Positions 1 through 64,000 of a DNA stretch of 64,000 bases are shown one piece after another (the stretch's first letter is position 1; each line of letters opens with the position of its first letter). A program made the translations under genes and the position numbers. Where the stretch lies: the NCBI GenBank assembly GCA_963702095.1, contig OY969706.1, forward strand, positions 2,592,001 through 2,656,000, read 5' to 3'. The notes below the pieces were generated by a model. It saw only the letters and a program-made list of their open reading frames with translations, searched no databases and was not told the origin of the DNA. The stretch is from Candidatus Bathyarchaeota archaeon (GTDB lineage Archaea; Thermoproteota; Bathyarchaeia; Bathyarchaeales; Bathycorpusculaceae).

Positions 1-67
1 TTCAAGCAGCTTAGAGGAAAATTTTTATGCCAATACACAGTTGTACAACCTACAACAAGGGAATACA

Positions 68-1375
68 ATGTCGAAATCCTCCGCAACTAAAAAAGGTTTA
101 ACTGAAGCCTACGATTCAAGAGAAAACTGGCCCCCCTACACGTACAGGGATTACCCAGGGATACAACCAGAAACTTACCAGGCATTCATGGAGTTCTTAA
201 ACACCGAGAACACTTCAGGCAGGCTGATGGAGTTGCAGCCGTGGGTTTCGGTCTGTGACTCAAGATGCGCGTTCTGCTATTTCCCAACCACCGCGTCAAG
301 AAACGTCAACATAGAAACCTACCTTGACCTCCTCAAAAAAGAACTCGCCATTTACGCCAAAACCAAATACATCACAACCAGCGTGTTCGACGAAATCGTT
401 TTGGGCGGTGGAACCCCCAGCGTACTATCCGCTGAACAAATTATTGATTTAATTGACTTCTGCAAAACCAACTTCACCACCAGCAAAGAATACTTTATCA
501 AAGTTACCGGTTCCTCAAAGACGCTGGCGATTCCCAAGATCAAGAAGCTAGCAGAGTACGGCGTTTACCAGATGGATATGGGCGCACAAACATTCGATGA
601 TAAACTACGCAAAGCACTCTGCTTACCAGACAGTGCAGCAGATGTTGAAGCAGCCATAAAGTATGCTCGGAGCCTCGGTTTAGTCGTCTGTGCTGACATC
701 ATGTATAACTTGCCAGGTCAGACGATGGAAAGCTGGGAGGAAACGCTCAAGAAAACCATCGAGTTAGACGCCGAAGTTGACTGCTATTCACTTCACGTTG
801 ACCCAGGAACAATCCTTGAAAAGATGATTAAAAACGGCACTTCTCCACCGCAAGGAGACGCTGAACACGAGAAACAAATGTTCATGCTGGCACACAAGAT
901 GCTAACTGAAGCAGGTTACACCGCTGTGGGACACGACCGCTACAGCCGCGTCGAGTGGCATATGCGTGAGAACTGCCTCAACGGTTGGCCATGGGGAGGC
1001 ATCTTAACCACTGGCGCCGGATGCTTCATGGGTTACCTACAGAAGTTCAGTTACTCAAACATAGAGGACATCAACGCCTACATGGAAGCTGTAAAGTCAG
1101 GCAAACTTCCCATATCCAGACTGTCAGAATCCACAATGGATGACATGATGCGCCGCACTATGTCAAGACTCTACCTGCGGTTGCCTGTAAGCAAAAAAGA
1201 GTTCAAAGAAAAATTTAACACAACCCCAGAAAAAGTGTTCCCTAAGCAGCTTGAGAAATTAAAAGCTGAAGGCTTAATCGAGACCGACGACAAAGAAGTC
1301 AGGTTAACCAAGAAGGGTGAACTCTGGAAAGGCAATATCGCTTGGGAATTCGCGCCTAACCAAACTAAATCCTAA
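68..1375 (+). CDS. HemN/coproporphyrinogen III oxidase-like radical SAM protein
   Basis: CxxxCxxC (CDSRCAFC), GGGTPS, GAQTFD, DIMYNLPGQT and a HemN C-terminal-like region; ATG at 68. Confidence 0.85.
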   Translation: MSKSSATKKGLTEAYDSRENWPPYTYRDYPGIQPETYQAFMEFLNTENTSGRLMELQPWVSVCDSRCAFCYFPTTASRNVNIETYLDLLKKELAIYAKTKYITTSVFDEIVLGGGTPSVLSAEQIIDLIDFCKTNFTTSKEYFIKVTGSSKTLAIPKIKKLAEYGVYQMDMGAQTFDDKLRKALCLPDSAADVEAAIKYARSLGLVVCADIMYNLPGQTMESWEETLKKTIELDAEVDCYSLHVDPGTILEKMIKNGTSPPQGDAEHEKQMFMLAHKMLTEAGYTAVGHDRYSRVEWHMRENCLNGWPWGGILTTGAGCFMGYLQKFSYSNIEDINAYMEAVKSGKLPISRLSESTMDDMMRRTMSRLYLRLPVSKKEFKEKFNTTPEKVFPKQLEKLKAEGLIETDDKEVRLTKKGELWKGNIAWEFAPNQTKS

Positions 1376-1431
1376 ATTATTTTTATTTTTTTTAGTTTTT
1401 TGAGAAACAATAAAAAAGAAAGAAATTGGGT

Positions 1432-2088
1432 TTATTGGTGCTTCATCGGCTGGATACCATACCAGGTCATTACTTTGGCAAGAATCGGAACGATTACACC
1501 CAAAGCGATGCTTGGCACGAAGTTGATCAGAATCGAATACGCCGGGTCGGCCCACATACTTTGAGCCATCGATCGTGAAGGCTCCAGAGAGACATAATAG
1601 TTCATGTAGGTTTGGATGACAGCAGTGATTAAGGCAGCGGTTAAGCCTGCGCCTAGCAGTCGTTTGAAGTTGCTTGAGCCATTGTTGAGTGCACCTGCCA
1701 TGTAACCGATGATTACGCCGTTGACAAGGTAGAAGAGCATGCTAACGTCGCCGAAGAAGTTGTAGTTGACAAGACCCTGCGAATAAGTTGCGTAAAGCGA
1801 AGTGTATTGACCTGCACTTGCCACATAATACATGCCGCCCATGATGAAACCAGCTGCTCCACCAGCCCACTTATTCCAAAGCAAGCCAAGGATCATTGGT
1901 ACGCCAAGGACAATCATTTGTGCAAAACCGGAGACAAGAATGATGGCAATGATGTTTTGGTCACCAAGAACATGGTAGGTTCCACCGACGTTAATGTAGA
2001 CTGCAAAGACGTAGATTAGCAGTGCCAGGATGATGGGGATTGCTATACCGTCGAAAATGGTTGAAATTTTTATTTTGTTTTCTGCCAT
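1432..2088 (-). CDS. Multi-pass membrane protein, ECF S-component-like (copy 2 of tandem pair)
   Basis: 218 aa, about 6 hydrophobic helices, LGLLWNKWAGGAAGFIMGG motif; nearly identical to 2112..2768. Confidence 0.75.
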   Translation of the reverse strand: MAENKIKISTIFDGIAIPIILALLIYVFAVYINVGGTYHVLGDQNIIAIILVSGFAQMIVLGVPMILGLLWNKWAGGAAGFIMGGMYYVASAGQYTSLYATYSQGLVNYNFFGDVSMLFYLVNGVIIGYMAGALNNGSSNFKRLLGAGLTAALITAVIQTYMNYYVSLEPSRSMAQSMWADPAYSILINFVPSIALGVIVPILAKVMTWYGIQPMKHQ

Positions 2089-2111
2089 TTTTTTATCCCT
2101 TCATTTGTTTC

Positions 2112-2768
2112 TTATTGGTGCTTCATTGGCTGGATACCATACCAGGTCATTACTTTGGCAAGAATCGGAACGATTACACCCAAAGCGATGCTTGGCACGA
2201 AGTTGATCAGAATCGAATACGCCGGGTCGGCCCACATACTTTGAGCCATCGATCGTGAAGGCTCCAGAGAGACATAATAGTTCATGTAGGTTTGGATGAC
2301 AGCAGTGATTAAGGCAGCGGTTAAGCCTGAGACGAGCAGTCGTTTGAAGTTGCTTGAGCCATTGTTGAGTGCACCTGCCATGTAACCGATGATTACGCCG
2401 TTGACAAGGTAGAAGAGCATGCTAACGTCGCCGAAGAAGTTGTAGTTGACAAGACCCTGCGAATAAGTTGCGTAAAGCGAAGTGTATTGACCTGCACTTG
2501 CCACATAATACATGCCGCCCATGATGAAACCAGCTGCTCCACCAGCCCACTTATTCCAAAGCAAGCCAAGGATCATTGGTACGCCAAGGACAATCATTTG
2601 TGCAAAACCGGAGACAAGAATGATGGCAATGATGTTTTGGTCACCAAGAACATGGTAGGTTCCACCGACGTTAATGTAGACTGCAAAGATGAATATCAGT
2701 AACACTAGTATGATCGGTATGACGATGCCGTCGAAAATCGTTGAAAGTTTAAATTTGTTTTCTGCCAA
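2112..2768 (-). CDS. Multi-pass membrane protein, ECF S-component-like (copy 1 of tandem pair)
   Basis: 218 aa, TTG start; differs from copy 2 mainly in the first ~28 aa and one dipeptide (VS vs GA). Confidence 0.75.
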   Translation of the reverse strand: MAENKFKLSTIFDGIVIPIILVLLIFIFAVYINVGGTYHVLGDQNIIAIILVSGFAQMIVLGVPMILGLLWNKWAGGAAGFIMGGMYYVASAGQYTSLYATYSQGLVNYNFFGDVSMLFYLVNGVIIGYMAGALNNGSSNFKRLLVSGLTAALITAVIQTYMNYYVSLEPSRSMAQSMWADPAYSILINFVPSIALGVIVPILAKVMTWYGIQPMKHQ

Positions 2769-2915
2769 TTTTTATCCCTTGCTCTATTTTACGTGGTGGC
2801 ATGTTTATAAGCTTAATGCTTGCAAGCTTGAAATGTATAAAAACGCCTCCGATTTTCAAACGGAAATTGACAAATGACAATAAAATACAAAGAAAAGAAT
2901 AAAGGGGGAAGTTGT

Positions 2916-4211
2916 TTACTGCCGCGCCATTTTAACGTTGTAGGCTAACGGTAGTCCAGATGGACAAACGTATGAGCATGTTCCGCATGCAATGCAGTCT
3001 TTCGCCCAAAGCTTCTCTGCCTTGGCGAAGTCGCCTTTGATGACAGCGTTGTAGATGGCTACTGGCTGCAACCGGACTGGGCATGCGTCGCCGCATCTGC
3101 CGCAGTGGATACAGGCGGTGGATTTAGGTACTTTTGCGTTGGCTTTTGCGAAGTAGATGATGCTTGAGGTGCGTTTGGTGACTGGAGCATCGAGGGTTGG
3201 AAGCGCCATACCCATCATGACTCCGCCGACGACGACTGCACTGGTCTTGGTCATTTTGAGGTTGTTGGCGTTGAATATGTCGCTGATTGGTGTGCCGATT
3301 TTCAGCATTAGGTTCTTTGGTTTCGCTACGTCGCCGTTTAAGGTGGCTACTCTGCTTATGAGTGGTTCACCCTCGAAAACAGCGTTTGCAATGGCGTTGA
3401 TGGTGGCTACGTTTTGCACGATGGTGCCCATTTCGTAGCTGCGTTTGCCCGCTTGGGGTTCGTAGCCTAAAATGGCTTTCTGCATCATGCCTGCGTCGCC
3501 TTGCTGGTAGGTGAGGTGTTTTGCGACAACTTCTGTGTCTGGTTCTTTGCTAAAGGCTTGTTGAAGTTTAGGTACTGCTTCAGCTTTGCTTTCTTTGGTG
3601 ACGACGATAACTTTAGGGTTGCCAAGGATTTTGCGGACAACGCGGACACCGCGGACTAAGTTTGCGGTGCGTTCAATCATGACGCGTTCGTCTGCTGTAT
3701 CGTAGGGTTCGCCTTCTGCGCCGTTGACGAGTAGGTACTTGATTTTTTTGTCTGCTGGAATCGAGAGTTTAACGCTGGTAGGGAAGCCTGCGCCGCCCAT
3801 GCCGATGATGCCTGCTTCACGGATGATTTTTAGGAGGTCTTCGTTTTTGGTGGTTGCGAGTTCAGATTCTTTGATGGGGCTGATAGCTTTGTCCACGGTT
3901 TTTTTGCCGTCGCCTTCGATGTAGATGGCTTCGGTGGGTGCTTCAAAGCAGCTGTTGTAGGCATTTTCGATTCTGACAACTTTGCCGCATATGGGGCTGT
4001 GAACTGGGGCGCTGACGCGTTCTTTGGTTTCTGCGATTTTTTGGCCGATGATTACGGTGTCTCCGACTGCGACGAGTGGGCTGTTGCTGGCTCCGCTTTG
4101 CTGGTTGACTAGGACAACTGCGACTTTGGGGTCTGGGAAGACTTCGATGGGTGTTTTTCTTGCAACGTCTTTTACTTCAGGTATAACAACTAAGTTTGCC
4201 ATTATGTTCAT
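2916..4211 (-). CDS. rnfC: Rnf electron transport complex subunit C
   Basis: SAPVHSPICG, AGIIGMGGAGFPT, NGAEGEPY, two C-terminal 4Fe-4S motifs (CIHCGRCGDACP, CIACGTCSYVCP). Confidence 0.92.
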   Translation of the reverse strand: MNIMANLVVIPEVKDVARKTPIEVFPDPKVAVVLVNQQSGASNSPLVAVGDTVIIGQKIAETKERVSAPVHSPICGKVVRIENAYNSCFEAPTEAIYIEGDGKKTVDKAISPIKESELATTKNEDLLKIIREAGIIGMGGAGFPTSVKLSIPADKKIKYLLVNGAEGEPYDTADERVMIERTANLVRGVRVVRKILGNPKVIVVTKESKAEAVPKLQQAFSKEPDTEVVAKHLTYQQGDAGMMQKAILGYEPQAGKRSYEMGTIVQNVATINAIANAVFEGEPLISRVATLNGDVAKPKNLMLKIGTPISDIFNANNLKMTKTSAVVVGGVMMGMALPTLDAPVTKRTSSIIYFAKANAKVPKSTACIHCGRCGDACPVRLQPVAIYNAVIKGDFAKAEKLWAKDCIACGTCSYVCPSGLPLAYNVKMARQ

Positions 4212-5331
4212 CTCCCGAAGGGTTTGTTGATCCGTATTTTGTCAATAGCAGGTGTTAATAAGTTCATGATCAACAATGCTAGCAATGTGCCTCCGAAGAA
4301 GTTCATATATGTTTGTATCAGAATGCTTAGAACTGCGAGGCGACGCCGAAGATGATTTGTCCGACTCCACTGTAGGGGGTTGTCGCTGGATCCGTTGCCA
4401 TGAAGAACGCCAGGAAGATTGAGCTGCCGATGAAGAGTTCGAAGAGCAATCTGACTAGGAGGTCTGTGTCTGCATAGATGAAGCTGAAGATGAGTGAGAG
4501 GATTGCGATGGCGACAAGGTAGCTGACGGTGATTTTCCATTTGATGTATTTGCGTGCGAGGACAAAGAGTGCGATGCCTGCGACGATGACTGCGAGGCTG
4601 CATGCTCCGCCGACCCATCCGTGGAACTTGTCGAGAAACATGAGATTAAACAAGTCGTTGGAAGTTACATCCGTTAGCATTACGTTTGGGTTGTTGAAAC
4701 AGGAGCCTAAATAATATGCGAAGGATGAGCCGCCGTTGTTGCCTATGGGGTTTAAGCCAAAGCCTAAGGGCCCTGCGAGTGAGGGAACCATGAGGGGTCC
4801 GTTCAGGAGATGGTCGACTGCAAGGAGGGTTGCTGGAAGCGTGGGAAGCAAAACGAGGAATTTAGCTGCTGCTGCGGGGTTAACCCATTTCCTGCCTGCA
4901 AGACCCATGAGTTTCTTGAACAGGACAAGGCCGATCACGGAGATTAATGCCACGTAGAAGAATGCGATGGGGGCTTCAACTGGTAGACCCATTTCAGTGT
5001 TCATTGCGGGTGAGCCGAGAGTGAAGCTGTCTGCGACGATTAAGCCGAAGACTGCTGCTGACCAAGTGTTGACTTCGCTGTCAACTGCGACTTTGCCGAT
5101 GAGGAAGTCTACGGATACTGCAACGCCGACCGAGATAAGTGCGCATAAACCTGCGGTTAAACCTAAATTCCATCCTGAGGGGGTTGTGACTGAAGACCAG
5201 AGGGCAATTGAGACGATGGTTACTGCCAATATCGCAAAGAAAGTGTATTGCATCAAGCGGTTTTTTGTCATTGCGCCGTGTATGTGTGGTGCTGGATTTA
5301 CAGTTAGTTCATTTGAGTTTTCGTTACTCAT
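4208..5331 (-). CDS. rnfD: Rnf subunit D-like membrane protein with a 1-nt frameshift near 4341
   Basis: PAPHIH N-terminus, NPA, FMATDPATTP; C-terminus (LAVLSILIQ...LLIMNLLTPAIDK..KPFG) continues in another frame to stop at 4208. Confidence 0.85.
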
Positions 5332-5543
5332 ATTATTTTAACCTTCTCAAATTAAGAGGTATTTCTAAGCGCTGACTTATTAAACTTTTTAGGGAACATG
5401 CGGTTTTAGCGCAAAAACGCTTATTATAGGGGCACTAAGGTCCTTTTTTTATGTTTTAACAAATTGAATTCGCTGTTTAGCGCTGTAGGGAAGCAAAGCT
5501 AATACGTTTAGAGACTAAACTATCCTGCATCGGGGACTTTGCT

Positions 5544-6002
5544 GTGACACGCGCAACCGATTTGGAGCCACAAGGAACCACACTAGAAGTCTACCTCTAC
5601 GTCGCCAAAAAAGGGCGGCCGGTGGGTCCCCGCGACGTTACCAAAGGCGTCAACCTCAGTAGCCCCAGTGTCGCCTACCGCCACCTCCAAAAACTCGAAG
5701 ACAGCGGCTTAATAGCCAAAAACGAGTATGGCGAATACCTGCTTAAGCGTCGGGTGCCGCTTAAGAATCAGGTTTGGCTGGACCGCCATTTAGTGCCTAA
5801 ACTGTGGCTCTATGCACTGTTGTTTTTGGCGATCTTGGTAGTGGAGCTTGTGATTTTGGCAATCCACTATGCGGTGGAAACCTACGAGTTCAAAGTTTTC
5901 TTTTTGCTGTTGACGTTGATTACGGGGTTGGCTTTGGCGGTTTTCGCCGTCGAAGGCTACCTGCAGAAGAGACGCAGAGTCATGGGCACCGCAGCCGAGT
6001 AG
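5544..6002 (+). CDS. Winged-helix transcription regulator with two C-terminal TM helices
   Basis: GPRDVTKGVNLSSPSVAYRHLQKLEDSGLIAK wHTH followed by two hydrophobic segments. Confidence 0.8.
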   Translation: MTRATDLEPQGTTLEVYLYVAKKGRPVGPRDVTKGVNLSSPSVAYRHLQKLEDSGLIAKNEYGEYLLKRRVPLKNQVWLDRHLVPKLWLYALLFLAILVVELVILAIHYAVETYEFKVFFLLLTLITGLALAVFAVEGYLQKRRRVMGTAAE

Positions 6003-6105
6003 GGGTTGTTGGGGTTTTCTGCAGGTAGAAAGGAAAGAGCAAAAAGTATTTTCTTAGAGTAAATCTTATATCGACTGGGCAAATCTATTCTCCACTGTGA
6101 ATTAA

Positions 6106-7218
6106 ATGAATCCAACCACAACCCCCTTATTCATGGTTGTTTGGCGGTGTACCCGCAACTGCGTTGGCTCTTGCACCTATTGCAGTTACATAAAAGATTA
6201 TGCAAAAGACCAAGAATTAAACACTGAACAAGCCAAACACATGGTTGATGAAATAGCAGATTTTGGCTCACAGTGGTTTGGAATCAGCGGCGGAGAACCC
6301 TTGGTTCGCCCAGACATCTGGGAAATCATCGAGTACGCCGAAAAGGAACACGGTTTAAACGTTAGTTTAATCACAAGCGGCTACGCTTGGGATAAAGACC
6401 GTTTTGACAAATTAACAAAATACAACGTTAAAACCGCCATCAGCATCGATGGCACAAAAGAAACAAACGACAAAATCAGACGCGTAGGCGGCTACGAAAA
6501 AGCAATGCACGCTATGCAACAGCTTAGCAGCGTGGGGTTGCTGGACTGCTTGGTCACAACCATGACTAAGTTCAACATCAAAGACCTGCCGCATACCGCA
6601 GCGTTGGCAGAGCAATACCACGCCCGCAGCGTCGTCTACCACAACTTGGTCCCAGTCGGACGGGCAGGCGAACACATGGAAGACATCGCCCCAACCGCCG
6701 ACGAATACGAAAAAGCATTCAACCAAATCTACGAAATCCAACGCAAACTCTACGGCAAAGTCAAAGTCAACGTTTACTCACCCTTCTACGCCCGCATAGT
6801 CAAACAGAAAAACACCTCTGACTTCTGGGAATGGTACAACGAAGGCTACTTAGGCAGATGCACCATCGGCGGCAACTACATCGGCATCACAGAAAACGGC
6901 GACTACCGCAGCTGCGGCTTCCACGAAGGCTACCGCGTCGGCAACGTCAAAGAAACCAAACTACGCGACGCCTGGGCACAACTCCAACAAAGCGAATTCC
7001 ACCTAAAACTCCGCGACAAAAGCAACCTAAAAGGCAGATGCGGAGTCTGCGAATACCGAGAAATCTGCGGCGGATGCAGAACACGCGCTGAATTCTACAC
7101 AGGCGACCTCTTCGCATCAGACCCAGCATGCAACTACATACCCAAAGCGCTCCGAGAAGACCCCCAGCTGCTTGAGAAAATGCAGAAAGAAGCACTTGCA
7201 CAAATGAAAAAGCAATAA
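6106..7218 (+). CDS. Radical SAM/SPASM domain protein (NirJ/Ahb/PqqE-like)
   Basis: CVGSCTYC, SGGEPL, SIDG, SPASM CGVCEYREICGGCRTRA...DPAC. Confidence 0.88.
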   Translation: MNPTTTPLFMVVWRCTRNCVGSCTYCSYIKDYAKDQELNTEQAKHMVDEIADFGSQWFGISGGEPLVRPDIWEIIEYAEKEHGLNVSLITSGYAWDKDRFDKLTKYNVKTAISIDGTKETNDKIRRVGGYEKAMHAMQQLSSVGLLDCLVTTMTKFNIKDLPHTAALAEQYHARSVVYHNLVPVGRAGEHMEDIAPTADEYEKAFNQIYEIQRKLYGKVKVNVYSPFYARIVKQKNTSDFWEWYNEGYLGRCTIGGNYIGITENGDYRSCGFHEGYRVGNVKETKLRDAWAQLQQSEFHLKLRDKSNLKGRCGVCEYREICGGCRTRAEFYTGDLFASDPACNYIPKALREDPQLLEKMQKEALAQMKKQ

Positions 7219-7235
7219 AGTTTTTTCCTTATTTT

Positions 7236-9665
7236 TTACCAGTTTAGGTCTGCTTTTTTCACTAAAGCCACTTTTATTAGATCATTCACTGTGAAGGCGA
7301 ATAGCGCAGAAAACGCCAAAATAATGAGGGTCTGCTCTAAATTAACGGGTGCTAATCCCGGTATCCCTGTGGTAACTATGACTGTGGCGATGATGATGGT
7401 CAATATGTTGAAGAAGAGCAGTGCTTTGCTAGGTTTTGAACTCCAGAAGAATCCTCTTTCGCGAACGTTAAAAATGATAAGAGTGGACGAATAAAACAAG
7501 ATTTCAAAAGTGAAAGTATAGAGGGCAGAGGTACCTAGACCAATATGGAACCATATGAGCACGATGTAGAATAAAATGAACGATTCCAGAGTAATCAGAA
7601 AACCGAGAATTATTGAGGCTTTTACGGCGGTACCTATTTTCCAAGTGTCCGGTTTCTGGGACCATCGCAAGTTGTCAGTAGATAACGATATTTTGACAAA
7701 GTCAGTTAAGAAAAAAAGCAAGATTACAGTGTAAGCAGTGATGATGTAGCTGCCTGTGAGAATGAATGCCAAAACTACAAAGATGGCAATTTGGAGGGTT
7801 CTAGCAACCTTGTTAAGTATCCAAGCTGTTATCCGCTCATAAATCACTCTCCCATTTTTAACCAAATCCACAATGCTAGTTAAGCCCTCATTCACCAGAA
7901 CCACGCTAGCTGCACTCTTAGCCACGTCAGTCGCGTTACTTACCGCTATCCCCACCTCAGCCTGCTTCAACGCCGGAGCATCATTCACTCCATCGCCAGT
8001 CATACCCACTATATGGTCGCCGGCTTGTAGGCTTTTGACGATCGTGTATTTGTCTTCTGGAAAAACCTCTGCGAATCCGCCACTTTCTTCTGCTTGCGTT
8101 TGAGCTTCGAGCGGGTCCTCTTTTATGTATGCTTTGAGGTCAGAGGCATTTGTGATTTTTCCAGATAATTCAACGTTTTTGGCGATTTCCTTCGCTATTG
8201 GTAGAGCATCACCAGTCAGCATTTTAACGGAGACGCCTAACTCTTGCAGTTGGGTGATAAGCTGTTTCGAATCCGGTCGAGGCATGTCATAGAGAGCAAC
8301 TAACCCCACAAGAAGCGGTATGCCTTTGAGGCTTGTTTTTGCAACTGCCAGAGTTCGGTATCCTTTTGCTGCGTAATCATGCGTTTGAGATTCAAGCGTA
8401 TCTAATGTGGCTGCGTCAATTTTGCAGGCTTGTGCTATTGTTCTAACTGCACCCTTCATGACGGTAAACTGTACGGCATCTTTTTGCAGGATTGCTTCTG
8501 TACGTCTTGTCATCGCATCGAACGGAGTGAATTCTTTTTGCTTGTACTCGTGTGTCGGCAACTTCTGCTGGTTTGCCAGGTTTAGGAACGCTAAGTCAAT
8601 TGGGTCCTGATTGGCTTCCTGTGAAGCTAAAGCGCCGAAGAGTACGACAGCCTGTTCAGTGAACCCCTTTTGTGGAAATATCTTTGCTATTGAGAGTTTA
8701 TTCAGGGTTATTGTTCCTGTTTTGTCGGCGCAAAGAACATTCATGGTTGCCGCATCTTCAGCCGCGTTTAGACGTGTGACAAGAACACCTTTTCTAGAAA
8801 GTTCCATAGCGCCTATCGACATGCTGACTGTAAACATAGCAGGCAAAGCCACTGGAATCGCCGATAACAAGAGAACCAACACAATGGGCAGCACTTCTAA
8901 AAGTGTGAACCCACGGAGAAAGGAGAAAACTAAGGCTACCGCAATCAAAACAGAGACAATCACTAGTAGCCATCTTACCACGTTAGAGATGACTTTTTCT
9001 ATATGCAGTTTGGGTCTTGCTAACTGAACAAGTTGAGCTGTGCGACCAAAGTAAGTTTTCACTCCTGTGGAAACCACTACACCGCTGGATTCGCCCTTTT
9101 TTACGATGGACCCCGAATAGAGGAGGTCGCCGGATTTTTTCTCAACCGTAAGAGATTCTCCGGTAAGGGCGGATTGGTCAATTTCGACGTTACCCGTCGC
9201 CAGGTTCACGTCGGCAGGTATAAAATCGCCTGCTCTAATTCGGACGACATCACCAGGCACTAATTCTTTGGCTGGCAGAATCTTCCATGCGTTATCTCTC
9301 AGAACCCGAGCGTTGACACGGAGTTTTTCTTTTAGGGCTTCAACTGCACCTGAGGCTCTCTGTTCTTCTTCAAAGCTTAATGCTGCATTGAATATTAGTA
9401 GACCTAAAACTATGTAGACGTCAACGTAGTTCTGCATGTAGAGTGACAACACTATTATCACTTCTAGCATCCAAGCGGTTAAGCCCCAAAACTTCTTAAG
9501 AAAACTCAAAAGGGCGTTAGGCTTCTTTTCGGTGACTTCGTTGAAACCATATTTTTTGAGTCGCTGCTCAGCTTCAGTTTGACTTAGCCCTGCCAAGTCC
9601 AAAGGACTCGGTACACTTGCAACTCCATTATCCTCTGAAAAATTCTTAGATTCTTTAAATGCCAA
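7236..9665 (-). CDS. Plasma-membrane proton-efflux P-type ATPase (P3A)
   Basis: DKTGT, TGES, IPVALP, SQEANQDPID, MTGDGVNDAPALK; start placed at TTG 9665 (the ORF extends to 9758). Confidence 0.9.
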   Translation of the reverse strand: MAFKESKNFSEDNGVASVPSPLDLAGLSQTEAEQRLKKYGFNEVTEKKPNALLSFLKKFWGLTAWMLEVIIVLSLYMQNYVDVYIVLGLLIFNAALSFEEEQRASGAVEALKEKLRVNARVLRDNAWKILPAKELVPGDVVRIRAGDFIPADVNLATGNVEIDQSALTGESLTVEKKSGDLLYSGSIVKKGESSGVVVSTGVKTYFGRTAQLVQLARPKLHIEKVISNVVRWLLVIVSVLIAVALVFSFLRGFTLLEVLPIVLVLLLSAIPVALPAMFTVSMSIGAMELSRKGVLVTRLNAAEDAATMNVLCADKTGTITLNKLSIAKIFPQKGFTEQAVVLFGALASQEANQDPIDLAFLNLANQQKLPTHEYKQKEFTPFDAMTRRTEAILQKDAVQFTVMKGAVRTIAQACKIDAATLDTLESQTHDYAAKGYRTLAVAKTSLKGIPLLVGLVALYDMPRPDSKQLITQLQELGVSVKMLTGDALPIAKEIAKNVELSGKITNASDLKAYIKEDPLEAQTQAEESGGFAEVFPEDKYTIVKSLQAGDHIVGMTGDGVNDAPALKQAEVGIAVSNATDVAKSAASVVLVNEGLTSIVDLVKNGRVIYERITAWILNKVARTLQIAIFVVLAFILTGSYIITAYTVILLFFLTDFVKISLSTDNLRWSQKPDTWKIGTAVKASIILGFLITLESFILFYIVLIWFHIGLGTSALYTFTFEILFYSSTLIIFNVRERGFFWSSKPSKALLFFNILTIIIATVIVTTGIPGLAPVNLEQTLIILAFSALFAFTVNDLIKVALVKKADLNW

Positions 9666-10058
9666 AAAAGCTCCCAGATGGCGTTCAAAATATTTACGTT
9701 TATCCTTAAAGAAGGTTTTAGCTGTGCAGGTAATATATATGGAGAGAGGTTGGGACAAAAAATTTTTGCTAGGCGGATTTAGCCTTGTGTTAACAGTGGT
9801 GGAGGCATAAAAGTTGGGGGTACTGTTGCCTTCTCCTTGTTAACAGCCGAACCCGCTTAACCTCGTTGGCTATCCCTTGCATTGCTACCAACCAATTTAG
9901 TGGTTTTTGGATATAAGAGAATGTGGTTGCATGTTGCCTACAACAAGGGGCCTATTTGGCGCCTATTAGAAACATTTTGCAGAACCCTAAGAGGGATAGG
10001 TCTGCATTGGTTGAGAAGCAGTCTGTTGGTATGTTGGCTTTTTTCCTGTTATATATCG

Positions 10059-10233
10059 GTAGATCAAATTTGTCGGATATGCTTGAGGTTTGTTCCACAA
10101 CCAGCCAGCAACCCTTTCCGTTGTCGAACAAAAAACGCGGTTGCCTGCCAAGCCCACAGGAAGAAGATGAGCAAGGGCGGCTTTGCCTTCTTCTTAAACT
10201 AGAAAAAACAAAAGAGCCCAAATTTTCATCTAC
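10059..10233 (+). mobile_element. Dispersed MITE-like element, family 1 (GAA-stem type), copy A
   Basis: Ends gtagatcaaattt ... aattttcatctac (11/13 inverted); internal ccacaaccagccagcaacc...gaagaagatgagcaagggc...cttcttcttaaactagaaaaaacaaaa shared with 28222, 46071, 55715. Confidence 0.75.
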
Positions 10234-10352
10234 AAATAAGAAGAAGGGGAGAGCTCCTCAGAGCAACAGAAACGGGTTTGTTTTTTGGGAAAAAGTTATA
10301 GCGTAGGTGGACATTAAGCCTACAACAACACTCATTGGATGGTATTTGCTTT

Positions 10353-11435
10353 ATGGCTGAAATTCGTGTTGCTTTAATCGGCGTTGGCAACAGCGCTTCT
10401 GCTCTTGTCCAAGGAACCCAATACTACAAAGACGCAAAAGACGGAGAAACCGTCCCCGGCTTAATGCACGTGGTCTACGGCGACTACCACATCCGCGACA
10501 TACACTTCGTCGCCGCGTTTGAAGTTAACAAAGAAAAAATCGGCAAAGACCTCTCCGAGGCAATTTGGGTCAAACCCAACTGCTGCGAAAAATTCTCTGA
10601 CGTCCCACACCTCGGCGTCACCGTTTCACCCGCACCAATCCTCGACGGCGTCGCACCCCACATGCGAGAAGTCTTCAACGTCTACGACGGATCAGCAACC
10701 AAAGAATCCATCGTCCAAACCCTCAAAGACACCAAAACACAGGTCCTCGTCAACTACCTCCCAGTCGGCAGCCACGACGCAGTCCGATTCTACGCACAAT
10801 GCGCCATAGACGCAGGATGCGCATTCGTCAACTGCATGCCCGAATTCATCGGCAGCGACGCATCGGGTGAATGGCCTAAAAAGTTTGAGCAAGCCGGCTT
10901 ACCCGTCTTGGGCGACGACATCAAAAGCCAAGTCGGCGCAACCATACTGCACCGGCAGCTTGTGAGGCTCTGTTTGGACCGCGGAGTCATCGTTGACGAA
11001 ACCTACCAGCTTAACCTCGGCGGAGACACTGATTTCCAGAACATGACCGTGGAGGGCCGCCTCAAAAGCAAGCGCATAAGCAAAACCGAAGCCGTCACAT
11101 CCCTAGTCCCCTACGCTTTGCCCACACGCATCGGTCCCAGTGATTTCGTGCCGTTCCTTAAGAACAAAAAAATCTGCTACATCTCTTTGAAAGGTCGCAA
11201 ATTCGGCGACCGTCCCATAAACATCAGCGTCAAACTCGAAGTCGAGGACAGCCCAAACAGCGGCGGAGTCGTCATCGACCTTATCCGCGCTGCCAAAATC
11301 GCGTTGGACCGAAAAATCGCTGGTACACTGCTAAGCATGCCTTCATATGCCTTTAAGCATCCGCCCGTCCAAGTCCCCGACAACCAAGCCCGCCAATGGA
11401 CAGAAGAATGGATTGCAGGCAAACGCGAACGCTAA
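10353..11435 (+). CDS. ino1: myo-inositol-1-phosphate synthase
   Basis: GVGNSASALVQG, NYLPVGS, GDDIKSQVGAT, QLNLGGDTDF, DSPNSGG. Confidence 0.95.
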   Translation: MAEIRVALIGVGNSASALVQGTQYYKDAKDGETVPGLMHVVYGDYHIRDIHFVAAFEVNKEKIGKDLSEAIWVKPNCCEKFSDVPHLGVTVSPAPILDGVAPHMREVFNVYDGSATKESIVQTLKDTKTQVLVNYLPVGSHDAVRFYAQCAIDAGCAFVNCMPEFIGSDASGEWPKKFEQAGLPVLGDDIKSQVGATILHRQLVRLCLDRGVIVDETYQLNLGGDTDFQNMTVEGRLKSKRISKTEAVTSLVPYALPTRIGPSDFVPFLKNKKICYISLKGRKFGDRPINISVKLEVEDSPNSGGVVIDLIRAAKIALDRKIAGTLLSMPSYAFKHPPVQVPDNQARQWTEEWIAGKRER

Positions 11436-11516
11436 CTGTCCAGTTTCTTCTAAAATAACCTTTTATAGGTTACCTATACTATCTCCTTTTCAGAACACAC
11501 AGAAGGTACAGTTATT

Positions 11517-11936
11517 ATGGTTAAAGTGGAACAGTACGAAGTACCCGAAGGACTCTACTACTCAAAAGATTTTGCGTGGGCAAAAGTTGAAGGCGACAAA
11601 GTTCGAGTCGGCATAACAGATTACGCACAAAAATCCCTACGTGAAATCGTCTACGCTGAGCTTCCAAGTGCAGGGTCAGAAATCAGACAAAACGAGCCAT
11701 ATGGCACCCTCGAATCCGTCAAAGCAGTATCTGACCTCGTCGCACCCATAAGCGGCACAGTCCAAGAGATCAACGAAGAAGTCCAATCTAAACCCGAAAC
11801 CCTAAACGAAGACCCTTATGGCAAAGGCTGGCTCCTCATCGTTAAACCCAGCAACCTCCAAGCCGACCTCGCCAACCTACTGGACTTCGACAAAGCTGTA
11901 GAGTGGCATAAGGCTCAGTCAGCGGGCAAATGCTAA
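11517..11936 (+). CDS. gcvH: Glycine cleavage H protein (lipoyl carrier)
   Basis: VGITDYAQ, ESVKAVSD lipoyl-Lys, NEDPYGKGW. Confidence 0.93.
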   Translation: MVKVEQYEVPEGLYYSKDFAWAKVEGDKVRVGITDYAQKSLREIVYAELPSAGSEIRQNEPYGTLESVKAVSDLVAPISGTVQEINEEVQSKPETLNEDPYGKGWLLIVKPSNLQADLANLLDFDKAVEWHKAQSAGKC

Positions 11937-11946
11937 GGCGAAGCTG

Positions 11947-13293
11947 ATGGCACGCCGCATCATAATCGTGGGCGCCAACGCATCCGGCATCGAATCAGCA
12001 TCCGCCGCGCGCAAAAAAGACCGCACCGCAGAAATCACATTGATTACTCAGGAGAAAACCGCAGGGTACAGCCGCTGCGGATTGCCCTTTGTCATCGGCG
12101 GCAACATCAAAAGCTTCTCCGACCTTGTCGTTTATCCCCCAGCGTATTTCCAGATGCTTAAACTTGATTTGCGCTTGGAAACCACCGCCGCCGCAGTCAA
12201 CACCAAAGACAAAACCGTCACCGTCCAATCCAAAGACGGTCAAACCGAAACCCTCCCCTACGACGTCTTGGTCATAGCCACCGGAGCAGACTCGTTTATG
12301 CCTCCGATTAAAGGCAGAGAAAAACAGGGCATCCTCTCTTTGCGGGGCATTGAGGACGGCGAACGCATCGACGCCGCTGTTGCAGCAGGTGCCAAATCGG
12401 CGGTTATCATGGGTGCGGGTCTCATCGGCTTAGAGTTGGGTGTTGGCTTGATTGAGCGCGGCTTAAAAGTCACAATCGTAGAAATGCTCCCCCAGATACT
12501 GCCGCAGTTGCTTGACGCTGACATGGCTAAGCTGGTACAGGAGCATCTGGAAGGAAAAGGCATGCGGATTTTGCTTAACAAGGGTGTAGAGGAATTCTTA
12601 GGCGACGACCGCGTTACCGCAGTTAAAGCTGGCGGAGACATCATCGAAGCCGACCTCTTCATCAGCGCCTTTGGCGTGCGCGCATCTACCAAACTTGCCG
12701 CAGACGCAGGCATCCCGTTGGGCGAAACCCGCGCGATCAAAACCAACGCTCGAATGGAAACCGAAGTTAAAGACGTCTATGCCGTAGGCGACTGCGCCGA
12801 AGCCCCAAGCATCATCACCCACAAATGCACCTGTGCACAACTGGGCACCGTGGCGGTCCGCGAGGGCAAAGTGGCGGGTGCCAACGTAGGCGGCGGCTAC
12901 TCATTGTTCAGCGGCGTCTTGGCGTCGGCGGTTACACGATTATTCGATATTGAAGCAGGTAACACAGGTTTAACTGAAACCGCTGCAGCACGCAACCGCA
13001 TTGAAGTCATCACCGGCGCCATCAGCAGCAAAACCCGTGCCGACTACTTCCCAGGCGCTAAACCCATCAAGGTCAAGTTGGTCGTCGAAAAAGAAAGCCA
13101 ACGCATCATCGGCGCACAAGTTGTCGGAGGCGAAGAGGTCACCCAGCGCATTAACTGCCTGTCCTTTGCGATTCAAAAGGGCATGACGGTGCGTGAATTG
13201 GCTAAGGCGGATACGGCTTATGCACCGCCGCTCTGTGAAACTTGGGAGCCTATGGTGCTTGCCGCTGAAATGGTGCTTATGAAACTCCGCTAA
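11947..13293 (+). CDS. FAD-dependent NADH oxidase/CoA-disulfide reductase family protein
   Basis: YSRCGLP single redox Cys, ATG motif, GAGLIG, YAVGDC, AYAPP. Confidence 0.9.
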   Translation: MARRIIIVGANASGIESASAARKKDRTAEITLITQEKTAGYSRCGLPFVIGGNIKSFSDLVVYPPAYFQMLKLDLRLETTAAAVNTKDKTVTVQSKDGQTETLPYDVLVIATGADSFMPPIKGREKQGILSLRGIEDGERIDAAVAAGAKSAVIMGAGLIGLELGVGLIERGLKVTIVEMLPQILPQLLDADMAKLVQEHLEGKGMRILLNKGVEEFLGDDRVTAVKAGGDIIEADLFISAFGVRASTKLAADAGIPLGETRAIKTNARMETEVKDVYAVGDCAEAPSIITHKCTCAQLGTVAVREGKVAGANVGGGYSLFSGVLASAVTRLFDIEAGNTGLTETAAARNRIEVITGAISSKTRADYFPGAKPIKVKLVVEKESQRIIGAQVVGGEEVTQRINCLSFAIQKGMTVRELAKADTAYAPPLCETWEPMVLAAEMVLMKLR

Positions 13294-13423
13294 GCCCCTT
13301 TTTCCTTTTTACAACTTTATGAGCGTCCTATCCGCCAATAGGACATATCTTTCTTAGGATTTTTGTTTCTTGCTGTTTTCGGGCACCAACATACCCTTAA
13401 ATGCCACAACTCCCCAGCATCCC

Positions 13424-14233
13424 ATGTGGTTTTTGTTGCCTCAAACTCTGTCTCCAGACGCTAAAATCTCCGTCGCCGTCATCGCCATAGGAATCCTCAT
13501 ACTAGCAGCCGGCGGCTTCTTCTTACTCCTTAACCTAATCAACAATTTCCCAACTTACATGCCTCAACCCGTGGTTACCCAAGCCCGCAACTGGGCAGGC
13601 TACTTAGCCGCCAGCGACCTCGTAGACCCCGGTCCAAGCGTTGTTGCGGTCAATGGCTCTTGGACAGTGCCGGCGGTCAGCGACATTGGCTCCGACGCTT
13701 TTTCTGCCATTTGGGTTGGGGTCGGCGGCCAATTCGATAAAACTCTTATTCAGGCTGGAACTGAACAGGACTTCGTCGGCGGCGGACCCGTGTACTCCGC
13801 CTGGTACGAGATGTTGCCAGACAACTCCGTAACCATAGACGGCATAACCGTTTCCCCCGGAGACCGCATGGAAGCCCAAATCAGCTTAATCGACGCTAAC
13901 AGCAACCTTTGGTCCATCAACCTCATAGATGTGACCACTGGGCAGAGTTTTCAGCAGAACTTTACCTACACCTCCGAGCAGCTTAGTGCAGAGTGGATTA
14001 TCGAGCGCCCCCAAGTAAACAATCAACTCTCTGACCTAGCAAACTTCAGCCAACTAACCTTCACCGACTGCCACGCAACCATCGCCGAAAGAACCGGCAG
14101 TATCTCAGATTTTTCACATAGCGTCATCGAAATGGCTGCCCAAACTAGAAATAACCAATCCGTGCAACTAGTCAGCGTCTCCTCCCTCTCAAGCGACGGC
14201 ACACAGTTTACCGTCACCTACACCGCAGGGTAA
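13424..14233 (+). CDS. Membrane-anchored G1 family glutamic peptidase (eqolisin)
   Basis: N-terminal TM; NWAGY, WVGVGG, LIQAGTEQD (Gln), SAEWIIERP (Glu); exact start uncertain. Confidence 0.88.
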   Translation: MWFLLPQTLSPDAKISVAVIAIGILILAAGGFFLLLNLINNFPTYMPQPVVTQARNWAGYLAASDLVDPGPSVVAVNGSWTVPAVSDIGSDAFSAIWVGVGGQFDKTLIQAGTEQDFVGGGPVYSAWYEMLPDNSVTIDGITVSPGDRMEAQISLIDANSNLWSINLIDVTTGQSFQQNFTYTSEQLSAEWIIERPQVNNQLSDLANFSQLTFTDCHATIAERTGSISDFSHSVIEMAAQTRNNQSVQLVSVSSLSSDGTQFTVTYTAG

Positions 14234-14284
14234 TAGGCGGCGTTTGTTGCTCTCACGGATCGTCCCTTTCATGTTTGAAGGGCA

Positions 14285-14490
14285 AATTGTTTTTTTTCTT
14301 TATGTGGGTGTGGCGTTTCTCGGGATGCCCCAAGATTGGTTGAGGGGCGGTTGCTTTCTGGGTTTGCAACGTTTTTGTGCGCCTGTTTCGGTGTGGGATA
14401 TGCGTTTTCCTCCACACGCCCTGCATGGCGCCATGTTGAAACCGCTTCGGTGTGGATGTGAATGCATGTTACGTCTTTTTTGGGACTTAC
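14285..14490 (-). repeat. Dispersed element, family 3, copy 1
   Basis: Reverse complement aligns over ~200 nt with 39870-40075 (catgcattcac...tgtggag.aaaacgcata..ccacaccgaaacaggc...aagcaaccgc...cacataaaga). Confidence 0.85.
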
Positions 14491-14586
14491 AACCCATCAA
14501 AAGCAGCGATACAGTCGGATAGTGGGCAGCTTAAGATAGCCGGAGTTTCGAAAGTATTATATTGCAAGACTTAACAATAAGAAGCC

Positions 14587-14700
14587 ATGAAAAGGCGAGC
14601 CGGTTGGAAACTAAAACTTGTCTTCTTCCCCGCGATTTTAGTCATATTGATCGTTTGTTGGATCCCTAGCCTAACTGAAAAAAGGGGTAGGCAACATTGA
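14587..14700 (+). CDS. Putative 37-aa single-TM protein
   Basis: MKRRAGWKLKLVFFPAILVILIVCWIPSLTEKRGRQH; TATA-like tattatatt about 30 nt upstream; below the ORF-track cutoff. Confidence 0.4.
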   Translation: MKRRAGWKLKLVFFPAILVILIVCWIPSLTEKRGRQH

Positions 14701-14893
14701 AAACTATCTTTTGCCGCGTACTATAAGCGGGTAATCACTTGTTTGTCACCAAATCTGCCGCATTTGTCAACTGAAGGCTTTCCCCATTCAAGGCTTCATG
14801 TATTTGAAAAGAGGAACAAATGCTCTTTACCGGTGTTTGTTTTGGCAAAATTATTAAGTTACCGCTTACACTCTTTAGGGGTGTGTATGCTTC

Positions 14894-15262
14894 ATGAGTA
14901 AAGCTGAAGTCGCTGTGTCGTATGAGCCGTTCAAAGAAATCGTGATTATGGAGAAAACCCGCTTTAACGGTGCCGAAGAAATCGCCCGCTTCACCTCAGT
15001 CATTGCTGGAGGCAAGTTGGCTGGGCTGTATTGGGTGGACGGCGTCGTGTTCCTCTACTTTCCCTTAACCGCCTCAAACGTGGCTGTGGCACGGGAGTTG
15101 TTGGAGAAGCACCGTGTCTACTGGACGTATGTTGGTTACGCGTTGATGCCGCGGTATGCACCGACGATTGAGACGAAAGAAAAAATGATTGTGCCCGTCG
15201 TGGACATATCCAGCGACCCAATCCTCAAATCCGTGGCACAGTGGCTAAAAGAACAGCCCTAG
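14894..15262 (+). CDS. Conserved archaeal hypothetical protein
   Basis: 122 aa ORF abutting the riboflavin kinase start; protein-like composition. Confidence 0.75.
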   Translation: MSKAEVAVSYEPFKEIVIMEKTRFNGAEEIARFTSVIAGGKLAGLYWVDGVVFLYFPLTASNVAVARELLEKHRVYWTYVGYALMPRYAPTIETKEKMIVPVVDISSDPILKSVAQWLKEQP

Positions 15263-15661
15263 ATGGCGGCGGGTATGCCGCAGCTAATTTTTGAAGGCAA
15301 GGTGTTCTCTGGCAGAGGCGAGGGCAAACGCTTCGTCGGGTTGCCGTGGGTTAAGCGGCAGATCATGCAGAAAACAGGTTTTACCCCTTACGATGGTACC
15401 TTAAACTTGTGTTTAACTGGGGATTCAGTGGAGAAGAGGCGACAACTGGATCAGGCAAACGGGTCCGTGGTTGAGCCAGAAGCAGGTTTTTGTCCCGGCA
15501 TCCTCTTTAGAGGGTACATCGAAGGCTTAGAATGCGCAGTGATATTGCCCAAAGTCCCCAATTACCCCGTGGATATATTAGAAGTTGTTGCATCCCAAAA
15601 CCTGCGGTGCAGACTCGGGTTAGCCGACGGCAACACCGTGGCTGTGGCAGTTACTTTCTAG
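15263..15661 (+). CDS. ribK: CTP-dependent riboflavin kinase (DUF120)
   Basis: GKVFSGRGEG, GFTPYDGTLN, LEVVASQNLR. Confidence 0.9.
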   Translation: MAAGMPQLIFEGKVFSGRGEGKRFVGLPWVKRQIMQKTGFTPYDGTLNLCLTGDSVEKRRQLDQANGSVVEPEAGFCPGILFRGYIEGLECAVILPKVPNYPVDILEVVASQNLRCRLGLADGNTVAVAVTF

Positions 15662-17181
15662 GCGCTACCTGCTGGATGGATGCTAGACCTTTTTTGAAGT
15701 TGGCAATATAGTTGTCGAGGGCACCGTTTTTCTTTAGGTATTCGCCGTATTGGACCAGTGCTTTCATGGCGCGGGCGGCGTCTTCGGGGCTGCCAAAGCT
15801 TGGGACACAGAGGCGATCAAAGCGGCCGCGGGTGTAGAGCGCCATTTCGGTTTCGCCGATGTCCACCATCACGATGGGTTTAGTGTATTTGTGGCTAATC
15901 GCTGCGATGCCGTCGATGTATTTTTCACGTAGCCCAGGCATGTGGTGTAATCCTAGGAGGATTAGGCCTTGCATTTGGGGGTCTTGGAACATGATGTCGG
16001 CGGATATTTCGAATTGTTCGTCGGTGACGGAGCCTGTTAGGTCGACCGGATTGTGGGTGGCGGCGATGGAGAGGATTTTGCCTTCGGCTTTGAGTTGTTC
16101 GAATTTGCTGTCGGTTTCTTTGTCAAAGCGGTCCACGGTTAAGCCTTGAACTTCGAGTTCGTCGACAGTCATGACGCCGGGTCCGCCTGCGTCAGTTAAA
16201 ATGCCGATGTTACGTCCAATGGCAGGAGGCTGCATCGCCAATGCTTTGCCAATGTCAAAGAAGTCCTCCATGTTAAGGGCACGTATGACTCCGCATTGTT
16301 CAAAGGCGGCATCGTAGATTTTGTCGCTGCCCGCGATGGCGCCTGTGTGGCTGGCTGCTGCACGTGCACCCGCTGAGCTGCGGCCTGACTTTATAACGAC
16401 CACTGGCTTTTTGAGGGTAACCTTCTTGGCGATTTCGAGGAATTGCCGCCCGTCCTTGACGTCTTCTATGTAGAGCAAGATGACAGTGGTTTCTTTGTCA
16501 TGCATAAGGTAGGCGAGTATGTCGGATTCAGAGACGTCGCTTTTGTTGCCAAAACTTACGAATTTCGACACGCCCATCTGGCGCCCAGTGAGGTAGTCCA
16601 GCGCGGCACAGCCAAAGGCGCCACTCTGAGTGACCATGGCTATGCTGCCTGGCAGCGGACGAGGCGTAGCCACCACTTCTTCGCCTGTGGTCAAAGTCTT
16701 GGTTTCAGGCAAAAACAGGGTGTCAATGCCGCTTTTGGAGTAGTAGACGCCTAGGCAGTTGGCCTAAGAGTCGGATGCCGCCTTTTTTGGCTATGGCGAT
16801 AACTTGGTCTTCTAATTCTTTGTTGCCGACTTCTTTAAAGCCCGCAGTGATGATGACCGCTGTCTTCACATTTTTTGTAACGGCTTCCTCCATTACGGAG
16901 GCAACGTACTTGGCTGGAACAATAATAACTATCAAATCGATTTCGTTGGCGGGAACCTTGCTTAGGGATGGGTAGCATCTAAAGCCCAGTATGCTGTCTT
17001 CGCCAGGGTTCACTGGGTAGAGTTCGCCTTTGTAGACGTCGCGTTGCTTGTTAGTTGCCAGGTTCTTAAAGATGACGTAGCCGGCTTTGTCCACTTTTTT
17101 TGTAGCGCCGATGACTGCGACTGAGTGAGGATTGAAGAATGCATCCAGTTTCTGTAGTGATTCATCCATAGCGTGCACCAA
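15651..17181 (-). CDS. acdA: Acetate--CoA ligase (ADP-forming) alpha subunit, frameshifted near 16762
   Basis: FFNPHSVAVIGA, YPVNP, ITAGFKE; the conserved GPNCLG is split (GGC C AAC TGC); QSGA, SHTG phospho-His, NPVDLTG. Confidence 0.9.
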
Positions 17182-17245
17182 CGTATTTCCGCATAGACGT
17201 ACAAGCCATCTTTTATGTCTTACTTATACAAAAAGTAGTTTTCGG

Positions 17246-18112
17246 TCAACCCACCCGTTTTTTTAGCCGTCCACTGTGTTTGCGCACCACAACAAGGGGT
17301 TTATGGGGCACACAGGAAAGCATTTCCCAGCTGACCTCTTCGACGCCGACGCCGAACCGCGCAGCCATATCCCACACCGTCGCACCAGACCCCGGACCCC
17401 GAGCCCGGTCGGCAATGTTTGTAATCGTTAAGGCTTCCCCCGCAGACAAGCAGCAGCCGGCAACCGCCAATGGCGTGGAGCTCCGCCGCAACCCAAGCAT
17501 CCGCCCCACCACATAGCAGAAGACGCCGCCAAACGCGTGAATCCCCCTCAGTGGCTTGGGGCGGGGCGTAAAGTAGAAGTTGCGGAACCGATAGGTTTTA
17601 TCGGTGTCGGCGACTATGACGCAGACGTTTTTGCCCAAAGCCCCGCGGATGCCAACGTGAATTTTCTGGGCTAATTCTGACGCGTTTTTTAAGGGTAAAC
17701 TCACGTAGGAATAGGGCAGATTCGACCCGTCGATGCCGCCCTCCGAGCCAAATAGGAGCGCCTGCAAAAGTCCCGCATGTTCCAGCGCCACCTGCTTATG
17801 CCTTGCCCCCGACTCCAAGGGGTAATTCCGCAGGCGCCTAAGCAGCCGCACCCCAAACCCGCACAGAAACCCCAACGGGTAACCCCAGACCCTGCGCATC
17901 CAAAAACAGGCAATGAACCGTGCGTTTGCGCTGGGCTCCACTTTGGCTTCGTTGATTATGCCGCCTGTGGCTATCGCCAATGCCTTCTCGGAGACCACCA
18001 CGAAATCGCGGTCTTCGATTTTGCCCTCTAGAGCCGCCATTATCCTGTTGATGTATGGGGCGTTTGGTTTCCAATAGCCGGTTGAAACCGCCAAAGCAGA
18101 GTACTTAGTCAT
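17246..18112 (-). CDS. CofE-like (F420-0:gamma-glutamyl ligase family) protein
   Basis: DFVVVSEKALA, GGIDGSNLP, VIVADTD, PLVVVR. Confidence 0.8.
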   Translation of the reverse strand: MTKYSALAVSTGYWKPNAPYINRIMAALEGKIEDRDFVVVSEKALAIATGGIINEAKVEPSANARFIACFWMRRVWGYPLGFLCGFGVRLLRRLRNYPLESGARHKQVALEHAGLLQALLFGSEGGIDGSNLPYSYVSLPLKNASELAQKIHVGIRGALGKNVCVIVADTDKTYRFRNFYFTPRPKPLRGIHAFGGVFCYVVGRMLGLRRSSTPLAVAGCCLSAGEALTITNIADRARGPGSGATVWDMAARFGVGVEEVSWEMLSCVPHKPLVVVRKHSGRLKKRVG

Positions 18113-18163
18113 CAGTTTTACTCGAATGCAAATTAGGCTTTAACCTAATAAGAGTTGATTCTA

Positions 18164-19234
18164 CTAAAACAGCGCGTATGGGAATCGTTGGCTGTTCTGC
18201 CAGAGTTTGCCTTTTATTGGGATGGCTTGTCCGCAGACGGGGCAGTGCATATCTGAGGTTAGGTTCCACTGGGTGATTTCGAAAGATTCCCGTTTGATGA
18301 TTGGAGTGTCACAGTTGGGGCAGTAAGTGTTTTCGCCTGGGTGACCGGGAACATTGCCCATGTACACGTAGTGAAGACCCTGGTTTTTAGCTATAAGCAG
18401 GGCTTGCTCCATCTCCTGCACACTCGTCGCGGGAACGGTTGTATACTTGTATTCGGGGTGGAAACGCAACATATGAAGAGGCGTATCGGGGCCAAGGTAA
18501 TCTTTTACCCACTTCGCCAACGCCCGAATGCGCTCGGGAGAGTCGCCTGACTTGGGGACAACGAGGTTGGTGAGTTCAATGTAGACGCCTTGCAGTTTAA
18601 GCTCCTTTAAGGATTCATAGATGGGTGCCACGTTTGGGACGCCCATGACCGTTTTGTAGAAGTCCGGGTCGCCGCCGCCCTTAAAATCCACCGTCGCCGC
18701 ATCCAAATAGGGTCCAATGGTCCGCACGGCTTCAGGAGTCATGTAACCGTTGGTGACAAAAGTATTGAATAAGCCCTCTTTTTTGGCGAGTTTAGCGGTG
18801 TCGTAGGCGTATTCCATGAAGATGGTGGGTTCAGTGTAGGTGTAGCTTATGCCTTGGCAACCCGCGTTTTTGGCTGCTTTAACGACCTCCTCGGGTGGGA
18901 AGGGGTTGCCGGGGGCGTCGTGGTCTTGGCTTATCATCCAGTTATCACAGAATTGGCAGCGGAAGTTGCATCCAGCCGCCGCGACTGAGAGGACTAGTGC
19001 GCCGGGGTTGAAGTGGCTGAGGGGTTTTTTGCCTATGGGGTCAACGGCTGCGGAGACGGCTTTGCCATAGTTTAGGGTGTATAGTGTGCCGCCTTCGTTT
19101 CTGCGTACGAGACAGAAGCCGGGTGCTCCGTCGCTAATTAGGCATCTTCGCGAGCAAAGGCAGCACTGCACTTTGCCTTCGCCCTGGCGTTCGTAGAGCA
19201 TGGCTTCATGAAGAGACATAAACAATTCACACAA
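18164..19234 (-). CDS. amrS: AmmeMemoRadiSam-type radical SAM enzyme
   Basis: CCLCSRRC..G.C.VR, DPIGKKPL, GCNFRCQFCDNW, YTYTEP, RFHP, GNVPGH..TYCP. Confidence 0.9.
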   Translation of the reverse strand: MCELFMSLHEAMLYERQGEGKVQCCLCSRRCLISDGAPGFCLVRRNEGGTLYTLNYGKAVSAAVDPIGKKPLSHFNPGALVLSVAAAGCNFRCQFCDNWMISQDHDAPGNPFPPEEVVKAAKNAGCQGISYTYTEPTIFMEYAYDTAKLAKKEGLFNTFVTNGYMTPEAVRTIGPYLDAATVDFKGGGDPDFYKTVMGVPNVAPIYESLKELKLQGVYIELTNLVVPKSGDSPERIRALAKWVKDYLGPDTPLHMLRFHPEYKYTTVPATSVQEMEQALLIAKNQGLHYVYMGNVPGHPGENTYCPNCDTPIIKRESFEITQWNLTSDMHCPVCGQAIPIKGKLWQNSQRFPYALF

Positions 19235-19268
19235 AATATAGAAGAGAGGTTTTGTTTAAAAGCATTAA

Positions 19269-19601
19269 CTACAAGAGCTTGTTAAAAAAACAGCTATATT
19301 CTCCTGTGTGGCAAGCGGGACCCGTCTGCTCAACGACATAGAGCAGCGAATCGTAGTCGCAGTCAGTAGAGACGGAGATGATTTTTTGGGTGTGCCCGCT
19401 GGTTTCGCCTTTAACCCAGAGTTCATTGCGGCTGCGGCTCCAATAAGTAGCTTTTTTGGTTTTGAGTGTGAGTTCTACAGCTTCTTTGTTGGCATATGCC
19501 TGCATCAGCACCGTTTTGGTTTTGGCGTCTTGGGTTATGACTGGGATAAGCCCGTTACCCTTCACAAAATCGAGTTTTGCAAGTAATTCTTGAGGTGTCA
19601 T
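19269..19601 (-). CDS. hisI: Phosphoribosyl-AMP cyclohydrolase
   Basis: [28 protein letters not shown]. Confidence 0.95.
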
Positions 19602-20401
19602 GTTCGTATAGTCACCCCCATCTTACGCAGGTAATCTTTCACGACTGGAACAGGATATTGGTTGTAGTGGAAAATTGAAGCCGCCAACGCTGCATCTGCT
19701 TTGCCCTCTGTTAGGACGTCGAGGAGGTGTTTGGGTTCTCCTGCACCTCCGCTGGCGATAACGGGAACGTTGACGCGTTCGCTGATGCCACGGGTTAACT
19801 CGATGTCGTAGCCGTCTTTTGTGCCGTCGCAGTCCATAGAAGTGACCAGGAACTCGCCTGCCCCAAGCTTTTCCGCCTGCAACGCCCACGCCAAGGCGTC
19901 GATGCCTGTGGGTTTTCTGCCGCCGTAAGTGACAACTTCGAACCAGAGTTTGCCTTCTTTGGTGTCAACTTGGATTTTGCCTTCGCTGGGCGTTCGGCTG
20001 CGTTTGGCGTCTATGGCGCAGACGACGCATTGGCGCCCAAAAACGTCGGCTAATTCAGTGATGAGTTTAGGATTTTCCACTGCCGCCGTGTTAACGGAGA
20101 CTTTGTCGGCGCCACTGCACAACACTGCCCGTGCATCTGCGACGCTTCGGATGCCTCCACCGACGGTAAAGGGTATGCTGATGGCTCTGGCGACGCCCTC
20201 CACGTATCGGCGCATGATATCGCGCTTCTCGCTGGAGGCGGTGATGTCAAGGAAAACCAACTCGTCTGCGCCGTCGTCGCTGTAGCGCTGTGCCATCTCC
20301 ACGGGGTCGCCTGCGCATTTGGGGTTGACGAAGTTGATGCATTTGACTACTTTTCCGTGGTCCACGTCGAGGCATGGTACGATACGTTTGGCAAGCGGCA
20401 T
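19598..20401 (-). CDS. hisF: Imidazole glycerol phosphate synthase cyclase subunit
   Basis: [40 protein letters not shown]. Confidence 0.96.
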
Positions 20402-20403
20402 GT

Positions 20404-21129
20404 TCAGGCTCCTATTTTGGCTAAGGCTTCTTTTAACGTGAATCGCCCCTCATATAGGGCTTTCCCGATAACTGCACCAGTGCAGCCGATGTCTTTGAGG
20501 GCTGCTAAGTCGCCGATGCTGCCGATTCCGCCTGCCGCGATGACTTTGGCGTTCGGGTACTCGACGGCTGCGCTTAGCGTTTGGAGGTCGGGACCGTTTA
20601 GCATTCCGTCCTGCGCAATGGATGTTATGAGGAAGGTTTCGGCACCGAGTTGAGTGTATTTTTCGAGTGCCAACTCCACGGTCAGGGGGGTCTCTGTTTG
20701 CCAACCCTCCACCATGATGCGTCCATTGCGGTTGTCTAAGGCGACGATGACGGAGTCTGAGCCGAAGCGTTTCTGGATTTTGCCGATAACTGAGGAATCA
20801 CTGAAGGCTAAAGAGCCCAATATGATTTGGGCGACGCCAACTTTGAGCAGTCCCTCGGCGACTTCGTAGCTGCGGATGCCGCCGCCCACTTGGATGGGCA
20901 ACGATATGTTTTTTGCGACTTCAGCGATGACGCCTCGGTTTTCGGCTATGCTAAAGGCGGCGTCTAAGTCGATTATGTGGAGTTTGCCTGCACCCTCGTC
21001 TTTCCAGCGCTGAGCCGCCTCAAGAGGGGTGCCGAATTGGCTTTCGTAGCATTTGGCGGTTTCTGCTTCGCCGCGGGTTAAACGGACGATTTTGCCGCCC
21101 ATCAAATCTATAGCTGGAATAAGCTGCAT
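20404..21129 (-). CDS. hisA: ProFAR isomerase
   Basis: LIPAIDL..G..VRL, LHIIDLD, QVGGGIR, GKALYEG. Confidence 0.95.
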   Translation of the reverse strand: MQLIPAIDLMGGKIVRLTRGEAETAKCYESQFGTPLEAAQRWKDEGAGKLHIIDLDAAFSIAENRGVIAEVAKNISLPIQVGGGIRSYEVAEGLLKVGVAQIILGSLAFSDSSVIGKIQKRFGSDSVIVALDNRNGRIMVEGWQTETPLTVELALEKYTQLGAETFLITSIAQDGMLNGPDLQTLSAAVEYPNAKVIAAGGIGSIGDLAALKDIGCTGAVIGKALYEGRFTLKEALAKIGA

Positions 21130-21136
21130 ACCAAAA

Positions 21137-21742
21137 TCACCTAACCACGGCTTTGGCGAAGTTTTTTAGGATTTTTAGGCCGATGTCGCCTGATTTTTCG
21201 GGGTGGAATTGTGTGCCGTAGATGTTTTTGTCTGCGATTGCACTGGTGAAGGTTGTGCCGTAGGTGGTTTTGGCGATGACGATTTGTGGGTCTTCGGGGT
21301 CTGGGTAGAGTGAGTGCACGAAGTAAACGTAGGTGCCCTCCTCGATGCCGTCTAGGAGCGGATTGGGCTTGGCGATGTTTAGGGTGTTCCAGCCCATATG
21401 GGGCACCTTGACGGTTTTGGGCAGTTGCTTGACTGTGCCTTTGAAGAACGCTAAGCCTTCGCCGGGTCCCTCCTCACTGGATTCAAAGAACAGCTGCAAG
21501 CCCAAGCAGATGCCTAGAAGCGGGGTGCCCTCTGAAACTTTGGTTTGAAGGGTTTCTTTGACTGTGCTTAGTCGCTCCAGCGAGGCGGTGAAGCTGCCCA
21601 CGCCGGGCAGGGCGATGGTGTCTGGGTCTTTCAAATCGGCTGAGGAGGTGCCTATGGTGACGTTTAAGCCGACTTTTTCCAGCGCAGTTTTTAGGCTAAG
21701 GAGGTTTCCGACGCCGTAGTCGAATATGACTGCGTTTGCCAT
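21137..21742 (-). CDS. hisH: IGP synthase glutamine amidotransferase subunit
   Basis: DYGVGNL, LPGVG, GICLG, PHMGWN, YFVHS, QFHPEKS. Confidence 0.96.
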   Translation of the reverse strand: MANAVIFDYGVGNLLSLKTALEKVGLNVTIGTSSADLKDPDTIALPGVGSFTASLERLSTVKETLQTKVSEGTPLLGICLGLQLFFESSEEGPGEGLAFFKGTVKQLPKTVKVPHMGWNTLNIAKPNPLLDGIEEGTYVYFVHSLYPDPEDPQIVIAKTTYGTTFTSAIADKNIYGTQFHPEKSGDIGLKILKNFAKAVVR

Positions 21743-21743
21743 C

Positions 21744-22319
21744 TCAGATAACGCCCTTTGAACTGGGTACGCCTCTGCGTCTGGGATCCACTGTGGCTGC
21801 CTGCCGCAGTGAGAGTGCGAGGGCTTTGGTGGCGGCTTCGGCTTTGTGGTGGTCGTTGCTGCCGTACTTCACAAAGATGTGCACGTTAGCTTGCAAGGTC
21901 TGGGTTAGGCTTTCATAGAAGTGTACGATGTCTTCGGTGGGCATGTCTTCTACTTTTTTACCTCTGAGTTTAAGGTCGATTTTGAAGTAGGGACGCTTCA
22001 CCAAATCCACCGCGGCAAAAGCCAGTGAGCAGTCCATGGGGGCGGCTGCGTTGCCGAAGCGGGTGATGCCTTCGCGTGTGCCCAAGGCTTTGTTTAGGGC
22101 TTCGCCTAAGCCGAGTGCGAGGTCTTCGACCATGTGGTGTACTAGGTCGCCTTTGACTTGGGCTTCTATGTCGATTAGGCTGTGTGTCGCCAGCGAGGTG
22201 AGCATGTGGCTTAGGAAGGGCACGGGAGTGTCTATTGCGGCTTTGCCTTCGCCGTCTAAGTTAACTTTGACTTTGACTTCGGTTTCTTTGGTTTTACGGG
22301 TAACCTCTTCACATCTCAT
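21744..22319 (-). CDS. hisB: Imidazoleglycerol-phosphate dehydratase
   Basis: RKTKET, HHMVED, NDHHKAEA, PSSKG. Confidence 0.96.
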   Translation of the reverse strand: MRCEEVTRKTKETEVKVKVNLDGEGKAAIDTPVPFLSHMLTSLATHSLIDIEAQVKGDLVHHMVEDLALGLGEALNKALGTREGITRFGNAAAPMDCSLAFAAVDLVKRPYFKIDLKLRGKKVEDMPTEDIVHFYESLTQTLQANVHIFVKYGSNDHHKAEAATKALALSLRQAATVDPRRRGVPSSKGVI

Positions 22320-22325
22320 AGCTAT

Positions 22326-23441
22326 TCACTTCGAAATTTCCTTTAATGCCTCGATTAGTTTGGCGTTCATCTCGGGCAAGCCAACGGTGACGCGGAAGCA
22401 GTTGTCGTACTGGAGTAGTTTGCCCCATTTCTTGAGTATGATGCCTTTGCTGAGGAGTTTATGGTAGACTTCGTCGGCTGGGGCTTGGGTGTTTATGAGT
22501 ACGAAATCCGCTTGCGAGGGAAACGCTTGTACGCCTTCTATTTGGTTGAGTTGGTTTATGAGTTTTCCCCGCTCAGCAATCAGCGCAGCTACGGCCGTCC
22601 GTTCGATGTCTATGTTGTCGAGCATTTTTATGCCCATGCGAATAGTAAAGCCACTCACGGGATAGGGCAAGGGAGCTTTCTCGCGGAGAATCGACGCTAA
22701 CTCGGGATTAGCAACAGCATACCCCAGCCGCAGCATAGCCAACCCGAACGCTTTCGAGAAGGTGCGCAGGATAATCATGTTGGGGAACTCTCGGATGCGC
22801 GGCACAAAGCTATAGTCAGCGAATTCGCCGTAGGCTTCGTCGAGGATGACTACGCCTGGGAAGGCTTTGACGAGTTTCTCGATGTCTTCGGGGTTCATCT
22901 GGTTGCTGGTGGGGTTGTTTGGGCTGCAGAGGTAGAGGAGGCGGGTTTTGTCGGAGAACATGGCAAACATGCCTTCGACATCAAGCTGGAAATCATCCTT
23001 CAGGGGCACGGTGACGTATTCGCCCTCTTGGCGCTTAACACAGAGCCTTGGAATCACAAAAGATGGTGTAAACGAGATTGCGGCGTCGCCTTTTTCGATG
23101 AAGAGGCGAATCATTCGGTCGAGCAATTCGTCGCCAGCGTTGCCGACTACGAGGTAATCGGCTGGGATGCCCAGGTAGCCGACGAGTTTCTCTCTGAGCT
23201 TGACTTCCTCGTCTTCGGGGTACATGCGCAAATCGATTTCTTGAGCCAACTCCTTCATCAGCGTCGTCTGTTTGGCTCTGTCGACGAAGAGGTTTTCATT
23301 GAAGTTTAGTTTGACGATTTTTGATTGGTCAACGCCGATTTGCCGGGCTAACCCCTCGGGTGTAGTGCCTGCGCTGTAGCAGTCAATAGCCTGCAGCTTC
23401 GCGAGTTTCTGCTTTAGCCATACCCTGTAGGATGCGCTCAT
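22326..23441 (-). CDS. hisC: Histidinol-phosphate aminotransferase
   Basis: KLNFNEN, CSPNNPT, DEAY, RTFSKAFGLA..RLGY. Confidence 0.94.
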   Translation of the reverse strand: MSASYRVWLKQKLAKLQAIDCYSAGTTPEGLARQIGVDQSKIVKLNFNENLFVDRAKQTTLMKELAQEIDLRMYPEDEEVKLREKLVGYLGIPADYLVVGNAGDELLDRMIRLFIEKGDAAISFTPSFVIPRLCVKRQEGEYVTVPLKDDFQLDVEGMFAMFSDKTRLLYLCSPNNPTSNQMNPEDIEKLVKAFPGVVILDEAYGEFADYSFVPRIREFPNMIILRTFSKAFGLAMLRLGYAVANPELASILREKAPLPYPVSGFTIRMGIKMLDNIDIERTAVAALIAERGKLINQLNQIEGVQAFPSQADFVLINTQAPADEVYHKLLSKGIILKKWGKLLQYDNCFRVTVGLPEMNAKLIEALKEISK

Positions 23442-24739
23442 GGCTCAAACCTCGCAGCTATGGCTTTGTAGTGATTGGGAAGACCCTCGGTATCAGCCAA
23501 AACCTTGACCTGCGCCTTCACCTTTTCCAAACCCTCCCGTGAGCATTCTGCGATGCTGACACGACGCATGAAATCGATGGCGGATAAGCCTGAGAACGCC
23601 TGTGCGAACCCGCCTGTGGGCAACACGTGGTTGGTGCCGCTTGCGTAGTCGCTTAGGGGCACGGGGCTGTAGGGTCCAATTAGGATTAAGCCTGCAACCA
23701 ATTTTTCGGCGAGGGTCTTGGCGTCTTTAGTTATGACTTCGAGATGTTCTGCAGCGAATCGGTTGGTTAATTTGATTGCTTCGTCGATGTCTTTGCAGAC
23801 GATGATGAAGCCGTATTTTGTGAGTGACTCAGAAATTTTTTCGGCTCTTGGAGCGGCAGACGCAATTTTGGCAAGGTTTTCTTGGACTTGCCCCGCAAGC
23901 TTCACTGATGTGGTTATCAGTGCGGCTACGCTGTCGGTGCCATGCTCCGCCTGCGAAACCATGTCGTAAGCGATCAGTCGCGCGTCGGCATACTCATCTG
24001 CCAACACCAAGACCTCGCTGGGACCGGCGGGCATGTCGATGGCAACATCCTGCGAAACCAGCACCTTAGCCATGGTCACATATTTGCTGCCTGGACCAAC
24101 GATTTTGCGTACAGGAGCAATGGTTTCTGTTCCGTAGGCTAAAGCGGATATGGCTTGGACACCGCCGACCTTGTAAACCTCATCTACACCGCAGAGGTCG
24201 CAGGCTACAAGCACTAACGGGTTAACTTTGCCCTCTGCATCTGAAGGCGAACAAACCACCACACGGGGCACACCCGCTATTTTGGCAACCAACGCCGTCA
24301 TGACTACGGTGCTGGGGTAAGCGGCTTGACCTCCTGGCACGTAGCAGCCGACGCTTTCGATGGGACGCAGCACGGTTTGAACCATTATGCCTTCGTTGAA
24401 GGCTTTAACTTCGGTTTGGCTGAGCAGTTGTTTTTGGAAGACACTTACCCGTCTCTTCATGAAATCGATGGCGGCAGCCTGCTCCTTGGACACTTTGCCG
24501 TAGGCTTCCTTGATTTCCTGTGGGCTGGCTTTAAGCGTCTCAGATGTGAGTTCGGCTTTGTCGAACCTCAATGCAAAGCCAAGGAGGGCTTTGTCTCCTT
24601 CGGCTCGGACTTGGCTGATGATTTCTTTTACGTTGGCTTCGAGTTCGGCGGTGGCTTTTTGGTCAGCCTGCTGCCTCTTAAACCAGTCGGGCGGTAACTG
24701 TTTTGAATCCCAAACCTTTATGTTGAATCCGTTTTGCAT
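23438..24739 (-). CDS. hisD: Histidinol dehydrogenase
   Basis: GCYVPGG, KIVGPG, DMPAGPSE, SQAEH, EHLE, GTNHVLPT. Confidence 0.96.
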   Translation of the reverse strand: MQNGFNIKVWDSKQLPPDWFKRQQADQKATAELEANVKEIISQVRAEGDKALLGFALRFDKAELTSETLKASPQEIKEAYGKVSKEQAAAIDFMKRRVSVFQKQLLSQTEVKAFNEGIMVQTVLRPIESVGCYVPGGQAAYPSTVVMTALVAKIAGVPRVVVCSPSDAEGKVNPLVLVACDLCGVDEVYKVGGVQAISALAYGTETIAPVRKIVGPGSKYVTMAKVLVSQDVAIDMPAGPSEVLVLADEYADARLIAYDMVSQAEHGTDSVAALITTSVKLAGQVQENLAKIASAAPRAEKISESLTKYGFIIVCKDIDEAIKLTNRFAAEHLEVITKDAKTLAEKLVAGLILIGPYSPVPLSDYASGTNHVLPTGGFAQAFSGLSAIDFMRRVSIAECSREGLEKVKAQVKVLADTEGLPNHYKAIAARFEP

Positions 24740-25719
24740 TGACCTTCGTTTCTCCGGGCTATTTCATCGAGTGCCAGCACCTGCCGCGGCTCAAGCACGA
24801 CCAAACCCTGGGCGATCTTTCGGATTTTCGGAAGCAACCCAATGAAGCAGTCCTTCTCGATGACCGTGTTCACGCCTACCCAAGCGTCGTCTGCCAACGG
24901 CGAAATCGTCGGGTTCTTAAGCGCCGGCAACTCCCTTAGCAGCGTCTGCAGGTTCTCTTTTTTTACGTTTACAAATATGTGTATGCGTTTGGAGCCATCG
25001 ACCACACCCTTGAGCAGCGCAACGATGTCATAGATTTTTTCGCGTTTCTCAGGGTCCTCCATCGTTTTCTTGTTGGCTATGAGGATGGCTGCGGAGCGCA
25101 TGACGGTGTCGATTATGCGGAGGTTGTTGGCTTCGATGGTGGTGCCTGTTTCAGTTACATCCATGATGCAGTCGCTGTTCTCCGGGGGCTTGGCTTCTGT
25201 TGCGCCGAAGGAGAGGAAAATCTTTGCTTGGGGGTTACTGCCTTTTTTCCACCATGGCGTCACCAACATGGGGTCGGCGTCGCCGAAGCGGGCTTTGTAT
25301 TCGGAGGTGCTTTTGAGGTATTCCGAGGCGATGGTGAGGTATTCGGTGCTGACTCGGAAGTTTTTGCCTGACGCCCAAATGGATTCCATGAATTGCCCCA
25401 GTGTGGTTCCTTCGGGCACAGTGTTGGGCACGGCGATGACTAAGCGGATTTTGCCGTATTCAAGGTTCTGAAGGACCTCTACGTCTGCTTTGTTTTCGCG
25501 GACCCAGTCTTCGCCTGTGATGCCTATGTCCTGTAAACCTTCGGATACGAACACGGGGATTTCTTGGGGACGCAGGACTTTCATTTCGATTTGGGGGTCG
25601 TTGATGCTGGGGCGGTATGTTCGGTCTGAGGCGCCGATTTTGAAGCCTGATTTAGCGAAGAATTCGGCGGTTGCTTTTTCTAGGGAGCCTTTGGGTATTG
25701 CAAATTTTATTTTATCCAT
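24718..25719 (-). CDS. hisG: ATP phosphoribosyltransferase (long form)
   Basis: AIPKGSL, RPQEIP, DIGITGED, GATE, ETGTT; GGTGA SD 5 nt before ATG 25719. Confidence 0.95.
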   Translation of the reverse strand: MDKIKFAIPKGSLEKATAEFFAKSGFKIGASDRTYRPSINDPQIEMKVLRPQEIPVFVSEGLQDIGITGEDWVRENKADVEVLQNLEYGKIRLVIAVPNTVPEGTTLGQFMESIWASGKNFRVSTEYLTIASEYLKSTSEYKARFGDADPMLVTPWWKKGSNPQAKIFLSFGATEAKPPENSDCIMDVTETGTTIEANNLRIIDTVMRSAAILIANKKTMEDPEKREKIYDIVALLKGVVDGSKRIHIFVNVKKENLQTLLRELPALKNPTISPLADDAWVGVNTVIEKDCFIGLLPKIRKIAQGLVVLEPRQVLALDEIARRNEGQCKTDST

Positions 25720-25946
25720 AAATTTCACCTAAACATTTAGAGAGTTGTCTAATCTGGTTTTGTTTTACAGAAACGTTTGCTTGGGGGGACACGCCTAATT
25801 TACAATAAAGATTCGTTAAGCTTTCAATGAAGGCAATCGCCTTGTATGAACGCAATCCCTCATCATACGTCACTAGAGACACCTCAACGCCTGTCATCCT
25901 AATAAACATAGTCACTAATATTTAACTGCCCAAGAACCACAAACCG

Positions 25947-26552
25947 CTAAGCAACGGATGATTTGGGCTTTTTTATTTCAAAAACCAACGGAGGCTGAGC
26001 ATTCTTGATTTCCAACTCAACATCAAGCAAACCTTCGAGTAGACCTCGCCAGATTTCAATCTCATTGATTACTGGCGTTTTGAGAAGCAGGTATCGGTCT
26101 TTTAAATATAAGTCGCCTAAGCCTTGCACTTTAAGGCGTTTGAAGATAGCATCCCAGTTTTCCTTGTTTGAGGAGTCTATGCCTATCGTAGATTGGATGG
26201 ATACTTTAAGCGCATCGCCCATACGTGCCCCGATTTCATAGAACCTTTCCTTAGATACATATTGGGTGAAGATATTTATGAGCTCAACGTTGATGATTGC
26301 TATTCGGCTTATGCCGCAGTAGTATTCGCCTGGGAAATGCCAGTCTTCGATGTTTAGGCTTCTGTAGATGTCAAGCATCTTGCTGATGAGCGGTTTTATG
26401 CCGGCTTCTTTGCCGTCTCTTATGAGGGACTCCACGAAGTCGCGGTCGCTGCGTTCCAAAATAATGGTGGTGCGTTTGGCTTCGTCGCCTCTTCCGAGGG
26501 CGTCTGGGAGTTTGGGTTTGTCCGGCTGCATAGGGCATATTCTTTTAGCCAT
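25947..26552 (-). CDS. Putative regulator: ribbon-helix-helix-like N-terminus plus V4R-like ligand-binding domain
   Basis: KRTTIILERSDRDFVESL beta-alpha-alpha pattern; RIAIIN...YEIGARMG...GLG resembles V4R/HNOX-like folds (inference). Confidence 0.55.
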   Translation of the reverse strand: MAKRICPMQPDKPKLPDALGRGDEAKRTTIILERSDRDFVESLIRDGKEAGIKPLISKMLDIYRSLNIEDWHFPGEYYCGISRIAIINVELINIFTQYVSKERFYEIGARMGDALKVSIQSTIGIDSSNKENWDAIFKRLKVQGLGDLYLKDRYLLLKTPVINEIEIWRGLLEGLLDVELEIKNAQPPLVFEIKKPKSSVA

Positions 26553-26721
26553 AACCTATATGCCTTATGTATTCTGGAAGCATATTAGAAATAAGCAATT
26601 TTTCAGCCCAAACAGAAGAATAGTTAATAAAACAGGTGTCGCCCTACTCTGCTGCCGATGAAGAAATTAAAAAGCTGATTGAATGATGCACTCTAGGGTA
26701 TCTGAGGCAAAATTTCGGGGT

Positions 26722-26958
26722 TTAAGTGATGACTTTTTTGCGGATCAAATAGATAAGCATCACTAAACCAACGACGAACAGGACTGCTCCTGTGCCTATG
26801 CCGACAAAATAATTGATTTGCAAGATATCCACCATGACGTAGGGTAGGTAGGTTGGACCGGCAAAGAGAAGCAACACCGCAACCACCGTCAACGTTATCT
26901 TTGTAAACTTGGATTCTATACCGCTGACTTGCTCAATTTCATCGTTAATTTCTGTCAT
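26722..26958 (-). CDS. Small two-TM membrane protein
   Basis: 78 aa, two hydrophobic helices, directly downstream of the PAC2 gene. Confidence 0.7.
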   Translation of the reverse strand: MTEINDEIEQVSGIESKFTKITLTVVAVLLLFAGPTYLPYVMVDILQINYFVGIGTGAVLFVVGLVMLIYLIRKKVIT

Positions 26959-26970
26959 TTAGCGCCCAAC

Positions 26971-27642
26971 TTATGTCTCTTCAGATTGATTGTTCTCCGT
27001 TAAACCTTCTTTTATCTCTTTTCCTAAAGACTTCATTAAAAACTTGAACACCAAAAATCCAGCGCCCTTATCCGCCTTGAAACCCATAGTGGTGCCTAGG
27101 AGGCTGACGCCTTCGATTTTACGTTCCTTAGCCAACGCCAAAGTCAATCCAGTGCCGCCCACTATTCTGCCCTTGCTGTAGATGACCCCGCCTTTCTCCA
27201 TGAACTCCGCAGCCAACCGAGGCGAAGTAGCTGCGATGTAAACTTGGGTTTTATCCTCAGTTATCGGTACTCCACCCATGGTGACTAGGAAGTGGCAGCC
27301 GATTTCCTCGACAAAATCAAGTACAGAATCACAGACAACGTAATGTGCAACTACATCATCGAAGGAAGGCTGGATTTCGCCGGTCATTATGATGAGGTTG
27401 TTTTTTTCCATGGGGGCATAGAAGAATTCGTAGCGGGGTAGATGCGCGATGCCCTTGCTGGTTATCGACACGTAGTCGGGGAAGCTGGGGGAGTAGAGTT
27501 CGGCGAAGGGTTTAGCGTCGCAGAACTTGATTAGCAGGTGAGCCGCTATCCGCCCCACGTTGCCAAAACCGGGTAACCCCTGTACAAAGATAGGGTTGTC
27601 TAGGGGCGGATTTGAGAGTTTACGTAAATACGGCTTATCCAA
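26971..27642 (-). CDS. PAC2 family (proteasome assembly chaperone-like) protein
   Basis: GLPGFGNVGRIAA, LYSPSFP, TGEIQP, TMGG, IVGGTG; start placed at TTG 27642. Confidence 0.88.
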   Translation of the reverse strand: MDKPYLRKLSNPPLDNPIFVQGLPGFGNVGRIAAHLLIKFCDAKPFAELYSPSFPDYVSITSKGIAHLPRYEFFYAPMEKNNLIIMTGEIQPSFDDVVAHYVVCDSVLDFVEEIGCHFLVTMGGVPITEDKTQVYIAATSPRLAAEFMEKGGVIYSKGRIVGGTGLTLALAKERKIEGVSLLGTTMGFKADKGAGFLVFKFLMKSLGKEIKEGLTENNQSEET

Positions 27643-27772
27643 AGTGAACCATCTAAGCCTTATGGAGATAAACTCGACACTAAAAACCTTTGCCGAACAA
27701 TGGAAAAAGAAACCTTTAATATTTGACACCTCAAGTAATAGTCTGCACCGAACCCGTTTTGCGGAAACATGT

Positions 27773-27876
27773 AGCGGGGTGGGGTAGCCAGGATTAACCC
27801 GCTGGGCTCATAACAGCGCCAACGTGTGCTGTGAGATACCCAGAGATCAGTAGTTCAAATCTACTCCCCGCTACCA
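27773..27876 (+). tRNA. Initiator tRNA-Met (CAT) with a 25-nt canonical 37/38 intron (27813-27837); CCA encoded
   Basis: A1:U72 acceptor AGCGGGG/CCCCGCT, anticodon stem CTGGG/CCCAG with 3 G-C pairs, perfect bulge-helix-bulge (CTCA/TGAG helix, TAA and ATA bulges), GTTCAAATC T-loop. Confidence 0.96.
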
Positions 27877-27987
27877 ACAAAAGCACTTACTTTTGCTGTT
27901 TACAAATTGGCATTATTTGTCCAAATTGCCGAATGTGCCAAACACATCTAATGGTGCTTGTGAGCCAAAGTTATCCAATCGTTCGCG

Positions 27988-28120
27988 ACTGCTTGTTTTG
28001 GCTTCCACAACCAGTCTGCAACCTAGAGCCGACGCAGACGCCAAAAAGCAATCTGCCGCACAATCGGCTGGTTGTTGTTGTGTATAGGGCGTTTTCTGCA
28101 ACAACAACTATAGAAAAAAA
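27988..28120 (+). repeat. Dispersed element, family 2 (GTT-stem type), copy E
   Basis: 28007-28119 is the exact reverse complement of 30667-30779; similar to 59322-59470. Confidence 0.9.
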
Positions 28121-28125
28121 GTACA

Positions 28126-28169
28126 GCCCATAACCAGAGACCAGCAGTTCAATCTACTCTCCGACGCCA
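28126..28169 (+). repeat. Degenerate copy of the 3' half of tRNA-iMet
   Basis: gcccataaccagagaccagcagttcaatctactctccgacgcca vs spliced tRNA gctcataacccagagatcagtagttcaaatctactccccgctacca. Confidence 0.7.
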
Positions 28170-28221
28170 ACCAATTTTTGACCTCTGTTTTGCCCCTTTA
28201 TCAATAAACAAAAGGTTCTTT

Positions 28222-28376
28222 GGTTCTGTTTGAGGAATCAGCCACAACCACTCATCAATGCGTTTTTGTTGCAGAACGCAAAGCACAACCACCTACATAG
28301 CCCATAGGAAGATGATGAGTAAGGGCGCGACCCTCTTCTTAAACTAGAAAAAACAAAAAAGAGTCAATTTTGATCT
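28222..28376 (+). repeat. Dispersed element, family 1, copy B
   Basis: gccacaacca...gttgcagaacgcaaagcacaa...cccataggaagatgatgag.aagggc...cttcttaaactagaaaaaacaaaa...aattttgatct. Confidence 0.85.
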
Positions 28377-28536
28377 GAGGGTGTAAAGAGCGAGGGCTAT
28401 ATGGGAAATCGCAGCCGATCGTTTATGGATATTGTCTGCTAATTACGTCTCAGCCCTAATTTAACCGTAGATTGCGGTAAAAGTAAATAAACAAGTTGAC
28501 CTAGACAAACTACAAGACGCGCATGGGTGAATTATC

Positions 28537-30321
28537 TTGAAGCAGACGATGGCAGCACTCTTAGTTGTAGCTTTCACTCTACTGGTCATTCTACCCCTTG
28601 CGTTATCAGCCAGCGTGGTTTCTGCGCAAACCAGCTACAGCATCCAAAGAGTGGACCATCAAGTCCAAGTCATGTATTCAGGCCACATAGCCATCCTCGA
28701 CACCATCTACGTTTCGGGTCAAGTCAGCGATGGCTTCACAATTGGGTTACCCTACCAGTACAGCGCAGACGTCCTCAAAGTCCTAGCCTACGACAGCAGC
28801 CACGTCTACGACGTTAACTTGGGCGTGCAAATGGGCAACCAAAGTGGATTCTACGGAGCCACAGTAAACTTCAACGGCAACAGCCCCAGCGTATTCACCG
28901 TGGCATTTGTCTTATCCAACAGCTTACTCACTGAACAGGGCAATAGCCAATATACCCTCTCGTTCCCGGCGTATCCAAGCTTAACACAGTCGGTGGGAAC
29001 CTGCCATGCAAACATAACATTTCCCAGCCAACCGACAAGATTAACCATAACTAAACCCGACGGGCAAACCACAAGCGCAACCTACACAAAAACCGATTTA
29101 CCCGCCTACACCTATTCAGCCTCGACCGCTGACTTCAAAGTGCCATCGGGAACCATCCAGTTAACCAGCATAACAAACCTCAACCGCGAAGTAACCATCG
29201 ACGCCACAGGCGCAGTTACAGTAACTGACAGCTACCGCATCGTAGCCAACTCTTCTTCACCGCTAAACTCGTTTGTGCTAAGTTTACCGCAAAACGCAGC
29301 GAACCCAGTTGTCAGAGACCAATTTGAAAACGCCCTCTCTACACAGTACACCAAAACCTCCGACGCGCTTTTGGCAAATGCAACGCTTGTCTCCTTTGTC
29401 AATCAGGGACAAGCCACAGTTATCACGGTATACTATACGTTGCCAAGTGCTGAAATCCAAGCGCCCAACTATGTGCTAAACAACTTTAAGCTGTTCCCCA
29501 ACTTCCAATACTTGGTTACGCAGGCATCCACCGCCTTCAACCTTCCTGAGGGAGCAACCATCATTACCCCCCAAGCCTCAACGCTCACTTCATCCTCAAC
29601 CCTGCTTCGAGGCACATACCAAGACACCCTTAGCGTAACCGCCGACGATGTAAGCTACGTGGACTACCTTGCGCCGCAACAGAACCTTATTCGACTCTCC
29701 TACAACTATAACCCTGTCTGGGTTTCTTTTAGACCGACGTTTTGGGCGGCTTTAGCAGCCTTCATCGGATGCGTAGGCGCAGTTGTCTACCGCAAAGTTA
29801 GACCTAAAGAGGAAACCTACCAAACCCTAGCTGAAGCACACGCCCGAAAAGCAATGGCTCAGCAAGGAACAGTCTACGAAGTCAAACCAGGTCAGCAAGT
29901 GACAACAGAAACCATCAAGGAATTCGTCGACGCCTATGAGAACAGGGGACAACTCAAAGCAGAGTTGCACTCGATGGACGTCAAAGCACAGAAAGGCAAG
30001 ATTCCAAGACGCCAATACAAGGTGCAACGCAGATCTGTTGAAATCCGCATCGAAGGTTTAACCAGAAATATAGAGCGGTTAAAAGCGGTGCTTCGGAGTT
30101 CCAGCGGCGCTTACCCCGATTTGGTTCGGCAGTTGGATTTGGCTGAGGCAGACTTGGCGGAGTCAGAGCTAAACATCGGAAAACTCGAAGTTCTCCACGG
30201 TAAAGGGGAAATGTCACGTGAGAACTACAAGCAAAAAATCGTTGACTACCAAAAAGTCCACGAAAAGGCGGAATCAGCCATTAAAGGAATTTTGCTGAGA
30301 TTACGTGAAAAAATACGTTAA
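28537..30321 (+). CDS. Ribophorin I (OST1/RPN1)-like type I membrane protein
   Basis: Signal peptide, two repeated beta-rich domains (IQRVDHQVQVMYSGHIAILDTI; ITNLNREVTIDATGAVTVTDSY), VSYVDY before a single TM, C-terminal helical coiled-coil domain. Confidence 0.6.
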   Translation: MKQTMAALLVVAFTLLVILPLALSASVVSAQTSYSIQRVDHQVQVMYSGHIAILDTIYVSGQVSDGFTIGLPYQYSADVLKVLAYDSSHVYDVNLGVQMGNQSGFYGATVNFNGNSPSVFTVAFVLSNSLLTEQGNSQYTLSFPAYPSLTQSVGTCHANITFPSQPTRLTITKPDGQTTSATYTKTDLPAYTYSASTADFKVPSGTIQLTSITNLNREVTIDATGAVTVTDSYRIVANSSSPLNSFVLSLPQNAANPVVRDQFENALSTQYTKTSDALLANATLVSFVNQGQATVITVYYTLPSAEIQAPNYVLNNFKLFPNFQYLVTQASTAFNLPEGATIITPQASTLTSSSTLLRGTYQDTLSVTADDVSYVDYLAPQQNLIRLSYNYNPVWVSFRPTFWAALAAFIGCVGAVVYRKVRPKEETYQTLAEAHARKAMAQQGTVYEVKPGQQVTTETIKEFVDAYENRGQLKAELHSMDVKAQKGKIPRRQYKVQRRSVEIRIEGLTRNIERLKAVLRSSSGAYPDLVRQLDLAEADLAESELNIGKLEVLHGKGEMSRENYKQKIVDYQKVHEKAESAIKGILLRLREKIR

Positions 30322-30388
30322 GTAACCTAAACACTTTTATTTTACAGGGCAGCTTTTTGGGAAATATTACGGTGAGGTAAGACAAAAA

Positions 30389-30568
30389 ATGGTAAAAATT
30401 GTTGTCGATGCCAAATGCACTGGATGCGAAACTTGTGTCAACACTTGCCCAGTCGGCGTTTACGAAATCAAAAACGGCAAGTCAGTTCCAACCAAGGAAA
30501 GCGAATGCTTGGTTTGCAGAGCTTGTGAAGCACAATGTCCTGAAGGTGCAATTCAGGTAATCGAGTAA
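30389..30568 (+). CDS. 2x[4Fe-4S] ferredoxin (59 aa, not in the ORF track)
   Basis: MVKIVVDAKCTGCETCVNTCPVGVYEIKNGKSVPTKESECLVCRACEAQCPEGAIQVIE. Confidence 0.95.
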   Translation: MVKIVVDAKCTGCETCVNTCPVGVYEIKNGKSVPTKESECLVCRACEAQCPEGAIQVIE

Positions 30569-30666
30569 ACCAAAAAATAGTCTCTCACTTTTGAGAGAGC
30601 TTTCCTCTTTTATTAACAATCATTTTTCGATCAATCTAATGGTCTGTGGTTCATTATGTGGCTCGG

Positions 30667-30800
30667 TTTTTTCTATAGTTGTTGTTGCAGAAAACGCCCT
30701 ATACACAACAACAACCAGCCGATTGTGCGGCAGATTGCTTTTTGGCGTCTGCGTCGGCTCTAGGTTGCAGACTGGTTGTAGCGTACTCCGCAAGCAGAAC
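30667..30800 (-). repeat. Dispersed element, family 2, copy F
   Basis: 113-bp perfect inverted match to copy E. Confidence 0.9.
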
Positions 30801-30950
30801 AGCAAATGTGAGCCTGAAAAATTAAAGGGGTTGCTGTTTAAATCGTTTGTAATCTTTTAGCTATCACAATTATTTAACTAACTGATAAGCTTCACAGTAG
30901 CATAGCTACTTTTGATTTTCAGGTATTAATGAATTTTTGTAGGAGGTGAA

Positions 30951-32438
30951 TTGATGTCAAACCAAGAGAAACCCAACATGCTCATGATGTTCGGTGACGA
31001 CATCGGCTGGTGGAACATCAGCTATAACAACAACGGACAAATGGGTTACCGAACACCAAACATCGACCGCATCGCCCACGAAGGCCTCGCTTTCACAGAT
31101 TATTACGGTCAACAAAGCTGCACAGCAGGCAGAGCAGCCTTCATCACAGGACAAAATCCCGTGCGAACAGGTTTAACAAAAGTAGGCATGCCCGGAGCCA
31201 ACTTAGGAATCCAACCCGAAGACCCAACTATCGCAGAGTTACTAAAGCCAATGGGGTATGTCACTGCCCAATTTGGGAAAAACCACTTAGGCGATAGAGA
31301 CGAGTTTTTGCCCACCAACCATGGTTTCGACGAGTTCTTCGGCAATCTTTACCATTTAAATGCAGAAGAAGAGCCTGAGCTTCCAGATTACCCCAAAGAC
31401 CCCCAGTTCAGAAAGAGGTTTGGACCCCGCGGAGTTCTCCACAGTTATGCTGGAGGAAAAATCGAAGATACTGGCCCGTTAACCAAGAAACGTATGGAAA
31501 CAATCGATGATGAAATAACTGATCACACCCTTAGATTCCTAGAGGATACTTCGAAAACGGGTAAACCTTTCTTCGTCTGGTACAACACCACCGGGATGCA
31601 TGTCAGAACCCATCCTGCAGTGAAACACTTAGGAAAAAGCGGCAAAGGCGGAGTCTACAACGACGTCATGGTGGCTCATGACGAAAACATTGGCAAATTA
31701 CTCGATAAACTCGATGCCCTAGGCATCGCCGACAACACCATCGTATTATACTCCACCGATAATGGTCCACACTTTAACACTTGGCCAGACGCTGCAATAA
31801 CACCCTTCCGAAGCGAAAAAAACACCAATTGGGAAGGTGCATGGCGTGTTCCAGCGTTTGCGCGTTGCGCCAAAAAGTTTCCTGCAGCAAAGGTCCTCAC
31901 TGGCATAGTATCGCATCAGGATTGGCTGCCAACACTGCTCGCTGTCGCGGGTGAACCAAACATTTCTGAAAAACTCTTGAAGGGATATACCTCTGGTTCA
32001 AAGATGTTTAGGGTTCATGTTGACGGCTATAATATGCTGCCTTATTTCAAAGGAGAAGCCGATGAAAGCCCTCGAAGGTTCTTCTTCTATATAGACGACG
32101 ACGGAAAGCTTGTGGCACTACGATATGACGACTGGAAATTTGTTTTCCAAGAGCAAAGAGCCAAAAAATTAGCGCTGTGGATGGAGCCATTCATCGAGTT
32201 GCGTGGCCCAAAAATTTTTAACCTGCGCCGAGACCCCTTTGAACGCGCTGATCACAACTCAAACACGTACTGGGATTGGGTGCTTGACCATGTCTTCTTG
32301 ATCGCTGGAACTCAAGCGCTTGTAGCACAGCAGATCGAGTCTTTCAAGGAATTCCCACCTAGGCAAAAACCGTCCGCCTTCAACTTGGATCGGGTGCTGG
32401 AGAAGCTGAAGGATTCTTCAGGAGAAGGGATGCATTAG
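30951..32438 (+). CDS. Arylsulfatase (Cys-type, no signal peptide)
   Basis: PN...GDDIG, TPNID, SCTAGR formylglycine motif, GKNHLG, STDNG; GGAGGTGA SD. Confidence 0.93.
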   Translation: MMSNQEKPNMLMMFGDDIGWWNISYNNNGQMGYRTPNIDRIAHEGLAFTDYYGQQSCTAGRAAFITGQNPVRTGLTKVGMPGANLGIQPEDPTIAELLKPMGYVTAQFGKNHLGDRDEFLPTNHGFDEFFGNLYHLNAEEEPELPDYPKDPQFRKRFGPRGVLHSYAGGKIEDTGPLTKKRMETIDDEITDHTLRFLEDTSKTGKPFFVWYNTTGMHVRTHPAVKHLGKSGKGGVYNDVMVAHDENIGKLLDKLDALGIADNTIVLYSTDNGPHFNTWPDAAITPFRSEKNTNWEGAWRVPAFARCAKKFPAAKVLTGIVSHQDWLPTLLAVAGEPNISEKLLKGYTSGSKMFRVHVDGYNMLPYFKGEADESPRRFFFYIDDDGKLVALRYDDWKFVFQEQRAKKLALWMEPFIELRGPKIFNLRRDPFERADHNSNTYWDWVLDHVFLIAGTQALVAQQIESFKEFPPRQKPSAFNLDRVLEKLKDSSGEGMH

Positions 32439-32479
32439 GCACTCACTCAGCCTTTTTTTAAATAAAGGGTTAAAACCAA

Positions 32480-33679
32480 ATGAGCAGGGGAGAAGGGCAA
32501 AGCATCAAGGCTTTTCATGTTATGGCTAAGCCAACTGGTTCGAGGTGTAATCTTAGCTGTGACTATTGTTTTTTCTTAAAAAAGAAGTACCTTTACCCCC
32601 AAAGCGATTTTCAGATGCCCAACAGAGTAATGGAGCGGTATATCCGCCAAACCATCCGAGCGCACAAGATGCCGTATGTAACGATTGCTTGGCAGGGCGG
32701 AGAGCCAACGCTTATGGGGATTGATTTTTTTCGGCATGCAACCGAATACATCAAAAAAGTTGCTCGCCCGGGAATGCAGGTAGAGCAGACTTTGCAGACA
32801 AACGGAGTTTTAATCAACGATGAGTGGTGCCGTTTTCTGCATGACAACAATTTCCTTGTTGGTTTAAGCCTAGATGGTCCCAGAGAAATGCATGATGCTT
32901 ACCGCAAAGACAAAGCGGGACACTCAGTTTTCGACAAAGTAATTCATGCGGCTCGGCTTATGCAGAAGCACTCTGTACAGTTTAACATCCTCTGCACCGT
33001 AAACGCCGTTAACAGTCGGCATCCCTTGGAGGTTTACCGCTTCTTCCGTGACGACTTAAAGACGCCTTATCTGCAGTTTATTCCAATAGTGGAGAGGGAT
33101 AATGAAACCGGAAATCAACAAGGCAACCGCCTCACTGATAGGTCAGTAACTGCAAGCCAATATGGCAAATTTTTGATTGAAATCTTTGACGAATGGATTA
33201 AAAGAGACGTGGGCAGCATTTTTGTTCAGTTTTTTGACGGAGTTTTAGCCTCCTATGTTCGGGGTATTTCGTCTCTTTGTGTTCTTAGCTCAAAATGCGG
33301 CGAAGGAGTCGCTTTGGAACATAACGGCGACGTTTACTGTTGCGATCACTTTGTTGAACCCGACTATTTTTTGGGAAACATCACTAAAACGCCGATTGCC
33401 CAACTCGTTTCAAGCGATAAACAACGTGCATTTGGCAACGCCAAACGGTTAAAGCTGCCCCAATATTGCAAGAGATGCGAGTTCTTGTTTACATGCTATG
33501 GTGAATGCCCCAAGAACCGTGTTCTGAAGACTCCTGATGGCGAAGAAGGGTTGAATTGGCTCTGTGAAGGGCTCAGAGCATTCTTTGGGCATACGAAAAA
33601 GCCTATGCAAGCAATGGCTAAATTACTGCTTGATGGTCGAGAGGCATCAGATATTATGGTCAACTATAATCCACGGTAA
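32480..33679 (+). CDS. Anaerobic sulfatase-maturating radical SAM enzyme (anSME/AslB)
   Basis: MAKPTGSRCNLSCDYCFF, WQGGEPTL, QFIPIVE, CDHFV, GECPKNR. Confidence 0.93.
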   Translation: MSRGEGQSIKAFHVMAKPTGSRCNLSCDYCFFLKKKYLYPQSDFQMPNRVMERYIRQTIRAHKMPYVTIAWQGGEPTLMGIDFFRHATEYIKKVARPGMQVEQTLQTNGVLINDEWCRFLHDNNFLVGLSLDGPREMHDAYRKDKAGHSVFDKVIHAARLMQKHSVQFNILCTVNAVNSRHPLEVYRFFRDDLKTPYLQFIPIVERDNETGNQQGNRLTDRSVTASQYGKFLIEIFDEWIKRDVGSIFVQFFDGVLASYVRGISSLCVLSSKCGEGVALEHNGDVYCCDHFVEPDYFLGNITKTPIAQLVSSDKQRAFGNAKRLKLPQYCKRCEFLFTCYGECPKNRVLKTPDGEEGLNWLCEGLRAFFGHTKKPMQAMAKLLLDGREASDIMVNYNPR

Positions 33680-33699
33680 AATGGGCTGTGCTTTTGTAG

Positions 33700-33813
33700 T
33701 CAGTCTTCTTCTAGGTTGAGTAAAAACTCTATTATTTTTCCAAGCTGCTCGGCTGTGGTGCGGTCGAGGGCTTGTTCTTCTTCGATGTTTACTAGCACGT
33801 TATCGGGTTTCAT
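33700..33813 (-). CDS. Putative 37-aa acidic helical protein
   Basis: MKPDNVLVNIEEEQALDRTTAEQLGKIIEFLLNLEED; TTATA-like box about 30 nt upstream. Confidence 0.45.
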   Translation of the reverse strand: MKPDNVLVNIEEEQALDRTTAEQLGKIIEFLLNLEED

Positions 33814-34051
33814 AGTTACGGGTATAGGCTGCTTTTGCTATAACAGTATCTCCAAGGCTTACTTCGAAGTTCGAAGTAGCACCTGTCAGGTGAGTAATCA
33901 ATTTAACAGTAAAATGTAAATCCGAGGGCTTTTTTCAAGCATGGGTTCATGGGCAGTTAACTGGAAAGGTGCAATACACGCTTTTTTCCATGGAAAACAC
34001 TGGTGGCAAAACAGGTAAAAGTTATATGTTAAAACTACACAAGACCTCTCT

Positions 34052-34327
34052 ATGTCAACCAAAGTCCAATGTTGCCACATACTGGTCAAAACCCAAACAG
34101 AAGCCAATGCAGTAAAAGCCCGCCTAGACAAGGGAGAAAAATTCGGCGAAGTCGCCAAACAAGTCTCCCTCTGCCCGTCCGGCAAGAAAGGGGGCGATTT
34201 GGGCTCCTTCACACGGGGTAAGATGGTTAAGGAGTTTGAGAAGGCAGCTTTTACGCTTGAGAAGGGGCAGGTTTCTGCGCCGGTTAAGACGCAGTTTGGG
34301 TATCACATCATTAAGCGTATTGAGTGA
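34052..34327 (+). CDS. ppiC: Parvulin-type peptidyl-prolyl isomerase
   Basis: HILVK, SLCPSGKKGGDLG, MVKEFE, TQFGYHII. Confidence 0.95.
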   Translation: MSTKVQCCHILVKTQTEANAVKARLDKGEKFGEVAKQVSLCPSGKKGGDLGSFTRGKMVKEFEKAAFTLEKGQVSAPVKTQFGYHIIKRIE

Positions 34328-34472
34328 TTCTTTTTAGCTGCCTTTTCTTGGGGTATGCTTTTTTTTTGGATTTGTTAGTCTGTTTTGCGGTTATTAATTA
34401 TTAAGAAGATATATCTTTAAAAGAAATACTTATATGAACCGCACAAAACATAAATCATAAGAAGGCAAGCCG

Positions 34473-36893
34473 TTGAGCCAAACCAAAACCAAAAAAATCT
34501 CACTCAACATCGGCGGCATGAGCTGCATAAACTGCGCCCGCACCATAGAAAAAGCACTAGGCAAACTAAACGGCGTAACCCATGCCACCGTCAACTTAGC
34601 CGCAGAAAAAGCCCTCATCGACTACGACCCCACCATCATAGACCAAAAAACCATCGAAGCCACCATCAACGAAATCGGCTACCAAGTCATCCATGAAAAG
34701 GTCAGCATCCAAGTAGGCGGCATGACCTGCGTCAACTGCGCCAAAACCATCGAAAAAGTCCTCAACGCCAAGGAGGGCGTCTACAAAGCCGCCGTCAACT
34801 TCGCCGCTGAGAGGGTTTTGGTTGAGTACAATTCTGAGCAAGTCAGTTTGCCCGCAATCAAAAAAGCGATAACTGACGTCGGCTACGAGGTCATCGAGCC
34901 CCAGCAAAAAACCGTGGAGGACGCCGAGAACAAAGCGCGTCAACGGCATGTGCGGCGCTTAAAGGTGCTCTTGGCATCCAGCGTTGCCTTGACTGTTCCG
35001 ATTATTTTGTTGATGTGGTTCCCGATTTTGTCGATGGAGCAGAACAACATTTTGATGTTTATTCTGGCGACCCCGGTGCAGTTCGTGATTGCCTGGACCT
35101 TCTATGTGGGCGCCTACAAGGGATTGCGTAACAAAACCGCCAACATGGACACCCTAATCGCCATGGGCACATCCACCGCCTACATCTACAGCACTGTCGT
35201 CACCTTCGCACCCAGCCTATTCCCCAACACCGCAGTGTTCTTCGACACATCCGCCATGATAATCACCTTCATCTTAACAGGCAAACTGCTTGACGCCATC
35301 GCTAAAGGCAGAACCTCAGAGGCTATCCGCAAAATCATGGGGTTACAAGCCAAAACCGCCCATATCATCCGTGAAGGGGTAGAATCTGAGGTTCCTGTGG
35401 AGGAGGTGCAGGTTGGCGATGTGGTGGTTGTGCGTCCGGGCGAAAAGATTCCTGTGGACGGCAAGGTCATCGAGGGTTACTCGGGTGTGGATGAGAAAGT
35501 CATCACGGGCGAAAGCATCCCGGTTGAGAAGCGCAAGGGTGACGAGGTTATAGGCGCCACCATGAACAAGACTGGAATGCTGAAATTCGAGGCGACTAAA
35601 ATCGGCAAAGACACCGCGTTAGCCCAAATCATAGCTTTAGTTGAGGACGCTTTGAGTTCGAAGGCTCCTGTGCAGAGAATCGCCGACATAGCAGCAGGCT
35701 ACTTTGTTCCCACCATCATATTGACGGCGACTCTGTCGGCGTTTATATGGTACTTCCTTGTCGGTGAAACCTTCATCTTCTCACTCACAGTGTTCATTGC
35801 CGTATTAATTGTCGCTTGTCCCTGTGCCTTGGGGTTGGCGACTCCGACAGCCATAATGGTCGGTGTCGGAAAAGGCGCAGAAAACGGCATCCTAATCAAA
35901 AGCGGCGAAGCATTAGAGACAGCACATAAACTTCGAGCCGTCGTATTCGACAAAACAGGCACCTTAACCAAAGGCGAACCCGAAGTAACCGACATATTAG
36001 CCGACACATCCTTCAGCGAAGAGCAGCTCCTCCAGTACGCGGCTACCGCAGAGAAGAACTCTGAGCATCCCCTAGGAGAAGCCATCGTCAAATTGGCAAC
36101 TGCAAAAGGCATCAACGTTGATTGGCCAGACGATTTCAACGCTATTCCCGGACACGGCGTAGAAGTTAAAATCGGCGGCAAAACCGTTTTGCTGGGCAAC
36201 CGCAAACTCATGGAAACCAACAGCATCGACATAAGCCACCTTGAAGCAAAAATGGCGGAGTTTGAATCTCAAGGCAAAACCGCTATGCTCATGTCAGTTG
36301 AGGGCAAAGCAGCCGGGTTAATCGCTGTCGCTGACACCTTAAAAGAACATTCGATGGAAGCTGTGGCGGCTCTAAAGCAGATGGGACTCGAAGTCATCAT
36401 GTTAACAGGCGACAACCAGCGCACGGCACAGGCGATTGCAAAACAAGCTGGCGTAGACCGCGTGCTCGCCGAAGTGTTGCCCAGCGAAAAAGCCAACGAG
36501 ATCAAGCGGCTTCAGGGCGAGGGCAAAGTTGTGGCGATGGTGGGCGACGGCATAAACGATGCTCCCGCGTTGGCGCAGGCAAACATCGGCATCGCAGTAG
36601 GCAGCGGCACAGACGTAGCCGTAGAAACAGGCGACATAGTGCTCGTTAAAAACGACCTCCGAGACGTAGTTATCGCCATCCAACTCAGCAGAGCCACAAT
36701 GCGCAAAATCCGCCAAAACCTGTTCTGGGCATTCTTCTACAACATTGCGCTTATTCCGTTGGCGGCTGGCGTGTTCTACCCCATCATACATGTGCTGTTT
36801 AACCCCGTCTATGCGGCGGCGGCGATGGCAAGCAGCAGCGTCACCGTGGTAACCAACGCGTCGCTTCTGCGGAGGTTTAAACCAAAACTCTAA
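34473..36893 (+). CDS. copA: Copper-translocating P1B-type ATPase
   Basis: Two GMxCxxC HMA domains, CPC, DKTGT, SEHPL, YN and MAxSS motifs. Confidence 0.95.
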
Positions 36894-36929
36894 GTAACAC
36901 CAAACGAATGGATAGGGAGGTGAATTGTT

Positions 36930-37169
36930 ATGGCTAAAGATTTAGTTTGCAACATGGATGTAGATGAGAAAACAGCAAAGTGGAAATCAGTTTACAAGGG
37001 CAAAACCTACTATTTCTGTGCTCCAGGCTGCAAGAAAAGCTTCGAAGAAGAACCCGAACTCTACATAAACGCTGAAGCCACAGGGGACCAGCACCACCAG
37101 CATCATCACCACCACGAAGGCGAAGAAATGGGCGAAGGCGACAGCTGCGGATGTGGACACCACCACTAA
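36930..37169 (+). CDS. YHS/TRASH domain protein with His/Cys-rich tail
   Basis: DLVCNM...YYFCAPGC..F; tail HHQHHHHH...CGCGHHH; GGAGGTGA SD. Confidence 0.9.
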   Translation: MAKDLVCNMDVDEKTAKWKSVYKGKTYYFCAPGCKKSFEEEPELYINAEATGDQHHQHHHHHEGEEMGEGDSCGCGHHH

Positions 37170-37200
37170 ACCAACCCCTAATTTCCTTTTCTTTTGTTTC

Positions 37201-37698
37201 CTATTTTATTTCAAAAGTGCAGTTGCCAGTAGTTTCATAGCCGAATCCTTCCAAACGCACTGTTAAAGTGTAGTTCCCAGTTTCATGTGGTATGATTTGG
37301 TTATCTTTGGATTCAAGCCATGTCCACTGGAGTTGTGTGTTTGAGTCGGCGGGAAACGTTGGTGTCTTTGAAGCGGGAAGATTGATATGAATATCCATGT
37401 CGTCTACTGTGATGCCGTTTTTTGTCACAGTAGTTATTTCATGACTCGGTCGGGCTACAGGCGAGCTTTGACTATTAACCACCACAAAGGTAAAAGTAGC
37501 GTTTTCGCCCTGAAGAAAATACTGCTTATCGGGCGAAACTTGAATTTCAATTGACCAGGGACCGAAATCGCTTGGGAGGCTTTCATAGTACAGCCAGCCA
37601 GCAAAAACCAAAACCGCAGCAAGCATCACAGCCCCAGTCGCTATTAGGTAGCGGCGTTTGTGGCTTTTACGCTTGTAATATGGAGTATCTTCGCCCAA
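37201..37698 (-). CDS. Membrane-anchored Ig-like hypothetical protein
   Basis: Basic N-terminus plus TM; PDKQYF.QGE.AT.T..V.N and GNYTLTV beta-sandwich pattern. Confidence 0.7.
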   Translation of the reverse strand: MGEDTPYYKRKSHKRRYLIATGAVMLAAVLVFAGWLYYESLPSDFGPWSIEIQVSPDKQYFLQGENATFTFVVVNSQSSPVARPSHEITTVTKNGITVDDMDIHINLPASKTPTFPADSNTQLQWTWLESKDNQIIPHETGNYTLTVRLEGFGYETTGNCTFEIK

Positions 37699-37766
37699 GC
37701 TGCCTGCCCTCTTTTGCCAACTGGCAGTATGAAGGGGGAGGGTATAAAAAATTATGGCATAGTGCT

Positions 37767-38432
37767 CTATATTGAACCTAGAAGCACGTGTTCAGCAAAG
37801 AGGTCTTCGTTGAATTCACCCATGAAATCCACCTTGTCGTTTATGACGATTTTTGGGACGCCGATAACGTTGTATTTCGTGGATAAGTCTGGGAATTCGC
37901 CGCTTTCGATTACGTCGGTTTTGATGTTGTCGCATTCGATGGCTAACTTGTGTCCGATGGCGGCGGCGCCGGGGCAGTGGGGGCAGGTGAGGGTGACGAA
38001 GACTTTGATGTTTACCGGTGACTTGACGTCTTTTAGGACGGCTTTGGTTTTTTCGGAGAGGTCAGTTGTGCCCTTTGAGACGTTGACGATGGCTTCTATG
38101 AGGGTTTGGAGTTCGTAGCCATAGGGTATGCCGTAGTATCTTACGCCATAGTCCCGTTTGCCGATGATGGCTAAGGCGGGAATCCTGTCTACGCCGTATT
38201 CTTTGGCTTTGTCTGCGTCTTTGACGAAATCGTAGACTTCAGTGGTGATTTTATCGCTTAAGCCGCCGATTTCTTGGGCTAAACGGCGGGTTTCGTTGCA
38301 GTAGCGGCACTCCATTTCCTGGGTGAACATAACGATTTTTACTGGGTCAACCATTTTGTTCTTGAAATCGTTGCGTAAGAGTTCTTGTTTGTCGGCTGGA
38401 AGTAAACTCAAATCTTTTCCTCCACAAAACAC
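37767..38432 (-). CDS. Protein disulfide oxidoreductase (two thioredoxin folds)
   Basis: CRYC and CPHC, GIPYGYE, GVPKIVIN. Confidence 0.92.
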   Translation of the reverse strand: MFCGGKDLSLLPADKQELLRNDFKNKMVDPVKIVMFTQEMECRYCNETRRLAQEIGGLSDKITTEVYDFVKDADKAKEYGVDRIPALAIIGKRDYGVRYYGIPYGYELQTLIEAIVNVSKGTTDLSEKTKAVLKDVKSPVNIKVFVTLTCPHCPGAAAIGHKLAIECDNIKTDVIESGEFPDLSTKYNVIGVPKIVINDKVDFMGEFNEDLFAEHVLLGSI

Positions 38433-38559
38433 ACTTTTGGCATCTATGACTCTGTGTTTTCCTCCATATAACTTTAAAGCAGCCGAGCCCTTGCAAACGA
38501 AACCATTATAAGAGCACAGGAGTTCCTGTATCTAAGTTAAATTTTGGAGCAGATTTAAA

Positions 38560-39750
38560 ATGGTCAAGGTCACCCTTAAAGACGGAATCTACTGGGTCGG
38601 CGTTATCGACTGGAACATACGTGACTTCCACGACTATGTAACCAGCCGCGGCACCAGCTACAACGCCTACCTAGTTCAAGACGAAAAAACAGCTTTGGTG
38701 GACACCGTGAAAGCGGCGTTCTGCAACGAATTAATCACACACATCTCCGAACTGTCCAGCCTAGAAAAAATTGACTACATAATCGTCAACCACGTGGAGA
38801 TGGATCACTCAAGCAGCCTCCCCATCATCGCTAAACTTGCTAAAAACGCCAAAATCTACGCGACTGCACGGGGCAAAGAAGAACTCATCAAGCACTACGG
38901 CACAGAATTTGAGCGGGTTGAAATTGTGAAATCTGGGGACAAAATTGGTTTGGGCAAGAAAACATTGACGTTCCTCGAAGCCCCGATGCTGCATTGGCCT
39001 GACAGCATGTTCACCTACGTTGTGGAGGATAAAGTGTTGATGCCCAATGACGCGTTTGGTCAGCACCTCGCCAGTTCTGGGCGCTTTGACGATGAAGTGG
39101 ACCATGAAATCCTGATGGAAGAAGCAGTCACCTACTACAGCAACATACTCACACCGATGGCGCCTTTGATTGTTAAGAAAATCCAAGAAGTCGTTGAGAT
39201 GAAGTTGCCAATCGACATCATAGCGCCAAGCCACGGCGTGATTTGGCGCAGAGACCCCATGAAAATCGTCAACGCCTACATGGACTGGTCCACGGGCAAA
39301 ACAGTGAAGCAGAAAGTCTCCATAGTCTTTGACACCATGTGGGATAGCACCAACAAGATGGCAAGGGCAATCGGAGACGGAACCGCCAGCCAAGGCGTCG
39401 AAGTCAAACTCTTCAAACTACGCGCCACTGAAAACACCGACATAGTCACCGAAATCACCGACTCCAAAGTTGTATTGGTCGGTTCGCCAACACTCAACAA
39501 CGGCATGTTCCCCCCAGTAAGCCAATTCTTAACCTACATCACGGGGTTGAAACCTAAGGGCAAGCAGTGGGGTTTCTTTGGCAGCTACGGCTGGGGAGGA
39601 GGCGCCGTCCGAGGCATGGTCAAAATGGCTAAGGAAGCAGGCTTCGACGTGATGGAGCCCAGCATCGAGCTCAAATGGGTTCCAACCGAAGAAGAACTCA
39701 AAAAATGCTTCGACTACGGCGTGCAAATCGCCCAAAAAGCCAAAGCCTAA
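38560..39750 (+). CDS. fprA: Flavodiiron protein (FprA/A-type flavoprotein)
   Basis: GTSYNAYL, NHVEMDHS, LHWPDS, DAFGQH, PSHG, flavodoxin domain FGSYGWGG. Confidence 0.95.
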   Translation: MVKVTLKDGIYWVGVIDWNIRDFHDYVTSRGTSYNAYLVQDEKTALVDTVKAAFCNELITHISELSSLEKIDYIIVNHVEMDHSSSLPIIAKLAKNAKIYATARGKEELIKHYGTEFERVEIVKSGDKIGLGKKTLTFLEAPMLHWPDSMFTYVVEDKVLMPNDAFGQHLASSGRFDDEVDHEILMEEAVTYYSNILTPMAPLIVKKIQEVVEMKLPIDIIAPSHGVIWRRDPMKIVNAYMDWSTGKTVKQKVSIVFDTMWDSTNKMARAIGDGTASQGVEVKLFKLRATENTDIVTEITDSKVVLVGSPTLNNGMFPPVSQFLTYITGLKPKGKQWGFFGSYGWGGGAVRGMVKMAKEAGFDVMEPSIELKWVPTEEELKKCFDYGVQIAQKAKA

Positions 39751-39772
39751 ACCCAACTTTCCTTTTTTATTA

Positions 39773-40094
39773 GTAGATCAAAATAATTGTTTGTTTGGGG
39801 TTGGTTGCGGTGTGTCTGTTTGTTTAGCCATGCCGTTGCCAGCTTGCATTGTGCTGTTGGTTGCCTCGCTAAAAAAAACAAATGATACATGCATTCACAC
39901 CACATCCCGACCGCCCCTGCATGGAGCCATGTACCCCATGTGGAGAAAAACGCATATACCACACCGAAACAGGCACCAAAAAATGTTACAATCACAAAAA
40001 GCAACCGCACTCAGTTGCAGTCCTGTGGGCAATTCTAAAACTCTCACACTCACATAAAGAGAGAAAAAAACAACAGCAGAAACTTTCGATCTAT
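39773..40094 (+). mobile_element. MITE-like element with family-3 interior and family-1-type TIRs
   Basis: Left gtagatcaaaata, right aactttcgatctat; interior 39870-40075 homologous to 14285-14490. Confidence 0.65.
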
Positions 40095-40096
40095 TG

Positions 40097-41008
40097 CTAA
40101 ATAAACTCTAAGTCTTTTTGATAGGGCAAACCTGCTCGAGCACCCATCGCCGTCACGGATTTGGAGGCGACAAAGTTGCCAAGTCTGCCGCATTCAGCGA
40201 GGGTTCTGTTGTGGGTTAAGCCGTAGAGGAACCCTGCGTTAAAGGCGTCTCCTGCGCCTGTCGTGTCGACCACGTTGACTTTGAAGGCTTGTATGGAGAG
40301 TTTTTCTTCTCCGTCCGTGATGTAGCAACCTTTGGCTCCGAGTTTCACGGCGACGACTTTGACGCCGGCACTGAGCAGCAGTTCGGCGCCTTTGGGGACG
40401 TCGGATTCGCCTGTTAAAAGTTCAAGCTCCACTGCGTTTGGCATCATAATGTAGCTGTTCTGGATTATGGGTTCGATAGCGGCAAAACCTTTCTGTGCAT
40501 AGAGTGAGCCAGGGTCGAAGCTAAGTTTGACGCCCTCAGGTAGGAAGCTGAGCAGTTTCTTCTGGGTTCGAAACGATTTCTCCCCGACAAAAGAGGACAG
40601 GTGCAAAAAATCTGTTTGGAAAACATAGTTAGCCTGTAATTCGCGGAATTCGATGCTGTCATTGACGCCTGAATTGATGTAGAGTGCTCGTGCGCCTTTT
40701 TTGTCTACGAATCCGAGGCAGACGCCGCTTTTGCCCTTGGATGCGTGGATAATGCCTTCGGTGTCGACGCCCTCGGTTCTAAAGCAGTCGATTTGGAGTT
40801 GGCCCTGGTGGTCGTCGGCGACTTTGCCGATGAACCCCACTTTGCAGCCCAACCGTGCCAAAGCGACCGTGGTGTTGGCTGCTGAGCCACCGCATGCTTC
40901 GGTGTAGTCATGGATGAAACTCTCTTCTTCAGCGCCCGCTATCTTGTCGACTTTTAGCAGTGTGTCGACGTTGAGTGCTCCGAAACCGATTACGTCAAAT
41001 TTGGTCAT
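40097..41008 (-). CDS. PfkB family carbohydrate/nucleoside kinase
   Basis: GGSAAN..VALARLG, SFDPG, PN..E, VDTTGAGDAFNAGF. Confidence 0.93.
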   Translation of the reverse strand: MTKFDVIGFGALNVDTLLKVDKIAGAEEESFIHDYTEACGGSAANTTVALARLGCKVGFIGKVADDHQGQLQIDCFRTEGVDTEGIIHASKGKSGVCLGFVDKKGARALYINSGVNDSIEFRELQANYVFQTDFLHLSSFVGEKSFRTQKKLLSFLPEGVKLSFDPGSLYAQKGFAAIEPIIQNSYIMMPNAVELELLTGESDVPKGAELLLSAGVKVVAVKLGAKGCYITDGEEKLSIQAFKVNVVDTTGAGDAFNAGFLYGLTHNRTLAECGRLGNFVASKSVTAMGARAGLPYQKDLEFI

Positions 41009-41928
41009 TTGAATATCTCGTTTAAGGGGATTTTGTATTGGCCGAGTTTGCCGCCGTAGTTGCCGGCGGATATGCGGACGACGCCTGGGACGTTGATGGA
41101 GGCTTCGATTCCCGCTTTGGTTGCGGCTTTGATTGCATCAACTGAGATGCCGTCGTAGACTATTTCGGCTATATAGTTTACGCCGTCTGGAACCAGCGAT
41201 TGCGTGCCTAATTTGGTTTTCAATGATGGACAGTAGAGTTGGTTAGTTGTTGGCCCAATCTGCGGGTAATGGGTTTGTGGTTTGCTGCCCGCTGAACAAA
41301 TGTCAAAGGTGGTTACTGCACCGTACACTTTATGGATTGCCCTGAGTGCTCTGCCGCCCGCTTCCTTTAGCGCCTCTTTGGTGGTGCACATAAGCCAAAA
41401 GTTGCCACCCATCACTCCGCGGGCATAACCCACGTAGCGTTCGATAACAAAATCGGGAACCATCAAGGGAACAACGATGACTTCTCGGTCATACCGCTTT
41501 TCAACCCATTCATAGCCGTCGCCACAGTGCCCCACACGCTCCATCATGTCCAATTTGCCCTCAGCCCTAGGCATGGCGTCGTAGACGGCGGTGAAGGATT
41601 TAACCAATATGTCTTGGCGGATGCGGTAACTGAGCTCCTTCTCAAATTTTTCGAGGGATTCCTCGAAGGTTTTCTTGGAGCTTATTTCTCCCCACAACTG
41701 CAGGATGGCGCCGACTCTGCCGTCGGGGGTTTCTTTTTCGGTGAGGTAGCGTTCGACGCCGCCTTCTGTTCTGCCGACGACGACTGCGGGGGTTGCGGTT
41801 GAATCCTCCGCTGCTTTGCGCACGGTTTCTTGGTCGTCTGCGGTTACTATTAGGCGGCAGAAGATGCCGGCGAATGCTTCAATGAATGTATCATCAATTC
41901 TTTGGTCCATTTTATCCAAGTCTCCCAA
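41005..41928 (-). CDS. ftr: Formylmethanofuran:H4MPT formyltransferase family protein
   Basis: IDDTFIEAF, EGGVE, TPDGRVG, GGNF, SAGSK, YCPSL, EIVYDG, RISAGNYGGKLG. Confidence 0.9.
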   Translation of the reverse strand: MGDLDKMDQRIDDTFIEAFAGIFCRLIVTADDQETVRKAAEDSTATPAVVVGRTEGGVERYLTEKETPDGRVGAILQLWGEISSKKTFEESLEKFEKELSYRIRQDILVKSFTAVYDAMPRAEGKLDMMERVGHCGDGYEWVEKRYDREVIVVPLMVPDFVIERYVGYARGVMGGNFWLMCTTKEALKEAGGRALRAIHKVYGAVTTFDICSAGSKPQTHYPQIGPTTNQLYCPSLKTKLGTQSLVPDGVNYIAEIVYDGISVDAIKAATKAGIEASINVPGVVRISAGNYGGKLGQYKIPLNEIFK

Positions 41929-51697: not shown

Positions 51698-54046
51698 TTA
51701 CTCCTTGGCTTTCCTGACCATTCTTGGAAGCATTGTAGGATCCGGAATTATTGATTCCTTCCAGTCGTTTGCTTTCAAGATTTCGTTGATTTCATCTTTC
51801 ATTGTGATGGGTATGTCGGCCGTTGTTCTGACAAACTGGTGGATATCTGGGGGCATTACGCCATAGTTGCGTTTGTGGAGATCGATGTAGTGAGTGAGTT
51901 TTCCTGAGCGACCTTTCCATGTATCGTTTGGTCTGAGGCAGAGTTTTGCGATTTGAACCATTGCTTCTTGTGGGGTTTCGACTGTTTGGAAGAGGTGTTC
52001 TGGTGTTGGGCCAACGTTCACTTTGTCGCCTGTGCGTGCATCGTAGACTTCCCAGTTTTCTGGTTTGTCTGATCTGCCCATGAGCATACGGCGGTATTTG
52101 CTTCCGTGGGGGCCGACGAGGACTGGAACACCAAGGCTCCAGAAGCCAGCTGCAATTGAGGCTGCTTTCTGTGAATATGCACCCCAAGCTAAGCCGACTG
52201 CGCCTACACGGTTGTGGATGTAATCGGCGATTTCCTCGTAGTTTCCTCTGAGGTTGCGTTTTGCGAATATGTTTGCAACTTTGATTGCTGCGCCTGCGAT
52301 GTGTGGGTTAGAGACACATGAACCAACGTTGAGGACTCCCCCGGCTTCGAATCCGCCTGGGAATTCTTCGTACAGTGTTTTGCCTTCTTCGTTCTTGTAG
52401 GAGCCTGCGGACATTGCTGAGCAACCGGAAGTTACGACGATGTATCTGCGTAAGGCGAATTCTCTGGCGATGTCGTAGACGTCTTTACCACCGTTTGGAT
52501 AGTTGGCGCATCCGACTAAAGCGACGATACCTGGAATTTCACCCAGTACGATTGGGCCACCGACGCTCCTGATTTCGACGTCTGAAACTGCACCTCTGCC
52601 TGAGCGACAGAAGTTCGTTTCTGCAAGCATCTTCTTTTCGCCGACTTTGAGTATGTAGCTGTGGATTTCTAGTTTAACTGGGCAAGCTTCTTCGCATCTT
52701 CCGCAGCCGATGCATGCTTCGTATAGGTCTGCAAGTTTTGAGTAGTCGCCTTCAGCTGCTGCTTTGATTGCGGGTTCAATCCTGAGGTCTTGTGGGCAGC
52801 TTCTTTGGCACATGTTGCAGTGGCGGCATTTCTTTGCGAGCTCTTTGATTTGATCTAGCTCTGGAAGTGATGATAGTTTCTTGCGCATTGGTGCAACTTT
52901 TTGAGCCACTCTAACAGCTACTTCGCCGACTTTTTCAGGGTCAAGAATTAGGACACCGGGTACTTTGTAGTTAACTAGATCATCGACGATTTGGTCCACT
53001 GGGTCGTTTGTGCGGTCTTTGTAGCCTATACAGTTTTTCTCTGATGCTGCAATGACTGGTGCTTTGACACGTTCAGCTTCTAGGTTACAGTCAGTTCGGA
53101 CACATTGCTCGTCTAGAACGACTACGTCTGCGAATCCACCGCGTATATAGCGGAGTTCCCAGGAGATTGGACCAACGATTTTTGCTCGGTCGTAGTATCT
53201 TGTGTTGTCGATAGCAGTGCAACATAGACCTACAACTTCCATTTTGTCGTCAAGTTTCTGGTCTTTCATGTAGTCAATAATTCCGACGGAAGGCACAACG
53301 TTGTGTCCAATGCACATGATGACTGGCTTTGTGTTATCAACTGTTCCGATACCCATCTTGATTAATGGAGCTTCAGGGTCTGCTTTTGGAAAGCCTAAAG
53401 TCGAAATTTGTGCAAGGTCGGCTATTTCCATACCTACTTGGTCCATTCTGCCTGCGTGGAATGCTTTGGACTCAAAGTCTAAATTGTTTGATTCTTGACC
53501 GGTGTGTGCAGCAGAAACTAAGTGGGTAATTTGTGATTCGGTGTATGATAAAATGTCGTCTAAATCGCCGAGAGTTTCAGGTTTTACTCCGGTGATAAGC
53601 CTAGTGACGGGGGCTTCAACCTTAACGTTTAAACCGCCTACGTTAAGTGGATATTTTCGACCGTATATCTCAATTAAGTGGTCAACCACATGTCGAGCGT
53701 GCCCGTTGTGGGTGGCAGCTCCAATGCAGCAAGCAATGAGCACGATACGTGACGATTGGTCTGCTATGTTGAGCCCGCACGCGCCGCGTTTTCCAGCTGT
53801 TAGGTCACATTTACCGTATGTGCACAAGCAGCAGAGATCACAGTCGGGCAAGTAGAAGGGCTTGTATTTGTTGAGCAGTTTCATATCCCAGTCGCGTAGG
53901 GTAGTTATGTGGGGCATCGGGGTTGGACCCATTGGTTCATCCCAGTTGTCTGTGACAACCTTGCCAATGGATAACTCGAGGTTTTTTATTAGACCAGCGT
54001 TGGTCTTCATCTCGCCTATTTTTACATGGACGTTTTTACTAGTCAA
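51698..54046 (-). CDS. cdhA: ACDS CO dehydrogenase alpha subunit
   Basis: GPTP.P, CDLCCLCTYGKC, GHNV, CCT, DEQC, two extra 4Fe-4S motifs, GSCVSN, WGAYSQK. Confidence 0.97.
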   Translation of the reverse strand: MTSKNVHVKIGEMKTNAGLIKNLELSIGKVVTDNWDEPMGPTPMPHITTLRDWDMKLLNKYKPFYLPDCDLCCLCTYGKCDLTAGKRGACGLNIADQSSRIVLIACCIGAATHNGHARHVVDHLIEIYGRKYPLNVGGLNVKVEAPVTRLITGVKPETLGDLDDILSYTESQITHLVSAAHTGQESNNLDFESKAFHAGRMDQVGMEIADLAQISTLGFPKADPEAPLIKMGIGTVDNTKPVIMCIGHNVVPSVGIIDYMKDQKLDDKMEVVGLCCTAIDNTRYYDRAKIVGPISWELRYIRGGFADVVVLDEQCVRTDCNLEAERVKAPVIAASEKNCIGYKDRTNDPVDQIVDDLVNYKVPGVLILDPEKVGEVAVRVAQKVAPMRKKLSSLPELDQIKELAKKCRHCNMCQRSCPQDLRIEPAIKAAAEGDYSKLADLYEACIGCGRCEEACPVKLEIHSYILKVGEKKMLAETNFCRSGRGAVSDVEIRSVGGPIVLGEIPGIVALVGCANYPNGGKDVYDIAREFALRRYIVVTSGCSAMSAGSYKNEEGKTLYEEFPGGFEAGGVLNVGSCVSNPHIAGAAIKVANIFAKRNLRGNYEEIADYIHNRVGAVGLAWGAYSQKAASIAAGFWSLGVPVLVGPHGSKYRRMLMGRSDKPENWEVYDARTGDKVNVGPTPEHLFQTVETPQEAMVQIAKLCLRPNDTWKGRSGKLTHYIDLHKRNYGVMPPDIHQFVRTTADIPITMKDEINEILKANDWKESIIPDPTMLPRMVRKAKE

Positions 54047-54181
54047 ATTGAGAACCTCTGTAAAGGTTTACCTCTAAACTTTCTGACAATGTTTTTAAAC
54101 CTTTCCAGATTTCTTATGCAAAAGTCATGGGGCAGTTAGAGATATGCAAGTTTTAAAAAACTAATGTAAAAGAGAAGTGGA

Positions 54182-54955
54182 CTACAGATAACCCAGCGTA
54201 TTGAGGATTTTTTTAACCGAAAGGTAAGCTTTGTTGTCGTTTGGCAACTCTAAAAGGGATTCGCCGTCGAGAACAAACTGGTCTAATTGCTCGTCCGCCT
54301 TGATTTTACCCAAATATTTGAATTTTAACTCTTCCTCTGCCTGCTTACCCAGTTCTGAGGGGAAACGGTAACCGCCTACTAAGTAAAAGTTTTCGAATTT
54401 CATGTCAACTTCTTTAGCAATTTTGTAAGCACGTCTGACATGATCTTGCGACTTTTTGGAGTGGTCTAATATGTCAAAGATGTCGCTGACGTTACTGGTT
54501 ATGCGGCGGTTTAGGTTTTCCAGCCCAGCAGGAGAATCGACGATTACGTACTTGTATGTTTTAGTCAAGCTTTCCAAGGCGCCTTTGAGTGCGCTGTTAG
54601 GCATGCAGTAGCATCCTTCCACCCATTTGTTGCCCACAGCCATAAAATCGAAATGTTTGGTTTCATAGAGCCCCTTTTCCCAAATACGAGCTTCGATACG
54701 CTGAGTTGGGGGAACGCCGACTGTGGTGCCGCCAGTTTCGATGAAGGTGCTTACAATGAGGTCTGCTATGGTTGATTTACCTGCTTCTTTGAGGTCCACA
54801 CCCAACATTTCACCAAGGTTTTGGTCAGGGTCAGCATCAACCAATAGGATGGGAGATTGATTGGATTCGATGAATGCCTTTGCCATTAAGGCGGTGAAAC
54901 TGGATTTTCCGGTTCCACCACGACCGACAGTAACAAGAGTTTTCATATCTAACAA
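54182..54955 (-). CDS. cooC: CO dehydrogenase/ACS nickel-insertion ATPase (CooC/AcsF)
   Basis: GRGGTGKS, DADPD.NL, GCYC, DSPAGLE. Confidence 0.9.
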   Translation of the reverse strand: MLDMKTLVTVGRGGTGKSSFTALMAKAFIESNQSPILLVDADPDQNLGEMLGVDLKEAGKSTIADLIVSTFIETGGTTVGVPPTQRIEARIWEKGLYETKHFDFMAVGNKWVEGCYCMPNSALKGALESLTKTYKYVIVDSPAGLENLNRRITSNVSDIFDILDHSKKSQDHVRRAYKIAKEVDMKFENFYLVGGYRFPSELGKQAEEELKFKYLGKIKADEQLDQFVLDGESLLELPNDNKAYLSVKKILNTLGYL

Positions 54956-55081
54956 ACCTCAAAGAGAGTTTGCTATTTTTTAAAGCAAAGCTCGCATATA
55001 TTGTCTATGGTTCTTAACCCTAACTTTTGACCTGTTTTTAGCTACACTTAGCACTGCAAAAGGGTAATTTAAACCAAAAAA

Positions 55082-55654
55082 TCAAGGCGTTTGTTCGCCA
55101 GATCTGCCAATACGCGCCGCATCATCTTTAATGCCCTGCAATTGTTCAGCAGTCGGTTTACCCCTAATGTCGCCCAGTCTGCCTTGAGTGCTGTATTCTT
55201 TTTGACCATGGAATTCACTTAGAACATACCATTCAGCAACAACACTAAAGCCAATGTGATCAAAGTATTGCCCAATATCTTTGCCGACGGGAGTTGCCTC
55301 AGCGATTCCCGTGTGAGGACCTGAGTAGGTAACGAAAACTATGGCTTTTTTACCTTGATATTTTGGGGCGCCGAGCTTGATTTTTCCGTTTTCTCGGTAG
55401 TAATTGAATTTTTTCTTAAGAAAAGCAGTTATCTGTTCGGGAGGATGCCAAGAATGGGAAGGGCAGCCTACGCAAACTAGATCGTAGTCGAAAAAGTCCA
55501 TGTTTTCGGCTTCCTCAGGCTTCTTTAGGGTTACGTGGAGGTTGGCTTCTTCTAGTCCCTGCTTTATGGCGTTGGCTACTTTCTCTGTGTTACCGGTTTT
55601 TGACCAGTAGATTATCAGTGCAGTTTCAAGTTTCTTAAATTCATATGGCTTCAT
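55082..55654 (-). CDS. Flavodoxin domain protein
   Basis: YWSKTGNTEKVA, YDLVCVGCP. Confidence 0.85.
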   Translation of the reverse strand: MKPYEFKKLETALIIYWSKTGNTEKVANAIKQGLEEANLHVTLKKPEEAENMDFFDYDLVCVGCPSHSWHPPEQITAFLKKKFNYYRENGKIKLGAPKYQGKKAIVFVTYSGPHTGIAEATPVGKDIGQYFDHIGFSVVAEWYVLSEFHGQKEYSTQGRLGDIRGKPTAEQLQGIKDDAARIGRSGEQTP

Positions 55655-55714
55655 TGTTGGTTCGCCTGATTAGTCATGCTATGCTGTTTCTGTTACATGT
55701 TGTGCTTTATAATA

Positions 55715-55890
55715 GTAGATCAAAATTTGGGCTTTTTTGTTTTTTTAGTGTTAGATGAAAGCAGAGCAGCCCTTGCTCTTCTTCTTCCTATGGACTGTGT
55801 GGGCATTGTGCTTTGCGTTCTGCAACGGATTTGGGTTGCTGGCTGGTTGTGGAGCAAACTACAAGCAGAACCGAAGAAGCTTTGACCTAC
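55715..55890 (-). mobile_element. Dispersed MITE-like element, family 1, copy C
   Basis: Ends gtagatcaaaattt ... agctttgacctac; 176 bp, colinear with 175-bp copy A. Confidence 0.78.
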
Positions 55891-55897
55891 GGTTAAA

Positions 55898-56045
55898 TGG
55901 AAGATTGCAATTGGGGGCGGTTGCATTTGGGGTTTGCATGTGATTGCTGTTTTTGCAGTTAGTATGTTGCTAACTTTATTGGTGCGATTGCGTCGAAAAA
56001 ACGTGGATTGCATGGGTAGCCACAGCATGTTGGGCTCTCAAACAA
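55898..56045 (-). repeat. Dispersed element, family 3, copy 3 (diverged), abutting copy C
   Basis: aagattgcaattgggggcggttgcatttggggtttgca matches 14332-14368 aagattggttgaggggcggttgctttctgggtttgca. Confidence 0.6.
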
Positions 56046-56082
56046 CAAACCATAAGAACGCACACAAACAACAAGAACTTGT

Positions 56083-57078
56083 ATGACAAAACTGCTCTTG
56101 GTCGCCTGTATAGTAACCTTGTGTAGTCTTTTAGCAGTCCCTCTGATGACGCTACCATTGCCTACTCTTGAGGATAAACCCCAAACGACACCACAAAGCA
56201 TCCAACAGCCAACTCCACCACCTCCTGTTGAGTCAACTCCTACACAAAGCCCGTCACAGCCGCCTAAAAGCACACCCACAAGTACGTCTCAGACCACCCC
56301 CTATCCCTATCAACCCCCTACACCCCCAAATGCTCAACGACCGATTAACCGCAGTCTAAGTGAGGCGGTGGGGAACGCCACTGACTACTTGGCACAAACA
56401 AAGGAGCCCTATGCTCTGCTGATGCTTGATGTAATTCATCGGCGTTTTGGGATAGACGAATTTAACGATTCTTTACAGGTTTTTGATGCACAACTGGCGA
56501 CTAACCGACCGGACGCGCCTATTCAACGAGTATTTCGCCGTATTGCCGATTATTCTAACCCAGCGTTGCAGCCTACAGATTTCTATGTGGTACACTTCGA
56601 CCTTGACTGCGTGACGGTCCCCGCTCTGTATTCTGACCGAATAAACCTGCCTGACGATTATTCGTCAACCTTCACAAGCGCCGTTGGCAACGGAGGCTAC
56701 TTATTGACACATGCATTACTGGCGACTATTTGGTTTAAAGACAACCACTATAACCTGGGTTTCTCAGATAATTCCATGCAATATCTTTACCGTGCAAACT
56801 CTGCATTAATCGGCGGCGACTCAGTGGTTACGGACCTCGAATTGGAAGCCGCCGCGTTCCTCTACTTGGCGGGGCAAGGCGAACTGGTTAACGACGCCTT
56901 CGTCCAACACGTCATTGCAGCCCAGAATTATGACGGCGGCTGGTCTTCCTCAAGCGACTCTGCGGATAGCTCATTTTGGCACACCTCAGTTTTGGGACTG
57001 ATGCTATTACTGCATGTGGAATATCCTGCTTCATATTATCCGCCGATGCTGGCGTCTGCACCAGATTACAATGGATAA
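56083..57078 (+). CDS. Exported protein with Pro/Thr/Gln linker and alpha-helical prenyltransferase-like repeat
   Basis: Signal/anchor peptide, PTQ-rich linker, YLLTHALL and QNYDGGW motifs. Confidence 0.7.
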   Translation: MTKLLLVACIVTLCSLLAVPLMTLPLPTLEDKPQTTPQSIQQPTPPPPVESTPTQSPSQPPKSTPTSTSQTTPYPYQPPTPPNAQRPINRSLSEAVGNATDYLAQTKEPYALLMLDVIHRRFGIDEFNDSLQVFDAQLATNRPDAPIQRVFRRIADYSNPALQPTDFYVVHFDLDCVTVPALYSDRINLPDDYSSTFTSAVGNGGYLLTHALLATIWFKDNHYNLGFSDNSMQYLYRANSALIGGDSVVTDLELEAAAFLYLAGQGELVNDAFVQHVIAAQNYDGGWSSSSDSADSSFWHTSVLGLMLLLHVEYPASYYPPMLASAPDYNG

Positions 57079-57191
57079 AAACCATGCAAAAGCACCAAGT
57101 ATTCCGCATCACCCAAAGATGGTTGGTCGTTAATTGAATAACAAATTTCAAATATGAGCCCCCGAACATAAGACGACAGGTGCAGTTAACA

Positions 57192-58265
57192 ATGGGTAAC
57201 GATTACTTTAGCAAGAAACTTGAACCAATCAAAGTTACCAAACAAAAACCAATCTCACAGTTACTGAAAGAAATGAGCAAAACCGCGTATCAAGGCCGCA
57301 AACTAGGCGAAGCCGTCGACGTATGGGAAAACATGATTAAAGAAAAAGACATCGTCATCGCAATGGGTTTCGCGGGTTCCATGTCTACGGCGGGTCAGTG
57401 GACAATCGTCAACTGGCTCATCGAAAACCGTTTCATCGACGTCTTAGTCTCTACTGGCGCAAACGTTTCTGAGGACATCGTGGACGCAATGGGACTTGGC
57501 TACTATCAGGGCAGCCACATGGTTGACGACTCACAATTGCTCCACGACGATGTTAACCGCTACTACGATGTTTACGGCAAAGAAACTGACTACCGCAAAA
57601 TGGAAGATGTAGTAACAGACTACGTTATGACCTGTAAGGAAGAGTACATGTACACTTCAGCAGAGTTCCTAAATGGACTCGGCAGGTACCTTGGAAAGAA
57701 AAAGATTCCCGCTATCTCTGCGGTTGCAGCAGCCAACGGCGTCCCAATTTTTAGCCCCGCTATGGTTGACAGTGCATACGGCGAAACCTTCCTCCTTGCA
57801 AAGAACAAAGGCCACAACGTCCACATCGACAGCGTCAAAGAATTCGACCAATTCGTCAGTATAGGCACAAAAACCAAAGAAGTCGGCGTAATCTACATCG
57901 GCGGAGGCGTCCCCAAAGACCTAACCCAACTCATCGCTATATCCGTCTCTCCGATGACTGAGGACCAAGGAGTTAAAGGCAGAAAAGGCGGCTTACGCAA
58001 GAGCATACAAGAATACTATTACCCCCATAAATATGCCATCCAAATCACCACTGACTCCCCGCAATGGGGCGGCTTAAGCGGATGCACACTTGAAGAGGCG
58101 ATTAGCTGGGGTAAAATCAACAGCCAAACCGGCACCCGCGCGGTCTGCTACTGCGACGCAACCATCGCTTTGCCGCTGATATGCCACGCACTGGCTGAAC
58201 GCGTCCCTGAGAAGCGGAAGGGTCCAGACATGAGCTGGATCTTCAAAGACATGCCAAAAGCGTAA
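57192..58265 (+). CDS. Deoxyhypusine synthase-like protein (long paralog)
   Basis: YQGRKLG, STGAN, IGGGVPKD, GGLSGCTLEEAISWGK, DATIALP. Confidence 0.9.
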   Translation: MGNDYFSKKLEPIKVTKQKPISQLLKEMSKTAYQGRKLGEAVDVWENMIKEKDIVIAMGFAGSMSTAGQWTIVNWLIENRFIDVLVSTGANVSEDIVDAMGLGYYQGSHMVDDSQLLHDDVNRYYDVYGKETDYRKMEDVVTDYVMTCKEEYMYTSAEFLNGLGRYLGKKKIPAISAVAAANGVPIFSPAMVDSAYGETFLLAKNKGHNVHIDSVKEFDQFVSIGTKTKEVGVIYIGGGVPKDLTQLIAISVSPMTEDQGVKGRKGGLRKSIQEYYYPHKYAIQITTDSPQWGGLSGCTLEEAISWGKINSQTGTRAVCYCDATIALPLICHALAERVPEKRKGPDMSWIFKDMPKA

Positions 58266-58275
58266 GGAAAAATTT

Positions 58276-59244
58276 TTATTTTTTCCTATTTTTATTTAAT
58301 CGGTCAATTAGGGCGCTTGTCATTACGGGCATGACCATTGTGGCGTCGCCTTCGATCATCGTCATCTTTGCTTTTTCGTTGATTTTGCCCCAGCTTACTG
58401 CTTCGCGGGGTCGGGCGCCGCTTAGGCTTCCATCCCACTCATCTGCAGTAGAAATGTAGACGACGTAGTCTAAGCCGTCTTTGAATTGGTTCCACCAGAT
58501 CGTGTGGTGCTTGCTGATGCCTCCGCCGACGATGAGGGCACCGGTTTTTTTGGCGTCGAAGACGAGGTTGTTTAGGTATTCTTCGTCTTTTAGGATGTTT
58601 ATGCGGAAGTCTTTGTGGTCTTGGCTAAAGAACCAGTATTGGTAACCGACTGAGCCGTCGGTTGGACCGGGGACGATTATGGGTATGTCGTTTTTGGCTG
58701 CCCAGTAGAGGATAGAGGACTCGTTGCAGCAGCGTAGTCCGATTTCCCGGTTGATTTCGGCGGTTGAGAATTCTTTTTTGCCCTCACTGTAGAGTTGTTC
58801 GAGCATGGGAATGATTTTTTTCTCGATTACGATGCCGTAGCTGTCGTTTGGCACCAGCACGTTGCCCAAGCGGTTGACGCCTTCTTGATGCAGTTTGCTG
58901 TCGCTCATGATGAAGCTGCCTTTGTAGTAGTCTCTCCAGCACCGGGCGACATCGTGGTCGAGTGTGCCGCAAGTGGTGATGATGACGTCTACGAGTTTGC
59001 GTTTCACCAGCTCCCGGATGACGCCTCTTGTGCCGGTGGCGATGATGTCGGCGGTGAATGAGAGGAATTTGACGCATTGCTTGTCCTCTATCATAGCCTC
59101 CATTATGTTGACGCCTGTGGCAAGTTTACCAGCGGTGAAACCCCACGCAGACTCCATCTGACCCACCAGTTCGTCGACGGTCATGTTTTCTGTGAACTGG
59201 TAATCTTTCACTGCGATTTTGTGTGCTTCACGCGTTTTAGGCAT
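58276..59244 (-). CDS. dys: Deoxyhypusine synthase
   Basis: GFTAG, TTCG.LDHD, NRLGN, GGGISKHH, DGSLSGARPREAVSWGK, GDAT. Confidence 0.94.
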   Translation of the reverse strand: MPKTREAHKIAVKDYQFTENMTVDELVGQMESAWGFTAGKLATGVNIMEAMIEDKQCVKFLSFTADIIATGTRGVIRELVKRKLVDVIITTCGTLDHDVARCWRDYYKGSFIMSDSKLHQEGVNRLGNVLVPNDSYGIVIEKKIIPMLEQLYSEGKKEFSTAEINREIGLRCCNESSILYWAAKNDIPIIVPGPTDGSVGYQYWFFSQDHKDFRINILKDEEYLNNLVFDAKKTGALIVGGGISKHHTIWWNQFKDGLDYVVYISTADEWDGSLSGARPREAVSWGKINEKAKMTMIEGDATMVMPVMTSALIDRLNKNRKK

Positions 59245-59321
59245 ATACCTTGTCTCCGATGCAGAGGTTAAACAAGTAAGGAGATAAATAGGTTTAGAAA
59301 AACCGTCGCTTATTCAGGCGT

Positions 59322-59495
59322 TTGTTTTTCTATTGTTTGTTGTTGCTGAGGATCTCCTATGCACAACAACAACCAGCGGTTTGTGCCGTCGATTGCTTTT
59401 GGCGAAATGCGTCTGTTTTAAGCTGCCTGTTGGTTGTGGCGGATTCCGCAAGCAACCCCGCAAGCAGAAGCGTCTGTTGCTCTGCTGCCACCTAC
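59322..59495 (-). repeat. Dispersed element, family 2, copy G
   Basis: Reverse complement gcttgcggaatccgccacaacca...gccaaaagcaatc...gctggttgttgttgtgcatagg...gcaacaacaa.caatagaaaaac. Confidence 0.82.
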
Positions 59496-59609
59496 CTTTC
59501 GGGAAAACCTCCGACTACACGTCAGCTATAAGAAACGCCAACTATAAGAAAATCGCCAAACCAATAAAAACAGGAAATGCTTAATCAAACGAAAGTTTAC
59601 CTCTTCTGG

Positions 59610-60478
59610 TCAAGGACCTAACCCTGTTTTTCGGTGTCGCATGTAGAGAAAAACGGCGATAGCGACCAGTAAAACTACAATGGTGACAGCGGTGATTTCG
59701 GCTATGAGTGTTGAGAGGGGAATGGTGGTTGTGTCTGGTGGAGTTGCTATGGTGTCGGTGTTGGAGTCAGCGGTGAAGGGGTTGGTGTGGCAGTGGGTGC
59801 TGGGGATGTTGGATTAGGTGAGTGTGATGGACCTGGACCAGAAGGAAGCTTCTGGTTGCCTAATGGTAATCTTGTTTGGGTTCCATCGTCATTAAATACT
59901 ACATGAGATACATCGCCGGGGAAAAATAGAAAGATGGCTTCTGATCTATCGTCGTTCAGGAAGTAAATAGCCCGTTCAATTCCGCTGCCGCCAAAAAAGT
60001 CCGGAGCTCCAGCGATTTTGTTGAATTCGGATTCTAAAGCTCTGTTCTTAACTTCGCCTTCTAAAGCGCTTATTTCTTTGCTGTCATATAGTTCTGCTGC
60101 CTGTTCAGCACTTAATCTGGGCTGATCTTCTGGTAGGTCTCCGATGGCGATAAGGACGGGTCGTCTCCATTCGCCTGGCAAACCAATACTCTTGTCAGCA
60201 ATAATTTTGTCCAGTTCTTCTTTTTGCTCACTGGTTGCCTTGGCATATGCCGACTCATAGAATGAAACGTTCGAATCGTTAATGATTGGAGGCGGGGATG
60301 TGTATGATGCAAGACCTGAGTAAAATATTGAGAATGTAACTGAAAGAACAAGCGTGACTGTGATTGCCGCAGCAATTGGTAGGGAGTGACGTTTCAGTCT
60401 TGTCGTTAAGGGCATTTGGGGTTGCGGGCAATAATCTATGAGATTTTTAATCCTTTTTTGTATATTCATCTTCTTCAC
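59610..60478 (-). CDS. Membrane protein with N-terminal YCP motif, TM, extracellular domain, PT linker; C-terminal anchor frameshifted near 59751
   Basis: ORF stops at 59747, but the other frame continues IATPPDTTTIPLSTLIAEITAVTIVVLLVAIAVFLYMRHRKTGLGP to TGA at 59610. Confidence 0.7.
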
Positions 60479-60932
60479 CGGTTATTTTATCGAAAAGTGC
60501 TTCGGCGAGTTTGGATGGCAAAATCTTGCTTGTATCATCTAAGAGCAGGAAGTTGCGGTCTTTGGCTTCTGCCAGTAAAGTGTTTCTGCATGTTTCTAGC
60601 TTTTTGCATTTTTCGCAGTCGCCTTCGTGCTTATACCAAACTTGGACGCCATTCTTGGCGGAGAAGGTTACAAAAGCTGGGGTTTTAAAGGGGTTGCTGT
60701 ATCCTTTGAGAAAGCCCCGTTCAGCATTGAGGGTTTCAATGTCGATTTTGTTGATTTTTGCGACTTCTTGGAGGGCATCGCCGATTTTTAGGTTGGCAAT
60801 ATCGAGCGACTTGTGAACTGTTTGGCGTGTGACGTTTAATTTCCGTCCAATTTGTACTTCTTGAAGTCCGCTGCTTTTAAGGTCCCAGATGATTTTTTGC
60901 TTGGGCGTTAGGTATCCGAAGCTCAGAGTCAT
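60447..60932 (-). CDS. HTH (sigma-70 region 4-like) regulator with C-terminal HxxxCxxC...C putative Zn site
   Basis: LTPKQKIIW...QIGRKLNVTRQTVHKSL; WYKHEGDCEKCKKLETC. Confidence 0.8.
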   Translation of the reverse strand: MTLSFGYLTPKQKIIWDLKSSGLQEVQIGRKLNVTRQTVHKSLDIANLKIGDALQEVAKINKIDIETLNAERGFLKGYSNPFKTPAFVTFSAKNGVQVWYKHEGDCEKCKKLETCRNTLLAEAKDRNFLLLDDTSKILPSKLAEALFDKITGEEDEYTKKD

Positions 60933-60941
60933 TTTCCAATC

Positions 60942-60973
60942 CTGTAAGCTACTAACAGCTTACAGTGTAAGCT
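60942..60973. promoter_or_regulatory. Triple TGTAAGCT/AGCTTACA operator-like array
   Basis: ctgtaagct-N6-agcttacag and agcttaca-g-tgtaagct, 10-40 nt upstream of the HTH gene start and downstream of a TTATA box (~60990, minus strand). Confidence 0.65.
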
Positions 60974-61245
60974 TTATACAGTTATCCATATAAGGCTTGC
61001 TATCACATATTCCGATAACTCTTACGTCACTAACTAAGCCATTAATGCCAGATTATCACTTTTTTCCACGGGCGCTATATTATCCTGTTTTTTGATATTA
61101 TCCATAGTCGAAGCTCAAAGCTCAAACTTAAAACGTCATGTTTACGACATTGCGGTTTCGGCTCTAAGCCATCAATGAACGGTTTAGGTATGTTTTGTGA
61201 TTTAGCTATTTCTCAGGATACGAAGGCGAGCTCTTGATCTAGCTG

Positions 61246-62124
61246 TTATTGGGCGAGGTAGCTAATTATGCGCTGGTATATGTCGCTGTCCCCGCTGTCC
61301 TCAGAACCCGCGTAGATGCTGGGGTTATCGTTGACTTCAACCACCACGTAGTCGCCGTTGACTTCTTTTAGGTCCACGCCATAGAGGCCTTTGCCGATGA
61401 CACTGCAGGCTTTCAACGCAACTTCGCGCAGTCGAGGAGGCATATCCTTCTTCTGTAAGCTGACGGTGCGTCCCCAGACCACAGTGGGTTTGCCGCGGAG
61501 TTTAGCTCCATGTTTCCATTTACCCTTGGGAATCATGTACTTACAGACATAGAGTAAATCGTTGCCCAAGACGCCCACACGCCAATCAAACGCTGTCGGA
61601 GTGAACTTTTGAATTGCGAGGCAATCGGATTTTTTGAAGAAGCGTTTGGCGACTTCGCGGAAACTGGTTTCGCAGGCTGCCTTCTCCACGTAGCGGCTGA
61701 AGCTGGTATAGGGGGCTTTGATGACGACGGGTTTGCCTAGGATATTGAAGATTTGCTCTATTTTTTTGTGGTGGAGGTCGTCTTTGCTTAGGAACATTGT
61801 TGGAATGCGGGGGACATCGTATTTTTCGAAGAGTGCATATTGGTGTATTTTGTTGGCGCAGATTTTGATGGATTCGGGGTCGTCAATGACTTTTAACCCG
61901 TATTCATAAGCGGTTTTGGAGACGATATAGCTTGTGAAGAGGGGATCGGTGGTTGCACGGATAAACACGGCGTCGTAGTTTGGGATTTCACTGATGTTTT
62001 CGCGGAAGAGGAAGCTGAATTGGTTTCCAGATTTCTCTGCGGCTTGCTTGAAGTTTTGAAGAGCATCTTGCTCGCGTGGATCAGTAAAATTATATTTTTC
62101 GACAAAACAGGCGATTCTAGACAC
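61246..62124 (-). CDS. RimK family ATP-grasp ligase
   Basis: DAVFIRATT, VIDDP.SI..C.NK, DWRVGVL, GLYGVDLK, EVNDNPSI..G.ED. Confidence 0.9.
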   Translation of the reverse strand: MSRIACFVEKYNFTDPREQDALQNFKQAAEKSGNQFSFLFRENISEIPNYDAVFIRATTDPLFTSYIVSKTAYEYGLKVIDDPESIKICANKIHQYALFEKYDVPRIPTMFLSKDDLHHKKIEQIFNILGKPVVIKAPYTSFSRYVEKAACETSFREVAKRFFKKSDCLAIQKFTPTAFDWRVGVLGNDLLYVCKYMIPKGKWKHGAKLRGKPTVVWGRTVSLQKKDMPPRLREVALKACSVIGKGLYGVDLKEVNGDYVVVEVNDNPSIYAGSEDSGDSDIYQRIISYLAQ

Positions 62125-62812
62125 TGATATGTTTCCCCTGCTGAGAAATCAGCATAATCTCTTTCGAGATTAACTCTAAATCCGTTTTTGACAGTTCGGT
62201 TTGCTTCAAATGTTCAAGTCCACACAGGAACGCTTTTTCCTCTGCTTTCTGAACGTGCAGTTTGCAGAGTGGAATCTTGAAGAGTTCATAAACCTTTTGT
62301 GAGAGCGCATTGATTAGTTCATCGGCTGTTTCGCTCTTTCCGAAAACAGATTTAACGGAAAGCAACTCACCTTTGAGTGGTTGAGCACAAACTGCGAATT
62401 TGTAGTTCATTCCCAAGCTTTTCATGGCTCGGTAAAGCGCGCTTTTGTTCTTGGCGACTTTATATCCTTCGTAGATGAAGGGGTTAACTGCAAAAACCAC
62501 CACTGGAAAACCGAGTTCATCAATGATTTTCTTCACATTATCTGTGACCAAGAAGGGTATGGTTGAGATTTTAGCTCTTTTTGCCCGGAGCAGCAAAATC
62601 GGGTTACGACTGGCGTCGATGATGTTCTCGCATGAGGGTATAACGTTGTTTCCGAGGACTTCTGCGTGTAGAGAAACATAGTAGCCTGTTTTTAGGTAGC
62701 GGTAATCGTTTGTGAGGTTGATGGTTGCGTCTTTAATGGATGACCCAAGAAACGCTGAAGCACTTAACGCGTGCAAATCATCTGACAGGCCGATGCTTGA
62801 AACAACCAGCAC
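62117..62812 (-). CDS. RimK-like ATP-grasp N-terminal (RLAN) domain protein
   Basis: INLTNDYRYLKTGYYVSLHAE..G..VIP. Confidence 0.82.
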   Translation of the reverse strand: MLVVSSIGLSDDLHALSASAFLGSSIKDATINLTNDYRYLKTGYYVSLHAEVLGNNVIPSCENIIDASRNPILLLRAKRAKISTIPFLVTDNVKKIIDELGFPVVVFAVNPFIYEGYKVAKNKSALYRAMKSLGMNYKFAVCAQPLKGELLSVKSVFGKSETADELINALSQKVYELFKIPLCKLHVQKAEEKAFLCGLEHLKQTELSKTDLELISKEIMLISQQGKHISV

Positions 62813-63005
62813 CCATAGGACACCAGGTAATGAAAGGCGTTATTCGTGTAGAGCTATTTAAGATTAACTATACAACCGTGGCCTTCTCAAGTCATAACTT
62901 TAATAAAACAAGCGTATTTTCCGCCTGTTTAAGGCTAAAACGCCATATCTGAGTTTTAAAATTTATGGCTATCCTTATAACCACCAAGCGGTTATCACAA
63001 ACATA

Positions 63006-64000
63006 ATGAGCTTCGAGATACAAGTCATCACTGACCTCGCAGTCGTCATGGTTATCGCCTCAGTGGTAGCTTTCATATTCTACAAACTCAAGCAACCGCT
63101 TATAATCGGCTACTTAATCGCAGGCGTCATCATCGGACCCTACACGCCACCGTTTAATTTCATTCGGGAAACCGAGTTCCTCTCAGTGTTCGCTGAAATC
63201 GGCGTTGTGCTGCTACTATTCACAATAGGCATAGAGTTTCCAATCAGACGACTGCGTAGCATCGGCCGCGTCGTAATCGGTGTCTCCGCCATAGAAATCG
63301 CTTTGATGTTGATTGTCAGTTGGGTAGTGGGTCACTTTTTGGGCTGGGGCTTCTACGACACCCTCTTTTTAGGAGCGGCCCTCGCCAGCAGCAGCACAAC
63401 CATAATCGCCAAAGTATTAGGCGATACTGGAAAAATGAAGGAAATCTCAGCAACCATTATGTTGGGCATCTTAGTCGTGGAGGACGTGGTCGTCGTTATC
63501 ATATTGGCTATGCTTCAAAATGTCGCTGTTACCAGCGTAATCTCAGTTACCTCCTCAGTTTGGCTGGTGGCTAAACTGGTGATTTTTATCGGCGGCACCC
63601 TAGTAGTGGGTGGCTTCTTCGTTCCCAAACTATTGGACCGGTTCTCAGAAGTCCAAAACCACGAATTACTCTACATCCTAATGATTGGAGTATGCTTCGT
63701 CTTCGCAATATTGGCAACCCAGATAGGTTTCTCCGCCGCCATCGGAGCCTTCATCATCGGCGTAGTAATCGCCCGCTCCCGCTTAAGAGAAGAGATTAAC
63801 CGAGAAATTGGTCCGTTCAAAATCGTCTTCGGCGCCATCTTTTTTGTTTCTATGGGGGCATTAATGGATGTTACTCAAATCGCCGTTTTCTGGGTGACTG
63901 CGGTGATAATCACTGTGGCGGTGATTTTAACGAAATTGGCAAGCTGTGGGTTTGGCACGCACATGTTTCGTTACGACAAGAAAACATCCATACAGGTTGG
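63006..64000 (+). CDS. CPA2 cation:proton antiporter (KefB/YbaL-like), truncated by the window end
   Basis: MSFEIQVITDLAVVM...KLKQPLIIGYLIAGVIIGPYTPP, AEIGVVLLLFTIGIEF, SST.II.K, GIL.VED; not in the ORF track. Confidence 0.92.
   Translation, partial: MSFEIQVITDLAVVMVIASVVAFIFYKLKQPLIIGYLIAGVIIGPYTPPFNFIRETEFLSVFAEIGVVLLLFTIGIEFPIRRLRSIGRVVIGVSAIEIALMLIVSWVVGHFLGWGFYDTLFLGAALASSSTTIIAKVLGDTGKMKEISATIMLGILVVEDVVVVIILAMLQNVAVTSVISVTSSVWLVAKLVIFIGGTLVVGGFFVPKLLDRFSEVQNHELLYILMIGVCFVFAILATQIGFSAAIGAFIIGVVIARSRLREEINREIGPFKIVFGAIFFVSMGALMDVTQIAVFWVTAVIITVAVILTKLASCGFGTHMFRYDKKTSIQV

Follow-up and report, generated by a model that had tools for sequence, protein, structure and literature searches.

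A family of about 180 short intergenic repeats, probably a small mobile element, in a Bathyarchaeota archaeon and its relatives

In Candidatus Bathyarchaeota archaeon (GCA_963702095.1) we found a family of about 180 copies of a non-coding repeat of about 150 bases, which lies between the genes of this archaeon and of its relatives and is probably a small mobile element. We consider it somewhat better than evenly likely that these are old, genus-wide, non-coding interspersed repeats, closest in behaviour to the bacterial MITE, ERIC or REP-type elements. An nhmmer search of the 2.94 Mb genome gave 182 matches (99 on the plus and 83 on the minus strand), 171 of them near full length, with near-random spacing (coefficient of variation 0.93) and no strand pattern along the chromosome. 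Matches to our covariance model, R1, place the family in 32 of the 65 genomes of the genus, with counts per genome from zero to at least 47, and BLAST against 12 genomes from other families of the order gave no match. No bias in orientation to the neighbouring genes was found (co-directional gaps, 47 sense vs 33 antisense; convergent gaps, 50; divergent gaps, 41). Overlaps of more than 30 nt with ORFs called on a crude map occur in 38 of the 171 copies; as a group, we judge these calls to be spurious. The absence of orientation bias, the presence or absence of copies at given loci, the inverted-repeat-like flanks on about one third of the copies and the scarcity of TATA-like boxes argue for a non-autonomous repeat and not for RNA genes. 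The first-pass annotation had left the choice between an ncRNA and a REP/MITE-like element; the second fits, given some 180 dispersed copies, near-random spacing, a patchy distribution with variable copy number, locus polymorphism and flanks, and the first lacks support.

The window, that is the whole stretch of 64,000 nucleotides (64 kb) analysed on contig OY969706.1, holds seven copies at the places first proposed (nhmmer E ~1e-35 to 2e-42), and R1 recovered these seven and nothing further in the window:

10063..10233, plus strand: copy A, GAA/TTC stem (nhmmer E 9.8e-42; R1 140.4 bits)
10071-10220, plus strand: core of copy A
10049..10070, plus strand: left flank of A, with the GTAGATCAAA motif, inverse of the right-flank motif (read from the sequence)
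10221..10273, plus strand: right flank of A, the inverted motif and then a long extension with the GAGCAACAG end (extension profile match at genome 2602203-2602279)
27976..28134, plus strand: copy B, GTT/AAC stem (nhmmer E 1.4e-40)
28207..28378, plus strand: copy C, GAA-type 5' arm and shortened 3' arm (nhmmer E 1.7e-38; R1 125.2 bits)
30652..30812, minus strand: copy D, GTT/AAC stem, its 3' 111 nt overwritten by B-like sequence
46053..46225, minus strand: copy E, GAA type, its stem interrupted by two U.U mismatches (nhmmer E 9.7e-39)
55714..55889, minus strand: copy F, GAA type (nhmmer E 2.1e-42)
~55705-55727 and ~55879-55900: inverted-repeat-like flanks on both sides of F (read from the sequence and scored)
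59310..59476, minus strand: copy G, GTT/AAC stem (nhmmer E 8.5e-36), with a GAGCAACAG-type motif directly upstream (extension profile match at genome 2651464-2651529)

What is conserved is a core of about 150 nt, made of a 5' block conserved as sequence (CTGCTTG .. CCACAACCAG .. GCAAC), a partly variable, A+C-rich middle, a 3' hairpin of 3-base period, with fixed G-C pairs and, between these, A-T pairs that can flip, and a 3' tail, CTAGAAAAA. The scaffold said to be common to the seven copies was borne out in alignment (5' CTGCTTG..CCACAACCAG, CA-rich middle with CAAAA, 3' stem and TAGAAAAA tail). The two stem types were also borne out, GAA/TTC in the copies at 10059+, 28222+, 46071- and 55715- and GTT/AAC in those at 27988+, 30667- and 59322-, so that the original labels A-D and E-G do not follow coordinate order. 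Genome-wide, the 171 near-full-length copies divide into 94 GAA/TTC, 51 GTT/AAC and 26 intermediates. At its poorly conserved columns the middle has an A+C content of 63%, vs 50% in the flanks, and A+C exceeds 0.5 in 147 of the 171 copies, which hints at a strand-specific, single-stranded form.

The 3' hairpin is maintained across three stem types through A-U to U-A flips, with a G-C pair staying at every third position; the third type, GAT/ATC, was found in other species (as GATGATG/CATCATC, in G015 and G075), the stem of G005 is GAAGAAGAAGG/CCTTCTTCTT and that of G046 a perfect (GAA)n/(TTC)n. Among 72 copies in an alignment that was itself fitted to the structure, both sides change in six of the nine pairs of the 3' stem (e.g. 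AU 40, UA 28, other 2), 80.7% of the cells are paired vs 72.1% in shuffles, and the covariation score of 0.213 (0.093 in shuffles) was reached by 0 of 500 shuffles, figures to be read with the two stem types being linked haplotypes, so that cells are not independent events, and with a partner slid by three columns still being 56% paired because of the 3-base period. Variable stem positions within the GAA type showed no covariation (TT 16, AT 7, AA 6, TA 2 of 33), and neither, in the 72 copies, did the 5' hairpin (pair 19-30: UA 25, AU 5, other 40). That the two arms change together is borne out, and the claim that structure is kept rather than sequence stands for the 3' stem, there only between stem types and between species, and falls within the GAA type and for the 5' hairpin. 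The 8-base complementarity behind a proposed two-state switch exists in the GTT type only, and both of its segments are invariant.

Outside the core, some copies carry a longer extension, of about 50 nt. The GTAGATCAAA-type motif stands in sense at 5' ends and inverted at 3' ends, with at most two mismatches in 25 and 25 of 146 copies vs 0 and 1 for the control orientations, and the control orientation gave 0 matches at one mismatch or fewer. A second repeat in the window, unrelated to this one, has the same end motif. A full-length profile reached the left flank in 55 and the right flank in 48 of 158 copies. That flanks on about a third of the copies are far less conserved than the core would be unexpected if they were transposase sites, and this counts against the reading we favour.

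Comparison of orthologous places showed insertion polymorphism in both directions. Copy A is present in G000 and G007, and the same place is empty in G075, G005 and G072, to which homology resumes at ~10281, beyond the right flank of A; in the reverse case, a copy of G007 lies at a place empty in G000 and G046. Copy G is absent from the deoxyhypusine synthase locus of five relatives, with synteny breaking at that point. Gene conversion between copies was also found: B and D share 113 nt that are 100% identical in inverted orientation, D past its first 38 nt has the same base as B at 106 of 107 positions, and the G007 ortholog of D is of the GAA type, i.e. the other stem type, so D was overwritten by a B-like copy, with a change of stem type. 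The copies are old: nearest-neighbour identity has a median of 78%, and for only 8 of 171 copies does any partner reach 95%, which leaves recent transposition without support and again counts against our reading.

We hold it possible, though with well under an even chance, that the core is instead a cis element used by the host, at transcript ends or in transcript stability or as a site for a chromosomal protein, and is kept by purifying selection locus by locus, as bacterial REP and ERIC sequences are thought to be. Such a role overlaps with our preferred explanation, since use may follow after a repeat has spread. Between the orthologous A copies, identity is 105 of 135 positions (78%) for the core and 88% for the 3' stem with the tail, vs 30 of 68 (44%) for the right flank and an unalignable left flank, so that in this one pair the core changes more slowly than its surroundings. 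Copy E has a counterpart at the corresponding place in G075 (107/140 identical, 76%) and a 17-nt remnant at the same junction in G005. Host use is further consistent with very uneven column conservation (90-99% in the stems and CAAAA, 30-50% in the loops), with a middle A+C-rich even where columns are poorly conserved, with the scarcity of degenerate copies (9 of 182 matches between E 1e-10 and 1e-2), and with a tail that is a T run on the reverse strand and, in 83 of the 171 copies, faces a gene's stop codon (median distance 52 nt). However, the same side faces start codons 88 times, which amounts to no preference, the orthologous pairs measured are only two, gene conversion could keep cores alike without selection, and detection is biased toward copies with the conserved columns kept. 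One segmental duplicate points the same way, since the element is ~84% identical (counted by eye) vs 83.5% for the whole 556-nt duplicated block, a similarity that speaks for no extra constraint in that duplicate, and is a point against our own explanation too.

It seems far less likely that the copies are individual small RNA genes or cis-regulatory leaders, each transcribed forward from its own promoter with a TATA box in the left flank about 30 nt upstream of the core. Copies A and F do have a TATA-like stretch ~31-36 nt upstream of CTGCTTG, conservation sets in sharply at this core start, the middle is A+C-rich on one strand only and compensating changes keep the 3' stem; yet a TATA-like hexamer at -46..-30 occurs in only 9 of 135 anchored copies (0 of 34 of the GTT type), a promoter leaves the same motif inverted at the other end unexplained, and no oligo-T terminator follows the core on the forward strand. 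Moreover, the folds of single copies do not surpass those of shuffles (five copies at z -0.9 to -1.8, the sixth at +0.1), and the counts of G.U vs A.C (206 vs 184) favour no clear strand. None of 4227 Rfam models matched the window at gathering scores, nor any of seven loci at E up to 1. The GAA and GTT subfamilies can be aligned as homologs, and none of the outcomes named beforehand as refuting the proposal was seen.

Flanking direct repeats of 6-9 bp were found at no offset (6-mers, 862 real vs 875 control), and exact 8-mer direct repeats at the assumed boundary in 0 of 135 copies. We could link no transposase to the family; the DDE_3, DDE_Tnp_1, TnpB, Y1_Tnp, RVT_1, IS1595 and IS110 models have no match in the genome, and the Y2_Tnp search, whose control matched nowhere, carries no weight here. 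The missing target duplication and the missing transposase both count against our explanation. Three IS6-like (DDE_Tnp_IS240) genes are present, one of which was examined and has a SWIM finger, and none of the three shares its ends with the repeat.

A descent from such an IS6-family insertion sequence, as a MITE whose inverted ends would be the core start GGTTCTGCTTG and the outer end of the long extension, ..CAACAGA.CC, strikes us as improbable. According to a review of IS6 (PMC7986276), the ends of such elements measure 15-20 bp, are tipped by a G dinucleotide and contain cTGTt and caaa motifs, and the family includes MITEs of 227 and 336 bp. The two candidate ends do look like GG..CTGTT, and the sole repeat copy of G032 is ~1.2 kb from an IS6-like gene, but the caaa part is missing, the G032 gene has no second flanking copy, no such ends lie within 1.5 kb of the IS6-like genes of the studied genome, whose shared identity is only 66% over 475 nt, and 8-bp direct repeats show no excess at any offset. 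Across genomes, IS6-like genes occur in 5 of 15 genomes with at least 10 repeat matches and, above the curated cut-off, in 20 of the other 50, with the repeat-rich G014 and G075 having no IS6-like match and G049 having seven and zero repeat copies. Movement of the core as single-stranded DNA by an HUH-type enzyme, as in palindrome-associated elements derived from IS200/IS605 or in REP with RAYT, with two subterminal hairpins as recognition sites, is likewise a slim prospect: the core lacks inverted ends and target duplication, has hairpin-like segments near both ends that are alike in the GTT type, and the end of a deletion in G000 lies 11 nt away from the 5' edge of E, but Y1_Tnp and TnpB have no match in the studied genome, G005, G007 and G014 and are present in relatives with few or no copies, replication-related strand bias is absent and the 5' hairpin does not covary.

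Under a mobile, non-autonomous repeat, copies would be inserted by an enzyme acting in trans, and this enzyme or a host protein may recognise the 5' block and the 3' hairpin by fixed G/C positions and helical shape, in single-stranded DNA, a cruciform or RNA. Resident copies might then persist by constraint on the core, or owe their similarity to occasional gene conversion.

Among known systems, the repeat has in common with Rfam RNA families a conserved hairpin with compensating changes, but matches none of the models. Like REP / BIME with RAYT transposases, it is abundant, intergenic, hairpin-forming, old and free of target duplications. REPs, however, are 20-40 nt against a core of ~150 nt, and no Y1-type gene is present here. 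Size class, non-coding character and hundreds of copies are shared with MITEs, including those of the IS6 family (PMC7986276), and with the Correia elements of Neisseria. Also MITE-like are the polymorphism at orthologous places, the inverted-repeat-like ends that some copies have and the sharing of an end motif with an unrelated repeat; unlike MITEs, the family lacks target duplications of at least 6 bp and a matching autonomous element, and its ends are less conserved than its interior. ERIC / IRU are orphan, non-coding intergenic repeats of enterobacteria, of ~130-150 nt and in both orientations, and are not known to have a mobilising enzyme. Our family resembles them in that respect and in size class, intergenic position, both orientations, copy number varying greatly between related species, and an imperfect palindromic structure conserved beyond neutral DNA. 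It differs from them in being archaeal, in carrying extra inverted-repeat-like flanks on about one third of its copies, and in having, in place of one long palindrome, a 5' block conserved in sequence and, apart from it, a 3' hairpin of 3-base period.

The seven copies listed in the first-pass annotation are real, and they belong to an undescribed family of small, non-autonomous, structured intergenic repeats, a general kind of element that is already known. A profile built from A1, the alignment of the seven window copies, recovered each of them with E values of 1e-35 to 2e-42, and R1, the covariance model of the family, found the same seven copies as its sole members in the window. The shared scaffold described earlier was borne out, and the stem types assigned to the copies had to be corrected, as listed here with the earlier start positions in brackets.

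10063-10233 (+), copy A (10059), GAA type
27976-28134 (+), copy B (27988), GTT type
28207-28378 (+), copy C (28222), GAA type
30652-30812 (-), copy D (30667), GTT type
46053-46225 (-), copy E (46071), GAA type
55714-55889 (-), copy F (55715), GAA type
59310-59476 (-), copy G (59322), GTT type

Across the whole genome (G000, one contig of 2,937,366 bases, 46.8% G+C, with the window at 2592001-2656000) the profile search gave 182 matches, 173 with E of at most 1e-10 and 9 weaker; 171 of the 182 are near-full-length copies with a size of ~150-280 nt, and their stem motifs are GAA/TTC in 94, GTT/AAC in 51 and intermediate in 26. These ~180 copies, each 150-280 nt long, take up ~1% of the 2.94-Mb genome. 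Spacing between copies is near random (CV 0.93), every type of gap is occupied, co-directional gaps show no significant bias (47 sense, 33 antisense), and no replication-strand bias is visible along the chromosome in 12 genome bins. R1 matched in 32 of 65 genomes of the genus, half of those sampled, with counts per genome from 0 to at least 47, the latter in six genomes, and BLAST found no repeat in 12 genomes from other families of the same order. Among named public records, those in which a conserved 17-mer recurs within a single record are Bathyarchaeia MAGs, which makes Bathyarchaeia a more probable lineage than an ammonia oxidiser; lone 17-mer matches in bacterial records were discounted as being at chance level (~140 expected by simple arithmetic). 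Viral contigs held 15 exact 17-mer matches, yet only one weak, partial R1 match (21.7 bits), and the plasmid sequences searched gave no match. The copies are old, with a median pairwise identity of 60% and a median nearest-neighbour identity of 78% among the 171, only 8 of which have a partner at 95% identity or more. At orthologous places the repeat is present in some genomes and absent in others.

The core of the repeat spans ~150 nt, with a sharp onset of conservation at (G)TTCTGCTTG and an end after CTAGAAAAA. Its 5' block, CTGCTTG.GG-N6-CC.CAACCAG, is near-invariant; the middle is rich in A+C (72% as a whole, 63% where column identity is under 60%, with 50% in the flanks for comparison), and in the 3' hairpin every third position is occupied by G in the 5' arm and by C in the 3' arm, with A-T pairs in either orientation between them. 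Consensus folds gave the same two hairpins on either strand. Single copies fold no better than shuffled sequences: forward-strand z values lie between +0.1 and -1.8, and reverse-strand values between -0.1 and -1.8 apart from one exception that reached -3.2. The core is non-coding: 66 of the 171 copies have an open frame through it in the forward direction and 116 of the 171 in the reverse, which composition explains. Coding potential was rejected because the reverse-strand excess is attributed to low A content, and a change from GAA to GTT would moreover be non-conservative.

The 3' hairpin is well supported, and the claim that both of its arms are exchanged together holds, since 6 of the 9 pairs of the stem vary on both sides in 72 copies aligned with R1. 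In these copies 80.7% of stem cells are paired against 72.1% in shuffles, and the covariation score of 0.213 against 0.093 was reached by 0 of 500 shuffles, figures to be read with the alignment itself having been fitted to the R1 structure. The stem types also behave as linked haplotypes, with positions on the same arm covarying as strongly as pairing partners, and sliding the partner by 3 columns still leaves 56% of stem cells paired. Mutual information over the 171 copies was discarded as a ranking of pairs, since it is dominated by subfamily linkage and relatedness inflates the statistic. Stronger support than the 72-copy statistic comes from other species of the genus, examined with one representative copy per genome in ~30 genomes: their stems are GTT/AAC or GAA/TTC, among the latter perfect stems of 10 bp in G005 and G046, and a third version, GATGATG/CATCATC, occurs in G015 and G075, with hybrids also seen. 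The hairpin therefore persists through flips of its A-T pairs, with its G-C pairs unchanged. The broader proposal that structure is kept over sequence stands for the 3' stem between types and between species; it does not extend to variation within the GAA type, whose variable stem positions do not covary and most of whose copies carry two U.U mismatches, nor to the 5' hairpin, where a single variable "pair" shows no covariation (UA 25, AU 5, other 40 of 71).

One window locus points to a way in which stem types are exchanged. Beyond its first 38 nt, copy D matches copy B at 106 of 107 positions and is of GTT type, and its counterpart at the orthologous locus of G007 belongs to the GAA type; the D locus has switched stem type by gene conversion and not by point changes. 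The stretches 28007-28119 and 30667-30779, parts of B and D, are 113 nt long, 100% identical and inverted, and they bracket copy C together with a 594-aa ORF that has no Pfam match. This identity fits a recent gene conversion, or an inversion, between both copies.

Resident copies offer a view of constraint. At locus A, common to G000 and G007, the core is identical at 105 of 135 positions, the 3' stem and tail at 45 of 51, the right flank with its extension at 30 of 68 and the downstream promoter at 51 of 53, with the left flank unalignable; copy E and its G075 counterpart agree at 107 of 140 positions and have in common an unusual ACATT.T within the variable part. Taken with the uneven conservation of columns and the scarcity of degenerate copies, the comparison suggests that resident loci retain the core, on two orthologous pairs and by a detection that favours well-kept copies. 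There are hints that the core is under constraint; gene conversion is an alternative cause of its similarity at resident loci.

The outer parts of the family are less uniform. A GTAGATCAAA-type motif lies in sense orientation at the 5' side of 25 of 146 copies and inverted at the 3' side of 25 of 146 (at most 2 mismatches; 0 and 1 in controls), with both sides carrying it in 7 of the 146, and a full-length profile extended into the left flank in 55 of 158 copies, into the right in 48 and into both in 28. About a third of copies per side thus have an inverted-repeat-like flank and the majority have none; the core itself is not bounded by inverted repeats. In ~20 copies an extra extension of ~50 nt ends in GAGCAACAG, and at locus A homology to three element-free genomes restarts a few bases past the end of the extension, which is therefore part of the inserted unit at that locus. 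One GTT-type copy in G007 ends directly after its A run, and near copy E a G000 deletion reaches to within 11 nt of the 5' edge; these differing ends show a family with heterogeneous outer parts. Mismatched flanks served as control for direct repeats of 6-9 bp, which were in no excess at any left offset, and an exact 8-mer duplication at the assumed boundary was found in 0 of 135 copies. In each of the 7 copies that carry both flank motifs, a TA stands two to four bases beyond the motifs. A TA target duplication of the IS630-like kind was nevertheless dropped, given that this TA lies within a conserved TATTTAAC-like stretch, that a longer extension continues beyond it and that DDE_3 is absent. 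A role of the flank extension as outward promoter was also set aside, the downstream gene being co-oriented in only 12 of 24 cases.

Like MITEs, the family is small, non-coding, multi-copy and polymorphic between genomes; the searches of G000 found neither a target-site duplication of 6-9 bp nor an autonomous element with the same ends. Models for DDE_3, DDE_Tnp_1, the TnpB zinc-ribbon, Y1_Tnp, RVT_1, IS1595 and IS110 gave no match in G000, and the control of the Y2_Tnp search matched nowhere, which left that search uninformative. Self-comparison of G000 yielded 23 repeat pairs of at least 400 nt with no multi-copy repeat among them, and a 2.9-kb duplicate beginning at a half copy (genome 197822 and 988056) proved to be a segmental duplication and not an autonomous element. 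IS6-like genes (DDE_Tnp_IS240) do occur, at these positions on G000 C1.

1962817-1963947, IS6-like gene
~1161960-1162340, IS6-like gene
1195199-1195612, IS6-like gene

One of these that was examined combines an N-terminal SWIM finger with DDE_Tnp_IS240, and two that were compared are mutually diverged and have no recognisable inverted ends. The IS6 review PMC7986276 describes ends with a GG tip, cTGTt and caaa motifs and 8-bp direct repeats. Both candidate ends of the repeat, the core start and the end of the outer extension, contain a GG..CTGTT-like part, a slight likeness to those ends that would speak for an IS6-family MITE. However, the caaa part is missing from the candidate ends, 8-bp direct repeats are absent (0 of 135), and the IS6-like genes of G000 do not have ends of the repeat type. 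Across the genus the repeat and the IS6-like genes do not go together, with IS6-like matches in 5 of the 15 genomes that have at least 10 repeat matches, matches above the curated cut-off in 20 of the other 50, and none in G014 and G075. In G032, an IS6-like gene adjoining the sole repeat copy was discounted, no second copy lying on its opposite side.

Y1_Tnp and TnpB had no match in G000, G005, G007 and G014, and Y1_Tnp scored above cut-off in 19 other genomes of the genus; Y1/TnpB genes exist in the genus, but outside the repeat-rich genomes. Compared with REP sequences and their RAYT, and with IS200-IS605-derived elements, the absence of target duplication is consistent, and of the subterminal hairpins the 3' one is supported here and the 5' one is without covariation. 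Structured non-coding RNA genes with their own promoter and terminator could draw on the 3' stem covariation between types and species, a statistic inflated by copy relatedness, but a TATA-like hexamer at -46..-30 is present in only 9 of 135 copies and the forward strand has no oligo-T past the core. An Rfam search returned no match.

We hypothesise, as a conjecture that we consider unlikely, that in a Bathyarchaeia lineage the core is a host-maintained structural element whose putative reader protein would follow the G or C at every third hairpin position and tolerate A-T flips, that it was spread by an enzyme outside the transposase families searched, and that selection keeps it at orthologous loci from species to species. 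Were this true, it would parallel in archaea the REP/RAYT relationship, with a new protein as the partner, and if the core is selected it would mark a new protein-nucleic acid recognition system. Bathyarchaeia are abundant archaea, mostly uncultured, and the family affects assembly, annotation and intergenic comparisons. It offers a natural experiment of three stem versions (GAA/TTC, GAT/ATC, GTT/AAC) for one hairpin, and a documented archaeal case of gene conversion among dispersed copies. In the literature searched, no paper connected Bathyarchaeia, Thaumarchaeota or Nitrososphaera with MITEs or small repeats.

Several further features lie beside the copies or elsewhere in the window. A tRNA-Met (CAT) at 27773-27876 (+) encodes its CCA and is interrupted by a 25-nt intron at 27814-27838. 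Within the window ARAGORN called no tRNA; in other genomes it found intron-less tRNA-Met orthologs (G005 and G007) and an odd 101-nt tRNA (G072). A degenerate second tRNA-Met 3' half at 28134-28173 (+) begins at most 14 nt past copy B, which is therefore placed between two direct copies of the tRNA-Met 3' half, an arrangement resembling the borders of an integrated element, which would since have shrunk to ~260 nt. Next to copy E, 46226-46300 (-) holds a gene remnant of ~24 codons; the small gene is complete in G075 (~125 codons by reading), and ~330 nt are missing in G000, with the break 11 nt from the 5' edge of E. A second repeat family of ~335 nt is also present.

39764-40100 (+), second repeat family
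14300-14480 (-), second repeat family

Its end motifs are also of GTAGATCAAA type, its interior (ATGGAGCCATG .. CACACCGAAACAGGC .. CACATAAAGAGAG) differs from that of the main family, and related copies lie at 930523-931075 and 2864734-2865279 of the genome. Just upstream of copy G, the stretch 59481-59630 matches three G044 contigs at 76-77% and is possibly yet another repeat family. In the whole genome GTAGATC was counted 89 times over the two strands, where base composition predicts ~377, and avoidance of GATC is suggested. Finally, 1432-1731 and 2112-2411 form a tandem 300-nt duplicate of 99% identity that sits within two neighbouring minus-strand ORFs of 218 aa.
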